The position numbers and the translations under genes were made by a program. A stretch of DNA of 63,750 bases, filler included, from Licmophora abbreviata (Eukaryota), in assembly GCA_900291995.1 (NCBI GenBank). It is 9 parts of 9 records of this genome, joined end to end, with 100 filler letters (N's around TTAATTAATTAA, not from the genome) between each part and the next. Parts side by side here need not be neighbours in the genome. Positions count along the whole stretch, not along the records: positions 1 to 6,399 come from OLMU01005321.1; positions 6,500 to 10,921 come from OLMU01005323.1; positions 11,022 to 15,196 come from OLMU01005324.1; positions 15,297 to 28,078 come from OLMU01005326.1; 5 more parts are not named here. One strand, 5' to 3'. The notes under the pieces are model-generated. The model did no database searches, was not told the DNA's origin, and saw only the letters and a list, made by a program, of their open reading frames with translations. Shown here in pieces: positions 1-63,750 of this stretch (positions are counted from its first letter, which is position 1; each line of letters begins with the position of its first letter).

Positions 1-213
1 ACCTCAACCCGTCGACCGAAGCTATGATACCTGGTAGTCTACAGTCGAGCACATCGATAATCTGGTAGCTCTATTCTCTATCTTGAGAGTAGAGACTCAT
101 CCACCATCTTAGCCAGAATTGGTAACATTAAGAGTAATACGAAACCAACCAACGAACGATAGTGTCTAATGCATCACACACTATGTTAACAAACTACTTC
201 TCCTCGCGTGGAG

Positions 214-2519
214 CTATTGCCAAGTCGAGCCAAGCCACCCCTCCCGCAAGAAATGATTTGGAATCTCTGTGTTGCTGCCGACGCGATAATTTCCCACGGT
301 ATACCCAGCAATCCACAGTCTGGCAGCTTCGTCTTTCAATTGCTCTGATGGAAACACAGTCGTGGGATAGATTTCGCATTCACTGACAACATAGCGCACG
401 GCAGCTTTGCGTTCCTCCAAGGACGCTCCGCCCCGAACCAGTGGCGATGCAGCGCTTATACCAACGAGAATATCGGTGCGGAACATGTCCTTGTTGGCTC
501 CAAGCGCTTCTGCAATTTCAACGACTCGATCCCAGTCGAGCCAATCAAAGGGTATTGCTTCGTAGTGACTCCCTTCGGCAAAGGTACCATTGCGGTACAA
601 AAACCCACCGCTTGCTCGATCGCTCTGGTTCTCACTCACATAATTCCACTTGGCCATCCACACACGACCAAAGATGGTGAAGACTCCAAGTTCGATAGGA
701 GGTCTGTCGAATTTTTCAATCTCGATGAATCGCTCTTCCACCACGATCCCGGGCTTGACGTTTTTCAATGCAAAGGACTCAAAATACTTAGGCTTCGCGT
801 GAATGTTCGTTGCCAAAGACTGGGCAATCACACGAGGATCGAGGTCGTTGTTGGTATCGAGCGTCAACAAACTTCCTGCAGAATTGTAGCTGGTAGTATT
901 GGTTTCGGGATCAAAGCCAACAAGCCAGACACCCGTGGTTTCGGAATGATGACTTGGCTTGGCGACAAAGTCCATGTCGCTTGGAAGGAGACGAAAGATC
1001 TGTTCCGTTTCTTCATCAGTTCGACCACTATCCCCTAATTCGTGCGCATATCGAAGCGACATCGGACGCGGCTGGTCGATTCCAACAGTCGACAGCCATC
1101 TCTTGCGTGCAACCTTGTCGACATAAAAGCTGAGACTTGTTCGCTCGAGAGTCTGGCGATAGGCAATGAGCTGTTCCCAACCTTCGTCGCCTCGGATAAG
1201 CTGACTGATGTCAAAGTCTTCAAAGAGCAAGAATGGCTTGGTGGTCATTGGTGAACCTTCCTTCGACTTTTCCAACTGGTATCGACCAAGGTTGACCCCG
1301 CCACTGGGAACTCGAGAATAGTAAACGGAGTAATTTTGCGATCGAGAGGCGTAATGCTAGCCAAGTCCATGCCATCAAACAAGGCCGCGAAGTAGGTTTG
1401 AATGACGTTTCGTTCCCTCACGGGGACGAGCTCAAGATACGTCGCATTGAGATCCAGTGATTCTGCGAGATGGTCCAACCGATTGAGCTCGATCTTCAAC
1501 AAGTCTATGATCTCACTCGACGGTGGATGACCATGTAGCCAGCGTACTTCTTCGGAGCTATTGGACAAGGATTTGTTGGATGCGTCGACAGTAAACTCCA
1601 GTGCCACCGTTTCTCCTTCGCCGCGCCATTGAAACGAGAAGTGCCTTGGTAACCGTTCGACGACTCCTTGGCTCCGCAACGCGTCGTCCATGCTCCTTGG
1701 TATACCAAATCCGTACGAAACATAAATCTCATCTCCTTCTTGAATATCTTTCGATGCAATAATCTCGACACTTTGATTATACTTTGGTCTCGTAACTTTG
1801 GTATTCTGCCATGCTCCGTTGCGGTTGTTGTACAGGCCGTAGAATGGCAGAATTGCGGTCTGGAAGTGCTCCGAGGGAGTCATAATGTTGGGAGACGGAT
1901 CTCCCACCGCCAGGAAGAGTGCTTCCAGTCCCAATAGATCGTGTTCGACGTCGCCCCCACACTCCTCCTTCCACCACTGCAGAGGTCGACGAACGTCGGA
2001 GGGAGGAATGTTCTTGCCCAGTATCGCCGCCATCAATTCTTGTCCCGCCCTACTCCATGCCATGAGAGGCTTTCTACCATACGTTCGGAGCACCCGTACA
2101 TAGGGGGCATAGTGAGCGCTTCCTGTCGACATGTCGTCGAGCCATCGCAACTCTTGCTTCAACAATTCGATCGTGAAACATGGACTCTCCTGCTTGTTGT
2201 GTGGATCAGTATCGTCGGGGGGTGGTAGCATGACCAGCTCCCAAGGGATGGACGTCAGGACCGTCCCAGCGTCAATGGGCGCAGTCGCGTAGATACCGAC
2301 TCCCTTGTCGACATCCTTAGGATCCACACGACGAATCTTCTGTCGCCCATCGAATCGGCCGCCGTGGGTGTGAATCCAGGAGATTAGATTCTCAAACAGC
2401 GCGTCGTCGTCGAGAGGCTGATCGTCGTCGTCTTTTGCGAATGTTCCCTCGGCTACAACACGCCACACCAGCAACACCCAAGAGATCCATAACACCGATA
2501 TATGCCTTGAGAATACCAT
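214..2519 (-). CDS. Secreted SET-domain methyltransferase / TupA-like ATP-grasp fusion, copy 1 (split by a 1-nt frameshift at ~1296-1299)
   Basis: ORF 1245..2519 has a signal peptide and SET motifs (GIYATAPIDAGTVL, YNNRNG, DIQEGDEIYVSYG). ORF 214..1275 has ATP-grasp motifs (YVDKVARK, FVAKPSH, GIVVEERF, MFRTD, SECEIYP). Adding one G to the GGGG run restores VAGVNLGRYQLEK, colinear with the intact paralog at 8059..10380. Confidence 0.8.
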
Positions 2520-2597
2520 GGTCGAGCTTGAAGATTCATCACAGAGAAGATGACACGAGTGTTCTCATCTTGTTTTTTGTTTTGGGATGTTTTTCGG

Positions 2598-2683
2598 TTT
2601 CCCGCCAAATCGCATCGTGACTCAAAAATCCCGTGACTGAAGATCGGATGTGCATCGTGATTGATTCAAAAAGCCCGTGACTA
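2598..2683. promoter_or_regulatory. Divergent promoter with an E2F-like TTTCCCGCCAAA site and an imperfect ~30-bp direct repeat carrying four CGTGA cores
   Basis: TTTCCCGCCAAA at 2598-2609. GCATCGTGACTCAAAAATCCCGTGACT starts at 2612 and GCATCGTGATTGATTCAAAAAGCCCGTGACT at 2652. Lies between the head-to-head SET/ATP-grasp and sulfotransferase genes. Confidence 0.4.
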
Positions 2684-3132
2684 TCGAGCCCGGACTTTTT
2701 TGAAGCTTGTAGGATGTTTACAGATCATATTTCTCTACGATAGCATACTTGGGCCTAACAGTGGTGGTACCGTGCTGTAGACATAATGCGTCTTCGTTAT
2801 AATCGTAACCAGCGACGTCTGTGTCAATATGATACATGGCATGATACACAGGTCATATGCCAATGCAGAGACAAGACATGGTCCGCACCGGACGGCCACT
2901 CGCTATTTTGCGGTGCGCGATGTGAGTGCGCGACATTGACACACAACACTTACTTAATGCAAGAAACTCATAGGGCACCGCCGTCGGCATTGCATTGTGC
3001 ATGCAGTGGATCCTTGCCGCGTTTCTTGATGCCTTGACTTTGAAAAACAACGAGTTCGCAAAAGAGACTTGAGAAGTCCATTTCGCGCACTGCTCGTTGA
3101 GAGGAGTTCCAGCTTAGTCTCGCCACACTACG

Positions 3133-4134
3133 ATGCGACGCATCCCTCCGTTTGCGGCCCTGCTTGTGGGCCTTTTGATCCTCGCTGTCCTCTTGCAGGT
3201 CTGGATCCACATTGCTCTGGTGCAAGAAGAGCAAACTATATCCATAGAAAATCCCGTTGGGATCAAGGAGGACAAACAGCGCAGGATTCCGAACGTGATT
3301 CTCGCCGGCCCGCCCAAGTCTGGATCGACTTCCCTGGCCTACTATCTCGTCAGGGAGGGCTATGCGTGTCTGTCGGACAAGTTTCCCGGCGAACCACACT
3401 GGTACGATAAGGAAGTGCACTACTTTGACGTCACTGCTCGATACGCAAAGGGTCTTGACTTTTATCGCAATCGATTTGTGCACTGTGGTGAACACCCCAT
3501 CATTATGGACGGCACGCCCACCTACATTATGGAGCCCGCGCGGATTCGGGAGACCTATGACCTGCAAGGAACTGCCGAGGATCTCAAGATACTATTCGTT
3601 TTGAGAGAACCCGTCAGTCGAGAATTATCGTGGTACAACAACATGGTCAGGGCCTTTCCATGCTTCTATTGCTCGGCAGTGCGCAGATGGTCTTGGTTCA
3701 ACGATCGTATTTCCTTTGGCGGTCTGATATCCTTTGACGAGTACGTGGAACGAGCCGTCCATCGCAAGGGCTTAAAGGGAACGTATGGCAAGGCCCTCGA
3801 AAAGTGGTTGCGTTTCTTTCGACGCGATCAAATACTGATACTCTCGTACGACGAGCTGCAGAACAGCGAAGTTGACTTTTTGACGCGGGTTCATGAATTT
3901 CTAGGAATTCCGATCAAGGCGGACATGGGACTCGATCACAATAATGCTGCAGGGAAGACAGCCACTCGATTGCCGTCTTGCTTCTCACAGGCTAAACTGG
4001 CTGAGATATTTGATCCTTCCAATGAACGATTGTTCGCATTGCTGGACGAACACCCCGGACCACCCATGGAGCAGCGCCCGTTTCCTAGATTTACGACCAT
4101 GAATTGCTCAACCGACAAACAGAGAATAAGGTAA
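3133..4134 (+). CDS. Type II membrane (Golgi-type) PAPS-dependent sulfotransferase, heparan-sulfate sulfotransferase-like
   Basis: N-terminal TM anchor, 5'-PSB loop GPPKSGSTSL, KEVHYFD, 3'-PB motif LREPVSRELSWYN, and FRRDQILILSYDEL. Intronless, 333 aa. Confidence 0.88.
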   Translation: MRRIPPFAALLVGLLILAVLLQVWIHIALVQEEQTISIENPVGIKEDKQRRIPNVILAGPPKSGSTSLAYYLVREGYACLSDKFPGEPHWYDKEVHYFDVTARYAKGLDFYRNRFVHCGEHPIIMDGTPTYIMEPARIRETYDLQGTAEDLKILFVLREPVSRELSWYNNMVRAFPCFYCSAVRRWSWFNDRISFGGLISFDEYVERAVHRKGLKGTYGKALEKWLRFFRRDQILILSYDELQNSEVDFLTRVHEFLGIPIKADMGLDHNNAAGKTATRLPSCFSQAKLAEIFDPSNERLFALLDEHPGPPMEQRPFPRFTTMNCSTDKQRIR

Positions 4135-4431
4135 TGCCTGTCGACGACGACCCCACCAAATTAGAAAAAAGCTTTGGTTCCCATCTGCAGTGCGGGGAAG
4201 GGCTAAGAGCTGATCGTCGTCTTAACCTTGGTCGAGAAGCTATGGCTTGTCGTTGTCGTATCCACAGGTATGACGAGTCTTCGCTCCAGCGTATGGTCGA
4301 TTCCACTAGAGTGAGTATAGACATCCAATTACACACAGAACCCATCCTCACTAGCTGTTACAAATAACATTTCGATCTTCTTTCCAAAACCTTGAGACCT
4401 GCAAATCAAGCAGAGCAACCTGCAAGGCCCT

Positions 4432-5970
4432 CTAGTTGTTCATATGCAATATGGTCAGAACAAAGACAGTGAGGAAACCCATGAAAGCCTGAAAGTGCAT
4501 GAACAGAAAGAACATCTTTCCCGTTTTTAATGCGTAAATGATTGCAGCAAAAAAGTAGAGCGTCAACATCCCATCCACGATCGTCGACAGTTCCACTTTC
4601 GTGGCCAAGTACTTTCGCCCCGCAAACTTCTTCGCGGGATCCTTGATGTTGAACTTTGGCGTGCGTACAAAGGGTGAACGCTTGCCCATCCAGGCTTGTG
4701 TAACAGCAATCGAACAGTGCAGTGATATCCCGACGGAAAAGGTTTGGTACACCGGGTACATGGCACCATACGCGAGTAGTTTCTTCCAGTAGCCGCCCTC
4801 CCTTCGGGCGGGCGCAGCCACGTTGCCAAAGTAGTGGATCAGAAGAAAAAGCAGCGAGTTGACAAGCGGCAGACATCCCAAAAGCTCTCCGTCGATCCAG
4901 TCGCCGTCGTGTAGGAGCAGCACGGGTACGCTGAGTGTCAGCATCAGTAGCAAGGCGACGTAAGAAGAGCTTGCGAGAAGATGCAGCGATGCATGCACCT
5001 TTTGGCCCAGACTCAATTTCGATTTCCAGATTGTAGGCAAAAGCTTGCGAGCCACTTCGGCTTGTCCCTTTGTCCAGCGAAACTGCTGTGACTTGAGGCT
5101 GTTCATATCGGAGGGCATCTCGCCAGGTGTACCGATCTCGTTGAGGTACCTGATTTTCCAGCCCGCCATTTGAGCGCGAAAGCTGAGGTCGACGTCCTCC
5201 GTGATAGTATCAGCTTGCCATCCACCGGCGTCCAAGATGGCTTCCTTGCGCCAAATTCCGGCCGTACCGTTGAACTGACAAAGGTAGCCACCCTTGTAGC
5301 GACCCTCCTGCTCCACACGAAAGTGAGTGTTAATGGGAACGGTCTGCACGCGAGTAAGCAAGGAATAGTCTTCGTTGAGCGTTTCCCAGCGCGTCTGCAC
5401 GCAGCAGATTTCAGGATCCCTGAAGCAGAGCATGGTCCTGCGCAAGAAGTCTTCTCGGGGCAAGAAGTCTGCATCAAAGATGGCGATAAACTTGCCCTTG
5501 GCGAGGTGCATACAATCCTGTAGAGCTCCAGCTTTGAAACCTTGTCGGACTGGACGACGTATTTGCCTAATGTTGAATCCCTTGGCCGCATACTCTGAAA
5601 CCTTTCGTCGGACGATCTTAACAGTCTCATCAGTACTGTCGTCGAGCACCTGCACCTCGAACTTGCGCTTGGGCCAACGCTGCTTCACGATGTTGTCGAT
5701 AAGGTCCTCGACGACGTAAACTTCGTTGTAGATGGGCAACTGGATGGTGACGAAGGGGTATGCGGAGCTGTTCTTGCCAGGATTGTCGTCTTGTTTCGAT
5801 GGATCGCTCTTGGGGTCGGTACAGAAGTATAAATGCACTTGTACAAATCCGTAAACTGCCACAACGCCAATGGCAAACATGAAAACCCCAACAGATAGAT
5901 ATTTTAAGCACGTCGATAGAGCCCCCGTCAGGTCAGCCCCCAGCTGGAGGACAGAACCTTGGAATTCCAT
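4432..5970 (-). CDS. Processive GT2 beta-glycan synthase (CslA/CslC-like or bacterial cellulose-synthase-family-like), copy A
   Basis: QLPIYNE, DDSTD, FKAGAL, DADF, TED and QQFRW form the D,D,D,QxxRW signature, followed by C-terminal TM helices and RTPKF. First ATG at 5970. Intronless. Confidence 0.92.
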   Translation of the reverse strand: MEFQGSVLQLGADLTGALSTCLKYLSVGVFMFAIGVVAVYGFVQVHLYFCTDPKSDPSKQDDNPGKNSSAYPFVTIQLPIYNEVYVVEDLIDNIVKQRWPKRKFEVQVLDDSTDETVKIVRRKVSEYAAKGFNIRQIRRPVRQGFKAGALQDCMHLAKGKFIAIFDADFLPREDFLRRTMLCFRDPEICCVQTRWETLNEDYSLLTRVQTVPINTHFRVEQEGRYKGGYLCQFNGTAGIWRKEAILDAGGWQADTITEDVDLSFRAQMAGWKIRYLNEIGTPGEMPSDMNSLKSQQFRWTKGQAEVARKLLPTIWKSKLSLGQKVHASLHLLASSSYVALLLMLTLSVPVLLLHDGDWIDGELLGCLPLVNSLLFLLIHYFGNVAAPARREGGYWKKLLAYGAMYPVYQTFSVGISLHCSIAVTQAWMGKRSPFVRTPKFNIKDPAKKFAGRKYLATKVELSTIVDGMLTLYFFAAIIYALKTGKMFFLFMHFQAFMGFLTVFVLTILHMNN

Positions 5971-6399
5971 GCTCTTGGTGTCCTTCCTCGTCAATCAGTC
6001 TCTGTCTTTGTGTGTTTGGCGAAGCTCTGCACCAATACAAGCTCGTTTGAGTGTGACAATGCAGTGCAATGCAATCGAAATGTGTGAGGCGGGGACACAT
6101 AAAACATACGTCGTGCCAGTCGTATGAAACGGTACGGGGTAATGATTTGGCGCGCCTGAAAGTTTTTCATCTCCAAGCATGCCAGCTCAACGGAATATTT
6201 TAGTATACGTAGCTGCATACAATCATTTAATATGTGTTGGACAGATAGTGGGTCAACGCCAACCAAATTGTATTCAAATCCGAATACCATATTAATTTTA
6301 ACAAACCTCATATGCTTTTATTTGCCGTATCTAACGCACGTGGCAGTCCCGGTACAAAATATTTTATCGCCGACGTCGCTGGCGAGCCGTGGAGGTGCG

Positions 6400-6499
6400 N
6401 NNNNNNNNNNNNNNNNNNNNNNNNNNNNNNNNNNNNNNNNNNNTTAATTAATTAANNNNNNNNNNNNNNNNNNNNNNNNNNNNNNNNNNNNNNNNNNNN
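6400..6499. other. Assembly gap spacer (N-TTAATTAATTAA-N)
   Basis: 100-nt spacer with stops in all six frames. The same spacer occurs at 10922-11021, 15197-15296, 28079-28178, 39110-39209, 43729-43828, 58885-58984 and 61792-61891. Confidence 0.97.
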
Positions 6500-6518
6500 A
6501 CACACACACACACACACA
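6500..6518 (+). repeat. (AC)n microsatellite at contig edge
   Basis: acacacacacacacacaca directly after the gap; it probably caused the contig break. Confidence 0.85.
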
Positions 6519-6574
6519 GTACCGGCGCTAGTAAAACCAGTGCCAATATAAGCAGGTCTTTTTTGAGAAACAAG

Positions 6575-7888
6575 ATGAGATCGTTATTGTTGCTGTCGTT
6601 GTTGTGGAGTAGACTGCTGCTTCGTTCGCTTGCTCTCTTTGCACTCCTCGCTGCCCAGACTCACGGCGAACTTCGAATCTACGGAGACCTGCCGGACAAG
6701 CCGTTGCTTTGGGATGCCCTCATGACGATGGACCCCAAGGCGGACACGCCCTTTGTCGACTTTCACTTGAACTGGACGACGTCCCTCGCGCAAGTAGTGT
6801 CGGAACGAACGTCCGTCTGCTCCGAGTGGCGACTGCCAGCGACGCTCTGTCGCTACCTTGGGTACACACAACATTGGAGCGGAGGCCAAGATACACACCA
6901 GAGAAGCGTCGTGACTTGGGCCTACGGTCGTCAAGACGCTCGGACTGTCCTGCGTCCACTCTTGAAACATCTCTTTGGCATATACCTGGACGACACTACC
7001 ATCGACTCTATCTTTTCAGATGCTCCGCTTCCGGCTCCCTCCTTTGAGGACGGAATCATCGATGACTTGGACTTCACCATTCATCCGGACACGAAGCGTC
7101 AGGTCTATCAAGCGGCGACTCGTCTGGAGCAAATTTCCAAGCAAAGCATTGTACTCTCCATTGGACAGTCGCCATCCTATCTCACTGAAATGTTCCGGGC
7201 CATCATTGATACCGACCCAGCGGCATCCGAATCCGAGCTCATTTCGTTTCCATGTTCCAGTCGCCCGGATAGAGTGCGATACAGCTACAACAATACGGCT
7301 GCCAAGTTTGGTTACGACAATATCATTTCACCAGATCGAGAGCTCTTCTTTCGCAATGTCCTTAAAGAGCGAGGCTTCTATCCAGAACGCTTTCGTGGCG
7401 AGGAACAGAGTCGACGACGTGTCGTCATTGTGGATCATTCCACTGGCCCTTCCATTGCTGCCTTTTTGTTGTTTGTCGCTCGCTGGTTTCAAAACGAACA
7501 TGTACCACTGCCGGACTTTTATTTTGCCCACATGCGACGATCGCAAGGCGACATCCATTACAAACCTTACCGATCCGAACCTACACCCGACAAGGGCATG
7601 GACTTGAGGATTAGCGACGATCTGTACTTTGATATTGACGTGGAGTTTCTTGGAATGGAGAACCCCATTGTGCGCCATTTCGACAAGATACAGGGAGACT
7701 TGAGAGTCGAGCCGCCGTATCATGCGAGTCAGTGGACAGAGCGCTATATGCCAGTCGTCAATGCCTATCCATCTCCCAAGGCGAAGAGAGTGCTGCGTGA
7801 GTACTACACATATGCAGCAGAGCGCCGGAGTGAACTCTGTGATACGTCTGGTGACGTTTGTCGTGAATCTGGAGCAGATGAAGCATGA
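6575..7888 (+). CDS. Uncharacterised secreted/ER protein, family U copy 1
   Basis: Long intronless ORF with a hydrophobic signal peptide. Clear paralog of 22665..23939, sharing LRIxGxLPxKP, DARxVLRPLLK, SIGQ(S/T)PxYLTEM, RPD, RGFYPxRFR, GPSIA and ISDDLxxDIDxEFL. Confidence 0.8.
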   Translation: MRSLLLLSLLWSRLLLRSLALFALLAAQTHGELRIYGDLPDKPLLWDALMTMDPKADTPFVDFHLNWTTSLAQVVSERTSVCSEWRLPATLCRYLGYTQHWSGGQDTHQRSVVTWAYGRQDARTVLRPLLKHLFGIYLDDTTIDSIFSDAPLPAPSFEDGIIDDLDFTIHPDTKRQVYQAATRLEQISKQSIVLSIGQSPSYLTEMFRAIIDTDPAASESELISFPCSSRPDRVRYSYNNTAAKFGYDNIISPDRELFFRNVLKERGFYPERFRGEEQSRRRVVIVDHSTGPSIAAFLLFVARWFQNEHVPLPDFYFAHMRRSQGDIHYKPYRSEPTPDKGMDLRISDDLYFDIDVEFLGMENPIVRHFDKIQGDLRVEPPYHASQWTERYMPVVNAYPSPKAKRVLREYYTYAAERRSELCDTSGDVCRESGADEA

Positions 7889-8058
7889 CACAACTGCAGG
7901 CCGTGTGTCTTCGTTGATACTAGGTTGTGCATGAATTGACGACTCCCCAGTATGGACTGTACTCGGTCTACAACTTAACTATGAAGAACTCTGCTTTCCC
8001 CCGAGCGTTATTCTTGTTCGTGCCTTCCCATTCCTCAATGCGAATCGTACCCAGCCCA

Positions 8059-10380
8059 TCACTCTTCGGCAAAGTCGACTGACAAGAAGCCCTTCTCTTG
8101 AAATTCCCGAGGGACCTCTGTATTCTTGATCGAGCGAAAGTTGCCCACGCGGTAACCAGCTATCCACAACCGTGCTGCTTCGTCGGATATGCGATCATTG
8201 TCAAACACGGTCGTCGGGTACAACTCGCATTCCGAAACCACGTATTCAACCTCATTGATTCGATCCTCCATAGTTGCCCCCTCTCGCCACGACGGCGAGG
8301 CAGAATTCACCCCTACGAGCACATCCGTTCGAAACATATCCTTGTGGGCTCCCAGCCGCTCGGCAATACTCACGAGATGCGGCCAGTCCACCCAATCAAA
8401 CGGCATTTTGTCGTTCTCGCCACCCAGCGCAAAGGTTCCATTCCGATAGATCCAGCCACCACGACCCACGTGACGGTTCTTGACATACCTCATCTGCCCT
8501 GCGTAGACACGTCCCCATATAGTGAAGATATTAAACTCGATCGGCGGTCGGTCGAACCTATCAAGCTCCACATATCGCTCTTCCACGACTATCCCAGGTT
8601 TCACATTCTTTAGCGCCCAAGACTCATGCCTCTTCGCCTTTGCCTGGAGGTTATTGGCAAGCGCTTGTGCGACCTGGCGATTACTGAAAGAAGCTTGATT
8701 ATTAGCTTCTTTCAGCTGACGTGCGTCGGAGGTAAACATAGTCTTGTTTGATGTCTGGTTGTGGCTGATAAGCCACACGCCCGTCGTTTCGGAATGATGA
8801 CTCGGCTTGGCAACATAGTCCGCCACGTTTGGTAGCAAATCTAGAATGAGCTGCTCTTCATCGTTTAGTTCACCTCTGTCCGTGAGTTCGAACCCATACT
8901 GAAGAGCGTACAAGGGCGGCTGATCGATCCCGATAGTCGGCAGCCAGCGTTTGCGTGCAACCTTGTCCACATAGAAACTTAGTGAAGGTCTCTCTAAGAC
9001 ATTGCGATAGTCGAGAATGTCCTGCCATGCCTCGTTTCCATGAATCAAGTGAGACATATCGAAATCCTCGTACAGTAGGAACGGCGGTTCTGTGTGCCCC
9101 TCTTCTAGCTGTTGTGCATCTGTTGACAGCTTGAATTGAGCCAAATTGATGCCTGCCACCTCGTAGTCAAACAGAGTCCAGTTGTTTGTAGTCCACACCA
9201 GAGTCGCTCTTGTCGCAGCCAAGATGCCTTTGTATAGCGTAGATATATACTGCCATATCAATTCTTTTTCCTGAAAAGGCACACTGACTAGATAGGTGGC
9301 GTCGGGATCGATGACTTCCGCCAAATGTTCCAGACGCTCCCTTTCAAGTTGCAGCAGCTCCATCGCACGCGACGAAGGCGGATGGCCGTCAACCCACGCT
9401 ACTGTATTTGGACCACCACGGTGGCTACTATCGAAATCAAAGTCGACGGAATGAGTTGTATTGGTGGTGGCGTGATCGTTCATGCGAATCGAAAACCGTC
9501 TTGGATACTGTTCCAGGAATCCGAACGATCGAAAGAAAAGTGCTGTTCCGATAGGGTTGCCTAGGCCATAGGAGACATAAATTTCATCTCCAGCCTCCAG
9601 ATCTTCAGGAAACACCCCAATTTTGATGTCTTTCCCCACCTCCGACTCCATGATGCGAGTGTTGTATCGCACTCCGTCGCGGTGGTTGTATGCGGGATAC
9701 AAAGGAAGTAAACCGCTCTGATGCGTCGTTCCCGACGGCGTCAGAAACGCCGGCGATGGGTCCGTGACGGAGATCGTCAACGCTTCAAGCAAGATGGGAT
9801 CAGTCTTGTCATAGTCCCCGCAATGATTTGTCCACCATTCCAGTGGCCGTTGGAAGTCTTGCGGTGGTAAGTTTCCGCCCAGCACAGCCTTCAGCAAGTC
9901 TTGGCCCTCTTGCGACCACCCCAGCAGGGGCTTTCGGCCCAACCCTCGCAGCATACGGAGGTGCGGCGCGTATTTGGAGGAGCAAGTTTCATTCCAACAG
10001 TCCAGCTGCATCAGTTCTCGCTTGGCTGCTCGCACACTCTCGCACGGGTCGTCCTGTTCAGGATCGTCCGGGGAAAGCACGAGATCGTACGGAATGGAAG
10101 CCAGAATTGTGCCTTTTGGAATGTGCTCCGTCGCGAACATGCCGTAGTACTTGAAATAAGAATCGTACTGGATCTCCTGTCGCTTGTCGACTCTACCGCC
10201 ATTCTCTCGGATCCAGGTCATGACATCTCGAACGAGCTGAGGGTATCCATCATCCGTATCCAGCTCGTATCCTTTCTCCGAGTGGAACTCATCGTCCGAG
10301 ACCGTCAGCGCACTCGCTCCCGGAAGAGCGAGAGCTACAGTGAGACAGAGCAGCAGTATCTTGATACAAGCAGCGACCAT
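8059..10380 (-). CDS. Secreted SET-domain methyltransferase / TupA-like ATP-grasp fusion, copy 2 (intact)
   Basis: 773-aa single ORF. Signal peptide (…PGASA/L), SET motifs GMFATEHIPKG, YNHRDG and EAGDEIYVSYG, and a C-terminal ATP-grasp with YVDKVARK, YVAKPSH, GIVVEERY, EFNIFTIWG, MFRTD and SECELYP. Confidence 0.85.
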   Translation of the reverse strand: MVAACIKILLLCLTVALALPGASALTVSDDEFHSEKGYELDTDDGYPQLVRDVMTWIRENGGRVDKRQEIQYDSYFKYYGMFATEHIPKGTILASIPYDLVLSPDDPEQDDPCESVRAAKRELMQLDCWNETCSSKYAPHLRMLRGLGRKPLLGWSQEGQDLLKAVLGGNLPPQDFQRPLEWWTNHCGDYDKTDPILLEALTISVTDPSPAFLTPSGTTHQSGLLPLYPAYNHRDGVRYNTRIMESEVGKDIKIGVFPEDLEAGDEIYVSYGLGNPIGTALFFRSFGFLEQYPRRFSIRMNDHATTNTTHSVDFDFDSSHRGGPNTVAWVDGHPPSSRAMELLQLERERLEHLAEVIDPDATYLVSVPFQEKELIWQYISTLYKGILAATRATLVWTTNNWTLFDYEVAGINLAQFKLSTDAQQLEEGHTEPPFLLYEDFDMSHLIHGNEAWQDILDYRNVLERPSLSFYVDKVARKRWLPTIGIDQPPLYALQYGFELTDRGELNDEEQLILDLLPNVADYVAKPSHHSETTGVWLISHNQTSNKTMFTSDARQLKEANNQASFSNRQVAQALANNLQAKAKRHESWALKNVKPGIVVEERYVELDRFDRPPIEFNIFTIWGRVYAGQMRYVKNRHVGRGGWIYRNGTFALGGENDKMPFDWVDWPHLVSIAERLGAHKDMFRTDVLVGVNSASPSWREGATMEDRINEVEYVVSECELYPTTVFDNDRISDEAARLWIAGYRVGNFRSIKNTEVPREFQEKGFLSVDFAEE

Positions 10381-10857
10381 GACTTGCCTACGACCTACGA
10401 CAAGAGATCCAACAGAACAATCTTTGGGACGGTCGTCGGGTTCTCATCGTTGAGAACCGGGGATTTCAATTTGAAATTCGATATGTCGACTGATTCGTGA
10501 CTGGGAAACCCAAGTGAGATGCTCATGAGTCATACACGAATTGAACAATACACATGGTTCGTGACTTATGCTACCGCTACCCGCCGTTTGAGTCGAATCT
10601 AGGGCACGCAGGTTACGTAAAATCAATCACCTTTTTATGGTATTGATGATATTACACGAAGAATATGTACTGCGTGCACGGAAGACCCTAGTCAGTTTTC
10701 GTAACATCGATTGGGATGTCAAAAGTGTAAGGGAGCGTTATTATTACCGACTTCACTTCTTCTAACCATGCCGCTACAAGTTCATATAAAGTAGTATGGG
10801 TATTTTTATCTCTCACGCTATATACTTGCTGAACCCCGCAATCTTCCACTTACTACT

Positions 10858-10921
10858 AGAACACACCAACTACGAGTGCACTGCGCTGCCATGGGCAACC
10901 CAATCGTCGGGGACGTACTGT
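10858..10921 (+). pseudogene. Fragment or exon of an RluA-family pseudouridine synthase
   Basis: Translates to [21 protein letters not shown], the hallmark RluA motif. Preceded by a possible acceptor (tag) and runs into the gap. No upstream exons recognised. Confidence 0.6.
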
Positions 10922-11750
10922 NNNNNNNNNNNNNNNNNNNNNNNNNNNNNNNNNNNNNNNNNNNNTTAATTAATTAANNNNNNNNNNNNNNNNNNNNNNN
11001 NNNNNNNNNNNNNNNNNNNNNAGGTCTTTCATATGAGCTATGAAAAACATGATAAATTTATGAGTCCCGCAATCCCATTTGGCATGCCTCTTGTTAGCAG
11101 CTTCAATGATGGCTCTGCTGAATGGGATCGCGGGATAATGGGATTGGAGGTGTTTACGGCTCTCTGAAAAAGCTTCTTCCAGCGTCAGTGATGCGACCGA
11201 TTCCAGTACAAAACCTACGGCAGAGTTTTGTACTCCGGCTGACGGCCAGAAAAGGTGAATATGTAGGACGATGAGAACCCATCATTGTTTGACCTGCATC
11301 GCCATTCGTCAATGGGTATGGGGAGTGAGAGAAACAAGCTGATTGTCGAGGACTGTAAGAAAGAGAAAGGCCGCTACCAAGCAGCATGGACGGGTGGGCT
11401 CCTCGAGTCCGCCCGGGGAACCAATACCTGGTACATTCCAAGATCGTGGAGGCGAATGCCTCTGTGAGAACTGCCTTCACGCGACTGAGCTTGCATCTAA
11501 TACGCAGTCATGGTCCTAACTGTCAAATGACCAACTATGCGATTCCTGAGAAGATCTGTTGCACAACTTTCGAGTGGTGTTGTCGACTTGGGATTCTATT
11601 TTCTGTTTGACAGCCTCGTCTATGCTTTCTGTCGTCTCGGTCCAAATAGCGTTCCTGTAGGCTACCAATACTCCTAGTTATTGTGAAAGGAGCTCGCGGA
11701 CGACGGCAGATATAATACGACAGAAACTTGTCCTGTGCAAACCCTGTAGT

Positions 11751-12590
11751 TTACACGTTCATGAGCGAATAGTTGGATCCCGCAGTGGTGCCCCTCGACG
11801 CTTGGTTTGTCTTGCCAACTTTGACATAGCGACGTCGGCACAAGGACAAGCTCCAGACAGTCACAAACAAAATGGGCGTTACCACTAGCAACGACAAGGC
11901 TGACACTATTGCCGTTTCAGCTGGTCGATTCTTCCACGACAACGACTCGTAGATACTGTCGTCGTCGGTTTCGACATCTCCATCTTGACGAAGCGGATTG
12001 CCAATGTCAGCGTAGGCGTGAACGACGGTCCAAATCAAGTAAAGCGCCGAGAAAATAATGACAAAGACACAATGCTTCAATCGAATCGGAATCTTGTTGA
12101 TGACAAGTCCCTCCAGGACTATCAACACGGCAAAGCCCCCGTGCTTCATATAGCTCTCGTATGTGACGTTGTGGTCGGGTGAGTACTCCACGATCCAGAA
12201 CAAGGCCGTCACAACCAGTTCGGTGCAAGCGGCCGTCGAGAACAGACCCCACACCAATCGAACGACGAAAGTAGGTCGCGGCTCGAAGCCAGTTGGCTGC
12301 TCGGGAATACCAAACAGCGTCAAGACAAAGGAAAGCACAAAGTAGAGTATCGAAATCGCGAACGCCCAGTGTGTAAGATAGGCCAAGTAGAACTGAGGAT
12401 AGCTGTAGGCGTACAAGTCTAGGCCTAAAACTTGGAGGGCCCAGCCTGTGAAGAGAAGTTTGGCGAGAAAAGAAAGCCAGAATGGCTTACGGTTGAAAGT
12501 GGACTCGACGTCAATTGTCTTGTCCTGGAAGTCTTTCACTCCAAAGAAGGAGAGCTTCCAATCGTCTCGGACTGGACCAAAACAGGGCAT
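11751..12590 (-). CDS. Multi-pass membrane protein, FAR-17a/AIG1-like (rolling-stone-like)
   Basis: About six TM helices, YLAYLTHW motif, HG motif and a D-S-I-Y-x-x-L-S-W segment. First ATG at 12590. Confidence 0.7.
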   Translation of the reverse strand: MPCFGPVRDDWKLSFFGVKDFQDKTIDVESTFNRKPFWLSFLAKLLFTGWALQVLGLDLYAYSYPQFYLAYLTHWAFAISILYFVLSFVLTLFGIPEQPTGFEPRPTFVVRLVWGLFSTAACTELVVTALFWIVEYSPDHNVTYESYMKHGGFAVLIVLEGLVINKIPIRLKHCVFVIIFSALYLIWTVVHAYADIGNPLRQDGDVETDDDSIYESLSWKNRPAETAIVSALSLLVVTPILFVTVWSLSLCRRRYVKVGKTNQASRGTTAGSNYSLMNV

Positions 12591-13011
12591 GGCGATTCTA
12601 TCGATCAAAACGTTACCGTGTAGGGGGTGTCTTGTAAAACGACGGGTCTTTGATGATGTCTCTCGTCATGAGATCGCAAACATGGTCGCCGGTGCCAAGA
12701 TGGCGGGGTTGGAAGCGGCGTGGACAGCCAAATTCTGCCAAATTCTATATTCTTTGAGCTTGTTGCTTTACGAGTATCATAGCAGGGCAAGATTCAGTCA
12801 TGAAAATGACGCGTTTTGAGTCATGACTCGAGTCGAGTCACGTGCCGATGTACGTGTGGTGGCGTGCTTCAAACTCTCCTCTCGTCATAGCCCATTCTCG
12901 CCATTCGACATGGTAAAATACCAATATCGTACTTGTACCGGTATTTTAGCCAGTATGAACTCGCTTTGTTCTCCCAGCCAGCAACTTTGCCCCACTCTCT
13001 AGACGAAACAT

Positions 13012-15099
13012 ATGAGAAACGATTGGAGTGCCAGCCGTCTGAGCCTTGTCGCTCTCGTTGTCCTGCAAGTTGGCGTGGTGCGTTCGATTCGGGCATCTCG
13101 AATTGATTTCGATCGCGATACCAGCACCGTTTATCTAGCTTCCACGGCCGTTTTTTTAACCGAGATTCTCAAGTTAGCCATTAACCTTCTTCTTGAACGT
13201 CAACAACTGGCTCGAAAGAACCAGGAACGAACGTGGCCAAACAAGAGAGTCGATCTCTGTTCGGGCCTCTTGTCGAACGATGGACTCAAGCTCGCGATAG
13301 TACCCGCTCTATTCTACGTGGTCCAAAATACGTTCGAGTATATCGCCTTGACTCATTTGACAGTGCCACTGTATCAAATTACAAACCAGGGCAAGCTGCT
13401 AACGATGGTACTCTTCCGTCGGATCCTACCAAGACAACACCAGCTCCTCTCTCCCAACCAATATTTGGCCCTGTTCCTTTTGGCGCTGGGAGTCGCACTT
13501 CAGCTGTACTCCATGCTGGGGCGCGAACAGGTACCGCAACAGGACTATACGCAGAGTCGTGTGGTTGGATTTCTTGCCATGTGTGTGGCGTGCATCGCAT
13601 CAGGATTCGGCAGAGTGTACTTTGAAAGGCTCCTCGCGGAACCACTCGTCTCGGTGTATATCCGGAACAGCCAAGTAGCACTGTGGAGTATTCCATTCGC
13701 AATGATGGGCATATTGAGTGACCTTGACAAGATAAAGGATGTCGGACTTTTTCAGGGATACAGTAATGCCCTCGTCTGGACGGTGATTCTTTCTCAAGCC
13801 GTCTATGGACTCGTGGTATCACTTGCCACGAAGCACGCCGTTTCTGGTCTCCATGGCTTGGGAGTGTCTATATACATTGTGTTCGCTGCCATGTGCACGA
13901 CGGTCATCTGGGGTGTCTCCCACTGGAACGCTTGGTATGTGTGGGTCGGCGCAGTCCTTATCCTGTACTCGGTGCGACTCTTTTATAAACACCCGGCGGC
14001 AGCAGAACTGTCGGCAAACGAGGAGAAAGGGCATCCCTACCGGTCTACCGCAAAAGTCCCAGGAAAGAGGCACCGGCATGCTCTTCTACTCCTTGTATTC
14101 GCACTCCTATTCGTTCAATTGCTAATTCAGACGATGCGACTGAGTAAAGATACAGCCAGCGTCCGAGCGCGCATTGATCAGGAGAGAAGGAATCAGCGAT
14201 GGAGAGGCCGCGTACTGAAACATCCCTTCTGGGAACCGCCGACGCTTATGCTTGGCAATCGCACGCTTCAGAAGAGCCAAGGAATCCGTCCTGCGACTAC
14301 ATGCTCGTACAGATCTATTCCAGCTGACACCGAATGGAGCCACCCAGGTTACACTGGTTACTCGTCGTGCATGTGGTACCACTGTAGTAGAGATGTTGAA
14401 CAGTGCGACAATACGTTGTCTACTACCTTTGATGGTCCGGATCCGCCATGTTGTAGCCATCTCATGAGAGACATGGCCGCTGCCGTTGACGAAGTCATGT
14501 GTTCCTTAGGGCTGGTCTACATGGTGGAGTGGGGCTCGCTGTTGGGATTGGTCAGGTCGGATCGATTCATACCGTGGACCGGCGATCACGATATCACAAT
14601 GACGAGATCCACAATGGCAGCATTGTGGGCGCTGCGGAACGAAGGCACGCTTTCAAAGCATGGTCTTGCGATGGTTTCTGACTCTAACTTCCGATTCTGT
14701 ATCTCTCCGACGTTTGCAAAAGGGAAACTTCAGCGGTGGGAGATGAAGAGACCATGGTCGAGCTATGTAACGGAACCCGAGCAGTGGTGGTTAACAGAGA
14801 ACTTCTTGTACACGGACGTTGGTTGGACTGGTCTGACCGAAGATGATCTGTATTTCGGTCCGGGGGCGGTCCGTTTCTTGCCGGAAGATGTGTATCCTCT
14901 GGTACGGAGGCCTGTGTACAACGGCACGTTTTACGTCAACTTTCCGCACAATTCCGAAGCGATGTTGAGCATTGGCTATGGGCCAGACTGGGGTACGCCG
15001 GACGCGAGGCAAAAGAAGCATGGCGACCCCGCCTATTTGAAGCATGCGAATCGAAGCATGCTAGTCGATATTCAGCGAGGCGGTCAATTGCCATCTTGA
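13012..15099 (+). CDS. SLC35A-type nucleotide-sugar transporter fused to a LicD-family phosphotransferase
   Basis: N-terminal ~325 aa have STAVFLTEILKL, VPALFYVVQN, YQITNQGKLLT, SGFGRVYFE, IRNSQ and GLFQGY. An extra TM is followed by a Cys-rich lumenal region and the LicD motif WGSLLGLVRSDRFIPWTGDHD…YGPDWGTPD. One uninterrupted 695-aa ORF. Confidence 0.85.
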   Translation: MRNDWSASRLSLVALVVLQVGVVRSIRASRIDFDRDTSTVYLASTAVFLTEILKLAINLLLERQQLARKNQERTWPNKRVDLCSGLLSNDGLKLAIVPALFYVVQNTFEYIALTHLTVPLYQITNQGKLLTMVLFRRILPRQHQLLSPNQYLALFLLALGVALQLYSMLGREQVPQQDYTQSRVVGFLAMCVACIASGFGRVYFERLLAEPLVSVYIRNSQVALWSIPFAMMGILSDLDKIKDVGLFQGYSNALVWTVILSQAVYGLVVSLATKHAVSGLHGLGVSIYIVFAAMCTTVIWGVSHWNAWYVWVGAVLILYSVRLFYKHPAAAELSANEEKGHPYRSTAKVPGKRHRHALLLLVFALLFVQLLIQTMRLSKDTASVRARIDQERRNQRWRGRVLKHPFWEPPTLMLGNRTLQKSQGIRPATTCSYRSIPADTEWSHPGYTGYSSCMWYHCSRDVEQCDNTLSTTFDGPDPPCCSHLMRDMAAAVDEVMCSLGLVYMVEWGSLLGLVRSDRFIPWTGDHDITMTRSTMAALWALRNEGTLSKHGLAMVSDSNFRFCISPTFAKGKLQRWEMKRPWSSYVTEPEQWWLTENFLYTDVGWTGLTEDDLYFGPGAVRFLPEDVYPLVRRPVYNGTFYVNFPHNSEAMLSIGYGPDWGTPDARQKKHGDPAYLKHANRSMLVDIQRGGQLPS

Positions 15100-15296
15100 C
15101 GGCTGTGGGGAGTATTCTGCGGCATCAATTACGGTCGACTAAACAGTATGGAGAATCAAACGCCGCTACGAGTGACGCGCCATCACCGCCTCTCAGNNNN
15201 NNNNNNNNNNNNNNNNNNNNNNNNNNNNNNNNNNNNNNNNTTAATTAATTAANNNNNNNNNNNNNNNNNNNNNNNNNNNNNNNNNNNNNNNNNNNN

Positions 15297-18200
15297 TTTG
15301 AACGCATGTCCGAAGACTGCATCGGTGCTATCGTGACGGCACAGAAGGAAAGCTACAAGCTCGGACTACAGGAGGTCGGTCCTGAAGTGCTCTGGGCTGG
15401 CGTGGTCGATCGACCCGAAAAAACAAAGTCGACCTTGACACAGTATGGTGTAACTTGGAGAAAGACACTGCAGGTGCTGCAGGAAATGTTCCGAGACGAG
15501 CAACCAGAACGGGCAGGGCTGACTGCCTTCTTATCGGCGAAGAAAAAGGATGACTTGCCGTTCAGTAAAAAGCTCAAAAAGTACATGATTGACGCTGGAA
15601 AGCTGGCCGACAAGATGGAAAGCACGACGATTCATTCGGAACATGTACTGCTAGCTATTTTGGAGTATGATGCCGATGCGAATACAGCAGCTGTTCCAAA
15701 TGAGGATGACCGAGTCTGTGGGGGGCTGGCTGTGCTGCATCGTGTGGTGGATCCGGAACTTTCGGCATTGGATTTCTGTACAGCTCTCCTCAACAACATG
15801 AAGGACGAGCAATCGAATGAAGCCGAGTTGGTGGCGACGGGAAGTCCGTCGGGAAGCAAGAAGACTCCGACATTGGAAGAGGTTGGAATCGATCTCACAC
15901 TGCTGGCCAAGCAGGGACAGCTAGATATCGTGGAAGGACGAGAAGACGAGATTCGTATGTGTCTACGTACCCTTATTCGACGACGAAAGAACAATCCGTG
16001 TCTCATGGGAGAACCAGGGGTCGGTACGTATCGAGGAGCGAGGGCGCAATTACACCATTAAGTGTTCCAATGAGTCCACCCTCACGTTTCGTCGTTCTTC
16101 CTCATTCCTACAGGTAAGACAGCAATCGCGGAAGGTATCGCACAGATTGTCGCGGATCCCGAAAAGTGTCCCCCGAAACTGCAGGGGTATCGCATTGTAT
16201 CGCTGGAGCTGGCGAATCTCGTGGCAGGCACGAAATACCGCGGTGAGTTTGAAGAGCGGATCCAGGCTATTCTGCAGGAAGTCATGGATGAAAAGGCGCC
16301 TCCGACGATTCTCTTTATCGACGAGATCCATAATTTGGCCGGAGCTGGTAGTGCAGAAGGTGGGGGCCTCGATGCTGGTCAGATTTTCAAACCGGCCTTG
16401 TCGCGCGGGCAGTTACAACTCATAGGCGCAACGACCATTGCAGAGTATCGAAAATACATCGAGAAGGATGCAGCACTGGAAAGAAGGTTTCAGCCACTGA
16501 TGGTCAAGGAGCCCAGCACTGAACAGACAATGAGTATCCTGGCAGCCATCGCTCCGCGGTACGAGAAGCATCATGGAGTCAAGTATTCGCCAGAGAGCTT
16601 GGAGGCAGCTGCAAAGTTAAGTGAACGCTACATAACAGATCGATTCTTGCCGGACAAGGCGATCGATCTGTTAGACGAGTCGGGTGCGTTGATGCAAATG
16701 GATGCTGAGGAAGACGAGACCCCTACGTAACGGAGCACACAGTGGCAACTATCTTGTCCGAATGGACTTCGATTCCTATCGGCAAGCTTGAAAGGGGTGA
16801 AATGGATAGACTTCAGAATTTGGAGGCTGAAATGACAAATCGTGTGAAAGGTCAGGGACGAGCCGTTCGAGCGGTTTCACGCGCAGTAAGACGTGCTCGG
16901 AGTGGATTACGAGATACTCGACGACCGATCGCTAGTTTCTTGTTCTGCGGTCCAACGGGAACGGTGAGTGGATAGATTGGGCGGTTCTGTCTCTATTCGA
17001 CGAATGTGATAACTCATAGCGTGGCTGCATCTATATTATAGGGCAAGACAGAGCTTTGTAAAACGTTGGCGGCGACGTACTTTGGAAGCGAGAAGGATAT
17101 GATCCGTATCGACATGTCCGAATACGGCGAAAAACACACCGTCAGTCGGCTGACAGGCCCCCCTCCAGGTTACATTGGATATGTAAGTCAAGCGCGCCGC
17201 TGTTGGAGGCTGTATGATAAGGTGATTGTCGTCTCTTACTGTTTCTATCTTTTCAAACCTGCACGACAATCTATATAGGAAGAGGGCGGTCAACTGACCG
17301 AGGCCGTTCGTCGTAGTCCGCATGCCGTGGTACTGCTAGATGAGCTGGAAAAAGCGCACAGCGATGTCCTCAACATTTTGCTTCAAATCATGGAGGATGG
17401 AATGCTTACCGACGGCAAGGGACGAACTGTGAACTTTAAGAATACAATTCTGGTCATGACCTCGAATGTCGGAAGCAAGCGAATCTTGGATGTGTCTCGA
17501 GGTGAAACTTGGAGAAGTTCGGCGACGCCCGATAGCGACTCACCGCCCATTTCTGAAAGGGACGTGTCCTCCATTGAACCGATGCGACCAGATGAGGTTT
17601 TGTCGAAGATGCAGAACAATCCGGCTGCCATGTCACTAATGATGGAAGCAGCTTCCGATCCAGATCTCATGGGCGCTATGCAGACAGCCATGGGTGGCTC
17701 TCCTGCAGACTTGCTCAAGGCGGGTCGAAGCAATCCAAAGGTTGCAGAGTTCCTGCGAAAGCTGTGGCATGTCATTGACACAGGGAGTGATGTCGCAAGG
17801 GTGCCGTCTCCACCTGCTAACGGTAAGAAGCAGCCCAAGTCGGCCATAGAAGATGCCGTGTCGAAATGGACAGCCGGTTCGGCCGAGAAATTCGCATCTG
17901 GCTTGGTAGAAAAGATTGAAGGCATGATTCCGTCGGGATCGAAAGACGGAAGTAACACAGCAGGGCAGACGGCCAATGAAAAACTGTACTTGGACATGTC
18001 AGCTGTCGTCAAGGAAGAGCTTGAGGCCAGTATGAAACCTGAATTGCTGAATCGAATGGACGAAATTGTAATCTTCTCGCCGCTATCCTCCGAAGACTTG
18101 ACGATGATTGCCGGCCTTCTTCTTCAAGACACGGTCCGACGTGCTAAGGAGGAATGCCAGATGGAACTTACAGTCAAGCAGGCGGTTATAGATCAAGTCA

Positions 18201-18518
18201 GAGATGAGGGAAGCGTGAACGCCTCGCAGTTTGGCGCCCGTCCCATGCGACGGGCGGCGCAACGGTTCTTGGAAGATACAATCAGCGACGCAATCGTTCG
18301 AGGCTTTTCTCGGAGAAGGTGATTCTGCCTCTGTTGACCTAGCCAGTGTTGCAGTGGATGGTACATGTACAATATTACTAACTCGGGAGGACGGAATGAC
18401 GCTCGAAGTCCAAGTCGAAGACGGAAGTGGTGGTATTGGCTCTGTGGTTCAGGGGAGGGGCGTTGCGTCGAGCATCAACGGAGAGGTGACCCCCCAAACA
18501 GAGACGGTTGGACTATAG
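15297..18518 (+). CDS. clpC: ClpC/ClpB-type AAA+ chaperone (5'-truncated by gap; 3 introns; 2 apparent 1-nt frameshifts)
   Basis: FERMS Clp-N start, [59 protein letters not shown] and FGARPMRR. Introns at 16024-16113, 16964-17041 and 17183-17278. Frame changes at ~16722 and ~18306. Confidence 0.88.
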
Positions 18519-18597
18519 CTACATATCGAAACAGGCCGCTGCAACCGGTGCATCTGCAAAAGAACGTCTTTCTCCACCGCTAAGATAGTAGAGTACG

Positions 18598-19891
18598 CTA
18601 TTGCTGAGTTCCGACACACACTTCCTGCCAGATTGTGAGGAATCTCCGTGCGACCTGCGGTCGATCCTCCGCTGTCTCGCCGGGTTGCGTGTATCCTTGT
18701 ACCAACGCTTCGTGCGAAAAATGTACTGCCAGCTTGTTATCAGTGAGGCGACAATCCCCACTCCTCCATCCATGTTCGAGTAACACATCTTGTCCTTCGA
18801 CAACAACATCGTGAGCACTGTACGCTTCGTCCTTGCGCATGTCAATCAAAGCGAACATGTCGCTCCACATTGTTTCGTTTTGCGAATGCGCCAGCCCATT
18901 CGTCAGGATAGCGTAGGCCATGCGTGTCCACTCCTCCGATCGGCCACTCATCAAACACGGAATACCCGCTGTCTGAGAGCCTTTGACTACCGAATATACC
19001 GCAAAATCTCCGTTCTGAGGCGGATCGTTGGTCGGAGGCGCTGGACTGAGTGGGAAAACGTCATAGTCGCTCATGAAACCACCTCCGACCGCTGCCATGG
19101 CGATCCATCGCAAGAAACAAAGCTAGGCGTGTAATTGGATTGTGCAAGTCATACACAAGGGAAAGCTGTGAGAGTTGCGGCGTGAAAGGGGCGACTCGAA
19201 CACAATCGTTTCTGTCAATCGTACTCACCTGATTGTACACGATGTTGCCCCCCTTGCCATCGATTCCCAACAGAGGAATTTTTCGCAGCTGCTCCACGTA
19301 GTCATCGTATTGCGGATGTCTCTTGGCATCCTGGAGCGTCAACACCCGTGGGTCCCATCCAGCTTCCATCCACGCTGCCTTCCATGTATCAATCAAGGCC
19401 GTGTCGGCAGCCTCGCTCATTTGCGTTCCTTTGTGTTCAGCACTGATGCGTTCAAAGAAGGTATACATAATCGGACGAACTGTTGGTGCCTTTACAGGTT
19501 TCTCTTCTGGTGGAGGTCGCGAGCGAAGATTATTGGTAGTGGATGATTGAGCGGAAACAGCAGTGATGGAGTCATCTGCTGCCGCCGTCGCTGGGGGCAG
19601 TGAGCTCGATGTGCCTGCCGTCGACCCTTCTACAGCTACCACTTGTGGAACGACCGTGCCCCTTTGCTCAGAGTGTACCGGTACAGGAGGGGGAGGGCCG
19701 TACTGCCCTTGACCGATCAGGCCCAGTTCTCTCATCAACACAAAGCAGAACGTGGCCGTAATGGCCGAGTAGAGATAGTTTCGAATTCGCTCGTGCTGCA
19801 TTTGCTTCATCAGAAGTTCTGAGCGCCCAGAAGAAGACAAAGAGGCGCTCGCAGACGATGGTGAGGATCCAGGGGATCGACGACGAGGCAT
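18598..19891 (-). CDS. Type II membrane protein with DxD motif, putative GT-A glycosyltransferase-like
   Basis: N-terminal TM and Pro/Ser stem, then [15 protein letters not shown]…[23 protein letters not shown]…WSDM…VHFSH. GT-AG intron 19123-19228 joins the two ORFs in frame. Confidence 0.7.
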
Positions 19892-20459
19892 TCAGGAGGC
19901 AGAATCAAACGCTTGCTGCGTACAGAGACGGGTCGTTGCGGTTTTGTGACGCTAGTGCTCATTACTCCCTTCAGGTCATCTCCCAAAATTGAAAATGACC
20001 TCGAGGCGTCGCGCCAATCTCGAGGTCGCGAGTTCCGTATCGTGTGGTCGGAGTATACACACAATTTTTGTCGTCCACAGCAACTTCAAATGAAAAATGG
20101 TAATCATACTTGTATATAATTAATTTGCTGTTCAGATCTGTTAGTCATCATATAAACTATATCAGATCATAATACAATTACAGATGGAGTCTGCTGTCTA
20201 TTGGCATAAGTGTAATCTGATAAAAAGGAGTCCAATGCCATTAAAGATTGAACTTGGCTTACAGGACTCGCCAGCGCGCAAGTATCCAATATTTCATATT
20301 CGTAGACGAATGTAGTGAGCTGGCCCGCGTGTTGTTGTCGCCGTGTTTCGTCATTGAATTTGAGGTTTTTAGTTGGTGAACATGCAGCGAAACATCGACA
20401 GCACAGCACGTGCCCAACCCTCATACGGCCTCACTGATGAGAACAAAGACGCCTTGACT

Positions 20460-21995
20460 ATGGACTTTCAGCATGACGTCCTTGAAAGGGGCGTAGACTG
20501 GATGATGGGTCTGAAATCGGGGTTCGCTACTCTCTCTTCGGCTCTCTTCATCATTACTTTCTGCATCGTATTTACCTACGGCGTGGTGCAAGTTCAATTG
20601 TACCGATGCACCTCCGTCACGCCGTCTGACGAAAAGGAACCGGACCCCGTCAAGGGCAACGTTGGACACCCCTTCGTCACGATCCAGTTGCCCATCTACA
20701 ACGAAGTTTACGTCGTCGAGGACCTTATCGACAACATCATGAAGCTGCGTTGGCCCAAGCGCAAGTTCGAGGTGCAGGTGCTCGACGACAGTAACGACGA
20801 GACGGTCAAGATCGTGCGGCGCAAAGTTTCAGAATATGCGGCCAAGGGATTCAGTATTCGACAGATTCGTCGTCCCGTTCGCCACGGCTTCAAGGCTGGG
20901 GCGCTGCAGGATTGTATGGACCTTGCCAAGGGCAAGTTCATCGCCATCTTTGATGCAGACTTCTTGCCCCGAGAAGACTTCTTGCGCAGAACCATGCTCT
21001 GCTTCAAGGACCCCGAAGTCTGCTGCGTGCAGACGCGCTGGGAAACGCTCAACGAAGACTACTCCCTGCTCACTCGCTTGCAGAATGTCCCCCTGAACAC
21101 TCACTTTCGTGTGGAGCAGGAGGGTCGCTACCAGGGTGGCTACCTTTGCCAATTCAACGGTACGGCCGGTATTTGGCGCAAGGAAGCGATCGTGGACGCC
21201 GGTGGATGGCACTGCGATACAATCACTGAGGACGTGGACCTCAGCTTTCGCGCTCAAATGGCGGGCTGGAAAATCAGGTACCTCAACGAGGTTGGCACAC
21301 CTGGCGAGATGCCGGCCGACATGAACAGCCTCAAGTCGCAGCAGTTTCGATGGACAAAGGGACAAGCCGAAGTGGCTCGCAAGCTTTTGCCTACAATCTG
21401 GAGCTCTGATGAATTGGACTTTAGCCAAAAAGCGCACGCGTCGGTGCATCTGCTCGCAAGCTCGTCCTACCCGGCTCTGCTCGTGAATTTGGCTATCAGT
21501 GTGCCCGTGGTGTTCCTACAGGACGCCGATGCGTTCCTCCCACGTGTATTGGGAACTCTTCCCCTTGTTAACTCGGTGCTTTTTTTGCTTGTCCACTATT
21601 TTGGCAATGTAGACTTGCCAACTCGGATGGAGGGCGGGTACTGGAAGAAGTTGGTCAAGTACAGCTTCGTCTATCCGCTTTACCAGACCATTTGCGTCGG
21701 TATTTCGCTGCACTGCTCAATCGGTGTTTTACAAGCCTGGATGGGCAAGCGCTCGCCCTTTGTACGCACGCCAAAGTTCAACATCAAGGACCCTGTTGCT
21801 AAGTTCTCTGGTCGCAAGTACTTGGCCACTAGAATCGAAATGTCAACGATCCTGGATGGTGTACTGGCGCTCTACTTTACTATGGGAATGATGTTCGGGC
21901 TGTACACGGGAAAATATGCCTTCATTGCCCTACATGCCCAGGCAGCAGCTGGTTTCCTTAGCGTCTTTGTCCTTTCGGTGATGCATATGAAGTAA
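20460..21995 (+). CDS. Processive GT2 beta-glycan synthase, copy B
   Basis: Same D,D,D,QxxRW signature as copy A, with a nearly identical catalytic core. Start placed at MDFQ (20460) by alignment with MEFQ of copy A; an upstream in-frame ATG at 20382 is possible. Confidence 0.92.
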   Translation: MDFQHDVLERGVDWMMGLKSGFATLSSALFIITFCIVFTYGVVQVQLYRCTSVTPSDEKEPDPVKGNVGHPFVTIQLPIYNEVYVVEDLIDNIMKLRWPKRKFEVQVLDDSNDETVKIVRRKVSEYAAKGFSIRQIRRPVRHGFKAGALQDCMDLAKGKFIAIFDADFLPREDFLRRTMLCFKDPEVCCVQTRWETLNEDYSLLTRLQNVPLNTHFRVEQEGRYQGGYLCQFNGTAGIWRKEAIVDAGGWHCDTITEDVDLSFRAQMAGWKIRYLNEVGTPGEMPADMNSLKSQQFRWTKGQAEVARKLLPTIWSSDELDFSQKAHASVHLLASSSYPALLVNLAISVPVVFLQDADAFLPRVLGTLPLVNSVLFLLVHYFGNVDLPTRMEGGYWKKLVKYSFVYPLYQTICVGISLHCSIGVLQAWMGKRSPFVRTPKFNIKDPVAKFSGRKYLATRIEMSTILDGVLALYFTMGMMFGLYTGKYAFIALHAQAAAGFLSVFVLSVMHMK

Positions 21996-22664
21996 GTCTT
22001 CGCAAGTTGTCCCGTGTTTTCATTGTCGAGAGATTTGATTCGCCCACTGCGGTAAGAGGTAGCGTATGATAGTTGAGAGTGTGACGATTGAGGTATTCTT
22101 GTAATCTGTTTTTAAAAAAGCGCAATGAATTTTCTATTATACCGGCGGAGCCCTCCTTGTTCTTGAACTGAGGACGTGCATTTCTGAGTACCCTCTAGAA
22201 CAAGCTAGTGTCTGCGCTTGTACAATCGTCAGGGATTCGATCCTTTCAAAGCCCCTCGTATCCTAGTTTTCATCTGCGCTCGAGTTGTATCATTCGTCAC
22301 TCAGGAAGGATCCTTCAAAATCGCAAGCAGGCCCGGTCGATCCGCGATGTTGGAAGTCGCGGATCGGGCCGTTTCAAAAAGTCAGTATATACGTTGATTT
22401 ATATATAATATCAATAAAGATACACATATAGCTATAAGTGAATTATTCGTGGTGCGCCTTTAAACTTTGGCCAGAAATATTATCGCGGCGCGCGCCAATA
22501 TCGAACGTAATTTGTAATTTTTGTAATTTTGACACCGATGCCAAGCGGCAAAGTTGTTGTTGTCTTGGGACCATGACGGTTTTGACGGGGGAGCAAAAGG
22601 TTTACGGGTGCTTGTAGTGGATGAACGTGCGTAGACTGCGGCGACCAGCTCTGTCACCAATAGA

Positions 22665-23939
22665 ATGAATAAGCCGTGCGACTGCCTTCTCGCGGCTGTC
22701 GTGTGGATGGCACTTATTTTATCCGCACTCCCGGTCGCGGCCAAACTACGAATCCATGGAGAGCTGCCAGAGAAACCCCAGTTCCTACAAGAGCTCCTAG
22801 CTGTTGATCTCAATAAGCATAATCCCTTTGCTGATACGAACAGAGAATGGATAAATGCACTTGCAGAAGTAGTTCGTCACGCCCAAGCGCCATCCTCGTG
22901 GTACGGGTGGCTGTACCAGAGACTCTACTCATCTGCCGCTGCCCCACCGCAGCACCCAGCGACCTACCACTTCAGCACCATCGACGCTCGCGACGTACTT
23001 CGGCCCCTGCTCAAGCGCACTCATGGTCTTCATCTCGACGAGGAAACGATCCATCTCCTCTTCAACGATGGTGACATGGGTCTCCCTTCGAGCTACCATT
23101 CGGACAATGACAAGGAACGTGAGGGGATTCTGCACAAAATGGAGACGAAGAGTCAGGTCTACGAGGCTGCCCAGCGTCTTCAAAAGATCACCAACGGGGG
23201 ACTTCTCTTGTCTATTGGACAGACACCTGCGTACCTGACCGAAATGATGCGAGCGCTCGAGGAGACGAAAGCAACCAGCACGGGGACCGACATTTTGGAA
23301 ATTCCCATCTCTGGGCGACCGGACACAGTTCGCGAGCCACACGATAGTCGACACAAGGCCTACAACTACGACAATCTCATCACTCCCGACCGAGAAGCCT
23401 TCTTCCGCCAGATTTTGACCGATCGAGGCTTTTATCCGAAGCGCTTTCGACCCGGTGATCGTGTATATCTGCTGGACGTATCGAAGGGACCGTCCATCGC
23501 CCATTTGCTCCTATTCACAGCTCGGTGGTTCCAAGCGGAAGACATTGTATTACCAGACATTACACTTGTATTGTTGAAGAAACAAGCTGACGTGAGACGA
23601 CCAGAAAACGTCACGTGCGGGTACAGTTGTTTGAAAGTGCATGCGCTGCCGGAACTGCTCGACTTGGAGATTAGCGACGACCTTCGAATCGATATTGACA
23701 TTGAATTTCTCGATATGGACAAGTATACAGTAAAGACCTTTGACTCTCTCGAGGGAAACTTGAGAGTAGTGGCCCCATTCAATGCGATCGACTGGACCAA
23801 GCGCTACAATATGGTCCTTTCGTCTTATCCTACGCCAACGGCTCAAAAGATGCTCGAAGAGTATCGCAGTTATGCGCTAGGCCGCATCGTTTCGGAGCAG
23901 CAAGGCGCAATCGATGAAGTGCGAGGGGAAGAGCTCTAG
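22665..23939 (+). CDS. Uncharacterised secreted/ER protein, family U copy 2 (C-terminal EEL)
   Basis: Signal peptide (…LPVAA/KLRIHG), paralog of 6575..7888, ends GEEL* (ER-retrieval-like). Confidence 0.8.
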   Translation: MNKPCDCLLAAVVWMALILSALPVAAKLRIHGELPEKPQFLQELLAVDLNKHNPFADTNREWINALAEVVRHAQAPSSWYGWLYQRLYSSAAAPPQHPATYHFSTIDARDVLRPLLKRTHGLHLDEETIHLLFNDGDMGLPSSYHSDNDKEREGILHKMETKSQVYEAAQRLQKITNGGLLLSIGQTPAYLTEMMRALEETKATSTGTDILEIPISGRPDTVREPHDSRHKAYNYDNLITPDREAFFRQILTDRGFYPKRFRPGDRVYLLDVSKGPSIAHLLLFTARWFQAEDIVLPDITLVLLKKQADVRRPENVTCGYSCLKVHALPELLDLEISDDLRIDIDIEFLDMDKYTVKTFDSLEGNLRVVAPFNAIDWTKRYNMVLSSYPTPTAQKMLEEYRSYALGRIVSEQQGAIDEVRGEEL

Positions 23940-24171
23940 ATGTGCAGTGACGCTCTTCGACCTTGCTCTACTGTGAACAAAAAACACTGTTGTCCCAGGT
24001 GTGGGGTGGGTATACGGTGGCAAGCGCGATTCGATTGTCATGTGACACGCAGAGCTACGTACTATCCAACTAGAGGCATGCAACACGGGGAATGGGCTTC
24101 TGCATCGTGTAGTAGTAGTACAAACAATTTTCTAGCTTCTTATACTCTTCACAGTCCAACTCATTCGAGGA

Positions 24172-26066
24172 TCAGACGTCCCCGCGAAGCCGGCGGACGC
24201 AGTTCTCTTCCCGACTCACACGGCCAGATTCTCCTCCTTGTCCGTCGTCGCCACGGCCAGGTCCTCGGCACCGAAACCGGGTAGGTTGCTCTTCCTTTCT
24301 CTGCGCTACTGGTTGGACGGTAACTGTGTTACTCGGAGAAGTGCTGGGGAGTTGAGTCGGATAGACTGACGGCATTGCCGATGGAGTCGAAGAAGGAACG
24401 GCGGAAGGGGAGCTCGTGGGGCCACTTGTTGGGCCGAGAATCGCCATGCTCACACCCATGATACGGCCAAGGGATGGAACTCCTTCCTTGTCAACGACAT
24501 TGAGATGCCATAGACCTGGTAACATGATGGTTCGGCCGGGCGTATACACTTCAATTGTCGTAGGATCATAGACCCGAAAGTCTAGATTGAGCCAGCGAGC
24601 GTCGCTGTTCCGCGCATGAGTCATGGATCCGGTCTTGGTAGCTGTCACCTTTGCAATATCCGTGGGGACGGCGACTGTGATACGAAAGGCGCGGCCGGCA
24701 AGAAGGTTCTTAGGCCAAGACTCGATAGCAGGTCTTGACGCCGGCTCGCCAGTCTTGGGATCGAACAAGTAGCCGGGATAGTATATCTGCCCGTTGTGAT
24801 TCTTCAGTGGTCCTGGTGCTCCACCTCCAGCCGAGAACACTGAGCCGTCAGGCAGTACAAGACCGGACGAATGGTAGAGACGTGGGATACTCTGCTTTGG
24901 GCCACTATAGACCGTGTCATTGATAGGGTCCCAGATTTGAGCTTCGCGAACGGCGCAGTCGAGCTCGTTCCCCTCGCTGCTAGCATTCTCGGTACAGCCA
25001 CCATTGATAGCGACCCGTCCATCCGGCAGCACAGCCATTGCGGCATTCATACGATTCTCGCCGAGAGCTTGTTTCCTTGTAAATAGCGGATTCGCACTAT
25101 CCGAAATATCGACACTCCACAGATTGCCCGTGTCATCCAGCATAACGACTCGATCAATATCGTACATGATAGCCGCTCCGAGCTTGTCGGATCGGAAAGG
25201 TCGAGTTCCGACCTTAACGATGCTGCCATCTCCGTCAACACGAACATGGTAGACGTCGTAATTCTGCCAGTCCGAGATAATAATAAGAATATCACCCTTG
25301 GAGTTCACATGGACGTGAGGGTACCACCATGCTCTCTGGGACGACCTTCGTTCCCTCAGGGCAGGAACGTCCGCACCTGGGAGGGCGCGAAAACCAGAGA
25401 CGGGATCCCAAATTTCAGGAATTGAGCTGGATTCTTTCTTCACAGACCTTCCCCCCACGATAAAGATGCGCCCATCCGGTAAGTTAACGCTAGTTCCGTA
25501 CCACCGTGGATACCTCATGTCTCCCAGCGGGTGTTTCCGAATCTGGTGCGTTTCAATGTCGAACTCCAGAACATCATTGACACCATTGTTGTCGTCATCG
25601 TCACCGCCCATTATCAAGATATTTCCCGTGGATATATCCATCGACAGAGTTGAGCAAAAGATATTCACGTCCGTGTTGTGTCTCATTCGCACGTGATTCG
25701 CCGATAGATCATGCCTGCCCGAAGTTGTGTCCCAGATTTCGTAGTCGCCTCGTCCGCCCTGTCTGGCGCTCTTGTTGGCGCCATACGACAGGACCGTCCC
25801 GTCTGGCAAGAAAATCACGTGAATCGGTATCACCTCCATGTTGAATACGTCTCCCCATCGACCTAGAGAGTCATCTGCGTCAGGGTGACAGTAGAAGCGC
25901 CGCCGATGGAAGTTAGAAGGTGAGCAATCTAGCACTCAAATCACATAGCTAAGGGTCGGTTCGACCGGCAGAGGTCCTTCCATCACGAGGGAAATTGCTT
26001 ACCGCCCACAACAGTTCTGAAGAGAAAGGCCAGCCCCAAAAGGCAGACGTTTGACACTGAGAACAT
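24172..26066 (-). CDS. Secreted copper-radical oxidase (AA5, galactose/glyoxal oxidase-like; Kelch propeller + C-terminal Ig-like domain)
   Basis: Exon 1 (26003-26066) encodes the signal peptide MFSVSNVCLLGLAFLFRTVVG; intron 25875-26002. Motifs NIFCS, RWYGT, WWYPH, RLYHS and SMTHA, plus a Pro/Ser/Thr tail. Confidence 0.85.
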
Positions 26067-26332
26067 ACTGCAATGTGTTGTACATAGAGAGAACGGGAGG
26101 CGTCAGGTTGCTTGTTCCTCTAGGTATAATATCGTCGCTTCGCATCGCGACATCATGTCGAAACCAAAAATACAAAGAACAAAATACAAAATACAAAACA
26201 GGCGCGCCTGTCTTTCCGGGTTACTTACTGTTTCAAGGTCCAAAGTACCGGTAGGCCAACTTTTAAGAAGTTTTGAGTCCATCCTCCGTCTTCGTTAGAT
26301 CTACCGGTGCATGCTAGAAGTACAAACCATAG

Positions 26333-27838
26333 CTATTTAGACACTCTAATCTCGGTAACTTCGGATAGAATCGAGGGCGCTTTTCGTCGCGTAGCCTTTG
26401 CAAATAGCACATCGTTCTCTTTTACAGCTTGTGCAATCGATTCTACGACCCTCTGCCTATTTTCAAAACAGGCTTCGCCCATTGGGGCAATTCGGAATCG
26501 AGCGTCCACGACTACTTCCAAGAAGCTCTCTTGGAAACCATTCCAACTCACAATGAATGGCCGAGTGCCGTCCGATATCAACTCGGGACAGTTTTCAATA
26601 AGCTTCTGTCGGATATCCTGTACAAGCTTCGGGATCTTGTCCATGTCGTCGTATGAAAAAAAGAGGGTTTGAGCCACGCGACTATTGTTGTTCCGACTCT
26701 TGTTGCTTAGCTGGGCCTTGGAGAAGATATTATTCGGAAGCTTTAGTACCACCTCGTCGGCACCCCGCAGCGAGGTCTCGAGCCAACCAATGTCGTCCAC
26801 GACTCCCGCCATCTTTTCGCTTCCAACTTGGACTTCAATCAAGTCGCCTTCTTCGAATTTGTCCGCAGTCGCCAGTGTCAACCCCGCAATGAGCTGTGCA
26901 GCGATATCTTGGGCGGCAAAGGCGAGCACGGTAGTGCCCAAACCGGCTAGGGCCAGAAAGGGTGCCAGAGTCGAAGCCAGTTGAATCCCGAATATGTCAG
27001 TCACCGACAGAGAAGTCATCAAGACAAGAACAATCGTCGCGAACCTATCGTACACTTCGACTTTTCCCCAGGATTCATCGGGATCACGTTTGACTACGTG
27101 CCCAACAATCTTCCTTCTATGGTTCTGCTGTATCTGCCAAGCACCATATAATGTGTAGGAAGCTTTCGAAACCTTGAACAGTATTCCCTGAGGAAGCAGC
27201 GGCTTATCGAACAGTAATCTCAGAAATTCAGAAAGCGCGTGTGCCCCGAACAAGTACTGGCCCATCATTGCCACATTCTGTACATGCTCGGCGATCTCGA
27301 ACGTCAGGCTTCCGTTGAACGATGAGGACGGGTCACTCGCTTTCGATTCGAACGTCAGGGTCGTATTGAGAGTGGCATTCTGTATCGGACTCTGGTTAAG
27401 ATTGACCTCTACTTCTATATTTTTGTCGCCTGTTGATTGTTGTGGTATCTTCAAAAGGGTTTCGATCCATTGCTCATGGATGAATTGGGCAATGTCCATG
27501 GCATGGCTTCGTACGTACACGATCCCACCGAGACTGCAACCCCAGAAAGCTAGACTTGACAGCGGAATGGGAAACTTGGCGAACATCGACGAAAATCTTC
27601 TCGTGACGGCGGAAGCTTTACCCTTGACCCCATGACTGGGTTTCAGACTCGCACTCTGTGCCTCAGCAGCACCTTGATTGCTTCTAGCCCAAAACCGAAT
27701 TGATTTCTTGATCGGCAGCTCGTTCTTCTTTCTGTTTCGGTCGACAGCGACTGAAGACTGCAAGAATGTGACCGCAAGTGTCCATACAAGCACAAGATAA
27801 AAGCGAAGATGTGTGCGCTGAGGAGAGAACGTCGTCAT
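26333..27838 (-). CDS. MscS-family mechanosensitive channel with N-terminal targeting peptide
   Basis: GLGTTVLAFAAQD, FEEGDLI, GVVDDIGWLETSLRG, LPNN and LSNKSR motifs. First ATG at 27838. Confidence 0.88.
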   Translation of the reverse strand: MTTFSPQRTHLRFYLVLVWTLAVTFLQSSVAVDRNRKKNELPIKKSIRFWARSNQGAAEAQSASLKPSHGVKGKASAVTRRFSSMFAKFPIPLSSLAFWGCSLGGIVYVRSHAMDIAQFIHEQWIETLLKIPQQSTGDKNIEVEVNLNQSPIQNATLNTTLTFESKASDPSSSFNGSLTFEIAEHVQNVAMMGQYLFGAHALSEFLRLLFDKPLLPQGILFKVSKASYTLYGAWQIQQNHRRKIVGHVVKRDPDESWGKVEVYDRFATIVLVLMTSLSVTDIFGIQLASTLAPFLALAGLGTTVLAFAAQDIAAQLIAGLTLATADKFEEGDLIEVQVGSEKMAGVVDDIGWLETSLRGADEVVLKLPNNIFSKAQLSNKSRNNNSRVAQTLFFSYDDMDKIPKLVQDIRQKLIENCPELISDGTRPFIVSWNGFQESFLEVVVDARFRIAPMGEACFENRQRVVESIAQAVKENDVLFAKATRRKAPSILSEVTEIRVSK

Positions 27839-28674
27839 GACTGGCACCGCAGGCAACACGCAATCTCATGGTCAAGTGTCAAGTTCACTGACTGATGACA
27901 CCCAAAAGTTCTGCAGATTCGCGGCGCGCCAAACTTGAGTCACTCACTCCGACTGATGCTGCGCGTCATGGTGGGCGCGCGACGCAGCAAAGGTGTGTAC
28001 GTTTGAAATACGTATTTTCTATTTTCACTAGCAAATTGCTAGCGATTCAGTATCTGTAAGACATTTTTTTGTACTGGCNNNNNNNNNNNNNNNNNNNNNN
28101 NNNNNNNNNNNNNNNNNNNNNNTTAATTAATTAANNNNNNNNNNNNNNNNNNNNNNNNNNNNNNNNNNNNNNNNNNNNGTAGTCGAAAAAGCGCGCGCTA
28201 TAAAAAAATACTTTAAAGACCCGGAAGGTGGTGAGGTCATTCTGCGACGCCCGACAAAGAGATGTGTCGTTGGGCCTTTTTGACACTGTGGAAATGGCGG
28301 GAAAGCGCTGCGATCTTTCTGTTCGAAACATCATGTGAGTTCATGTCCAGGAGTCTGTTTTCTTCGATGCGCTGCTGTTGATGTTCGTGCTACGTTTGAG
28401 TAAACCTGCACAGTCTTGTTGCTTTGAGACACTTGGTGATGCTATGATGGGACTCATTCAATCGTGTAGAGCTTGTAAAAATATGACTCGACCGACAATG
28501 TTGACGACAAGAGACTTCCAACAGGATAATAATGCGATATCTTGGCTCGCGCAAAGCGTTCTCTCGCTCGTGATCTCAATTGATTATCTCATTATTGCAC
28601 TACTTTCTTTCTGAAGTCAGATTGTAGAAGTCACTAGAATGACTCCAACGGACATCTTATAAACCGCAAGGAAA

Positions 28675-31600
28675 ATGGACGCGAGACGAAATTCAAACGG
28701 AGAATCGACGACTTCATTCGAGTACTACGACGTGTTGGCCGACGAGTCCAGAAGAAAAAGAGAAAAGAATGCTCCGCCGCCGGGTAGAATCCAAGATGCC
28801 GTCCGTGTCACCATGGATACGGTTCGATCAAATCCGTTGGCAAGCAAGCTCGGGAACAGTCGAAAGAAATACCGTACGAGATTGCCGTCGTCGCCTCGCC
28901 CACCACGCGCGCCCATGTTCTCCCAGGATGCAATGTCTCCAGGCACGAAAAGCGCCAGTGGATATGACGTTAAGCTCTCTCCTCCTCAGGATGAGCCGAT
29001 TGACTTCAATTTCCAGGATTTCAAGCCCTTCGCAAAACCAAAAGAAATTGAGAAGATTGAGTGCAAAGAGCGGAAAAGGGTTCGGCCAGGAAGTGCAACA
29101 GAGAAGGTCAGAGGAGCTGTTCGAGCACTGCAGTTCACAAAGGCGCTTTCAGGTAGCTTTGTTGGAGATGATCAGTCAAGCTCCTCCTCGTCGGAGTCCG
29201 AGGACGACATGTTTGTGGACTTTCCAACAAATCGTAGCGAGATATTGGCGGAACGAGAGCGCGATAAGGAAGAGACCAGTCAACCTATTCAAAAAATTCA
29301 GCATGAGTCGGACCAGCGAAAACCGTGGAGATCGATCCCAGCCGATCACACAGATTCAAACGAGTCTGTGTATAGTGAATTATCAGCAGCGTGTGCCCTC
29401 GAACAGGAAGATTCGGCGCATGTTCGGGTTCTATCTGGACGTAATTCGAGTGGAGAGCCCGGGATGGCGATCCATGGACAGCGCTCGTGCGAGATGTCTG
29501 ACTTATCCGAAGAAGGAGACGACGAAAGTTACATGTCGGACTTGCGCCAGGCTCAAGAGGCTCTCGGATGGAGCCCCGATAATTTGAGTGAACGGTCGGC
29601 AGAGCTAAATAGAAGTCAACGGGATCTTGCTCGTATTACTTCGAACTCAAATGTCTCTACTCGGGGCTTGATGACAAAGGAAGAAACAATGCCCCCCAAT
29701 ATTCGGCGAGGTTATCAACATGGGTTTCGCCCGACTAAGGTTCTCTCTGTTACACAGGCTAACGACGAGTTGTCCGAAGATCTGGAATACAGGGACAGCG
29801 AGGACGATTTTGGCTCGGATGAGGCGCAGTCGGATAGGTCCCTGGGATTCGACGAGCCAAAGCAAACAGGACGATTTCCTGTAGAGGCAAAGGCGAGGTT
29901 ATCTCTTGATGTCACACATGGGGATATGACACGGCTACACGAAAGGGACCAGGGGCACTCACGTCGACGCAGGAAAGCAGAACGACGCCCAACAAAGCGG
30001 TCAGGTCCGCCCTTGCCAACTAGCGAGGAAAGGCTTGCATCTGATTTCGACAGAGACCAGAATGATTTCCAATTACCGTCGGACGACAAGAATAGAAGAC
30101 GAAGCGAGAGAGAGCCACGTCCACGAAATAATCCTCCAAGAACATCACCTATACCAGACGTTTCGGAAACATCAACAGCATCCGATCGTATGGAAATCCC
30201 CGATGAAGGTTACGACCGTCGCCCACAAAGTGGACGAAATAGCGGGGGCGCTAGAAGACCGGAACGCCAAGCGATAAAAACGATTGGTCTCTCAACGGAG
30301 ACAAGTGGAAGAAAATCAGAAGATACTGCCAGTGAGAATTTTGATTTCGATGAAGAGGAGGCTAGAGATCAATTTGATATGGAATCTGTTGTGAGTTTCC
30401 GAAACGACGTTGCTCGCCGACAGTCGGCAGGACGGCGGGGGCCCTTTCGCAATCCCAGTGTGAGATTTGGTTCACGAAGGTCGAGTGCTGGATCGATTGA
30501 TCGTCCAGCCCGAGGCTCAAAGTCAGGCTTGACTAGAAATGATTCATCCGGTGGTGACAGCATCAGTGTCAGTTCCCTGACATCCTTCCGGTCGCTTTTT
30601 GGATTTAGCACGTGGGCAGGCGATAGCGTAGTATCAGATGGCCTAGCTGAATATGACGATTTTTGGGACGATGACCCCGAAGACGCCAATGAAGAGACAC
30701 TTTCACTAGAGGTCGGTGAAAAGAAGACAGCACCACAGCAAGTCGGATCGTGCCTTCGAATTCACAGGCGCAAGATAGTGGCAGGTGTGCTGCTGCTAGT
30801 GGTGGTGATTGTAGTTTCGATAATAGCGGCCAAGGCGTCCAGTGGAAAACGAAACGCGAGCTCTTCACCTACAATGATACCAGCCGGTCCTCCGACACCG
30901 TCGCCTAGTCGCGGTGTACCTTTGTTCGAAGAATCACAGACTATTTTGGGCGTCAAACTGAACGATTTTGCAGGATCAGTCGTTTCCTTTTCGGGCGACG
31001 GCTCATATCTCGCAGTCGGGTATCGAGGGGCCAGTGGCACCATGGATATGTCAGGCGCCGTGCAAGTGTTTCGAAATGACGACGGTGTGTACAATCCGTT
31101 TGGTGGCACGCTGTTTGGGTCTACCTCCCTAGATGAGTTTGGCTCTGCTGTATCTTTATCTGATGACGGGCAGCTTGTTGCCGTCGGAGCTAGACGAAAC
31201 AGCGATTCAGGGCCAAGCACTGGAGCTACCAGTATTTTCAGATACTCAACAGTCACCTTAGATTGGGAACAGATTGGTGATACAATTGTCGGGCCTGAGC
31301 CGGGCTCGAGATCAGGTTTTGCAGTTTCTATCTCCGGCGACGGCCGAAGAATCGCTATTGGGGCCCCACGCGCGAACAACGACTCGGGTAGTGTTTCCGT
31401 GTACGAGATGAGCGAACCCGCTCTAACATGGAACCTATTGGGGCAGATCCTCCAAGGGACCACAGCACAAGAACTGGTTGGGTACTCAGTTTCTTTGTCC
31501 CGTTCTGGCGATACGCTAGCGGTTGGCGTGTTGCGGTCATCTGAAGGTGGCCTCCCGAATCGAGGAAGAGCGACTATATACAGTCTTGTCATGGTAGACG

Positions 31601-32130
31601 GCTCGGCACAGCAAGCTCTTTGGCAGCCGGTTGGAAACAATATTCTTGGCACAACAGAAGGCGACCAGCTTGGACAGTCGGTGGCCTTGTTGGACGATGG
31701 CAATAGACTCCTCGTTGGTGCGAATGGACGAGATAGCGAAAGCGGAATACCGAACGTTGGGTCGTGCCAGATGTTCGCTCTCATAGCTGGAGCGTGGACG
31801 CCCGTCGGATCTGCTTTGCTCGGAAAGACCAGAGGCGAGCAATTTGGGTTCTCAGTTTCCGCTTCAGAGGACGGAACACGTATTGGCTGCAGTGGGGCGA
31901 AGAGCTCCCTAAATGGAGAAAACAGTGGTATAGTTCGATTATACCAACAGCAACTTGGCGAATGGACGCAGATCGGCAACGATCTCATTGGGCAGGAAGG
32001 AGCCGAGTTCGGAACGTCTGTCGCTTTCTCTGGAAATGGCATGTTCTTTGCGGTCGGAGGGCCAAAACTAGCGCTTGGAGGCATGAAGAATGTCGGCCTT
32101 GTTCAAGTGTACGCCCAAGCAACTCAATGA
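28675..32130 (+). CDS. Single-pass membrane protein with long disordered N-terminus and FG-GAP-like beta-propeller
   Basis: 1151-aa ORF. TM IVAGVLLLVVVIVVSIIAA is followed by about seven repeats of FGxSVSLSxDGxxLAVG. Confidence 0.8.
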   Translation: MDARRNSNGESTTSFEYYDVLADESRRKREKNAPPPGRIQDAVRVTMDTVRSNPLASKLGNSRKKYRTRLPSSPRPPRAPMFSQDAMSPGTKSASGYDVKLSPPQDEPIDFNFQDFKPFAKPKEIEKIECKERKRVRPGSATEKVRGAVRALQFTKALSGSFVGDDQSSSSSSESEDDMFVDFPTNRSEILAERERDKEETSQPIQKIQHESDQRKPWRSIPADHTDSNESVYSELSAACALEQEDSAHVRVLSGRNSSGEPGMAIHGQRSCEMSDLSEEGDDESYMSDLRQAQEALGWSPDNLSERSAELNRSQRDLARITSNSNVSTRGLMTKEETMPPNIRRGYQHGFRPTKVLSVTQANDELSEDLEYRDSEDDFGSDEAQSDRSLGFDEPKQTGRFPVEAKARLSLDVTHGDMTRLHERDQGHSRRRRKAERRPTKRSGPPLPTSEERLASDFDRDQNDFQLPSDDKNRRRSEREPRPRNNPPRTSPIPDVSETSTASDRMEIPDEGYDRRPQSGRNSGGARRPERQAIKTIGLSTETSGRKSEDTASENFDFDEEEARDQFDMESVVSFRNDVARRQSAGRRGPFRNPSVRFGSRRSSAGSIDRPARGSKSGLTRNDSSGGDSISVSSLTSFRSLFGFSTWAGDSVVSDGLAEYDDFWDDDPEDANEETLSLEVGEKKTAPQQVGSCLRIHRRKIVAGVLLLVVVIVVSIIAAKASSGKRNASSSPTMIPAGPPTPSPSRGVPLFEESQTILGVKLNDFAGSVVSFSGDGSYLAVGYRGASGTMDMSGAVQVFRNDDGVYNPFGGTLFGSTSLDEFGSAVSLSDDGQLVAVGARRNSDSGPSTGATSIFRYSTVTLDWEQIGDTIVGPEPGSRSGFAVSISGDGRRIAIGAPRANNDSGSVSVYEMSEPALTWNLLGQILQGTTAQELVGYSVSLSRSGDTLAVGVLRSSEGGLPNRGRATIYSLVMVDGSAQQALWQPVGNNILGTTEGDQLGQSVALLDDGNRLLVGANGRDSESGIPNVGSCQMFALIAGAWTPVGSALLGKTRGEQFGFSVSASEDGTRIGCSGAKSSLNGENSGIVRLYQQQLGEWTQIGNDLIGQEGAEFGTSVAFSGNGMFFAVGGPKLALGGMKNVGLVQVYAQATQ

Positions 32131-32201
32131 GCTGAGAACGCGCTACTGCGGTGCACTGTGCGCAGACCAGAGCTGTCACAATCAGAGTATTACAATCAGT
32201 C

Positions 32202-33416
32202 CTAAATTATTACACTCCATCCTTCGGGCCCATCTTTCTTTCCATATTGGATAGCAGTGATTTCATCCCAGAATCGGTTTGTCAAAGCTCCAGTCGCATG
32301 TATCTCGATATCTTCTCCCTTGTACTGGATGCACGATATGGGAGACACAACCGCCGCAGTTCCGGCTCCAAAAGCTTCCAAGAGTCGTCCTTCTTGTGCC
32401 GCATCTCTCACCTCTGGCATGGTTAGGAATCGTTCAGACACGTCGAACTCATTCCATAGACGCCCCAACTCTAGAATAGACTGTCGCGTAACTCCGGGAA
32501 GTATGTCCCCCCGGCTCAATGGCGGCGTGACGAGTTCCTTATTTCCTGTCTCTCGATTGACCATGAAAAAGAATACATTCATCGCCCCAACTTCAGTAAT
32601 GGAATCGTTTTCTCCAAAGAGCCACAGGACCTGTTGATATCCGTCTTGGGCTGCAAGCTGTGCAGGCTTCATGGTCGGCGCATAGTTTCCAGCAAGCTTG
32701 TACGCTCCCACACCCCCTGGCCATGCTCGTACGAAGGGAGAGTTGGCAGTCAGTCGAACAGGAGCAAATCCACCCTTGTAGTAGGGTCCTACGGGACTTG
32801 TAATGACGTAGAGCAAGATACTAGTGGGAGCCGCGAGACCCAAAAAGGGGTGTGTGGCAATCACGGTTGGTCGCAAGTACAGCGAATATCCGTCTCCGTC
32901 TGGAATCCACTTCTCATCTACTCTCACCAGTTCAGCAATACATTGAGTCAGTTCATGTGGATCAAAATTAGATCCTGGCATCTGGAGTCGCTCCATGGAC
33001 GAGGCGAGTCGCCACATGTTGCGGTCAGGTCGAAAGAGACGGAGCGATTGATTGGCATCGGTTGCCCTGTAGGCCTTCATTCCTTCAAAACACGCCAAAC
33101 CATATTGAAGAGAGGACGCGGCAGGAGACAAGTGCAAATCCTGGTACGGAACAATCCTAGGTGCGCCCCAGCCGCCGTCGTTCCATTCGACCATGAGCAT
33201 GTGGTCGGCAAAGGTGGTACCGAATGTAAGCTCTTCTTTTGGGGGGCGAATTTCGAATCTCGACCTGTCAGTCGTCTGTTGAATGGTCAATTGAGAAGAA
33301 GAGATACAGCGGAGCTGTTGCCGAGTCGCTTTCTTGTACACCGCTAGTTCAGAGTAGCATCGCACGGTCCTTCCCCGTTTCAGAAGAGTGGCAGCGACAC
33401 CGAATAATGAGGTCAT
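32202..33416 (-). CDS. BCAT: Branched-chain amino acid aminotransferase, probably mitochondrial
   Basis: FGTTFADHM, LQYGLACFEGMKAY, LYLRP, YKLAGNYAP (PLP lysine), EVGAMN, ILPGVTR and EAFGAGTAAVVSP, with an N-terminal transit-like peptide. Confidence 0.95.
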   Translation of the reverse strand: MTSLFGVAATLLKRGRTVRCYSELAVYKKATRQQLRCISSSQLTIQQTTDRSRFEIRPPKEELTFGTTFADHMLMVEWNDGGWGAPRIVPYQDLHLSPAASSLQYGLACFEGMKAYRATDANQSLRLFRPDRNMWRLASSMERLQMPGSNFDPHELTQCIAELVRVDEKWIPDGDGYSLYLRPTVIATHPFLGLAAPTSILLYVITSPVGPYYKGGFAPVRLTANSPFVRAWPGGVGAYKLAGNYAPTMKPAQLAAQDGYQQVLWLFGENDSITEVGAMNVFFFMVNRETGNKELVTPPLSRGDILPGVTRQSILELGRLWNEFDVSERFLTMPEVRDAAQEGRLLEAFGAGTAAVVSPISCIQYKGEDIEIHATGALTNRFWDEITAIQYGKKDGPEGWSVII

Positions 33417-33977
33417 TCTGGTGGCGTGGGGTGCGTGCGAGCAGGTCTTTGAATTTCAATTTTTGCTTTTTCGTGTCTGTCGTAGTGCAGCAGTGCAGCG
33501 GGGCTCGTGGATTATAAAGAGCACTTTGAAGGTCAGTCCTGACGACACAGTGGTAGGCGCAACGAGACCAAGCCAAGAACGATCTAAGGAACGATCCTGA
33601 TGGTGATGATTGGATAGTTGACTGCTGTTGTGTCGTCGATCAACAGCGCATCATCATCATTAACGAAAAGCGAAAAGACGCACAGCAGAAGAACTGAGGC
33701 GCACTAAGGATTTCACTGCAGTATACAAATTGTGTACAAAATATCGTAGCGTCGAAATTTGAAACGTGAGGGATAACTTGCCGTACAAAACTACGAGTAT
33801 GTCGTAGCGGTACCAGGTAACTTAAAACTGTTGTCAAAAATTACTATTAACACGGTTTTAAACTGTCTGTCGCATTCGGTGTGTGATGTTGCAACACCAG
33901 GATTCACACAGGAATAGACCAGGCCGTACTGTAGCGCCTCTATTTTGCATCTCTCTTTCACTACTGTCTTTCTCATA

Positions 33978-34604
33978 ATGAGTTTATCGTTTGTATCGTC
34001 GGCGGTGTTATCGTCTACAGACGGAGTATCGCACAACGAAGAAAAGTCCATTGAAAGCGAAGAAGTGCAGGCGCTTCGCGGCAAGCAGTCGCACAAACCT
34101 CTCTTTGAACAGCTCCGATCCAATCAAGAAGAAGATGACATGAAACGAGAAGAGTTTCAGCGACAAATGATGAGAGGAACGAGAGCATTGGACGAAGAAG
34201 ACTGTGCTCACCTGGATGCTGTAACGAAACAAAGGCAAGATCGGGATCATGAAATTTGGACGCGAACCGAAGAGGAGCTCGCACTCTTTCGTGCTGCCAA
34301 GGCGGAACGAGAGCAGGACGAACTCGTAGTTGACGATGGCAGCGACGATGAAGTGAAAGGGGGTAAAGAACCGAAGACTGTGCAGTCAGAACGTCAGCCA
34401 TTGAAGAAGTCCTTTGTTCCAGTTATCGTGTCCAAGCGAAAGCGTCGCCATCCCGAAAAGGAGATGCAATCGAGAAAGAAGCCACCGATCGTGACTGCGG
34501 TTGTTGAAAAAGCAACAGAACAAGAAGCAATCCAAAAAGACGGGGGGGCTGGGCTAGGAAGTCTACTGAGCGGATACGGATCGTCCGACGAAGACTTGGA
34601 TTGA
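33978..34604 (+). CDS. FAM192A/PSME3IP1 (NIP30)-like nuclear protein
   Basis: N-terminal SFVSS, KPLFEQL…RALDEED…EELALFR, basic NLS, and C-terminal LLSGYGSSDED. Confidence 0.7.
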   Translation: MSLSFVSSAVLSSTDGVSHNEEKSIESEEVQALRGKQSHKPLFEQLRSNQEEDDMKREEFQRQMMRGTRALDEEDCAHLDAVTKQRQDRDHEIWTRTEEELALFRAAKAEREQDELVVDDGSDDEVKGGKEPKTVQSERQPLKKSFVPVIVSKRKRRHPEKEMQSRKKPPIVTAVVEKATEQEAIQKDGGAGLGSLLSGYGSSDEDLD

Positions 34605-34633
34605 GCGGTGTTAATTGTGACTGTGGACTATAT

Positions 34634-35661
34634 TCAAGAAGTCAAAGTGACTACTTTTCCATCGACTTTTATACGCGTGGAGTAGGAGTGAATCTCCCGT
34701 GAGACTGCAGTCTTCAAGTTTTTTCGTTCCTCCTTGGAAATTCCCAGAGACTCCATTATTGCTCGTCGCAACGATTTCACTTTCATTGACCGATTCGGAG
34801 CTTTCTTTAGCGTCTGTTTCATTGCTTTTCTCAGTTTCTTTGAGCTTATTGTCGACGTGTTGCAAGTCGTCTTGTTGGGGATCTTGTTTGCTGCTGCTTT
34901 GCGGATTGCCGCTTCCTGATCCTCAGCCTTCGATCTTTCATTCTGTTTCGTGCGCAGTGCCTCTTCGTCCTTTCTTTTGGCATGTTCCTTTTCTCTCAAG
35001 CCCGCCAGATAATCCCACATGGATTGAACAATTGCAGTTTCTTGACTTCCTCTCAGATTCAACGAGTTGGATGTAAAATTGCGAAACTGCTTTGGTTTGC
35101 GAGGTACATTGTCCAAGGAGGCTACAACCTCGAGGTATTGACGAATCTCTAGCGGAGCATTCGGAACCGACGATACGATCAATTCCATCCAAATTTCCTG
35201 GGGATTCTGTTTCGGCTTTCCAGGACTGCTATAGTGGCTGCCACCTCGATACACGGACTTTTCATATCGCTCGGCCTCTGATACACACGAGGTGTGATTC
35301 CGATAGTCGTCTGCGGAGAAAGAAACAGAAAGAACGCACCGACGATATCAGCGATCATGACAAAAAAAGCAAGAAGGAAGTACAAAACGCAAAGCTGAGC
35401 TGAGACAGGACCGTCAGAGTTTAATTAAAACATGTTGATGCCTCCCATGGTATCATTGCTTGACCATTCGAGAACGCAAAGTGTGGATAAATCATGCGGC
35501 ACAGCATCGAAAAAGAGAAGGCGATCATACTCACCTCCGAAAAAGGATACGGAGCAATCAACGCAGCTGACGGAGATGCATCGACGACACCGACTAGCGT
35601 GTGAGTCTACTTGACTCTTCTTGAGCATGTCGCCGCAGCCGTCGCAGGCAAACACTACCAT
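34634..35661 (-). CDS. LYAR: LYAR-type C2HC zinc-finger nucleolar protein
   Basis: MVVFACDGCGDMLKK…H…C…CVDCSVSF, intron 35310-35534, then HTSCVSEAERYE and NVPRKPKQFRNF. One base is missing at ~35298. Confidence 0.85.
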
Positions 35662-35734
35662 GGTCGAGATTTCTCATCCAGGATCTATAGGCGAACATCT
35701 TTAGGGAAGTATCGAAGTTTCGTGGCTCGCAACG

Positions 35735-38700
35735 ATGGGTCATGAGTCACCATCATCAGGGGGGCTGTCGGAAGATGGAAGGACTTTCAAGTTGCAAAAT
35801 TTGTATGATATGTACAATTCACAAGATTTCAAAAGATCGCATCCATCAAAGAAGAGTATGTCAGAAACCAAGCGACGCCCCCGTTCGCCGGTCATGGCGT
35901 CGCCAAAGGAAGCTCTTTCCGTCGGCCCAGGGCTTTCACACGTTGGAGAGGCTGGTGCAGTGACTCTGCTGCTTTCCGACTGGTCCAATTTCGGGCTATC
36001 AGAACGAGTTTGCTATCATGTCGATCTGGTCAGAACGATAGTTAAATCTTTGGAAGCGACAGCGAACACTGCTTCAGAACTTCTTGAGAACGACGCATTT
36101 GAACCCAAATACGATACCGTGTGCGGAGTCGTTGGTTTGCTGGAATGTGTTCCCAAATTGGCGCCTCGCTACCACCGTCGCGCTCTAAAGAATGCCGTTC
36201 GAAGCTTCAACGGCAAGGCACGTCAAGTACGAACTAAACGCAGCATTCCAAGCTACGAACCGCCGACACTGCCGCTTCCCCTATCTCCGTCGACTCGTGT
36301 ATCCTTTTGCTACGAAATTACAAAGATTGCTTTTTGCTTGGATGCATCTCCTTCCTTGCTTTCGACGTTTGGTGGACAGGGATCCGACGACAATGTTTGT
36401 TGTGCTCTGGATCGCCTCTCGAGTATGGTTGACACGTTTTTTCAGAGTTTGGTTGAGCCAGTACAAACACCTTTCTTGGATGGATCAAGTACCTCAAAGT
36501 CAATATGGAGACCAATTTTGGCTGTCACAGTCGTTGCGGTATTCCCCAGAGGGACAGGACCTAGCGATACTCGACTGCTGGTTCGAGACTTTCGCGTACA
36601 CGACAAGCAGTCAGCCGCAGCTTTGTCGCGGCACATTTCCAAGTGGGCGTTGGGAGAGATCGAGAATGAAATTACAGCTCGACTGACTCATGGAGGAACG
36701 ACATTCTCTTCTCCCCTCCTAGGGTACGACAGTTGGAAATTTTCCACGTACTCGACTTCCCTGAATGATATTTTTGATGCAGGGGATGTGGCTCTTAGTC
36801 TTCTCCCTTCCCATGCTCGGCCAATCATCGTATTGGCCACAGATTGTCGATCAGTTGTTTCTGAAAGTATCCTAGATGTTTTTGTTGACGATAATCGAGT
36901 TGATACGCCGCTTATTGTGTTGAATCTGTCCAATCCGTCGTCGCCACTGCCTTCGCTGGATGTTGATGAAGGTATGACATCCGACTCTGCATTTCTTTCG
37001 AAGGACATGAGCGGGGCGTTCAATTTTCCACTTCATCTCTCAGATGAAAGCGAACTGCTCTACAGTATCAGCAAGGCCACAGGGGGGTGTTTTATGGATG
37101 AGCCTCTTCTCGAAGAAGCGGCGTCAGCCTACGCTGGGACAGTTTCTGCCATGTCAAGTTTGGCGTCTGATCCGTACTTTTCTTTTCGACGGCGCACTCT
37201 GCGGCTAAATGGAGTCCAAAATTATGTTTTATTCTCCCTATCACCACTCACCCCATTGTCTCATCAGACTTGGGGAAATCTGGCAGCTCCACTGAGTCTG
37301 CGAAACAAACTTGGAGCTGGGCGCGGTAAACCCGCTCTCGTCTCAAGAGAAAGCACCTTCGACCGAGTAGGGTCTGCAATTTCGCTTACAAGGTACGAGA
37401 ATGCATGGTGCACAAACAAATTAGAACCCCTCAGATCAATGAAACTCACACGCTTCCTGCTGAACCCGACCCTCGCCAGATCTGACAACGGTCGCTCCCC
37501 TTTCGAGGTGGATGGCAGACCGGACCAGTCGGAGAGGCTCTTGCAGAAAGCCTTTTCCGCATACATTGTATCACCGGTGCCGGTCAAGAATTTGCTCTTG
37601 ATGCGAATCAAGGAAGGCTACCGCGTGAAGCAGTACGGACAGAGCACACAGGACTCCGACAAGCTGTCGGTGCAGCTGACACTGCCCCTCGAGCTTGATA
37701 CAAAGATTCATTACGAAGTATCGTACACTGGAATAAACGAGCATAGTCCAATGGTTGGCGTGGCGCATATAAAGATCGAACTTTCTGGCGAGGCTCGATT
37801 CATTCAGCTGGTCAAGAATGACTTTCTGTTTAGTGCGAGCTCCCAAAGCACGAGGCGCCCGACCACTGTCGCGAAAAAGAACTCCGAGAGACTGTGCAAA
37901 GTTCTTCGTTCCTTGCGAAGAGAGGACTATCTCCAAGCTTACTTGTCTCCCTTGTCTTGGGTAGACAAATTCTCGGGTCCAGAGAGTGCCTTTGCTCGAA
38001 GGCTAGGGACGTTGACTAATCACCAAAGGCGGCGTCATTTCCGAATCGACGAATTCGATGTGGTTTGCGTGGGGCGAATGCCATATGAGCGAGACGAAAA
38101 CTTGCTACTGAGTGAGTTCGTCGACGAAAGCGGTCACGAAGAGCTTGTTGGGGCTTTATCTACATGGGCTTCGCACACTTTCAATGAGAGGACATTTGTC
38201 AAGAAATCGAAAGACGAGTTCACCGCCTACTGCGTTGTGGAAGTCAGTCCATCTGAGTATGCTTCGCGTTTGTCCACGATTAAGGTCGAAAGTTTCGGGG
38301 TTGGGAACGCCTCCCTGAGATTGCTCTTTCTTGGATCATTGCGGAATGCTCTTAGTGCGTTGAATAGCGTCACTGTACTGAGAAAACAGATGAACGACTA
38401 CTTGGTAGGTCTGCGAAACCCGCTTAATCCTGAATTCCGACTGCTACGAAAGCATCGCTTCTTGGAGAGCCATTTCCACCATGAATGCTGGAAAGGCGTA
38501 AAGGATCCTGAACTTCTTGCACTCCTAACTCGGCGCCGAAGTGAGGTTGGGGAGTTCTGGCTTCTCCATTCGAGCGATCTCTATTCGTTGTTCGCAAAGC
38601 TTGTATGCGTCGACAACGGCAGACTCGTCACTGCAGATGTTTCGAACACTGCAGATTCGTCGTCCTCAGATTTATATCAGGTCCAGTACCAGATTGCGGT

Positions 38701-41700
38701 TCTGGGGGATACAGTTGTTATCGATATGCATGTCGAGCGAGAGCAGGGCGTCATTCTTGTCGAATCAAGAAACACCAATCTGTTGCTCGACATATTCAAC
38801 CGTGTCAAGAAACATGACCAGGAGTGTGGAAAGGCACTAAGAAGTCGGACAACTTACTCGGCGTGTTTGATCAGGAACCGGCTGCTACTAGTCCGGGCGT
38901 TTCTCGGAGGTATGTGGCAGACGCTGAGCGCCTTTTGAGATATGCATCCCAGGACACGCGAACACTGAGGTTCTTCCGTGAAGCCCTCACAGCCAACCTT
39001 GAGCTTGCTGAGTTGACGACCCACTCCATTATCACATGCTCTCTCGCCAAGAGAGTTTCAAGGCTACCGATTGGGGAAATCAACGGGTACGGTATCGGGC
39101 CTGGCCAATNNNNNNNNNNNNNNNNNNNNNNNNNNNNNNNNNNNNNNNNNNNNTTAATTAATTAANNNNNNNNNNNNNNNNNNNNNNNNNNNNNNNNNNN
39201 NNNNNNNNNACCGATTGGGGAAATCAACGGGTACGGTATCGGGCCTGGCCAATGGTTCGTAATCGAGTTTGACTGGCATACCATCAGTTTACTTCATCTT
39301 TCAACGGATGACTCGGATGCTGTAGCGAATGAGGAGCCGGCCGCAGGGATGCGCGTCCTTTCCTTTTTTACGATTGGTGTGAGCGACCTATATTGCAAGA
39401 GGGACGTTGTTGCGGACGACGATTCAACAAATGACCATATAAGCGAGTACCTATGCGTAACCGAGTTCGCCGATGCGATTGAAACATTGCATGATGAGAA
39501 CTATGCGCTCGCCGCATATTTCGCGCTACGGACTGACCACTCTGACGACCAGTGTATACTTCACCAAGATGATTTTGGATTCGTGCTTGACCAAATCTCA
39601 TTTGTTCCAGCTGCAGTTGTCGCAGTGGAAGCTGGGCGACCCAATGGAATAAGTGGCGAATGTCGACTGACTAGCGTGATCGGAAACATTTTGAAGTCAG
39701 TTCCGGGTGATGAATACTACATGTTTTTTAGTGAAAAGGAAGACACTATCATTCACAACTTGGACGGCTTGACAACTTTCGAGGGGGGCAACTCCCTTGA
39801 TGCCGATATCGATTCCTTCATTGAAGGGCAAAATCGACAGGTGCAAGAGCCCGTAGGCGATGATGTCTTCCTCTCTGATGGAGAAGTGTCTCACACTTCG
39901 GGGCCAGAATTCCAATTGTCTTCAGATGGTGGCTCGAGCAGTGCATCGTCGCTGTTGCTGCCTAATATCTCACCCGTCTTCGTGTATTTCACGCTAGATG
40001 GGAAAAGAACTCAGTTCCAAAATCTAGACAAAATCGACCAAGACTCAAATTTGATTGCGCACATTTCCCTGTTTGCAAGAGCCGACGAAGACAGAGGTAC
40101 GAATCTGATCGATCGGACAAGATTTGTAGGAATGCACAGAGTTCTCGCTGTTGAGCTGCAGGCTCTTCTTGATTCGCATGTGGCGGATCGGGCGCTCGAC
40201 AAGCTGATGCACGCTCGTCAATATACAAACTATGAGTTCCAGACGGCTGCACGGCTCATGATGAATTCGCGGAGTGTTGGAGTGTCTTCAGTCAACATTA
40301 GCTTCTACATTTCTCGCACTGATCACCTGCAGGCTTCCTCGGCGCTGACAGGTAGAGACGCGGATAGAGATGTCGGTTTTTCATTACTTGAGGCAGAGAT
40401 CCAGGACAGTGCGTCTCTTGTCGTCACCTCCGTATCTCCCGGGAAGTTTGCGGTTGACAGGAATCGTGGCTCCTCCTCAATTTTGCCATTTTGGTGCTTC
40501 ATTATCGTCAACCGACCATCAGGAGTTGTCACGATCGAAGTATATCACTCAGAAGGGCCATCGGTGGTAGCATCGGTATCTACAATTGTGTGCCGTCACG
40601 TTGAGGACTCATGCCATCGAGTCAATCAGATTCTCATGCTTCGGAGGTAGGTTCTTTGAAGAATGCGGATTATACTCTTCGATAGGAGAATGTTTCTCAG
40701 CCCAAACTGTGCTTCTTTTAAAATCAGCTTGCATCGTAACAGAATCGCGAGCGAACTTCTGATTCCGCTGGGTGACACGGGTAACTCGATAGCATCTAGT
40801 CTGGATAAGACTGGAAACACGGCAGAGGTAGGAAGCATAATTGACGTCGACTTTTCGTGTCCCGTTCAGTTCAGAACGAGTTATCTACTATATCACAGAT
40901 GCACCGCTGCCCAAGCAGTCATCATGCTTGAGGCTGACGCTCTCCATAGCTTTGCGGTGCTGAATCGGCGAGGCTATTTTGTGTACAAGGATGAGTTTGA
41001 TGCTATCTTCTACTTGAGATTGTTGGGAAAATCGTCGGGTGCAAACAAAGATGAGGTTGAATTTGTAGTTCACGGCCTCAGACTGCCCGGAGAGTCGTTG
41101 ACAAAGCAGCTGAATATGCTGCTGGGACATCGACTGCTGACTTTGGGAATAGAATCACTTTCTTCTGTACTAACGAAGAATCCCCATTTCAACTGGAAGC
41201 ATGACGACATTGACTTTGTGCGGTCGTTCCGAGATGCTTGGGAGCTACTCGGCGACGAGACAGGACAAAACCCTTTGGAAAGGGAACGGAGCTACGCTTT
41301 ACCCGTACACCTATATGATCCAACCATGTTTCTGGTTTACTTCCGTCAGAATCTGTGTGGCTCAACCTTTTTTCATCCTCTTCATGAAATAGTATCTGGT
41401 AGCGACGACAAGAGCCTTTCGCTATCTCTCTCGGACGACGAAACTCTGGGTTCAAGCCCATACGTACCATTCGATCGACATGACTTCTCTTTTTTCTATA
41501 ATCACTCCCCGGTAAGCCTTGATCTCGACTTAAAGCTATCGTATTCTGCTCGCCACTTGCAGTAACATCACACGTTCTCTACCTGTCATGCTCGTTCAGT
41601 CACCGCTTGACCCAGAATTGCAGCCCGTGTGTACGCTCACAGCCAAAGGCGAGCAATACTCACGCGAGACTGGCACAGGCATTGCGCTAATTGAAGTAGA

Positions 41701-44700
41701 ACTACTCAATGGAGATAAATTGCTTGTAGCTGGACTGAATGCAGGCGAAGCACCGGTCAAGGGAAGGTCGCTCAAAGCAAACGACGCTGCCTTGCGTCTT
41801 AGGGAGAAGCACGACATTTCGGAAGGGCATTGCTCCCAGTCGCAGTACCTTATTCGAGTTCGAATTGTTGGCACTGTAATCAATTGCGGCGTTCTACATC
41901 AATGGATTTTATTGACACTAAATCAGGTACTTGCTGCGTGGTGTATCGAGCGGCATTTGCAGTGGACTCGGCCTCTTGTAGCTCAGGCGGCTCTGACCCC
42001 GGTCCTTGTTGACACCACGGGTCGCTCAGCAAGTGACGAACACCTGGAGAACGACGAGACTAGGATTATTGACTACTTTTTCCCAGGATTCGAACTTCTA
42101 CGGGATATTATGGAGGTTTCGGTCGACTTACCGCATCCGGCAATTGAGGGCACTACCATGACTGGTATGGTGAGAGCGTCATCGGCTTCTAAAATGACTG
42201 TTGAGCTTCTAGACACAATAATTGGCCAGCTTCAACAGGATAAGAAGCAGGGCTTTTCAATAGCTTCGCCACTTGATTTGAGTACAGATGAGCTTTGTCT
42301 TTTGCGACTTTCGCGTGACAGAAAGCCTCAGAAGGTCCGACTCTCTCGAGATTCCAAACGCCGGGCCTATATGCTCCAAGATGAATCGGGCGCTACGTTG
42401 CGGGACAGTCCAATCGAATGCCCAGAATATCTGTGCGTTTACAGTTTCAACTCATTTGCAGATGACACAAGCGGCAAGGAAAGCTTCCAGGCGCGACTAC
42501 CGATGCTCTTTCGTGAAGTGATGCCCGGTGATGGTTTGATTGACAGAAGGTCTGATATGACGGAAGCGCTTCTCTCACTGAAATCAAATCGACCGCATGC
42601 GTTCAGACGCTCTTTTGTGTTCATCCTTTCAGTGAAACGCAACCGGCGACGGCTCCTGACGTACAACTGGAACCCTCAGGTTCGAAAGAGGTAAGTGATG
42701 GGTTAGCGGGTACGTAAATCAACGCTGGTACGCATTGACTCATCGCTCCTCTCCGATCATTTCAAGCAGTGTCACGATGCGAATCATGGAAACGAACGCC
42801 GCTTATGTGTCGAACTCGGAAGCGGAAATCCACCGTCGACAGCAGCGGTCCCTGCACTTTCTGGCGCCACCAGTGGCAAAGCACGCTGCACATTCAAAGC
42901 CAACAAAGCGCACAGCTCCGGACTCAGGTGATCGACGATTCTTGACGGGAACGGACGGCACTGCTGCAAACCGTTCCATCCCAAACAGGTCAGACTCGAA
43001 ACCTACCAGCAAACAGCCGAAGCCTACAGGGCGGACGATAACACGCCCTACTATTCGACGTCCCACACTAGTAGGGAAATCGGTCGAAGGAGCCGCGCTA
43101 CAGGCGGTTGCTGCATCAAGAGCACGAGCCAGTGCCACAGGAAGCCGCCGCCCTTCACGGACAGGAAATCAGAAATCGCCTCGAGATCGGGGTACTACGG
43201 TCAAGGATCCGTCAGGTCGGAGTTCTGTCCGCCACAAAACGTCACCAATGCTCGCCTCGAGGAAGGATTCTGGTGCTGTGTCAGACCGACCTTCCAACAC
43301 TGAGAGCGATCGCCCTGGCGCTGCAACGAGCTTTCTGCCATTCTTGCGTCAGTACGCAATGGCAAAACCGCTTAATTTGTCGTTCTACCTTTCTTCACAG
43401 TCTCTTCAGACACTTTTGTCGAAATGGTGGATCAGAGCGTCCGAGAACGTGCACCCCTTTATTCGGCACTTCCTTCTAGCACGAGCACCGCCAATGTGGA
43501 GCAGTGCATTTCAGTTGTTTTCGCACCCGAAGGCAATCATTGAAAATTTTAGTGACTATTTTACACAGTGGCTCAGATTCTCCAACGAACAGCTCACATT
43601 CCTTCCCCTAGAAGAGAGCACGAACAAAATTGATTCTTCAGTCGAATCCCAACCTGTCGTCTCAAGTTCTGTCGTTGTTATCGAAATCAAGAAGTCGAAG
43701 CGTGCAAAACTATGCATCGCCTTGAGAANNNNNNNNNNNNNNNNNNNNNNNNNNNNNNNNNNNNNNNNNNNNTTAATTAATTAANNNNNNNNNNNNNNNN
43801 NNNNNNNNNNNNNNNNNNNNNNNNNNNNTCCGAACTAGCCGCTACCGATCGAAAGATAACCATCTCTTTTGCGATGCGTGGGCGCTGCTTCTGCCTCGTG
43901 AAGGGAAGCGCCCCGCCGAACCGAGGAGACTAAACAAGTCGGCTTTAAAAACCGAGAGAAGTGTTGCGCTTGTTGACGAGAAAGTAGCCGCATTGAAAGT
44001 ACGTCCGCCCTTTGTGACTTTTCTACATGGTATTGTCACGCCATATTCTCTCTCACACTTATTTACAATCCCTGCGCCTTCCAATGTGATCACGCCAGTT
44101 GAAAATGGATTTGGAAGTACAAGTTTTCAATTTTTCCGCTTTTCTGGTGCATAGATATCTACAGTCGGCCAACAAAGCCTGTACAGGTGGAGAGGTTCTT
44201 CCACTGCTTTACAGCATGATTGATCGGTACACCATTGGGCGTCAGCGTCGGTAAGCGATATTTTCAAGTCCGTGTTTGGTAATCCATGCAGACTGTTTGC
44301 CTCTCTCAAATTGCCCCCCTTTTTGAAACACTGTCAGATTGCCAGCACTAAAGTACAATGTTTTCAGGGCGGCGATTGTGTTAGCATCGTACGAGAACGC
44401 TCACATTGATCGGTTTGACGCCGTGACTCTTTATGACTATCTTCTCTCCCACGCCAGTGCGTTTGCATTGTCAAACTTGGCCGACGAAGGTTTGTGTTTC
44501 GAGGACAGGATTCTGGAATGCGGCACGATCTGTAAGTGAAATGCATTCTATGCATCGCACGTTGTTTGAAACGCGTTTCTTACTAGCTACTTTTCCCTTT
44601 CAGCTTATTGCTTTCTTGCTCACCAGGTGCCGGCTTCCAAAACTAAGTTGCAACTCGTACTTCTATGCAAAAATGAAGGACGCCAGATGGATGAGTTCTC

Positions 44701-45229
44701 GTTTCGCGAGGGTTCACCAGTCGCCGTCACGGTACTTGACAAGATCGTCGTGGCTGCGGCGGCTTTGGCCAGAGATGTGTTGCAGGCCGCTTCGCTCGAG
44801 ATCAACAGAATACTGATTTTTGAGAAGCTTTCGTCACAGACGCTGCCGCTGTACAAACCGTCCTACACGGAGCTGGAAGACCTACTCCATTTACGAAAAC
44901 CGCTGAGAAACGAGAATGAGCGATTGTATTCCCTGCTTTTCAGTCCTGAGAGTGGGATTGTGGCTGACTGGCACAAACTCGCCATTAGCATATCGAAAGA
45001 TTCGTCGTTCTCGCCGCACCACACGTTCAAGACGGACAGTGACACAATGTATTTGTTTTTTGTGAATTCTCTTCAGCTCTTTCTTTCGCTTGAAGTGTCA
45101 GACAAGGGAAATCTCCTGGGGGCAAGCGTATTGACAAAGAATGAAGATGCGCAAAGCGACGAGAATCGGAAGTTTGCTTTGCAGACTCTGGCGAATTTCG
45201 TTGTGCATTTTACTTGGCACAATTTGTGA
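35735..45229 (+). CDS. SZT2: SZT2-like (KICSTOR scaffold) very large multi-exon protein spanning two assembly gaps
   Basis: Chain of same-strand ORFs joined by GT-AG introns (e.g. ~40648, ~41512, ~42691, ~44532). FCLDASPS VWA-like motif, LMRIKEGY, HRCTA…LHSFAVLNR…FVY…IFYLRL and TYNW. Frameshift at ~38851. Exon boundaries are approximate. Confidence 0.7.
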
Positions 45230-45739
45230 TTGTGATGAGTCCAACGTCTTTGTGATGGAGGTATCGTTCGTTAACGAGGGTGATAGATATGTTACACCAC
45301 TGCGGTAGCGTTGACCAGAAGCGATTCTTCGTCCGGATGCACAGAGGGCCGAACCCCCGTTTGAAAATCGCCACCTTGTACCTGTCCCCGTACGTATAAC
45401 TATTTTTGTAGAATGATAGAAAGTCTGTACCAGGTACGGATGACGGTTAGGCACCTCCCAGCGTATCGAATGAAATGGGAAAGAGTCAAAAGTGAGATAA
45501 ATGTGACTGTAGGCGCCGGAATTGTTCTGGGCTTTGGGGGGGCTCGCGTGCGTCTCTATTATGTCGCGATGCATCTGATGTCTGATGGTATACGAGTAGA
45601 GCCGCCATGTCACGGTAGGCCAACAGCAGCACTGCTGTTTTGCTGTTAGTTCGTGATACGCGATTGCTGTGTTGGGAGATAGCACATGGTACCGGTTTTG
45701 GGTAGTCTACGCTTGCTCTTCATGCTCGTCTGCTGAACA

Positions 45740-46735
45740 ATGTTGGCGATTTCGCAAAGAACTCTTGCCGGTAGTCGGGGTCCGGCTGTTCTGTGTTTGA
45801 GATCCATCGCCACGTCTTCGCAAGCACTGCCGATCGTCAAAACCACGATCGATGCCACTACGGGTATCGCCCACGTGGTCCTCAACAGACCGGAAAAGAT
45901 GAACGCCTTGAATCTTGCCATGTTTGAAGCAATTGCGGAACAAGCAGCAAGATTGAGATCGGATCGATCGGTCCGAGTGGTCATTCTACGAGGTGAAGGC
46001 CGCGCTTTCTGTACCGGACTGGACGTCAAGTCGATGATTGGGAACAGTCCTAAAAAGTCTGTAGAGCGGCTACTGGAGAGACCTTCAGGCTACGGAGGAG
46101 GAGACGAGAGCCCGGGAAATCTGGCGCAAGATGTGGGCCTCTTGTGGAGGGAGCTTTCCTCCGTCCCAGTGATTGCTGTCCTGCACGGAATGTGCTATGG
46201 TGGAGGCGTACAGATTGCGCTCGGTGCCGATATGCGCTTCGCGACGCCGGACTGCAAATTGTCCATCATGGAGGCAAAGTGGGGCCTGATACCTGACATG
46301 TCGGCATCTGTCACGTTGCGCGAACTCGTTTCAATTGACGTTGCTAAGGAACTAACAATGACGGGGAGAATCATTGATGGAAAAGAGGCAGCTTCCCTCG
46401 GGCTTGTAACACGATGCATGGACGATCCGCTAGCAGAGGCTGAAAAAGTAGCGAAGGAAATCATTGGGCGGTGAGTCATCGTGCGCAAATCTCTGCCGCC
46501 GGGAGCTGAATTCAAGGATGTCTCATAGCTTTCGTTGTCACACCACAGGTCTCCTGACTCCGTCGCGTTCGCGAAGCAGCTTTATCAGGACACATGGGTT
46601 GCTCCAGAAGAGTACTGCTTAAAGGTGGAAACAGACCTCCAGAGAAAGCTGCTGGCCTCGTGGAACCAGGTGGCTGCATCGGGACGCAATTTCGGTGTCA
46701 AGTTGCCATACTTTCAGCGGAAGGAAGATTCGTAA
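45740..46735 (+). CDS. Enoyl-CoA hydratase/isomerase (crotonase), probably mitochondrial
   Basis: LNRPEKMNAL, AFCTGLD, GMCYGGGVQIALGAD and EAKWGLIPDM. Intron 46471-46548. Confidence 0.92.
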
Positions 46736-46839
46736 CTAGGCTCGATATCTCCCTCTCTTTTCACCTTTCCTATGACGCATCTTGCGTACGAACACTCGGC
46801 TATTACTAGTAGTCTTTATTGCATGTGGCTTCCTAAATC

Positions 46840-49800
46840 TCAAACAAAGGTGCCCTTCAGTTCCACAAGGTTGGCTCGGCGGCCAATTGCAAGCGTTCCG
46901 CTCTCTTCGCCAATCAGTATGCCAAGAATATTCTGGTCTCCCGCACGCTGCAGCTGATCTTTCCACCAGCGATTCACCAGCCGACGGTCTTGTTGGTTTA
47001 GCGACTTCAGTCGAACAGTAGCACTACTGTCGCATACTTCCTCCTCGGTCATTGTTGGATGGAGCCCGATGCTCGCATTGCTGCCGACCATCGACTCTTC
47101 TCGGCCAAGCTGGCTAGGCGGAAACGGCTGTTCGGGCCTTGCGCGAGGGTTCGCCCGAAGTGCGGGCTGTAGGTAAGCATGCTTGAACGGGTCATGTCGA
47201 CCGATGCGAGTGCCGAGCTGCTGATCCAACGCGTCCAATTCCGCGTCGGCACTTTCAGGCAAGGACGTCGCGGTCTGCCACTTGCGGTCGTTTGCTTCGA
47301 AGCCTGAGGCAGACTCTCGAACCGAGCATTGTCTCTCTTGTAACTTCCGTCGCACCGCTTCTTCCTCCTGGCTTATACTAATGTCCATGACAGTCGCGAC
47401 CTCAAGTGGCAAGGTTGAGCTTGACGGATCGTATCTGGCTCGAGTTGATCGCAAGAACACATACGTCATAAGAATCAATGCAATCGTTGCGTAGGCCTCG
47501 TGCCGTGCTTCCTTTAGAATAAACTGCCCTGTGATGGTCATTTGAGCAATAATCAAGCCAAAGACAAACCGACGGAAGATCTTCGGCCAGAACTGACCTC
47601 CAGTCTCAAAAATGCTTTCGTACACGTACAAGTGGTGATGAGTCCACAAAAGACGACTGAATAGACAGAAAAGTGCGCAGGGCAGAAGTACAAGCGGTGC
47701 GACTACTGCGAAGACGACGCTGATCACCACCACAAGCATGTCCTGAGCCAGAATCTTGTGAAATGGAAACCAGCCAGGATCGTCGATGCTACGTAGACCC
47801 GCAAACGGACGTCGCTTCTTTCTCAGAGTCGCGTTTGGAAACAATAGAAATCGCACCGAGGCCTGAACCAAACTCAGAATTCGCACAAGTTCAACACCAA
47901 GGCCAAGGAATGCCTTGATAGTCACAAACGTGATGAAAAAGGAAGACATTCTTGGTAGCGAGTTTCCCAGCATCTCGAATGCCGCCTCCGGATTTTCAAT
48001 TATAATGGCAACTGTGTCAAAGATAGACCCTGCAACAGTTGTGACCAAAAATACGTTCACGACCTGAAACAAAAAGTAGCGCGAAAACGAGCGCATCTGA
48101 ACCTCGCTAAAGGACACTAGCCCCTCGGCGCGTCCGATGGCGATAAAGAGCGGAGGCAAGAGCTGCTGAATCGCAACGATACAGAGCGGCTGGACCATTG
48201 CTATGACCGACGAAAACAAAGCCGATGCCTGATCGAGTTGCGCAAGTCTCGGCGACGACGACACAAGTGCCGACTCGCTGACCAGAAGCGAGACGAGTGC
48301 GACTGGTACCACGTAAAAGACAATCAAGAGCAAGACAAGGGCCTCGCCAATATACGAGCGTGTTCGTCTGGCCCCCTTCGAGACGTAAATGTTCTCCCAG
48401 AGAACGTCACGAGGCTCCGGTGCATGCATCACCGCCATCGCACCAGGCCTGGACGAGTGCATTGACTGCATGGCGATGGTTGAAGCTGTGAAAGTTCTCA
48501 TCTCAACAAACGCCTTGTCGGTCATTTCGTTGACGTGGTCTTCGATGTGCCCCTTGGTGGGCCCCTCAGAGTTGTAAACAGGTCGTCCAAAGAAATTTCG
48601 GTGTCGGGCAAGCTTCGAGTACTGTCGAATCGCGTGCTTTGCTTTTGAGAACGGCTTGTCCTTCTTTTTGTCGGATTTGCCATCGGCTCGGTGGTTCGGT
48701 CCGGTACCAATAGTAACTTCATCGGTTTCGACCACTGGACTCTTTCTCCCACGCAGCCCCGACAAAGACGAGCCAAAGTCTTCTGATAAATCAAGAGTTC
48801 CGTCCGCAAACTTAACTTTACCTTCTTCCATCGACTTTAGTTCCTTATGCTTCGTCCCGACCTCTTCTTCCTTCCTCAGAGTTCCATCACTGTTTCTGGG
48901 CGCCCCAATCGCAGGCGGGCGGTATGCATCGCCCTCATACTTTGAGGGAAGGCCCATTATCTTCCGCTGTTCTGGATCGTCCGTGACAAATGGAGACGCC
49001 AAAATATAATCGATGTCTTTGCCGCCTTCCGCCGATTCCATCCGATCCATCAGCTTGACAACGCGTCGACGTCTTTTCTGTTCATTTTCGACCTGATTGT
49101 TCAATGTTTCCAGCTTGGTGAACAGCCTTGTGAGTCGATCTTGCTTCGGTTCGACGATTCCCATCGATTCGCAACACGAACAAGACCGGGCGGCCGAGGA
49201 GAGTCTACTGAGGTTGGACTGCTTGTAGAGGTTACGTTTCTCGGCCCGACAGAGCAACAGTAGTTCCTGTTCAATCTGCATGAGTACGACTGTTCGCTTC
49301 GCAATGAGCTGTTCCAAACTTATCAAATTTTGACACATGGATACGGATCGAACTGCCTCCGGGTAGACATGTCGAAAGTAGGTTGAAATTTTGTTGGACG
49401 AGCGCAAATGTCGTGGGATATTGGAAACGAGCACAGTCCGCAAGTGAGGCTCGCGAGACATGAGATATCGATGTCGAATGCTATTGAAGGCTTCGTATTC
49501 CCGTAGCAGCTCTCGAACGACAATCCCAGTTAAGAGATATGCTGCAAAGCAATGTACCCACAGTCGTGGCGATCCGCCGCTGACGTTGGCCATGGTGAAT
49601 CTGAGGAAATCAGTAAAGAGTAAGGATCCGACGTATCCTTTCAGGTCGCTGGCATTGGCATGCCCACCGCCCGTGAAGTTAAGAGGAAGAATAACAATAA
49701 AGGAGAAGATAGACATTTTGACAATGCAGCGCAGCGCTAGTCTATGGAAGCGGAGAAAGATCAGTGAATCGTAGCCAATCCGGTTGATGATCTGGGTGGG

Positions 49801-50474
49801 TGCGAAGTAGATTCCGTGTGAGATTACGACTCAAGAAGTGTGGCGGAAAAGAAAAAGCAAGAGAACGCATAACCTACCTCTTCGTCAGACAAGAAGAAAC
49901 ATATCTTGGCCTAAAATAGAGACGAGAGCACGGGAGGCGTCATCAGTCATCCGCAATCCGTATCTGCTACAACACACAGAAGTATGTTGAAGATCATTTG
50001 TGTACGCACCCAGCTGAAGGCGCCGTCTACAGGAAGCGGGGGTGGGACCAATTTCGGAAGACGATGTCGTCTCGGAGAAACGAACAGCGGGTTTGTTTTT
50101 TGGCTATGGTAGAAGCATGAGGCAAATATCAGAAAGGTGCACGTCATGATGGCAAAGAGCGTCGCCAGAGTTGCGAATGACATGGACGTTTCGTGAAAGG
50201 ACCCCACATCCTCGACGTAGCTCGGAAGGAAGCTACTTAGTCGCCGATGCGTATTTTCCACTGCTCCTAGGGAGCATTCGGTGCCGTGACAAGAGGCCAA
50301 TTCATCGGCCGCATTGCTGTTAGGAATGAAGTCTTGCTCGACTGGTCCAAGTGCTGTTACAACAATGGGCTCCACGTAGCGCAGAAACAATTTTTTTCGA
50401 TACCGAACAAGCTCAATTAGCCACACAGGTACTGGCATGGCCAAAGTCTCCTGAATACACGCTACTGAATCCAT
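46840..50474 (-). CDS. OSCA/TMEM63 (CSC1-like) osmosensitive cation channel
   Basis: RFTMANV…RLWVH, RTVLVSNIP, AFVEM, APEPRDVLWEN, FFITFV and YESIFETGGQFWP. Introns 49911-50009 and 49792-49877 flank a 33-nt exon. Confidence 0.9.
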
Positions 50475-50948
50475 CTTTGCGGCTGTTGGGGCAGATTTAC
50501 TGCCATGTTCTTGGCAGAGCGACCTACGAGTAAGAGTTTCAACGCAAAAAAGGAGAGTTGAAAGTTGATGATTGACTTGACTCACTCGACCGGCTGTAGC
50601 TCAATTTTCGGTTGACCCACTCGACTCACCACCGTGTCCGCATTTTGAGTCGAGTGTATCGAAGTTTCCACTCACGTACGAGTACTCGGAGTACGTAGAG
50701 GTGCCACGTACTCAGTCGATGGAGTCAAACTGGCGGTCGTGCGGAGAAACCCGGAGTTCAGAAGAGGAACGTGCACGTAGAAGTCAGTAGAAAAGCTACG
50801 TCAATGTTCAGATATGCCTGTCGGCCGTAGATTTTTCCCGCGCGACTGCATTCGCCTTGTTGTCTTTTTCAGTTTGGCATCATTGGTCTCACTTTTTGAG
50901 CAAAGATTGCACCGCCGCCAAGATCCAAGAACTCTTCTGACTTTCATC

Positions 50949-52503
50949 ATGTCCACCGGAGACTACAAAGGTGAGATCCTGTGGTGCAGGTGGATGCTGT
51001 GATTCAGCGCGGACGTGGGAATGTAATGATCGTGTCGCAGATTCGAGTTTCTCACGGTGTTTTGCCCATCCGCCCACAGTTGCTGATATTTCCCTTGCCG
51101 ACTATGGCCGCAAGGAGATCGAGATGGCCGAGGTCGAGATGCCTGGTCTTATGTCCTGCCGCACTGAGTTCGGAGCAGATGCTCCCCTCAAGGGAGCCCG
51201 TATCTCGGGATCCCTCCACATGACAGTCCAGACTGCCGTCCTCATCGAGACTCTCAAGAATCTCGGAGGCGACATCCGCTGGTGCTCCTGTAACATCTTC
51301 TCCACCCAGGACCACGCCGCTTCTGCTATTGCTCGTGAAGAGTCCGCCGCTGTCTTTGCCTGGAAGGGAGAGTCTCTCGAGGAGTACTGGGAGTGCACCC
51401 TCAACGCTGTCACGTGGCAGGAGGACGACGGCAAGGGTCATGGACCCGACCTCATCGTCGATGACGGAGGAGACATGACTCTCCTTATCCACGAGGGTAA
51501 GAAGGCCGAGGATCTCTTCCTCAAGGACGGAACCCTCCCGGATCCCACCTCCACCGACAATGCCGAGTTCAAGATCGTCCTCACCATCATCAAGCGTCTC
51601 CTCGAGGCCGGTGAGACCGATAAGTGGAACAAAATTGCCACTCGCTGCATGGGTGTCTCTGAGGAGACCACCACTGGTGTCCACCGTCTCTACACCATGG
51701 AGAAGACCGGAACCCTCCTCTTCCCCGCCATCAATGTCAACGACTCTGTCACCAAGTCCAAGTTTGACAACCTTTACGGATGCAAGCATTCCCTTCCCGA
51801 TGGAATCATGCGCGCCACTGACGTCATGATGGCCGGAAAGAAGGCCGTCATTTGCGGATACGGAGATGTCGGGAAAGGTTGCGCTGCCGCCATGCGTGCC
51901 AACGGATGTGTCGTCTACGTCACCGAGATCGATCCCATCTGCGCTCTGCAGGCCTGCATGGAGGGATTCACTGTCACAACGCTCGAGGACGTTGTCGAGT
52001 GGGCCGATATCTTCATCACCACCACGGGTAACAAGGGAATTCTCATGAGCGAGACCATGGGCAAGATGAAGAACAATGCCATCGTCGGAAACATTGGTCA
52101 TTTCGATAACGAGATCGACATGGACGGATTGATGAAAGCCACCAAGCGCATCAACATCAAGCCGCAGGTAGACCGTTTTGAGTTCCCCAACGGCAACGGC
52201 ATTATCGTCCTCGCGGAGGGACGCCTTCTCAACTTGGGCTGTGCCACTGGCCACCCTTCGTTTGTCATGTCTGCCTCGTTCACCAACCAGACTCTTGCTC
52301 AGTTGGAGCTCTGGAAGGAGAAGGACTCTGGCAAGTACGGTCGCGGTAAGGTGTATGTTCTCCCCAAGACTCTGGATGAGAAGGTCGCCCGCCTCCATTT
52401 GGATTCGCTTGGTGCCAAGCTCACGTTGCTCTCGGACGAGCAATCTGAGTACATTGGAATCCCCGTTGCTGGTCCCTACAAGCCCGACACGTACCGTTAT
52501 TAG
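50949..52503 (+). CDS. SAHH: S-adenosylhomocysteine hydrolase
   Basis: [46 protein letters not shown] and [15 protein letters not shown]. Intron 50971-51079. Strong codon bias. Confidence 0.98.
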
Positions 52504-52936
52504 AAACTTCGTGTCTTCGCAGTTTAGCTCCACAATGAGCTTCACCTCACAAATAAGCACCTCTTAAAGAACAATATCTAACTTATTGTTGCATTAAAAT
52601 GTATCCCGGCAGTGACCGTAAGAATTATCTTGCTACTTGCATAGGTTTCAGTCTACCCTAGAGTCTCTGATCTCTCCAACGCATGCCGCGCCGCGGCGTC
52701 GTACGTTTCAGAGACTTCGGAATCGACACGTGTAGCTAGAGAAAGATACAGCGCCAAACAGCATGAAGATCGCATCGTTGCTCGTCGCATCACATCACCG
52801 CAGTGTGCTTGCGCTGTCGTGAGCCTCTAATCCTGCTCCGCCGTATTCTGCAGCAGGACGAAAGCAGGGGAGGTAGCTTTGAGACTGATCAAAGCAATAC
52901 TTACTTTTGTAGCTAGCTAGCTCAGGCCAAGATACG

Positions 52937-54121
52937 ATGCCACCGTCGTGTTTGATGTCAGCATGCATCCGTCCGAGACGGTTCTGGTTGATCGTTGTAG
53001 CCGTGCTTCTGAGGCACTGCGCCGCTTCAATAATACAAGGTTGTCCTAGAGTCACTGCCCCATCGCTGTCTTATCGACAGTGGGGAAGATGCACAGGACA
53101 AATACACTGCGGGGGCTCTTGCAAGGAAGCAATCGAAACTCTTCGAGCAGGAGCCGTCGGTGTCGACGACGACGAAGAAGAATCCAGCTCCGAGGACGAA
53201 AAGAGTGTGGAAGAGGAACAGGAACAGGAGAACATATCAGAGGATACAGAAAGCGAAGAGGAGGAAGATTATGAAGAAGAAGAAGACGCCGACTCGGAGA
53301 CATCGGCTGCTACGGTCGAGTACGACGAACCGCTTGCACTGCCAGGCGGGCTTCAGATGGGGAGTCTCTTCGGCGTCATGCTACTTTCGCGAAGAATGGA
53401 TATGTTTGACGAAAAGGTTGTTCGTCTTGGGCGGTAAGCGCTTCCACTGGTGCCATTGATGATTGTCACCCGCGTCGTCATACTATCACTTGCAGAAATG
53501 GACCAGCGCTCACGAAATTCTGTGCGCGACCTCGACGTCGACAGGTTCATCTTCATTACCTACTTGCTTCTTTATCAGGCCTTTTTAGTGTATGTGCGCA
53601 TTATGGCAAAAGTTAATAATGATCGAACCCCCATCACCATGACAAACCCGTTGTCTGGAATCGTCAATGCACAACTCGGTCAAAAGGAGGGGGGCGGCAT
53701 GGTGAAAGACTTGGCGTCGCAGTTTTTATCATCCAAGTCGACGGTAGTCGAGTATGACTTGCGACAGGCCAAGGGAATGAATGGAAGTCTGCTTTTCAAT
53801 ATGCTTTTTATGTGGTTTCTTCACTTTAAAATGGGGCAGACGCAGCCGCTGTTTGCGCAATCATTGACGGGTGCCTTGAATCTAGTCTACCACCCCCTCT
53901 TTCAGGTATACATTTTAGGCCGAAACTTGGAGCGGCCGTTCAAGTCGAATCGGGCCCTGCCTGGTATGCCAAAAGAGAGCACCGATGAGGCGGATGCAGT
54001 TGCGACCGACGACGAAGACGATGAGGATGAGAGTGAACAAAGCGAAGAAGACAACGACGATGATGAGAGCGACGAAGACTACTCGGACGATGACGATTCG
54101 GAAGATGACGATGATGAATAA
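52937..54121 (+). CDS. Pho88/SND3-like ER membrane protein with signal-like N-terminus and acidic tracts
   Basis: TVVEYD…MWFLHFKMGQTQPLFAQS…HPLFQVYILG…LERPF. Intron 53434-53544. Confidence 0.7.
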
Positions 54122-54171
54122 GGAGCACGCTATAGATAGTTTTTAAAACGCTCCTGAATCTATTCAGTAGT

Positions 54172-55271
54172 CTACACTATGCCTGCTTCGTCCTGGAGTA
54201 CTCGTAGAATCTCGGCGTGCACTTTGCCATTCGAGGCAATCATTTTACGCGTCCGCAAATTGTAATCATCTCCAGCGAGGTCTGTAAATCGTCCTCCTGC
54301 CTCTTCGACCAGCAATGCTCCTGCGGCAATATCCCAGGAACTCAAGTCGTACTCCCAGTAGCACGTCAGTCGCCCATTGGCCACCCAAGCAAGCATAAGA
54401 GCGGCGCTACCTAACATTCGTATTGTTCTGACTTTCGGCATGAGCGCCTTCACACCTTTAAGCGACATCTGCATGCTTTCCTCTGCCGGTGGTGATCCCA
54501 TTGCGACAACGGCATCACCAATCACTTGCTGTTCGCCCACGCAAATGCGCTCGCCGTTCATGTAGGCTCCCCGCCCTCGAATGGCTGTAAAGAGCTCGTC
54601 TCGGTGCGGATCAAAGATAACCCCAACCATCACCTGTCCCTTGTACGCCACGGCGATGGATGGCATACAGAGGGGCATACCATGTACAAAGTTTGTTGTG
54701 CCGTCAATTGGATCTACAACAAAAAGCCATGATGAATCTGTTGACAGCTTGGCATTCAAAGCAGCTGAGCTTGCTTCCTTTCCCGGAGGGACATCCTCTT
54801 CACCCAAGAATGCATGATCAGGAAATTTCTCTAGTACGGTTTCTCGGATCGTCTGTATGCATGAATCGCCAGATTTAAATCAAGTTTTTTTTCAGGGGGC
54901 TTCCGCCTTTCAACAAAGTCGTAGAGTACTTGGCGTGGACCTACCTTCTCGCAGAGCGGGTCGATTAGCGTCAGCAAGTCCCGGCTATTGGCCTTCCGTT
55001 CTGTAACGTCGGCGCCACCAGCATTTCCTAGTATAATGTCGCCAGCTTTCTTCGATGCCTCCACAGCAACTTGAAGAATCTGGTCAAGAAGAGCATCATC
55101 CACGGGGGCGTCAGGTGATGTGGCACCGGACATGGGCCTTGGAGTTGTATTCGTGCGTGCGGACCGATGGCTCGTGCTTGTTGACAGATTCTTCACGAAA
55201 GCTACGTTCGGTGCGATGAACAGAGAAACTGTGATCAGGACTCTTCGAGCTCGAGTGCCAACCAGGTTCAT
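54172..55271 (-). CDS. Inositol monophosphatase-like (IMPL1-type), probably plastid-targeted
   Basis: [23 protein letters not shown] and WDIAAG. Signal peptide ending VA/F. Intron 54853-54944. Confidence 0.92.
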
Positions 55272-55908
55272 TGCGGTGTTGAGTCAAGTGCAGCCTCTGC
55301 AATCGTCGATACATAGACCATCATTATCATCACGCATCTTCGAAGGTTACACGACATCAGATCATCCCTTTCGGAAAGTACGTCACTTCAAAAGATTCGA
55401 TTCGCGAGCTTCACGAAAGATACCGAATCGAAGAGCTCGTCCCAACGTTAGCACCGGCAGGACTAGACCTACACGACTTCAGAACGATGTACAGCCCATT
55501 TTCGTTGAGCTGTGCCGTCTCCTTACGTCCAATGGGTGGGCCCTGGAACGCATGAGAGATCCTATCCCTATCTCACTATGACACTCTCGATAATAGACTA
55601 GAGGAAAGGTTCAGAAGACTCGAATGCAACACGGCATACAAGAGCCCGTATCATATCGAGACAACGGTAGCCACAGAAGACCTTCTACTGTACTTTGAAA
55701 TTGTATCTAAAACCCCTCAGGGCTAGTGGTGCATGATCTCTGTTATTTTAAATGTCCTAGTATTCTATGATCATGTGCCTAATAACTTAACTTCGAACAA
55801 CTGCTGCGGTCGACGAACACAGCAAACTGAGGATGCTTGCGTGGGCTCTCGATCGACGCCATATAAACGGACGCTGCAAAGCAATTCGCGACTGCCTGGA
55901 AAGCTTTG

Positions 55909-57258
55909 CTATGGCTCTCGGCTCTCAGCAACAACAGTTTTTCGTCGCGCCAGCACAACTGGATTGCGCGGTCCACCGCCAATGGTGTATCGCCTCTCGA
56001 TGGATGCCTCTCTTAATGCAGGTCCGTCTTCTTCGCCGTGATGCCATTTCTTTTCTTCGTCGTCCTGTGTTGGAGATACCGTGCCGGCAAGTGTTTGACG
56101 GCTTGAATCGGTGAATAAGCCGTAGTCTTCTCCATTTTTCATCTCCAGTACAGCCAGTACTCTACTTCGCGCACCACGATGTCCTAGCTCGCCGGCAGTG
56201 ACAAGCCATTCCAGTGCTTCTGCTCGATCTCGTCGAGTGCCCACTCCATCCAAGAGACAATCGCCTAACATATATGCAGCCCCTGGGTGGCCAAGCGTCG
56301 CAGCTCGACGGAAGTATTTCACGGCCATCTCTTCGTTTTCTGCGGTACCCTCTCCGGTGAAGAAGGCGACAGCGAGCTCGTAGGTGGATGCGACGTGTCG
56401 GTGATCATCGACTGCCATTCTCCACCACACAGTAGCCATTCCAGGGTTCGGTTCGACGCCCGGAGCTCGACCTTCATTCACAACCATGGCGTAGAGGCAC
56501 ATACTATCAGCGTGTCCTCTCTCAGCTAGCTCCTTGACAAACTTGAAGCCGGTGCGTTGCAATTCGTCGTCTCCCGCCTGTTGCAAGTAGAAAGCCGCAA
56601 GCTTGAACTTGAGGTTGTCACAATATCTCTGACGGACCATGTCGTAGTTAGTGCGCTTGGAAGCTGCGCGTGTGCAGTAGGAAAAGTCGGTCTCCAAGCT
56701 GGGAATCTCCGTAGCCAAGGGAACGTGGCGCGGCCAGCTGGAAAGCGGGGTGGTCTGTTTCGATGGATTGGTGTAATCCCATCGCTGTCGATAATCTGGA
56801 AGTAGCATTCGATGGTAGGCAAGGCACTGTTCGAAGCGAATCGATTCCGTGAATCCCTCTCGTAGATCGGTGTCCTCGTCCACGTATCTGTCGACGTCAA
56901 CGTCATGTCGTCCTCCAGTATCTTCTTCGAGGAAACTCATGAGCTGCTCGTCTTCGCGATCTTTCTTTTTTAGGTTTTCCTCTTGACACGATACCCTTTG
57001 AATTAAGAAAGAGAATGCAGTAGGGGATGTCTCACCCACGTGTCTCGAAGCGTTCGTCTTTGTCGCGTTGAAACTACTATGCATGTCATCCTGGCGGGTC
57101 AGGGTCATTGATGCTACGGCAAGGACAGCGGACGCGGAAAGAGTCATCAGCGTCGTTGCTTGCGTTCCGTTCCGGCTTGTCGCCTTGGAGGATGTAGACA
57201 CCCATCTTGCGGCTCGCCTTTTTAAGAGAAGAGACGTTGGTACGCGCTGCATGATCAT
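55909..57258 (-). CDS. Sel1-repeat protein, probably mitochondrial
   Basis: Repeats AERGHADSM, YELAVAFFTGEG…AVKYFRRAATLGHPGAAYMLGDCLLDGVG and AGELGHRGA. Arg/Ser-rich N-terminus. Start uncertain. Confidence 0.82.
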   Translation of the reverse strand: MIMQRVPTSLLLKRRAARWVSTSSKATSRNGTQATTLMTLSASAVLAVASMTLTRQDDMHSSFNATKTNASRHVGETSPTAFSFLIQRVSCQEENLKKKDREDEQLMSFLEEDTGGRHDVDVDRYVDEDTDLREGFTESIRFEQCLAYHRMLLPDYRQRWDYTNPSKQTTPLSSWPRHVPLATEIPSLETDFSYCTRAASKRTNYDMVRQRYCDNLKFKLAAFYLQQAGDDELQRTGFKFVKELAERGHADSMCLYAMVVNEGRAPGVEPNPGMATVWWRMAVDDHRHVASTYELAVAFFTGEGTAENEEMAVKYFRRAATLGHPGAAYMLGDCLLDGVGTRRDRAEALEWLVTAGELGHRGARSRVLAVLEMKNGEDYGLFTDSSRQTLAGTVSPTQDDEEKKWHHGEEDGPALREASIERRYTIGGGPRNPVVLARRKTVVAESREP

Positions 57259-58377
57259 CGTGAGGTCGAATGAACCTTCAATCTTCCCGTCTCCTACTGT
57301 CATCGCAGCTGGTTGACGTCCCACATCACATCAAGAGATCGAGTTTCAAGTTGAAAGTTCGACAAGTTCGAAAGAAAATAAGTTCGCAGGCGTCACAAGA
57401 CGGAATTTGGAATTTGGAATGTGGGAACGGTACTTATGTACAGTTCACTGTACCACCTTCTACAACGTCCTTGTCGATCGCCCCAACTCTATTTTAAGTG
57501 CATATATTCAATATGCGCGACGGTGTCTCACTTTTCTAAATGATGCTGTCCGCCAACTTGACAGCACGAGATTGATTGACCATGAACCTTTCGAATTCAG
57601 CGGCCTCTTCTGTCTCGCCCCCTTCCATGAAGCGTTTCGTTTCATGCCCGAGGCATCTGCTTGAGTCCCACCTCAAACGCAACCTCGTTTTCTCGATGAG
57701 TGATCAAGCGCGATGAAGCTCAAAAATTCAAGATTGAGCATATGCCATACCCTGAGTTTGTTGAAATACTTTTCCTGTCGATTACATTCACTGTTGCAAC
57801 TATGAGTTTCATCATTGATCCTTGGGGTATCATTCGGAATCTTTCTTGTCTTAGAAGACGACGCGGCCGTATTTTTGGAAGCGACCTTCCCAGACTTCTT
57901 GCTAGCAGCCATCCTTGGGTTATACGACGTAGCTGTACACTGCTCAGTCGATGCAGCGAGCAGCGGTCCTCTATGGACACAACAAACAGGAACAGAAAAC
58001 CTCTCTCACTCAGCCTTGTGAACGACTTGTCCCAGATTTTCGACGCGTTTTACTTTTGGTTTAGATTTTTCACGCGCGCCACCTTTTTGATCACATATCC
58101 CATCACCATGATCTTTAGGTTGGAAATACATCCATGGTATTTGGTGTGTCGGTGTGCGCTAGCTTGATGCTTGCTTGCACGTTTTAGTCGAGGAACGCCT
58201 CGGCATGCTCGTCGCCTAGTCAATTTAGGATTGTTGCTCCAGTTTGACTGTGGCACAAGCTTAGTGCATCTCATACTGCCATATCTACAACAACAGCGTC
58301 TCGTCACCATCGTCGACCAGTCGATCTAACCTTCGATACAGCGCACTTCCATCGCTAGTCCCTTCTTGAGAGTGTTT

Positions 58378-58836
58378 TCAGGCGTTCTTCGTAGCGCTGG
58401 ACGGACCTCCATGACCCCCGTCGACATTGTCTTGAAGTGGTTGTTGCGCCATTTCAGTTCCACCTGGTAACAAGCACGGCGTCATGGCAGCCAACACCAA
58501 CGACACACTTGACACTAGCAGCAGCGATACCGGACTTCCCATAAGCATTCCGTTGATGAATTGTGCCACCGTGGCCCCGACCCTACTCGAGTCGGAAAAG
58601 ACGCCCATGCCGGTACTTCGTACTGTTGTGGGAAATAGTTCCGATGTCATACCGTCGATGGTGTTCCAAGCTGAAATGCTAAATGCTTGAAAGGCACAGG
58701 CACTCGCGACAATCCCAAAAGGACTGATTGCGCACGCAGCTCCGGCAAATGACAAGAGCGACACAGTGGCCAACAAGCAGCTCACTAATGAGGTTGCCAG
58801 GTACTGTCGCATTCCATCTTCCAGTTCCTGAATCAT
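58378..58836 (-). pseudogene. C-terminal fragment of an SV2/SVOP-like MFS transporter
   Basis: ISAWNTIDGMTSELFPTTVRSTGMG…RVGA…AQF matches the late TM helices of this family. The N-terminal part is absent or lies in the gap at 58885. Confidence 0.55.
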
Positions 58837-59602
58837 GTTATTCGCTTGTTCCTTTCCAAAGAGATTTTCGACATGATTGTTGCGNNNNNNNNNNNNNNNN
58901 NNNNNNNNNNNNNNNNNNNNNNNNNNNNTTAATTAATTAANNNNNNNNNNNNNNNNNNNNNNNNNNNNNNNNNNNNNNNNNNNNGAATGCCGCGGCATTT
59001 CATGCTCGTCGTATCCCACTCCCTTTCGTCCGTGTCGTCCCTTTCCCAAATTCTTCAAGTGAACTCGTGTCGAAACTCAACTCAAACCGTGACGACTGCA
59101 TAAGATTACGCCACTCCAAGGGCACATGCACATCTCGCGGCCAAGACTGATTGATGTCAGATAGAAATCGTAAACATTATAGCTTGTAGTTTATCCTTGT
59201 CATTCTAACTGGTACTGTGTAGTAGTCGCTTGTTGTGCTTGACTTCTTCAGGACGAGTGTCGGAGGTAGACTCACCATAATACCTATCGACGTGCCAACT
59301 CCCTCTCTAGACGACTGCTCTCCCCACTCATATAATAGTTTGTCCTCTATGTTGACAATCATTACAACCTAGGCACCGACAAGCCCATGGAGATGGGGGG
59401 TGAGTGATGTGCCGTGCCATCGTAGCTCACATAGAACACAGTCTCTAGCAATTATTGCAATCCAGGCTGTAAACTCAGAACCTGAAACCAGGCGCTTTCT
59501 GTGGTCGTCCGCGCGGGAGTATCATACCTGGAATACTCGTATTTTCAGATCGTCGCACCCCCTCTTGCCTTTCGGTTGCGTCGACAACACAAATGCCGTG
59601 GC

Positions 59603-59631
59603 GAGTCAGTCGAGTCGAGTCGAGTCGAGTC
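59603..59631 (+). repeat. (GAGTC)n pentanucleotide tandem repeat upstream of a gene
   Basis: gagtcagtcgagtcgagtcgagtcgagtc. Confidence 0.7.
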
Positions 59632-59779
59632 TCGATCATTGTCGAAGCCTCGACTGCAACGGTCTTGTTACATTCCTAGAAGTGCAGAAGACGACACCAG
59701 ATTGATCGTGCTGATCTGAAACGGTGTCATCTCACCACAGACTCAGAACTTTATTTTGCATGCGACAAAACTCGCTGAG

Positions 59780-61709
59780 ATGCACAGTCAAAGATACCTT
59801 TTGTGGTGCTCGTGTCTCGCGGCATTCTGGGTGTTTGGCGTCGCGTTTACTGTTCCATCGCACCCTCCATCCCTGTGTCCACCCTCTCGATATGACTCCT
59901 CCCTTGCAATGGGGCTACGAAGCTTTCTTAAGAACAAGCTTCAACGAGAGAACTCCGGAGACGACACGCCGATAGACGACGACGACGACGACGACGAAGA
60001 AGAAGAAACGGACGAGGCTGCTGTGAATCCTGTCATTCGAACGTACATTCCGGATGTAAATACGGAGTTCGATCCAGACCTTTTGGGTGAAGATCTCCCA
60101 TCCTTTTATCACGAAGAGTCTGTCCAGGATCGTATCAGTCGCGTCAAGTCGGGGAAAATGACGGACGATGAGAAGCAAGCGTTTCTACAGACGGCCTTGT
60201 CGGCCAAGGATTCCTCCGTGTCCCGCAAACCGCTTCGACAGCCCTTGCCTGGAGAAGGACATCGCGAGGATGACGGCAAGCCGAAAAAGTTTACTGCGAG
60301 TGCATCGCCCTTTCCCAAGGACACGCTTCTTCGCAATTTCGCTCGCGGCCATCGCAACAACACGGCTGAGGATGACACGAAAGATCTGCTTGAGTCGGTA
60401 CGCACCATAAAGGACGGAAGGACGCTTGTTTCACAGAAGAAGAAAAAGGAATACTTGGATATGGTTACGGATCCGAATCGATTCCACACCTACAAGAGCT
60501 CTGCGGGCCTTGATCTCCCCCCAGCCGGCATAGGAGAAGGCGTACCATCACGGGTCGAAGACAACCGTCCGCAGGAGGAGATAGGCAAGAGAGAAAAGGT
60601 GGCAACGGGTGCCAAGGATTTGGGTCAGCGCTTGGAGGCTGCGGCAATTGCTGAAGAAAAGGCGGCCAAGGGGAAGTTAAAAGAGCAACGCAAACGCGAG
60701 GAGGAAGAAGCCGAACGAAAGAGGGCGGTTGAAGAGCAGACACGCCGCCGAGCTGCCGAACTTGCCAAGGAACAGCTCGAACAAAAGGCCCGTCAACGTG
60801 AGAGGGAAGAAGAGGCGTTTCGGGCAGCAGAAGAGCGGCGAAAAGCGGAAGAGGTACGACTTCAAAAGATGCAGGAGAAACAAGAAGAATACTGGAGAAA
60901 GCAATTGCAAAAGGAGCGTGATATCAAAATGAAGGGAATGGCGGCCGACGAGAAGACAAAACTGCTACAGAAGGAAGCTGAACTCGCAGCGGAGGCAAAG
61001 AAGCGAGCTGAGGAGGTATCTTCAGAAACTCCCATCGTGGACGAGGTACGTGCTGATTGGCGTCTGAGGTGCGTGGCGTCGACGCCTTCCTCACTCATTC
61101 TTGTCTGTGCTCGAATCGCCGACGAAGCGAGAATCGCCTGGCGAAGTGAACCCCAACTTTCCCAAAACTGACCGTACCGCCGGTGACATTCTTGGTCGCA
61201 AGAGTCTCGCCGACAAGAACAGTGAACATAAGGTGGCTTCCCGAGCATTCCGTGACGAGCAGGCTCGAAAGAAAGCTGAGCTGGACAGACAGAGAAACGA
61301 GCAGATCTCTCGGCTCAAGTCGCTCAGCTCGCCATTGCCGTCGTCTTCGACTAGAAATGTGCCTCCTGCTCCAAGTCCTGTGCCTTTGTCTGTACCGAGC
61401 CCGAGGAAGCCAGCTGTGTCTCCCCCATCCGTGCGAGAGACGACGAAGCTACAGGCGCCTGCTCCTGCACCCAAGCAGAAAGCAAAGAAGCGGATTCGAC
61501 AGCAGCTTCCTATTGGTGATGAGGAGGACGACTTTGACACATTTGCGCGAAATGGTCCGAACCAGAACATGAGCATTGGGGATGCGATGGAAAAGGCCGG
61601 GGCAGAGCTTCTGGGGGGCGACCAGGAGGAACGTTCTAAGAAATGGGGTATCGACATGTCGAGGATCAACAAGTCTCTCGAAGAAGAGGAAACTCGCGAT
61701 GGCAAATAG
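59780..61709 (+). CDS. Uncharacterised coiled-coil protein with bipartite plastid-type presequence
   Basis: Signal peptide ending VA/FTVP, poly-Asp tract and a long E/K/R/A coiled coil. In-frame intron 61046-61127 joins ORFs 59756 and 61101; ends KKWGIDMSRI…. Confidence 0.75.
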
Positions 61710-61891
61710 AATCTGTAAGATGCGCTGTGTGCGCACAAAACTCGTATGCGATAAGAAAATTTTAGAGCTAAGATATAGCTTGTTCTTAGGANNNNNNNNN
61801 NNNNNNNNNNNNNNNNNNNNNNNNNNNNNNNNNNNTTAATTAATTAANNNNNNNNNNNNNNNNNNNNNNNNNNNNNNNNNNNNNNNNNNNN

Positions 61892-63743
61892 GCATATTCG
61901 ACTTGTCCCGAACAAGCATTCTTCCATGCTTGTTGAAGACAACATGAGAGCCAATCATACTTCGTTGGCATGAAAACGAGGCACTTTGTCTACCGGCATT
62001 CGTTGTTGGGAGCATCAATCTATCGCTCTGAAATTCCAAATCGTCCCCTTCAATGTGACCACTGTCATGTGCATCGAACGTTATCAATTCCTCTGAATCT
62101 GCAGATTCGTCATACGACACCAACAACTGTTGGTCAACACTTTCATGAACCATGTGCATGGTATCAACATCGACGCTATCATTTTCCAGAAAAGCAGCAT
62201 GATGATTATAAAACTCCACATCATGATAATGGGCCCCGTCGTCGTCGTCATTGTCATCGTCATCGTGGTCATCATTGCCATCGTCGTCATGGTCGTCATG
62301 GTCGTCATCGTCGTCATGGTCGTCATCGTCGTCGTCGTCTTTGCCATTACCATTGCTATCTAGGGGATCTTCAATTCCTTCACCACTAAGACTATGGTTG
62401 CTGCAGGAGGAATGATGTAGGTCGTCCAGCATATCATCTTCTTCATCCAAAAAAGGAAATTGTTCTTCCGACTCTACCAAAGCTGAATGCGATGATGCAA
62501 TTTGAAAGCTTTCGGATGTGGCAATAGAACTGTTAATCGCAAGTTGTCGGTAGTGCTCTTTGCATATGCCAGCATCACAATTCCGCAATGGACATTTGTA
62601 GTAGACATCTTGGTTGCATGAAACACATGCAAACCCACTTTCAGGATGTGCTAACACAAGTGGTACCTTGTGATCAAAACACCGGGCCGACGTTTGACCT
62701 CCCAGGCTTTTCAAATATTCATCGCGAAGTGCATTTGCATTGGTTCCTTCGTATTTCACATATATTGCTATATCCCATCCCCCATCCATAACGGAGTCGG
62801 GCACCCCCCCATGTTGACATTGTGAAGGCCATTGGGATGAGTTGTGTCCTCCACTATGTGATTGTTTCCACCATTTGGGAAAACACAAGCCTCCATGCCT
62901 ACTGTACACGGTCCCTTTGAATGGCTTATTTGTTTGCATCATTGGTGATGTGGCAATGACAACACGTAGTTCCCACAATCCGTTCACCATTTGCAACACG
63001 GTGGATTCTGCGTCGGCAGTATTTGGACAATCCACGTCATGATAAATAACCATAACGCAGCCGTCGCCATCCTGCGTCCCGTGAGACCAAGCAAATGCTT
63101 GGCCATGGTGAAGCACAAGGACTCCATCTAAATCTTCGAATAACCTTGCAATTTCTTTAGGAGAGTAATCTTCTGTCGGTAACGCCAGTTTCTCCTCAAG
63201 CAGTACCTTCTCGGCAAGTACTTTTCGGAAAGGATTGTTCCTACTCCCATAGACGACATGACCTGGAAAGCATTTTTTTGTAGCGTAAGTAAGCAACCAT
63301 CCATGCCAGTCAACCGTACTGCTTATAGATTTGGTAGTTTGTTTCCACACCGTAGGACAAAGAACCAAACATCCAAGAGTCACCCAAAGCGATCGCATGT
63401 CATATTCCGAAATGCTAGCTTTTGGCATGTTTGGAAGCTTTGGAACCATGGCTCCAAAACCGTTTGCAGGATGTACGAATACCAAGAAATTATTCCAGGA
63501 TGGAACAAAATGAATCTGTCGTCCCTCAGGATTGTATACCAAGCTAGGTCCAGTATGCCGTAACGAATAGTCAAGGTCTAGTGCGTCTTCTGTTCCAACA
63601 AATGTACCACCGCCTCGACAATCGCCACGAATACGTGAAAGCTCCATATTTGGAAAATAATGAAGAGCGTCTTTCTTTTTGCTTTCCCACAGCCAGTCTG
63701 GAATAATTCTCTCCTCTTTCATCTGTTCAATATGTGCCGCCAC
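61892..63743 (-). mobile_element. Partial long ORF, probably from a Helitron-like transposon
   Basis: Intronless, lower GC and visibly CpG-poor compared with host genes. Cys cluster (C-x2-H…C-x2-C…C-x4-C…C-x2-H), Asp/His tract, then PTTNAG…GSHVVFNKHG.ML.R, which I recall preceding Helitron-like Rep domains in diatom proteins (unverified). Runs into the gap. Confidence 0.45.
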
Positions 63744-63750
63744 ATCAAAT

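Follow-up and report, generated by a model that had tools for sequence, protein, structure and literature searches.

Positions 214-26066 of the window, by which we mean the whole 63,750-nucleotide stretch of Licmophora abbreviata DNA analyzed here, carry a run of secretory and membrane enzymes that we read as a glyco-island specific to this diatom lineage and located in its nuclear genome, assembled stepwise from imported bacterial and native secretory genes with local duplication. We consider this reading about evenly poised between right and wrong. Most of the island products probably act on cell-surface glycoconjugates, with more than one substrate among them, and the tightest unit of the island would be a GT2 synthase gene beside a gene of the pair that we call unk. 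This adjacency occurs twice in the region, and GT2b and unk2 share a strand and a contig.

Gene content and enrichment

Twelve genes were counted in the region (Table 1). Ten encode secretory or membrane modifying enzymes, as against none of the ~19 genes downstream in the window. An earlier note on this DNA had put the secretory genes at about 10 of about 13; the ten are confirmed as secretory or membrane proteins, while the total is 12 and the ten collapse to seven families, with three paralog pairs (GT2, unk, and SET/ATP-grasp). Counted by family, seven of nine inside the region compare with none of the ~19 genes outside (Fisher p = 3e-05, for boundaries set post hoc). Given those boundaries and an assumed background rate, the region holds more complementary enzymes than chance gives: where 5-10% of genes are assumed to be of this kind, 0.0005 to 0.06 such runs are expected by chance genome-wide. 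The enrichment in glycan-related secretory enzymes that had been proposed holds, and it is strengthened by the gPRT/CriT fold of the unk pair and by the SLC35A1/FKRP-like fusion. The note described the rest of the window as housekeeping; a housekeeping ClpC gene lies inside the region. The predominance of intronless genes, offered as a further mark, fails as one, since long uninterrupted frames occur outside as well (e.g., 1151 aa at 28675), and the AA5 and DxD genes have introns.

Table 1. Genes and contig linkers at positions 214-26066, in coordinates of the whole stretch
Feature	Position	Strand	Remarks
SET + ATP-grasp copy 1, N-terminal hydrophobic leader	214..2519	-	40% (SET) and 53% (ATP-grasp) identical to copy 2
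Type II membrane sulfotransferase, heparan-sulfate 3-O-sulfotransferase-like	3133..4134	+	PF00685 9.6e-15; best PDB E 2.7e-11
GT2a, processive GT2 synthase, 512 aa, ~5 TM	4432..5970	-	D,D,D,QxxRW intact; 74% identical to GT2b
Artificial contig linker	6400..6499		identical linker structure
unk1, secreted gPRT/CriT-like protein, 437 aa	6575..7888	+	39% identical to unk2
SET + ATP-grasp fusion copy 2, 773 aa, predicted signal peptide, intact	8059..10380	-	Pfam SET + fold
Artificial contig linker	10922-11021		identical linker structure
Multi-TM membrane protein, 279 aa, ~5 TM	11751..12590	-	no Pfam match
SLC35A-type nucleotide-sugar transporter/LicD-FKRP-type phosphotransferase fusion, 695 aa	13012..15099	+	PF04142 2.3e-53, PF04991 2e-08
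Artificial contig linker	15197-15296		identical linker structure
ClpC/ClpB-type AAA+ chaperone, several frames (introns), housekeeping	15297..18322	+	5' end cut by linker
DxD protein, 395 aa, one intron 19228-19123 (106 nt)	18598..19891	-	GT-A/Caps_synth-like as lead only
GT2b, processive GT2 synthase, 537 aa	20382..21995	+	motifs intact; named best matches Bacteroidota
unk2, secreted gPRT/CriT-like protein, 424 aa	22665..23939	+	fold match; 670 bp behind GT2b
AA5 radical copper oxidase, ~607 aa	24172..26066	-	PF07250/PF09118; signal-peptide exon 26066-26003, 74-nt intron

Contig order

The breaks at 6400, 10922, and 15197, previously taken for gaps, are artificial linkers, copies of one 100-letter unit (44 N, a 12-base word with stops in all frames, 44 N) that occurs eight times in the window, and the region therefore consists of four contigs. 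This raises the alternative of an assembly artifact, in which the four contigs are not neighbors or the bacterial-looking genes are contamination. In its favor, no exact end overlap was found at 6400, 10922, or 15197, and the GT2 and unk genes have bacterial best matches. Among the listed run pieces matched to 15297-28078, none bridges two genes, and no read or contig spans the region's three linkers. Against an artifact, the linker at 39110 joins true neighbors, as its flanking ends overlap by exactly 44 bp and together give one 562-codon frame. The three paralog pairs are moreover each split between two of the four contigs, a pattern that chance joining is unlikely to produce and that supports a real neighborhood; from paralog sharing and the overlap at 39110, the contig order across the region's three linkers is probably real. 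ClpC, the DxD gene, GT2b, unk2, and AA5 all lie on a single 12.8-kb contig that contains spliceosomal introns, so the four-gene core of GT2b, unk2, DxD, and AA5 is independent of the linkers. Near-identical pieces of these five genes co-occur at similar low depth in four of four runs from three studies, one of which could be the source data; the small shares in those runs (0.02-0.17) carry no habitat information. Composition is host-like, with GC3 of 0.57-0.68 inside the window span of 0.48-0.73. We regard an artifact as very improbable.

GT2 synthases

Judged by their domain (PF13641 at E 1.7e-20 and 6.4e-19), their D,D,D,QxxRW motifs, and several TM helices, GT2a and GT2b are intact processive GT2 synthases. 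By domain type and size they may be CslA-like. All 120 matches listed for GT2b are 46-54% identical to it, and the six with a taxon name are Bacteroidota; no named diatom is among these 120, below which diatom GT2s of less than ~50% identity could fall. A pattern scan of prokaryote genomes with GT2b and one of viral contigs with a bacterial GT2 found nothing. GT2a and GT2b form a sister pair on a long stem (SH-aLRT 100) in a quick unrooted tree of 44 of the 120 listed matches, and as this tree holds best matches only and has no outgroup, a bacterial donor of GT2 is suggested by best hits. The pair has diverged to dN 0.18 and dS 0.71. At the one bacterial GT2 locus examined, the operon partners of the relative (GT87, a second GT2, and DUF2064) are unmatched anywhere in the window, and for this locus we reject the import of an entire operon. 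As far as the accessible text of one report goes, neither T. pseudonana nor P. tricornutum yielded a Csl gene (PMC3091534).

The unk1 and unk2 proteins

A structural model of unk2 (pLDDT 87.6) has its best match in 8a0c (Z 12.6, rmsd 4.2, 216 aligned; reproduced), followed by 7shg (Z 11.3, rmsd 4.1, 211 aligned), with the next match at Z 6.5. This gPRT/CriT match outscores those to nucleotide PRTases by ~5 Z units and takes in the helical extensions, and on the model the unk proteins have a PRTase-like core with helical bundles as in gPRT/CriT ribofuranosyltransferases. Foldseek of unk2 returned no PDB match at E<=0.001, an unk profile found nothing significant among PDB sequences, and Atlas placed unk2 with unnamed clusters only (0.84-0.85). 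Set beside the split acidic pair (D680 and E818) and phosphate-binding loop of CriT, the unk proteins have a conserved Asp246 and a conserved Gly-x-Ser loop, but by motif order their first loop contains no Asp. Both N-termini are hydrophobic and signal-like by hydropathy. Plastid targeting requires an aromatic residue after the cleavage site, and the predicted site in unk is not followed by one, which makes this destination unlikely.

No relative of unk2 emerged from a word-index search. A profile search gave 62 matches, and the family is otherwise found in small-genome Alphaproteobacteria; most relatives carry no taxon name, however, and some of these could be eukaryotic. One match sits in a Ca. 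Deianiraeaceae MAG. Within that order the family occurs in 7 of 400 genomes, and within the class in 11 of 401 (both counts including the seed genome), and all the bearing genomes are 2.5 Mb or smaller. A viral library search with unk2 returned three uncharacterized giant-virus proteins, while a pattern scan of viral contigs and tblastn against phages and plasmids found nothing. In a quick unrooted tree of 52 rows, with matches under 270 aa left out, unk1 and unk2 are sisters on a long stem (SH-aLRT 100), and dS between them is saturated. On the strength of their host contigs and bacterial best matches, GT2 and unk may have been acquired horizontally; the trees are unrooted, and in its tree the unk pair lies among relatives that mostly lack a taxon name.

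The bacterial relatives bear on a second alternative, namely that the genes are unrelated neighbors in a fast-evolving compartment, that unk is not a glycan transferase (e.g., it serves extracellular nucleotide or ribose-phosphate salvage, or protein modification), and that the other families act on separate substrates. Neighbors scanned at 18 bacterial unk loci, mostly in 1.5-kb flanks, included no glycan genes; one relative carries an ankyrin-repeat fusion, and a hydrophobic N-terminus, as in proteins that symbionts export, is present in 35 of 46 full-length relatives. Pennate diatoms widely carry the ATP-grasp family (Epithemia, Fragilariopsis, and Pseudo-nitzschia) with varied neighbors, and if 20% of genes are assumed to be of this kind, ~6 such runs would be expected genome-wide by chance. 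Set against this are the margin of the unk fold match over nucleotide PRTases, with its helical extensions, the double GT2-unk adjacency, and an N-terminal HAD-like domain (DUF2608) on 8 of 49 unk relatives, with HAD motif I in seven of these eight, which repeats the PRP-gPRT layout of known enzymes. We judge this alternative unlikely. Were it correct, this would still be a case in which genes with, apparently, two different bacterial origins have gathered and duplicated at one diatom locus.

Other enzymes of the region

The sulfotransferase has both PAPS-binding motifs. Among solved structures, the transporter half of the fusion is closest to the CMP-sialic acid transporter (E 5e-27) and the LicD half to FKRP (E 2e-06). 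By its sequence the AA5 gene belongs to the AA5 radical copper oxidases, with the Cys, Tyr, Tyr-His, and His motifs, a Kelch propeller, an E-set domain, and, at motif level, the Cys-Tyr cofactor and copper ligands; no plasmid relative reaches 29% identity. A GT-A type for the DxD protein is an Atlas lead only (0.87-0.89), and the multi-TM protein may resemble AIG1/FAR-17a.

Copy 1 of the SET/ATP-grasp genes is read in two overlapping frames (1245-2519 and 214-1356), with a frameshift around position 1290, within a run of G, that is either a sequencing error or a real break. The SET domains of the two genes score E 5.6e-07 and 2e-04. An ATP-grasp fold is assigned to the other domain from a model (pLDDT 92.3) whose top structural matches are ATP-grasp ligases (Z 13.2-11, ArgX at 13.2); the domain matched no Pfam family, its profile found nothing significant among PDB sequences, and one relative has a sub-threshold TupA match (E 4.5e-05). 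At least 3 of 57 matches have the same fusion, and dS between the two ATP-grasp copies is saturated. SET domains are protein-lysine methyltransferases, so the methylation that had been placed in a glycan pathway is unlikely to act on glycan; these proteins would most likely modify secreted proteins by lysine methylation and amide ligation.

One pathway or several

The activities that the genes suggest can be set out individually. The GT2s may draw on a cytosolic nucleotide sugar to polymerize a beta-linked chain of the mannan or glucan type and feed it into the secretory pathway, the sugar being conjectural. By analogy with SLC35A1 and FKRP, the SLC35A-LicD fusion may import a CDP-alcohol and move the alcohol-phosphate onto glycan. 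Going by their motifs, the sulfotransferase would add sulfate from PAPS to an acceptor, and AA5 would oxidize a hydroxyl and yield H2O2. The unk proteins might take ribose-5-phosphate from PRPP and place it, or else a related phosphosugar, on an acceptor hydroxyl, with donor, acceptor, and compartment all putative.

The earlier note saw in these activities one pathway, and in its stronger form this would be a co-regulated cluster that makes a GT2 backbone bearing sulfate, alcohol-phosphate, and ribose(-phosphate) and oxidized by AA5, a galactosaminogalactan-like arrangement. The complementary activities and strong local enrichment speak for it, as do the two GT2-unk adjacencies and the fusion of a transporter to its own transferase; the Hib capsule polymerase, in the accessible text of PMC10299916, has two chemistries, namely ribosyl transfer and polyol-phosphate transfer. 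A glycan-type neighbor also occurs at three of six distinct long ATP-grasp loci of relatives (PAE at L005, LicD at L019, and GT92 at L020/L021). Other observations point away from it. The synteny check that the note proposed, run on the ATP-grasp family alone, found another region gene at 0 of 32 loci (tblastn E<1e-3), on mostly short contigs of which only seven exceed 6 kb and with homologs 30-52% identical; no diatom relative of GT2 or unk turned up for the same comparison. The paralog pairs were duplicated at different times, as GT2 dS is 0.71 and unk and ATP-grasp are saturated, and ClpC interrupts the region. No distinctive upstream 6-8-mer is common to the region genes in a word search of low power, the operon partners of the bacterial GT2 relative are unmatched, and one SET/ATP-grasp copy is frameshifted. 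We find a single co-regulated cluster rather unlikely and prefer the stepwise island with several substrates. A single block duplication is rejected, as dS and orientations differ among the paralog pairs.

A more specific proposal is that a PRPP-dependent ribosyltransferase family was imported from endosymbiont-type bacteria and put to use in the secretory pathway with an imported GT2 and the SLC35A-LicD protein as a self-supplying polyol-phosphate transferase, the product being a sulfated wall or mucilage polymer whose ribosyl and polyol-phosphate groups would resemble those of the Hib capsule or of teichoic acids. This is speculative, and we think it improbable. If true, a eukaryote would have a ribofuranosyltransferase that acts on glycans, a diatom would have a polysaccharide pathway encoded as a cluster, and PRPP would have to be supplied to the secretory lumen. 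A literature search that covered few subscription papers found no eukaryotic gPRT, no diatom polysaccharide gene cluster, and no diatom CslA-type gene.

According to the accessible text of a 2015 review, the complete fine structure had not been worked out for any diatom EPS, and high ribose in diatom wall fractions was ascribed to contamination (PMC4584364). The locus offers candidates in a processive synthase type that was not detected in two model diatoms and in the gPRT-fold proteins, with which one assay could test whether ribose genuinely belongs to some diatom glycans. The models also suggest a likely chemistry for a symbiont protein family that lacks annotation and combines a gPRT fold with DUF2608 fusions.

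Comparison with known systems

The closest structural counterparts of unk are CriT of Hib Bcs3 (PDB 8A0C/8A0M) and the Thermobacillus composti gPRT domain (PDB 7SHG), and the match spans the catalytic domain and flanking helices. Like these, unk has an invariant Asp and a Gly-x-Ser loop after the third strand and Ser-x-Arg after the second, but it is only 8% identical and has no sequence-level match to them. Asp680 in the CriT Ser-Arg-Asp loop matters for activity (PMC10299916, in part); this loop becomes Gly-Gln-Thr/Ser-Pro in unk by motif order, not residue superposition, and the catalytic Asp680 seems unmatched there. The known enzymes must act in the cytoplasm to reach PRPP, in the accessible text of PMC11127046, a location with which the predicted signal-like N-termini of the diatom proteins conflict. 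Unlike the bacterial proteins, unk1 and unk2 have a eukaryotic host and lack a phosphatase domain, and no HAD phosphatase partner (PRP/CrpP) is found among the other genes of the region either.

The GT2 pair shares its domain (PF00535/PF13641), D,D,D,QxxRW motifs, length (~510-540 aa), and ~5 TM helices with the Bacteroidota "cellulose synthase family" GT2s and with plant and green-algal CslA/CslC, the mannan and xyloglucan-backbone synthases. The latter have a GT2 domain instead of Cellulose_synt (PMC3091534, in part), and the operon partners of the former are absent from the diatom window. Both halves of the transporter-LicD protein are matched in the animal ribitol-phosphate pathway (SLC35A1/SLC35A4 with FKTN/FKRP), in which CDP-ribitol is imported by SLC35A1 and A4 (PMC8192872, in part). 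In the diatom the transporter and transferase occupy one chain, and the CDP-alcohol could be choline, ethanolamine, glycerol, or ribitol. Secreted SET domains are shared, by description rather than sequence, with the BacSET methyltransferases linked to diatom wall formation (bioRxiv 2020.11.23.393678, in part), and the ATP-grasp fold is shared with TupA-like proteins, though the diatom domain falls outside all Pfam families. At the level of the whole locus, the fungal galactosaminogalactan cluster (Neurospora; PMC11356417, in part) is a eukaryotic precedent in which a synthase and modifying genes for an adhesive exopolysaccharide lie together; it has no families in common with the diatom locus, and the fungal cluster is mutant-tested whereas the diatom one is known from genes alone.

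Composition of the glyco-gene region

Our assessment gives roughly an even chance to a real glyco-island, in which bacterial imports, apparently from two sources, and native enzymes act on surface glycoconjugates; a single pathway is not implied. The window is diatom-type nuclear DNA, since one of its genes has named relatives in Epithemia, Fragilariopsis, and Pseudo-nitzschia, and GT-AG introns are present. The flagged region holds 12 genes on four contigs, slightly fewer than the roughly 13 of an earlier note, though all ten genes of the kinds that it described are present; the other two encode a multi-TM protein with no Pfam hit and a ClpC-type chaperone. The ten genes represent only seven families, because the GT2 synthases (74% identical), the secreted proteins unk1 and unk2 (39%), and the SET/ATP-grasp fusions (40-53%) are each paired. 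No glycan-modifying enzyme is annotated among the ~19 genes counted outside the region, several of which lack annotation, giving 7/9 families inside versus 0/19 genes outside (Fisher p 3e-05, region boundaries post hoc).

Two further features were observed. In ClpC, the D2 region is interrupted by a long insertion, which matches STI1/HOP DP weakly (E 6e-05). An uninterrupted 1151-aa frame 2.6 kb past the region contains FG-GAP repeats (E 3e-21) and a single strong TM segment, and is predicted to encode a surface or adhesion-type protein rather than a housekeeping one.

Coordinates of features in the window and in loci of relatives
Feature	Location	Strand
SET/ATP-grasp copy 1	214-2519	-
Copy 1, stop/ATG overlap	1245-1300	
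GT2a	4432-5970	-
unk1	6575-7888	+
SET/ATP-grasp copy 2	8059-10380	-
ClpC D2 region	17279-18322	
GT2b	20382-21995	+
unk2	22665-23939	+
AA5 radical copper oxidase	24172-26066	-
Repeat-like stretch, contig 4 end	27980-28060	
FG-GAP frame	28675-32130	
Unannotated frames	35735-42694	
Contig-end overlap at the 39110 linker	39066-39253	
LicD-cytidylyltransferase-like fusion	L019:5585-7204	
GT92 gene and ATP-grasp relative	L020:5433-9013	
DUF2608/gPRT-fold fusions	L033:667-2577; L042:535-2529; L043:535-2529	

Continuity of the contigs

Each junction between the nine contigs of the window is the same 100-base artificial linker, and the three linkers within the region separate contig ends without overlap, as would be expected if the contigs were not neighbours. 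We consider such an artefact, or contamination, very unlikely: all three paralogue pairs are divided among the region's contigs, the linker at 39110 hides an exact 44-base end overlap, and the DxD-GT2b-unk2-AA5 core sits on one contig, independent of any linker. The split pairs and the overlap indirectly favour a real contig order. As the overlap merges into a 562-codon frame, the surrounding unannotated frames, which have no Pfam hit, may form one large gene. Near-identical pieces of GT2b, unk2, AA5, DxD, and ClpC were recovered at depth 2-8 from four of four runs (three studies), which argues against contamination, although one of these runs may itself be the source. Contig 4 ends in a variable, repeat-like stretch that shows many indels in each of the four runs, and reads extend past the contig end in two of them.

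Linkage, duplication, and regulation

A tblastn search over 32 metagenome loci that contain ATP-grasp relatives (30-52% identical), only seven of them longer than 6 kb, detected none of the region's other genes. Another glycan-type neighbour is present in three of six distinct long ATP-grasp loci. This synteny evidence is weak both ways. In L020 and likewise L021, a GT92 gene and an ATP-grasp relative stand head to head. Overall, we hold it rather unlikely that the genes are unrelated neighbours.

The unk and ATP-grasp pairs have saturated synonymous sites and the GT2 pair does not, so the duplications differ in age, and the upstream sequences of the set share no marking word. The proposed build-and-decorate cluster retains its enrichment in glycan enzymes; one pathway for all genes we rate as rather unlikely. 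Among eukaryotes, the fungal GAG cluster already exemplifies an exopolysaccharide pathway encoded by clustered genes (PMC11356417, in part). Incomplete searches of main texts found no diatom polysaccharide cluster and no eukaryotic gPRT, though supplementary HGT/CAZyme tables could list these families; the accessible parts of PMC11468063 and PMC2173943 contain nothing further on these genes.

The GT2 synthases

The D,D,D,QxxRW motif set is complete in both GT2 proteins, which also have ~5 TM segments; their domain type and size suggest "CslA-like, mannan-type" enzymes. Scoring was restricted to the 8000 best word-sharing candidates for GT2b, and the 120 relatives listed were all 46-54% identical; the six named to taxon are Bacteroidota, Saprospiraceae included, and none of the 120 is named as a diatom. 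No Csl gene turned up in T. pseudonana or P. tricornutum in a published survey (PMC3091534, in part). GT2a and GT2b are sisters on a long stem in a quick tree (44 of the 120 matches, no outgroup), have host-like GC3, and are under purifying selection (dN 0.18, dS 0.71). A Pseudoalteromonas plasmid carries a 41% identical GT2 relative beside GT87, a second GT2, and DUF2064, none of which has a counterpart in the window.

Modifying enzymes

At their C-terminal end, the SET fusions carry a domain with an ATP-grasp fold (pLDDT 92.3; ArgX Z 13.2, rmsd 3.5, 208 aligned). Among its 57 relatives, at least three are fused to SET and two to Methyltransf_24, so the domain pairs repeatedly with methyltransferases. 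Besides its fusions to Methyltransf_24 and to SET, the diatom domain occurs in long multi-domain forms of 1278 aa (P0185, P0214, and P0218). The substrates of SET methyltransferases are proteins. Copy 1 is frameshifted in a G run near 1290, where the SET frame's stop codon overlaps an ATG of the ATP-grasp frame in bacterial-operon style; a frameshift is indicated because conserved ATP-grasp residues start upstream of this ATG. In the diatom Seminavis, SET methyltransferase expression coincides with wall formation (bioRxiv 2020.11.23.393678, in part).

Among solved structures, the transporter-LicD fusion comes nearest to the CMP-sialic acid transporter (E 5e-27) and to FKRP (E 2e-06). Given these similarities and the import of CDP-ribitol for ribitol-phosphate transfer by SLC35A1/A4 (PMC8192872, in part), the fusion is likely to import the CDP-alcohol that it uses. 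In the eukaryotic-looking locus L019, a fusion of LicD with a cytidylyltransferase-like domain lies 4.4 kb from an ATP-grasp relative and would make a second instance of LicD combined with its donor supply. Both PAPS motifs are present in the sulfotransferase, whose nearest relatives are heparan-sulfate 3-O-sulfotransferases. The AA5 gene includes a signal exon and encodes the catalytic motifs of its family, and the DxD protein gives only leads, at Atlas scores below 0.9, to Caps_synth/GT-A families.

The unk pair and known phosphoribosyltransferases

Searching 1.84 billion proteins with a profile of unk1 and unk2 gave 62 relatives, the best 30-35% identical; one of the 62 is located in a Ca. 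Deianiraeaceae MAG. The family matches 7/400 genomes of that order and 11/401 of its class, all <=2.5 Mb. In a quick tree the two are sisters (SH-aLRT 100) within a 31-row group (98). The AlphaFold model of unk2 (27 sequences, pLDDT 87.6), compared with 48,161 chains, best matches residues 639-929 of 8a0c, the PRPP-dependent ribosyltransferase CriT (Z 12.6, rmsd 4.2, 216 aligned), then residues 260-566 of the gPRT domain 7shg (Z 11.3, rmsd 4.1, 211 aligned). Nucleotide PRTases follow at Z <=6.5, and a second search left the ranking unchanged. Giant-virus proteins (Harvfovirus, Faunusvirus, Klosneuvirus) also match the fold at E<=0.001.

Several observations weigh against simply labelling the pair gPRT. 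Judged by motif order, the CriT loop Ser678-Arg679-Asp680 corresponds to Gly-Gln-Thr/Ser-Pro in unk. Of the two important acids, one therefore seems absent, while the counterpart of Glu818 is an invariant Asp. Unk has no sequence-level match in the PDB. Known gPRTs need a cytoplasmic location for access to PRPP (PMC11127046, in part), whereas unk1, unk2, and 35/46 full-length relatives have hydrophobic N-termini. Unlike gPRT-PRP enzymes, the diatom pair has no phosphatase domain, and 18 bacterial unk loci show no glycan gene among the scanned neighbours (17 selected ORFs, plus 29/32 ORFs including the matches themselves). For these reasons we do not file unk1 and unk2 as gPRT members, and describe them as resembling PRPP-type transferases by modelled fold. 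This pair is the most valuable part of the region, being assayable and bearing on the reality of ribose in diatom wall fractions (PMC4584364, in part).

An N-terminal DUF2608 domain is present in 8/49 relatives scanned, with HAD motif I in 7/8 and motif IV in 5/8, and two further fusions were met in genomes. Three loci of small-genome Alphaproteobacteria (L033, L042, L043) encode DUF2608 with HAD motifs joined to the gPRT-fold domain, a candidate exported phosphatase-transferase family of symbionts. The gPRT-PRP enzymes are the same kind of PRPP-dependent glycan enzyme as CriT (PMC11294581, PMC11127046, both in part), and the DUF2608-fused relatives resemble them in their phosphatase-then-transferase layout.

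Follow-up and report, generated by a model that had tools for sequence, protein, structure and literature searches.

The window, that is, the whole stretch of 63,750 nucleotides that was analyzed, consists of contigs of the Licmophora abbreviata genome (a 29-Mb assembly in 7734 contigs) joined by N spacers. It contains an intron-free gene, P0001, whose single ORF leads from a signal-peptide-like N-terminus through a SET domain to a predicted TupA-like ATP-grasp domain (Table 1). A second copy is present at 214-2519, as an earlier, sequence-only reading of this DNA had claimed, but it is not one ORF; it consists of two overlapping ORFs split by a one-base frameshift. The two frames align with P0001 by tblastn at 39% and 53% identity. 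Because the alignment is continuous on both sides of the run of four G's at the frameshift and leaves no room for an intron, an intron at this point was rejected. From its ATG, the ATP-grasp ORF of the paralog extends over 214-1248, the frame itself being open to 1356. The frameshift is either an assembly error or a recent inactivation; another paralog of this genome, on contig C3413, also has a one-base shift, within a short A run. The focal gene and the window's paralog are located on contigs C5323 and C5321, respectively, which are joined with N spacers, and the nearness of the two rests on contig order.

Table 1. Features of the focal gene and of its paralog in the window
Feature	Coordinates	Strand	Basis or remark
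Focal gene P0001	8059..10380	(-)	intron-free single ORF, 773 aa
Predicted signal peptide, residues 1-24	10309..10380	(-)	hydropathy heuristic
LSMT/SETD3-class SET and post-SET helices, residues ~47-392	9205..10242	(-)	Pfam, profile, Foldseek, motif alignment
Linker with family-conserved VAGxNL segment	9085..9204	(-)	stop-free, frame unchanged
Predicted TupA-like ATP-grasp domain, residues ~433-766	8083..9084	(-)	model, fold searches, ESM, conserved residues
Paralog 5′ half P0002, predicted signal peptide and SET	1245..2519	(-)	Pfam SET E 6e-7; 39% identity to P0001
Paralog 3′ half P0003, ATP-grasp frame, ATG at 1248	214..1356	(-)	53% identity to P0001
4-G run, paralog frame changes by one base	1296..1299	(-)	tblastn of both frames

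The claim that a SET domain and an ATP-grasp domain share one 773-aa ORF behind a predicted signal peptide held: the ORF is intron-free, the SET domain was recognized by Pfam, profile, and Foldseek searches, and the ATP-grasp domain was recognized by structure and ESM features, not by Pfam. HMMER searches against Pfam agreed with the assignment in part, the SET match (PF00856, residues 79-272; E = 2e-4) falling just short of the cut-off at 22.1 versus 22.4 bits and the TupA profile giving no match in P0001. A search of P0001 against NCBIfam gave no match, and nothing useful was returned from PDB sequences with P0001 as the query or with a profile of its C-terminal domain. The SET half matched SETD6, SETD3, and LSMT in profile searches and SETD3 in Foldseek (E = 4e-11), and the SET fold with its LSMT-type insert is present in both the profile and the structure comparisons. 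In the full-length predicted model (pLDDT 88.6, pTM 0.82), the two halves are packed as a single unit. The junction region at 9085-9235 showed 0 differences in a 151-base record (record 9) of the public run X2, which possibly represents the source sample. Run X3, guessed to be RNA, was set aside as evidence of expression; its reads had adapter-like loose ends and covered fragments only.

The predicted fold supports the assignment of the C-terminal half to the TupA-like ATP-grasp class. An AlphaFold model of this domain from 51 sequences reached a pLDDT of 93.5, and Foldseek returned 95 matches at E ≤ 0.001, all of them ATP-grasp among the matches listed, with cyanophycin synthetase, ArgX, RimK, Ddl, and PPIP5K-type entries; another fold, which would have spoken against the sequence-only reading, was not seen among those listed. 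The top VIA match was ArgX (Z 13.3, rmsd 3.1, 207 aligned), followed by DcsG, VanA, and Ddl, and the kinase ATP-grasp PPIP5K2 scored Z 11.8, no more than 1.5 below the best-scoring amide ligase. Since the top Z scores are close across ATP-grasp classes, the solved structures fix the fold and not the reaction. In a viral structure library, an entry named “TupA-like ATPgrasp” ranked first (E = 6e-10, TM 0.57/0.66); a second protein under a different name scored alike, and other ATP-grasp classes reached a TMq of ≤0.42. By ESM features, one unnamed eukaryote cluster came first and clusters of the Pfam TupA family, PF14305, came next, with 28 of 30 hits in PF14305. The PF14305 profile matched neither P0001 nor P0003 nor any of the 51 aligned relatives, and a search of the L. 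abbreviata genome for this family found none. Sub-threshold matches were obtained for 3/76 proteins in one scan; the best relatives scored 23.5, 22.5, 20.1, and 16.5 bits, and none of the proteins scanned reached the gathering score of 25. A bridge is offered by P0208, a compact, leaderless relative with a weak TupA match, whose alignment to the family has a probability of 99.7%; tblastn of P0208 against plasmids gave no match. The library ranking (TM 0.57 versus ≤0.42), the PF14305 clusters, and this bridge protein together sustain the TupA-like claim.

The ATP-grasp residues identified in P0001 are D472-K473, K525, E600, E615, R684, D686, E717, and E719. All but the last two occur in 51/51 aligned rows, E717 in 50, and E719 in 48; these nine predicted ATP/Mg/substrate residues are thus almost invariant (48 to 51 of 51 rows). 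We take them to correspond to the ATP/Mg residues of D-Ala ligase (Ddl).

The architecture is not confined to this genome. A first search found 72 relatives, 4 of which have a SET half, and a profile search found 399 representatives at E ≤ 0.001, the best 150 of which were listed. The SET half was carried by 10/222 family records (fragments and near-duplicates included), by 6 of the 111 records in which the domain is complete and there is room before it at the N-terminus, and by 0/40 metagenome loci of the family, many of them on short contigs. The SET fusion is therefore a minority form, and most relatives consist of a hydrophobic leader and the ATP-grasp domain alone. In L. abbreviata, six SET-fused genes were found (on C5321, C5323, C3411, C3413, C3414, and C4212), along with a stand-alone family gene (C1225) and a C3412 ORF that comprises a leader, an ATP-grasp domain, and the start of a SET domain and that probably runs on into C3411, a join that we infer. 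Ten fused records were found beyond this genome. The named homologues are from Epithemia, Pseudo-nitzschia, Seminavis, Amphora, and Odontella, mostly raphid pennates. A scan of GTDB genomes gave no close relative; one hit (L022), on a short bacterial-MAG contig that has an HMG-box neighbor of eukaryote-like type and a peptide matching the diatom family, was rejected as a contaminant, and another (L023), an integrase, was a spurious match. In a FastTree phylogeny of 135 rows, from which a coverage filter left out the partial domains of P0007, P0140, P0197, and C3413, 10 of 11 SET-fused domains fell into one 13-row group (support 98), which also includes the C3412 domain and two stand-alone proteins, P0012 and P0013; the C4212 copy lies outside it. 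Because the stand-alone proteins nest among fused forms, the predicted ligase does not need the SET domain, and the grouping of fused and stand-alone domains indicates that the fusion is real, derived, and reversible.

The origin of the SET half could be traced within the same genome. Across nine fused proteins, identity to P0001 is 30 to 38% in the SET half versus 40 to 59% in the ATP-grasp half. Searching the genome with the SET domain of P0001 recovered the fused paralogs first and then the signal-peptide SET–spermidine-synthase genes C4359, C4001, and C4364, whose proteins also have an AdoMetDC domain (significant in two, weak in C4001); aminopropyltransferase and AdoMetDC domains are absent from P0001. 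A profile of the fused SETs was run on ORFs from the best 30 of 47 Pfam-SET matches of the genome, plus added loci. It matched the genome's own SET–aminopropyltransferase proteins at an E value of 1e-49 and two degenerate fragments at 4e-20 and 3e-12, with the remaining SETs compared at 2e-10 or worse. The abundant ~600-aa signal-peptide SET type of this genome, which we take to be the BacSETs, matched at E ≥ 0.02, and the P0001 SET does not appear, from these profile scores, to be of that type. Consistently, IQ-TREE (21 rows) grouped the fused SETs together (94/89) and made the aminopropyltransferase type their sister, with a joint branch supported at 99/98 against three outgroups only; the two window copies branch first among the fused SETs, with weak support. 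A SET-profile search at longer protein lengths yielded two proteins.

The SET motifs differ in their degree of preservation. P0001 keeps G80, N232-H233, and Y271 and has proline both at the LSMT-type Arg (position 208, corresponding to LSMT R222) and at the Asp before the NH motif (position 229). Among 13 fused SETs, the Tyr is kept in 3, the Asn in 3, the His in 9, the Asp in 10, and the Arg in 9, and the motif-I Gly is kept in 3/12; P0001 is the only one of the 13 to combine the Gly, the Asn-His, and the Tyr. P0002 keeps the Tyr, and the His of its NH motif is replaced by Asn. Tyr, His, Asp, and Arg are all kept in 5/5 aminopropyltransferase-type SETs, and Arg and Asp are kept in 3/3 outgroup SETs. 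Absolute conservation of the Tyr among SET enzymes has been described, as has action of the LSMT Arg via its main chain, with Asn at that position in Smyd3 (PMC3105404); loss of the Arg need not, therefore, kill SET activity. Judged by these motifs, there are about even odds that the P0001 SET is an active methyltransferase, and the SETs of most fused relatives are regarded as pseudo-enzymes. The proposal of a bifunctional ligase and methyltransferase accordingly suits P0001 alone and does not extend to the family; since the Tyr is lost in 10/13 fused SETs and most members have no SET domain, methylation is not the general partner reaction.

A secretory-pathway location, as previously proposed, is supported by heuristic predictions. 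Residues 8-17 of P0001 have a mean hydropathy of 3.1, an ASA motif ends at residue 24, and no other TM-like segment was detected by the hydropathy heuristic. Across the family, a hydrophobic N-terminus was found in 94/112 full members versus 109/2240 internal windows. A plastid destination, raised by the Leu at residue 25, was set aside because the stretch after residue 24 is acidic (8 D/E versus 1 K/R in residues 25-50), unlike a plastid transit peptide. P0001 has six N-glycosylation sequons, and the family has 368 versus 325 ± 16 in shuffled sequences. ER-retention DEL ends occur in 3/112 members, P0001 not being one of them.

The ATP-grasp domain also occurs with other partners, namely, class-I methyltransferase, ShK, a tandem ATP-grasp, and 2OG-Fe(II) dioxygenase. 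Class-I methyltransferase fusions were identified in Seminavis (P0087 and P0080) and, by motif and UniRef name, in Odontella (P0132). In two proteins, P0006 and P0220, a leader is followed by SET, ATP-grasp, and 2OG domains; P0220 ends in DEL, and the SET domains of these triple fusions are without the Tyr. P0211 begins with a domain of the same 2OG family (E = 7e-42), followed by SET and spermidine-synthase domains. In stand-alone form, this family, with its HxD...H...R motif intact, is encoded next to the C3414 gene for SET–ATP-grasp as well as across C3414/C3415. The C4212 copy has an aminopropyltransferase gene at a distance of 3.6 kb, and a MATE gene lies in between. These 2OG and gene-proximity links to the polyamine system are guilt by association. 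Glycan-type genes were also observed, including window genes for a sulfotransferase, GT2, and LicD; genes for GH125, a sulfotransferase, and a GT1-like protein near C3413/C3414; and GT92, LicD, and a pectinacetylesterase beside metagenome homologues.

Taking these observations together, we consider it probable that P0001 is a secretory amide ligase of some kind, all such readings combined. The specific reading that we prefer, a tentative one to which we would give slightly less than an even chance, is that it is a lumenal amide ligase that joins an amine, plausibly of the polyamine type, to a carboxylate such as that of a uronic acid, with the SET domain as an accessory. P0001 would be imported through the secretory route into the ER/Golgi lumen, where ATP would activate the carboxylate as an acyl-phosphate for attack by the amine, as suggested by the fold, the invariant residues, and the Cj1438 precedent. 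The acceptor carboxylate, for example, that of a uronic acid, could be carried by a secreted cell-wall glycan or glycoprotein. The phylogeny points to recruitment of the SET domain from the lineage of signal-peptide SET–aminopropyltransferase–AdoMetDC proteins; given this lineage, the domain would likely recognize the amines of polyamines or aminopropyl-lysine, which is why a polyamine-type amine is plausible. From the motifs, the SET domain may have become a dead binding or scaffold module in most relatives, and that of P0001 may still N-methylate with SAM.

A lumenal amide ligase is favored because of precedents on both sides of the proposed reaction. Cj1438C, which has a TupA-like fold, is described as amidating the C6 carboxylate of glucuronate with ethanolamine-phosphate or serinol-phosphate at the expense of ATP (PMC11800379, PMC12409886). 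Silaffin-2 is reported to carry abundant glucuronic acid and polyamine-modified lysines, and the lysines of diatom silaffins are described as methylated, hydroxylated, aminopropylated, and phosphorylated, with modification in the ER and Golgi (PMC4557024). The SET–aminopropyltransferase–AdoMetDC architecture has been proposed to make and N-methylate long-chain polyamines (Michael 2011, via PMC3820600). The earlier suggestion of a link to silaffin and polyamine modification thus gains in one respect, the sister position of the fused SETs to those of these fusions, whose role in polyamine synthesis is itself proposed. Against a polyamine-type amine, the unrelated class-I methyltransferase, ShK, and tandem partners are equally compatible with a general modification of glycans or proteins, and the predicted SET motifs of P0001 are without the Arg and Asp of the aminopropyltransferase-type and outgroup SETs. 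Judging by titles, the literature search found no report of polyamines bound by amide linkage in the walls of diatoms. In its most far-reaching form, in which undescribed lumenal TupA-like ligases would couple long-chain polyamines or aminopropyl-lysine to uronic-acid glycans or to acidic silica-matrix proteins, with the SET domain recognizing or methylating the amine and the shared 2OG family acting in one modular line, the proposal is unlikely.

Among the alternatives, a lumenal ligase could add small amines or amino acids to extracellular glycans of the mucilage, adhesive, or organic wall layer, with no role in polyamine or silica biology and with the SET domain as a decaying passenger. The analogy to Cj1438 is direct, the SET domain is missing in most members and degenerate in most fusions, glycan-type neighbor genes recur near family loci, and the named homologues are mostly raphid pennates. 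A mere passenger is harder to reconcile with a SET domain that comes specifically from the polyamine-fusion clade, with the 2OG partner common to both systems, and with a SET domain whose frame has stayed open in at least 13 divergent proteins (30 to 38% identity); we hold this reading to be less likely than the preferred one. A RimK/ArgX-type ligase that adds amino acids to the carboxyls of secreted proteins, in a lumenal line with SET methylation and 2OG hydroxylation, would explain why ArgX, LysX, and RimK are the top solved-structure matches and why SET, 2OG-Fe(II), and ShK partners, typical of protein modifiers, recur. The TupA-like Klebsiella CfmP is, in addition, described as tied to protein and not polysaccharide modification (PMC12632600). 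The top Z scores, however, are tied among many ATP-grasp classes, and TupA-like, not RimK-like, was the clear best match in the library that includes TupA-like proteins, which leaves protein ligation improbable.

The triple fusions P0006 and P0220 raise a further reading, namely, that the ATP-grasp domain acts as a kinase that phosphorylates a hydroxyl made by the 2OG enzyme (e.g., in delta-hydroxylysine), so that SET, 2OG, and ATP-grasp together would yield phosphorylated trimethyl-hydroxylysine. Hydroxylated and phosphorylated trimethyl-lysines are reported for silaffin-1A (PMC4557024), and the PPIP5K/Asp1 kinases are close in the fold searches. The nearest family is nevertheless TupA, whose one biochemically described member that we found is an amidoligase, and the SET domains of the triple fusions are without the Tyr; we consider a kinase very improbable. 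Chance juxtaposition or mis-assembly of two genes is hardly credible. The assembly is fragmented, in 7734 contigs, and two paralogs have one-base frameshifts, but the fusion recurs at six loci of this genome and in 10 records from elsewhere, which argues that it is no artifact; the junction is unchanged in public run X2, and the two halves of the model are packed together (pTM 0.82).

The preferred reading, a lumenal amide ligase acting on a plausibly polyamine-type amine, concerns a Pfam-invisible, unannotated, strongly conserved, and predictedly secretory ATP-grasp family that the SET clade and the 2OG partner tie to the proposed polyamine machinery. Enzymes have so far been only proposed for most of the silaffin and polyamine modifications that diatom walls carry, and the family offers concrete, soluble candidates for assay; since P0001 alone keeps the universal SET residues, it is the best candidate for both activities. 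ATP-dependent glycan amide ligation in a eukaryotic secretory lumen would, to our knowledge, be unusual chemistry, and the enzyme family would still be a new one for diatoms if the reaction proved to be ordinary amidation of mucilage. In the literature searched, judging by titles and the openings of abstracts, we found no description of the SET–ATP-grasp combination or of the predicted secretory ATP-grasp family of diatoms; the gene lists and supplements of Michael 2011, Nemoto 2020, Iyer 2009, and Riegert 2022 and the supplements of the Seminavis paper could include the combination. The architecture was thus new as claimed in the sense that the combination was not found described, but both domains are of known kinds.

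Compared with known systems, the SET half is closest to the Rubisco LSMT/SETD3/SETD6 class, which provides the best profile and structure matches and with which the NH and Tyr positions align. Unlike that class, P0001 is predicted to be secretory, has Pro in place of the Arg and Asp, is fused to a predicted ligase, and has no Rubis-subs-bind domain by Pfam. Both P0001 and the BacSETs, described as SET proteins tied to cell-wall formation (Nemoto et al. 2020), are diatom SETs, whereas the abundant ~600-aa signal-peptide SETs of this genome are only remotely like the SET domain of P0001. With the SET–aminopropyltransferase–AdoMetDC proteins of the same genome (C4001, C4359, and C4364), the fused proteins share the SET clade, a predicted signal peptide, and a 2OG-Fe(II) partner; here, however, the ATP-grasp domain follows the SET domain, and the SET motifs are mostly eroded, whereas those of the polyamine fusions are intact. 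With the TupA-like proteins of PF14305, including Cj1438 of C. jejuni, the diatom family shares the ATP-grasp fold, the conserved DK, KP, EE, RxD, and ExE residues, and frequent fusion to an envelope-modifying enzyme, which in Cj1438 is a GT2. The diatom family differs in lying under the Pfam cut-off, in being eukaryotic, in having a predicted signal peptide or anchor and diatom-specific insertions, and in its fusion partners, which are SET, class-I methyltransferase, 2OG, or ShK domains.

Two GT2 glycosyltransferase genes in the window, the first of which lies between the two SET–ATP-grasp copies, are paralogs sharing 84% DNA identity over 1.2 kb. Directly downstream of a GT2 copy at each site is a gene for a signal-peptide protein of ~430 aa. 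The two ~430-aa proteins look similar to each other, and a Pfam search with them returned no significant match; GT2 and its neighbor look like a gene pair that has been duplicated. The window also encodes a sulfotransferase, a kelch protein, and a single ORF that joins a nucleotide-sugar transporter to a LicD-family phosphotransferase. In another examined neighborhood, L048, an ATP-grasp homologue also has a LicD + cytidylyltransferase protein as a neighbor. Upstream of the focal gene lies a short element, probably a dispersed repeat, with raised contig depth and numerous loose ends in public sequencing runs.

Features in the window (joined records need not be genome neighbors) and at other loci
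Feature	Location	Strand	Context
Membrane-anchored sulfotransferase	window 3133-4134	+	adjoins frameshifted SET–ATP-grasp copy
GT2 paralog 1	window 4432-5970	-	between two SET–ATP-grasp copies
~430-aa signal-peptide protein	window 6575-7888	+	directly downstream of a GT2 copy
Short element	window 10590-10793		upstream of focal gene
Nucleotide-sugar transporter–LicD	window 13012-15099	+	
GT2 paralog 2	window 20382-21995	+	
~430-aa signal-peptide protein	window 22665-23939	+	directly downstream of a GT2 copy
Galactose/glyoxal oxidase-like kelch protein	window 24172-25839	-	
2OG-Fe(II) dioxygenase	L066:5926-7134		
2OG-Fe(II) dioxygenase	L066:7396-8109 with L067:2-670		
2OG-Fe(II) dioxygenase	L076:654-1301		
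Aminopropyltransferase	L068:1828-3165 (G000 C4212)		3.6 kb from SET–ATP-grasp gene

A single partial ATP-grasp-family relative (P0191; 28% identity over 235 columns) was found in the EukProt data of Paulinella micropora, a cercozoan with silica scales, where it may be contamination. A contig of a GTDB 'Woeseiaceae' MAG (L022:1-420), on which an HMG-box-like gene accompanies a fragment of a diatom-family ATP-grasp, is likely eukaryotic contamination of that MAG.

The N-terminal part of the aminopropyltransferase appears by eye to be AdoMetDC-like, without the usual cleavage motif, and had no match in a Pfam search. The dioxygenases, members of a signal-peptide family in which one copy ends in DEL, are candidate lysyl or prolyl hydroxylases, and the SET–ATP-grasp system shares this family with the SET–aminopropyltransferase system.

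Follow-up and report, generated by a model that had tools for sequence, protein, structure and literature searches.

The window analysed here is a stretch of 63,750 nucleotides from Licmophora abbreviata (assembly GCA_900291995.1), in which nine contigs are joined by N-linkers. Positions 13012–15099 on the plus strand, on which all features of the gene described below also lie, hold an uninterrupted ORF of 695 aa that starts at the first ATG past an in-frame stop. The ORF is carried on a single 4,175 bp contig (OLMU01005324.1, C5324) with N-linkers on either side (10978–11021 and 15197–15240). From the N- to the C-terminus, an SLC35A-type transporter is followed by an 11th helix, a stem, and an FKRP-like domain. 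The initial annotation had read the locus as one ORF with a transporter, an extra transmembrane helix, and a LicD domain, and this is borne out by the Pfam matches and by the helix at aa 357–375.

A divergent neighbour on the minus strand (11751–12590), 421 bp from the start of the fusion, encodes a 279-aa multi-pass membrane protein, for which neither a Pfam match at E 0.1 nor a match in any other fetched locus was found. The neighbouring contigs carry a Clp-type chaperone gene in exons with a Clp_N match (15306–18322) and a SET-domain-like ORF (8059–10380); N-linkers lie between these genes and the fusion, so they are unlinked to it by sequence.

Transporter, Eleventh Helix, and Enzyme Domain

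The SLC35A-type nucleotide-sugar transporter domain, with ten predicted membrane helices, occupies aa 10–324 (13039–13983), where the Pfam profile Nuc_sug_transp (PF04142) matches from position 8 to 314 of 315 with an E-value of 2.3e-53. A sequence search among solved structures matched it to the mouse CMP-sialic acid transporter 6oh4 (E 5e-27), Foldseek matched its model to 6oh3 (target TM 0.82), and all ten helices are present in the full-length model. Mouse residue numbers used below are taken from the alignment to the mouse CMP-sialic acid transporter. The equivalents of K55, Y98, N102, K124, S188, F195, and N210 are kept in this copy, the phosphate-binding Lys124 being K128 of this gene. 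His281 (13852–13854) stands at the position of Lys272, which is Lys in 17/17 other rows covering the column, including that of the paralogue and every other fused row. Lys272 has been described as phosphate-coordinating; PMC8192872 describes it as conserved among all SLC35A members. Arg201 (13612–13614) replaces Gly192, which belongs to the listed glycine pair Gly189/Gly192 of the transporter (PMC6709370) and is Gly in 12/12 other fused or split rows. In this copy, Thr128 is also replaced by Met and Asp268 by Val, and the paralogue keeps all four residues. Thus, the transporter, at first called complete, is so in length, whereas conserved residues have been lost in this copy. The fusion shares with the SLC35A subfamily (SLC35A1, the UDP transporters SLC35A2/A3, and SLC35A4) the ten-helix fold and most pocket residues; it differs by the 11th helix and the enzyme added at the C-terminus and by Ala in place of Tyr214, to which this copy adds the changes at Lys272 and Gly192.

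A basic linker (aa 327–356; 13990–14079), probably cytosolic, leads to the 11th hydrophobic helix (aa 357–375; 14080–14136), which corresponds to the type II anchor that standalone relatives carry and has the highest mean hydropathy of the whole protein (2.46). It is followed by a putatively lumenal stem of 77 aa (aa 376–452; 14137–14367) modelled with low confidence. Exactly one extra hydrophobic segment, of hydropathy 1.39–2.67, is present in 12/12 fusions, and 3–13 N-glycosylation sequons lie past it in 11 of them, the twelfth being the cut paralogue. The stem measured from helix 11 to the CC of the zinc finger varies from 81 to 233 aa in length across the 12 fusions. Neither this copy (K/R 6 vs 6) nor the paralogue (8 vs 9) shows a positive-inside bias. 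The ten transporter helices would bring the chain back to the cytosol, and helix 11 would then take the enzyme into the lumen. The lumenal position first proposed for the LicD domain holds as a prediction; like the architecture itself, it is strengthened by the recurrence of the fusion across further genomes and transcriptomes.

The FKRP-like domain of the nucleotidyltransferase fold comprises aa 453–668 (14368–15015), as delimited by the model and the fold search. The original LicD label is upheld by PF04991, which matches aa 500–547 at 35 bits (cut-off 22.6) over profile positions 5–51 of 227 only; the alignment and the fold match refine it to a specifically FKRP-like domain. Most relatives of the domain score below the PF04991 cut-off. 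In the sequence search among solved structures, the enzyme half matched FKRP with an E-value of 2e-6. The domain model, built on a 76-row alignment, has a mean pLDDT of 91; its best match among 48,161 chains searched with VIA-align is FKRP 6kaj (Z 14.0, rmsd 3.8, 173 aligned residues), followed by a match at 8.5, and FKRP takes all of the top 12 Foldseek rows (6kal, E 5.8e-7). In the ESM Atlas, the enzyme domain matches LicD clusters at 0.96, and the whole fusion P0042 scores just 0.75–0.76.

Cysteines C458, C465, C480, and C481 (14383–14454) align with C289, C296, C317, and C318 of the FKRP zinc finger (PMC6965139) and are kept in 68, 74, 75, and 69 of the 76 rows, respectively. All cysteines of this C4 loop, which is six residues shorter than that of human FKRP, are present, and the loop is a predicted zinc site. 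W507-G508-S509 represents the hG[GS] motif of the fold. The DxD, noted earlier as appearing in the form GDHD, is indeed found at aa 524–527, where D525-H526-D527 (14584–14592) is intact; D525 and D527 correspond to FKRP D362 and D364, and their equivalents are Asp in 76/76 rows. D602 (14815–14817; 74/76 rows) is likely the third catalytic Asp (FKRP D416), an assignment made by conservation and position on model strand E174–182, without superposition. FKRP Asp360, called indispensable in PMC6965139, is replaced by T523, and this position is Thr in 74 rows and Ser in 2. The position of FKRP R295, the acceptor-phosphate contact, is variable, with Gln464 here and Arg in 14/76 rows. The N-terminal stem domain of FKRP (oligomerisation and acceptor binding) is absent: the FKRP match starts at residue ~285–291, and aa 376–452 match nothing in FKRP. 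Human FKRP (PDB 6kaj–6kan) thus has in common with the fusion the fold, the C4 cysteines, the hG[GS] motif, D362/D364, probably D416, and a type II-like anchor with a stem ahead of the domain; unlike it, the fusion is joined to a transporter. Because the D360 position is Thr or Ser in every row, R295 is not conserved, and the FKRP stem domain is missing, the enzyme half is not an FKRP orthologue, though it probably works as FKRP does.

Two cysteines are absent both in this gene and in the paralogue (L005, 2–568): one kept in 72/76 relatives (aa 620 in the window's ORF) and a second, nearly invariant one at the C-terminus (~aa 679). Their joint loss suggests a disulphide.

Fused, Split, and Standalone Relatives

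Among 1.84 billion representatives searched, 132 matched at E < 1e-10. All fetched proteins and loci were pooled, and those covering at least 165 profile positions, collapsed at 92% identity, yielded 121 enzyme rows. The transporter lies in the same chain in 11 of them, i.e., in this gene and ten others (seven full length, three cut at the N-terminus). The fusion is thus represented by ten further sequence clusters and by a paralogue in the own genome. The P0065 cluster contains four mmetsp-sourced ORFs of 751–754 aa named Transcript_, at least one of them marked 'type:complete'; the mmetsp source we take to be transcriptome assemblies. As for the full-length cDNA that had been called for, these ORFs provide support at cDNA level for a relative's fusion and not for the present copy. 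The diatom Thalassiothrix antarctica is the source of one relative of the enzyme domain, and the own genome has several silicon transporter genes (11 matches, best E 2.5e-212), both of which make a diatom host likely. Three tandem silicon-transporter matches with open frames of up to 1,334 aa lie on its contig C845 (1790–6079).

The ORF is 34% identical to the full-length fusion P0001 over 723 columns and collinear with it across aa 2–671, and its linker is homologous to that of the paralogue on C445; together, these two facts support the intronless structure claimed at the outset. An assembly or gene-model artefact, in which two genes or separately spliced products were taken for one ORF, is hardly credible and already largely refuted. 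The assembly is fragmented (7,734 contigs), and reads from four sequencing runs cover the ORF in low-depth tiles; among the tiles listed, none crosses 14321–14387 and no single read-derived contig reaches from the transporter to the catalytic core. However, the identical architecture recurs in the ten further clusters, in the transcript-derived ORFs, and in the paralogue with its homologous linker. The linker also has no donor-like word GTRAGT/GTRCGT, a weak test, as the whole ORF has one, at 13078. No indel is among the read variants listed inside the ORF, and six of the nine listed there are synonymous (p ~0.01), which is weak evidence as depths are 2–5.4 and errors are possible.

Most copies of the enzyme stand alone. 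No transporter was found in the same record in 110 of the 121 enzyme rows (many of which are fragments) or in 19 of the 22 loci whose upstream sequence extends for 2 kb or more, and among 49 loci two are fused and two split. Since standalone type II enzymes are in the majority and some fusions are split, the fusion is not obligatory, and the enzyme generally works unfused. No standalone copy was found in the own genome assembly, which is incomplete. For some relatives, the direction of change can be read. In loci L017 (2173–4368) and L018 (2537–4732), intact halves lie in one frame with a single TGA between them (L017 3325–3327), identical in both contigs, which may be a nonsense allele, ongoing fission, or a stop that is read through. 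P0016, P0189, and P0068 retain the first ~12 residues of the transporter followed directly by helix 11, as would result from an internal deletion or from a splice form omitting the transporter. P0002 and C4180 of the own genome keep helix 11 and end ahead of the enzyme. P0009 and P0018, apparent standalones, are truncated calls of fusions.

A search confined to longer proteins (854–2435 aa), which was no survey of fusions, revealed two unrelated architectures. The enzyme domain also occurs with a long C-terminal domain (P0028), at the end of a 1,218-aa protein (P0050), as a tandem pair (P0014), and in a distant Phytophthora relative with PF03935 (P0201). For both P0075 (fused) and P0188 (standalone), the longest contig listed is 18,285 bp, possibly owing to a tandem partial duplication.

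On the phylogenetic tree of transporters, ten fused and three split sequences are separated from five plain transporters, the only outgroup, with 99/99 support; the long-branched C645 was left out. Transporter and enzyme distances across nine fusions are correlated (r 0.81, p 0.0005), and the same five fusions form one clade with a support of 100 in both the transporter and the enzyme trees. In the enzyme tree, which was built by a quick method, fused and standalone rows are interspersed; the fused label requires 11 changes, no fewer than in shuffles, and this fits repeated loss as well as repeated gain. Repeated independent fusion inside the clade is a possible alternative history. Given the single clade of fused transporters and the correlated distances of the two halves, one old fusion fits best.

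Drift of This Copy, Donor, and Proposed Mechanism

The paralogue on C445 runs in one frame from the transporter to the CC of the zinc finger and stops at the contig edge, and C446 opens with the remainder of an enzyme domain (65% identity); we infer that the two are one gene. The contig numbered just before it, C444, carries a plain SLC35A2-like transporter gene near its end (15324–16376). In the relative-rate test, the transporter of this copy has 55 changes against 13 in the paralogue (p 2.7e-7), i.e., it evolves about four times faster. Across four outgroups, its private changes number 54–57 against 13–18 (p < 1e-5). No such difference separates the enzyme halves (11 vs 12, 8 vs 11, and 8 vs 12). 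Of 100 columns invariant in seven other fusions, this copy breaks 32 and the paralogue 18, and the end branches in the transporter tree are 1.42 and 0.26, respectively. Judging from these rates, the transporter of this copy has been re-specialised or is decaying after duplication, with the enzyme staying constrained. The paralogue's transporter has kept a canonical pocket. This copy is the least safe member of the family for a role in donor supply because its transporter evolves fast and has lost the equivalent of Lys272.

The architecture of the fusion, its conservation, and the catalytic motifs of the fusion family are matters of observation. We read them as a conserved, likely diatom family, in which the fusion is predicted to lie in the Golgi or ER membrane; its lumenal enzyme would import-dependently use a donor, in all likelihood a UDP-sugar, to add a phosphate-linked group to a glycan. 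To this reading as a whole we assign a probability of roughly 0.6. The transporter half would bring in NDP-X, and the enzyme half would move X-phosphate onto the glycan and free a nucleoside monophosphate. The products of CDP-ribitol cleavage by FKRP are CMP and ribitol-phosphate (PMC6965139), and SLC35A-type transporters swap the donor against a nucleoside monophosphate (PMC6536626). By analogy, because a reaction of the FKRP type yields the transporter's own counter-substrate directly, the cycle could close without a lumenal diphosphatase. The initial annotation had suggested that the fusion may channel a donor. That an importer is usefully paired with an enzyme consuming its donor still holds as an argument and likewise gains from the conservation of the fusion, whereas strict channelling is not supported, given the variable stem, the pTM of 0.41 in the full-length model (11-row alignment), and the standalone majority. 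Since the stem is 81–233 aa long and the model defines no contact between the halves, the coupling is most likely loose, and would consist in co-location and raised local concentration on a flexible stem, with no tunnel. It is possible, but doubtful, that the fusion is a one-chain machine for import, transfer, and export, in which the tethered enzyme is fed by the transporter and the freed nucleoside monophosphate directly powers the next round of import; such a machine would make an undescribed phosphodiester-linked diatom glycan and be the ancestor of the standalone diatom enzymes.

In the transporter pocket, Tyr214 and Ser261 mark cytidine selectivity, and UDP transporters have Gly and Ala there (PMC8192872). 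The Tyr214 position is Ala in 10/10 fused rows (Ala223 in this gene). At the Ser261 position, six of the ten rows have Ser, namely this gene (Ser270), C445, P0042, P0055, P0065, and P0183, and the others have Ala (P0001, P0005, and P0191) or Gly (P0075). This gene thus has Ser261 and lacks Tyr214 of the cytidine-selective pair of the A1/A4 type. Because Tyr214 is missing from the pocket, a UDP-sugar donor giving a sugar-phosphate product is favoured; the assignment is not clean, since Ser261 is kept in six rows including this one. The donor might instead carry choline, ethanolamine, glycerol, or ribitol on CDP, like the donors of bacterial LicD and FKRP, in which case the fusion would mirror the human SLC35A1/A4–FKRP pair. 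FKRP is the sole close fold match, SLC35A1 and SLC35A4 import CDP-ribitol (PMC8192872), and the own genome has eight matches to the cytidylyltransferase-like PF01467, at family level only. We nevertheless consider a CDP-linked donor unlikely in view of the missing Tyr214, the nearest named relatives, which bear automatic names of UDP-sugar transporters, and yeast MNN4, which shows that a sugar nucleotide can serve enzymes of the LicD family (PMC2794190). The ISPD_C profile (PF18706) had no match anywhere, the controls likewise giving none.

Whatever the donor, the fusion could be incidental, giving two Golgi proteins a common anchor and promoter, with an enzyme that does not use the transporter's cargo. 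The prevalence of standalone enzymes and the breakage of fusions (the in-frame TGA of L017/L018, P0002, and C4180) agree with this; against it, the fusion is kept across lineages whose transporters are only 33–52% identical, its halves are co-inherited, and the fused transporters have a pocket signature of their own (Y121N/S, G256T/S/Y, Y214A), so we regard it as quite improbable. A proposal that concerns this copy alone, and can be reconciled with the family-level explanation, is that its transporter has lost all or nearly all activity and does no more than anchor the protein in the membrane and direct its sorting, with the paralogue or other transporters supplying the donor. To this we give somewhat less than an even chance. 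It would account for K272H, G192R, T128M, and D268V, for the broken invariant columns and the long end branch, and it has parallels in the fission and deletion of the transporter among relatives. However, the reading frame is unbroken, the ten helices are all present, and seven pocket residues from K55 to N210 are retained, and the pairwise dN/dS between this copy and the paralogue is ~0.24 in the transporter, a value that averages both branches with dS near saturation; speculatively, R201 might make up for the charge lost at H281. For the family, donor import by the transporter half remains our preferred reading.

In the mammalian SLC35A1/SLC35A4 and FKTN/FKRP pathway, the same two families act in series, with an importer feeding a phosphotransferase (PMC8192872), but the genes are separate, the donor is CDP-ribitol, and the acceptor is dystroglycan, whereas the fusion is a single chain. 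In the bacterial lic locus, LicB, which has the fold of the fusion's transporter half, is linked to LicD by operon organisation instead of fusion and, as indicated by structure titles, imports choline, a precursor rather than an activated donor. Among the domain partners that PMC2794190 names for LicD/fukutin are GT2 and NAD(P)-binding domains, and transporters are not in that enumeration. No report of a transporter–FKRP-like fusion was found in the open full-text literature searched, and the architecture may already stand in a database such as InterPro or CAZy. Both families are known; their fusion is real and conserved, and apparently undescribed.

In human dystroglycan synthesis, the two families are encoded separately and act one after the other; the fusion links them and offers a single-chain system for asking whether it matters that transporter and transferase are physically coupled. 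The fused transporter gives a handle on the enzyme's donor, and the natural fused, split, and deleted variants, together with the diverged duplicate, are ready comparisons. For diatoms, it brings to light a large FKRP-like enzyme family, mostly missed by the Pfam cut-off, which hints at phosphate-linked decoration of glycans.
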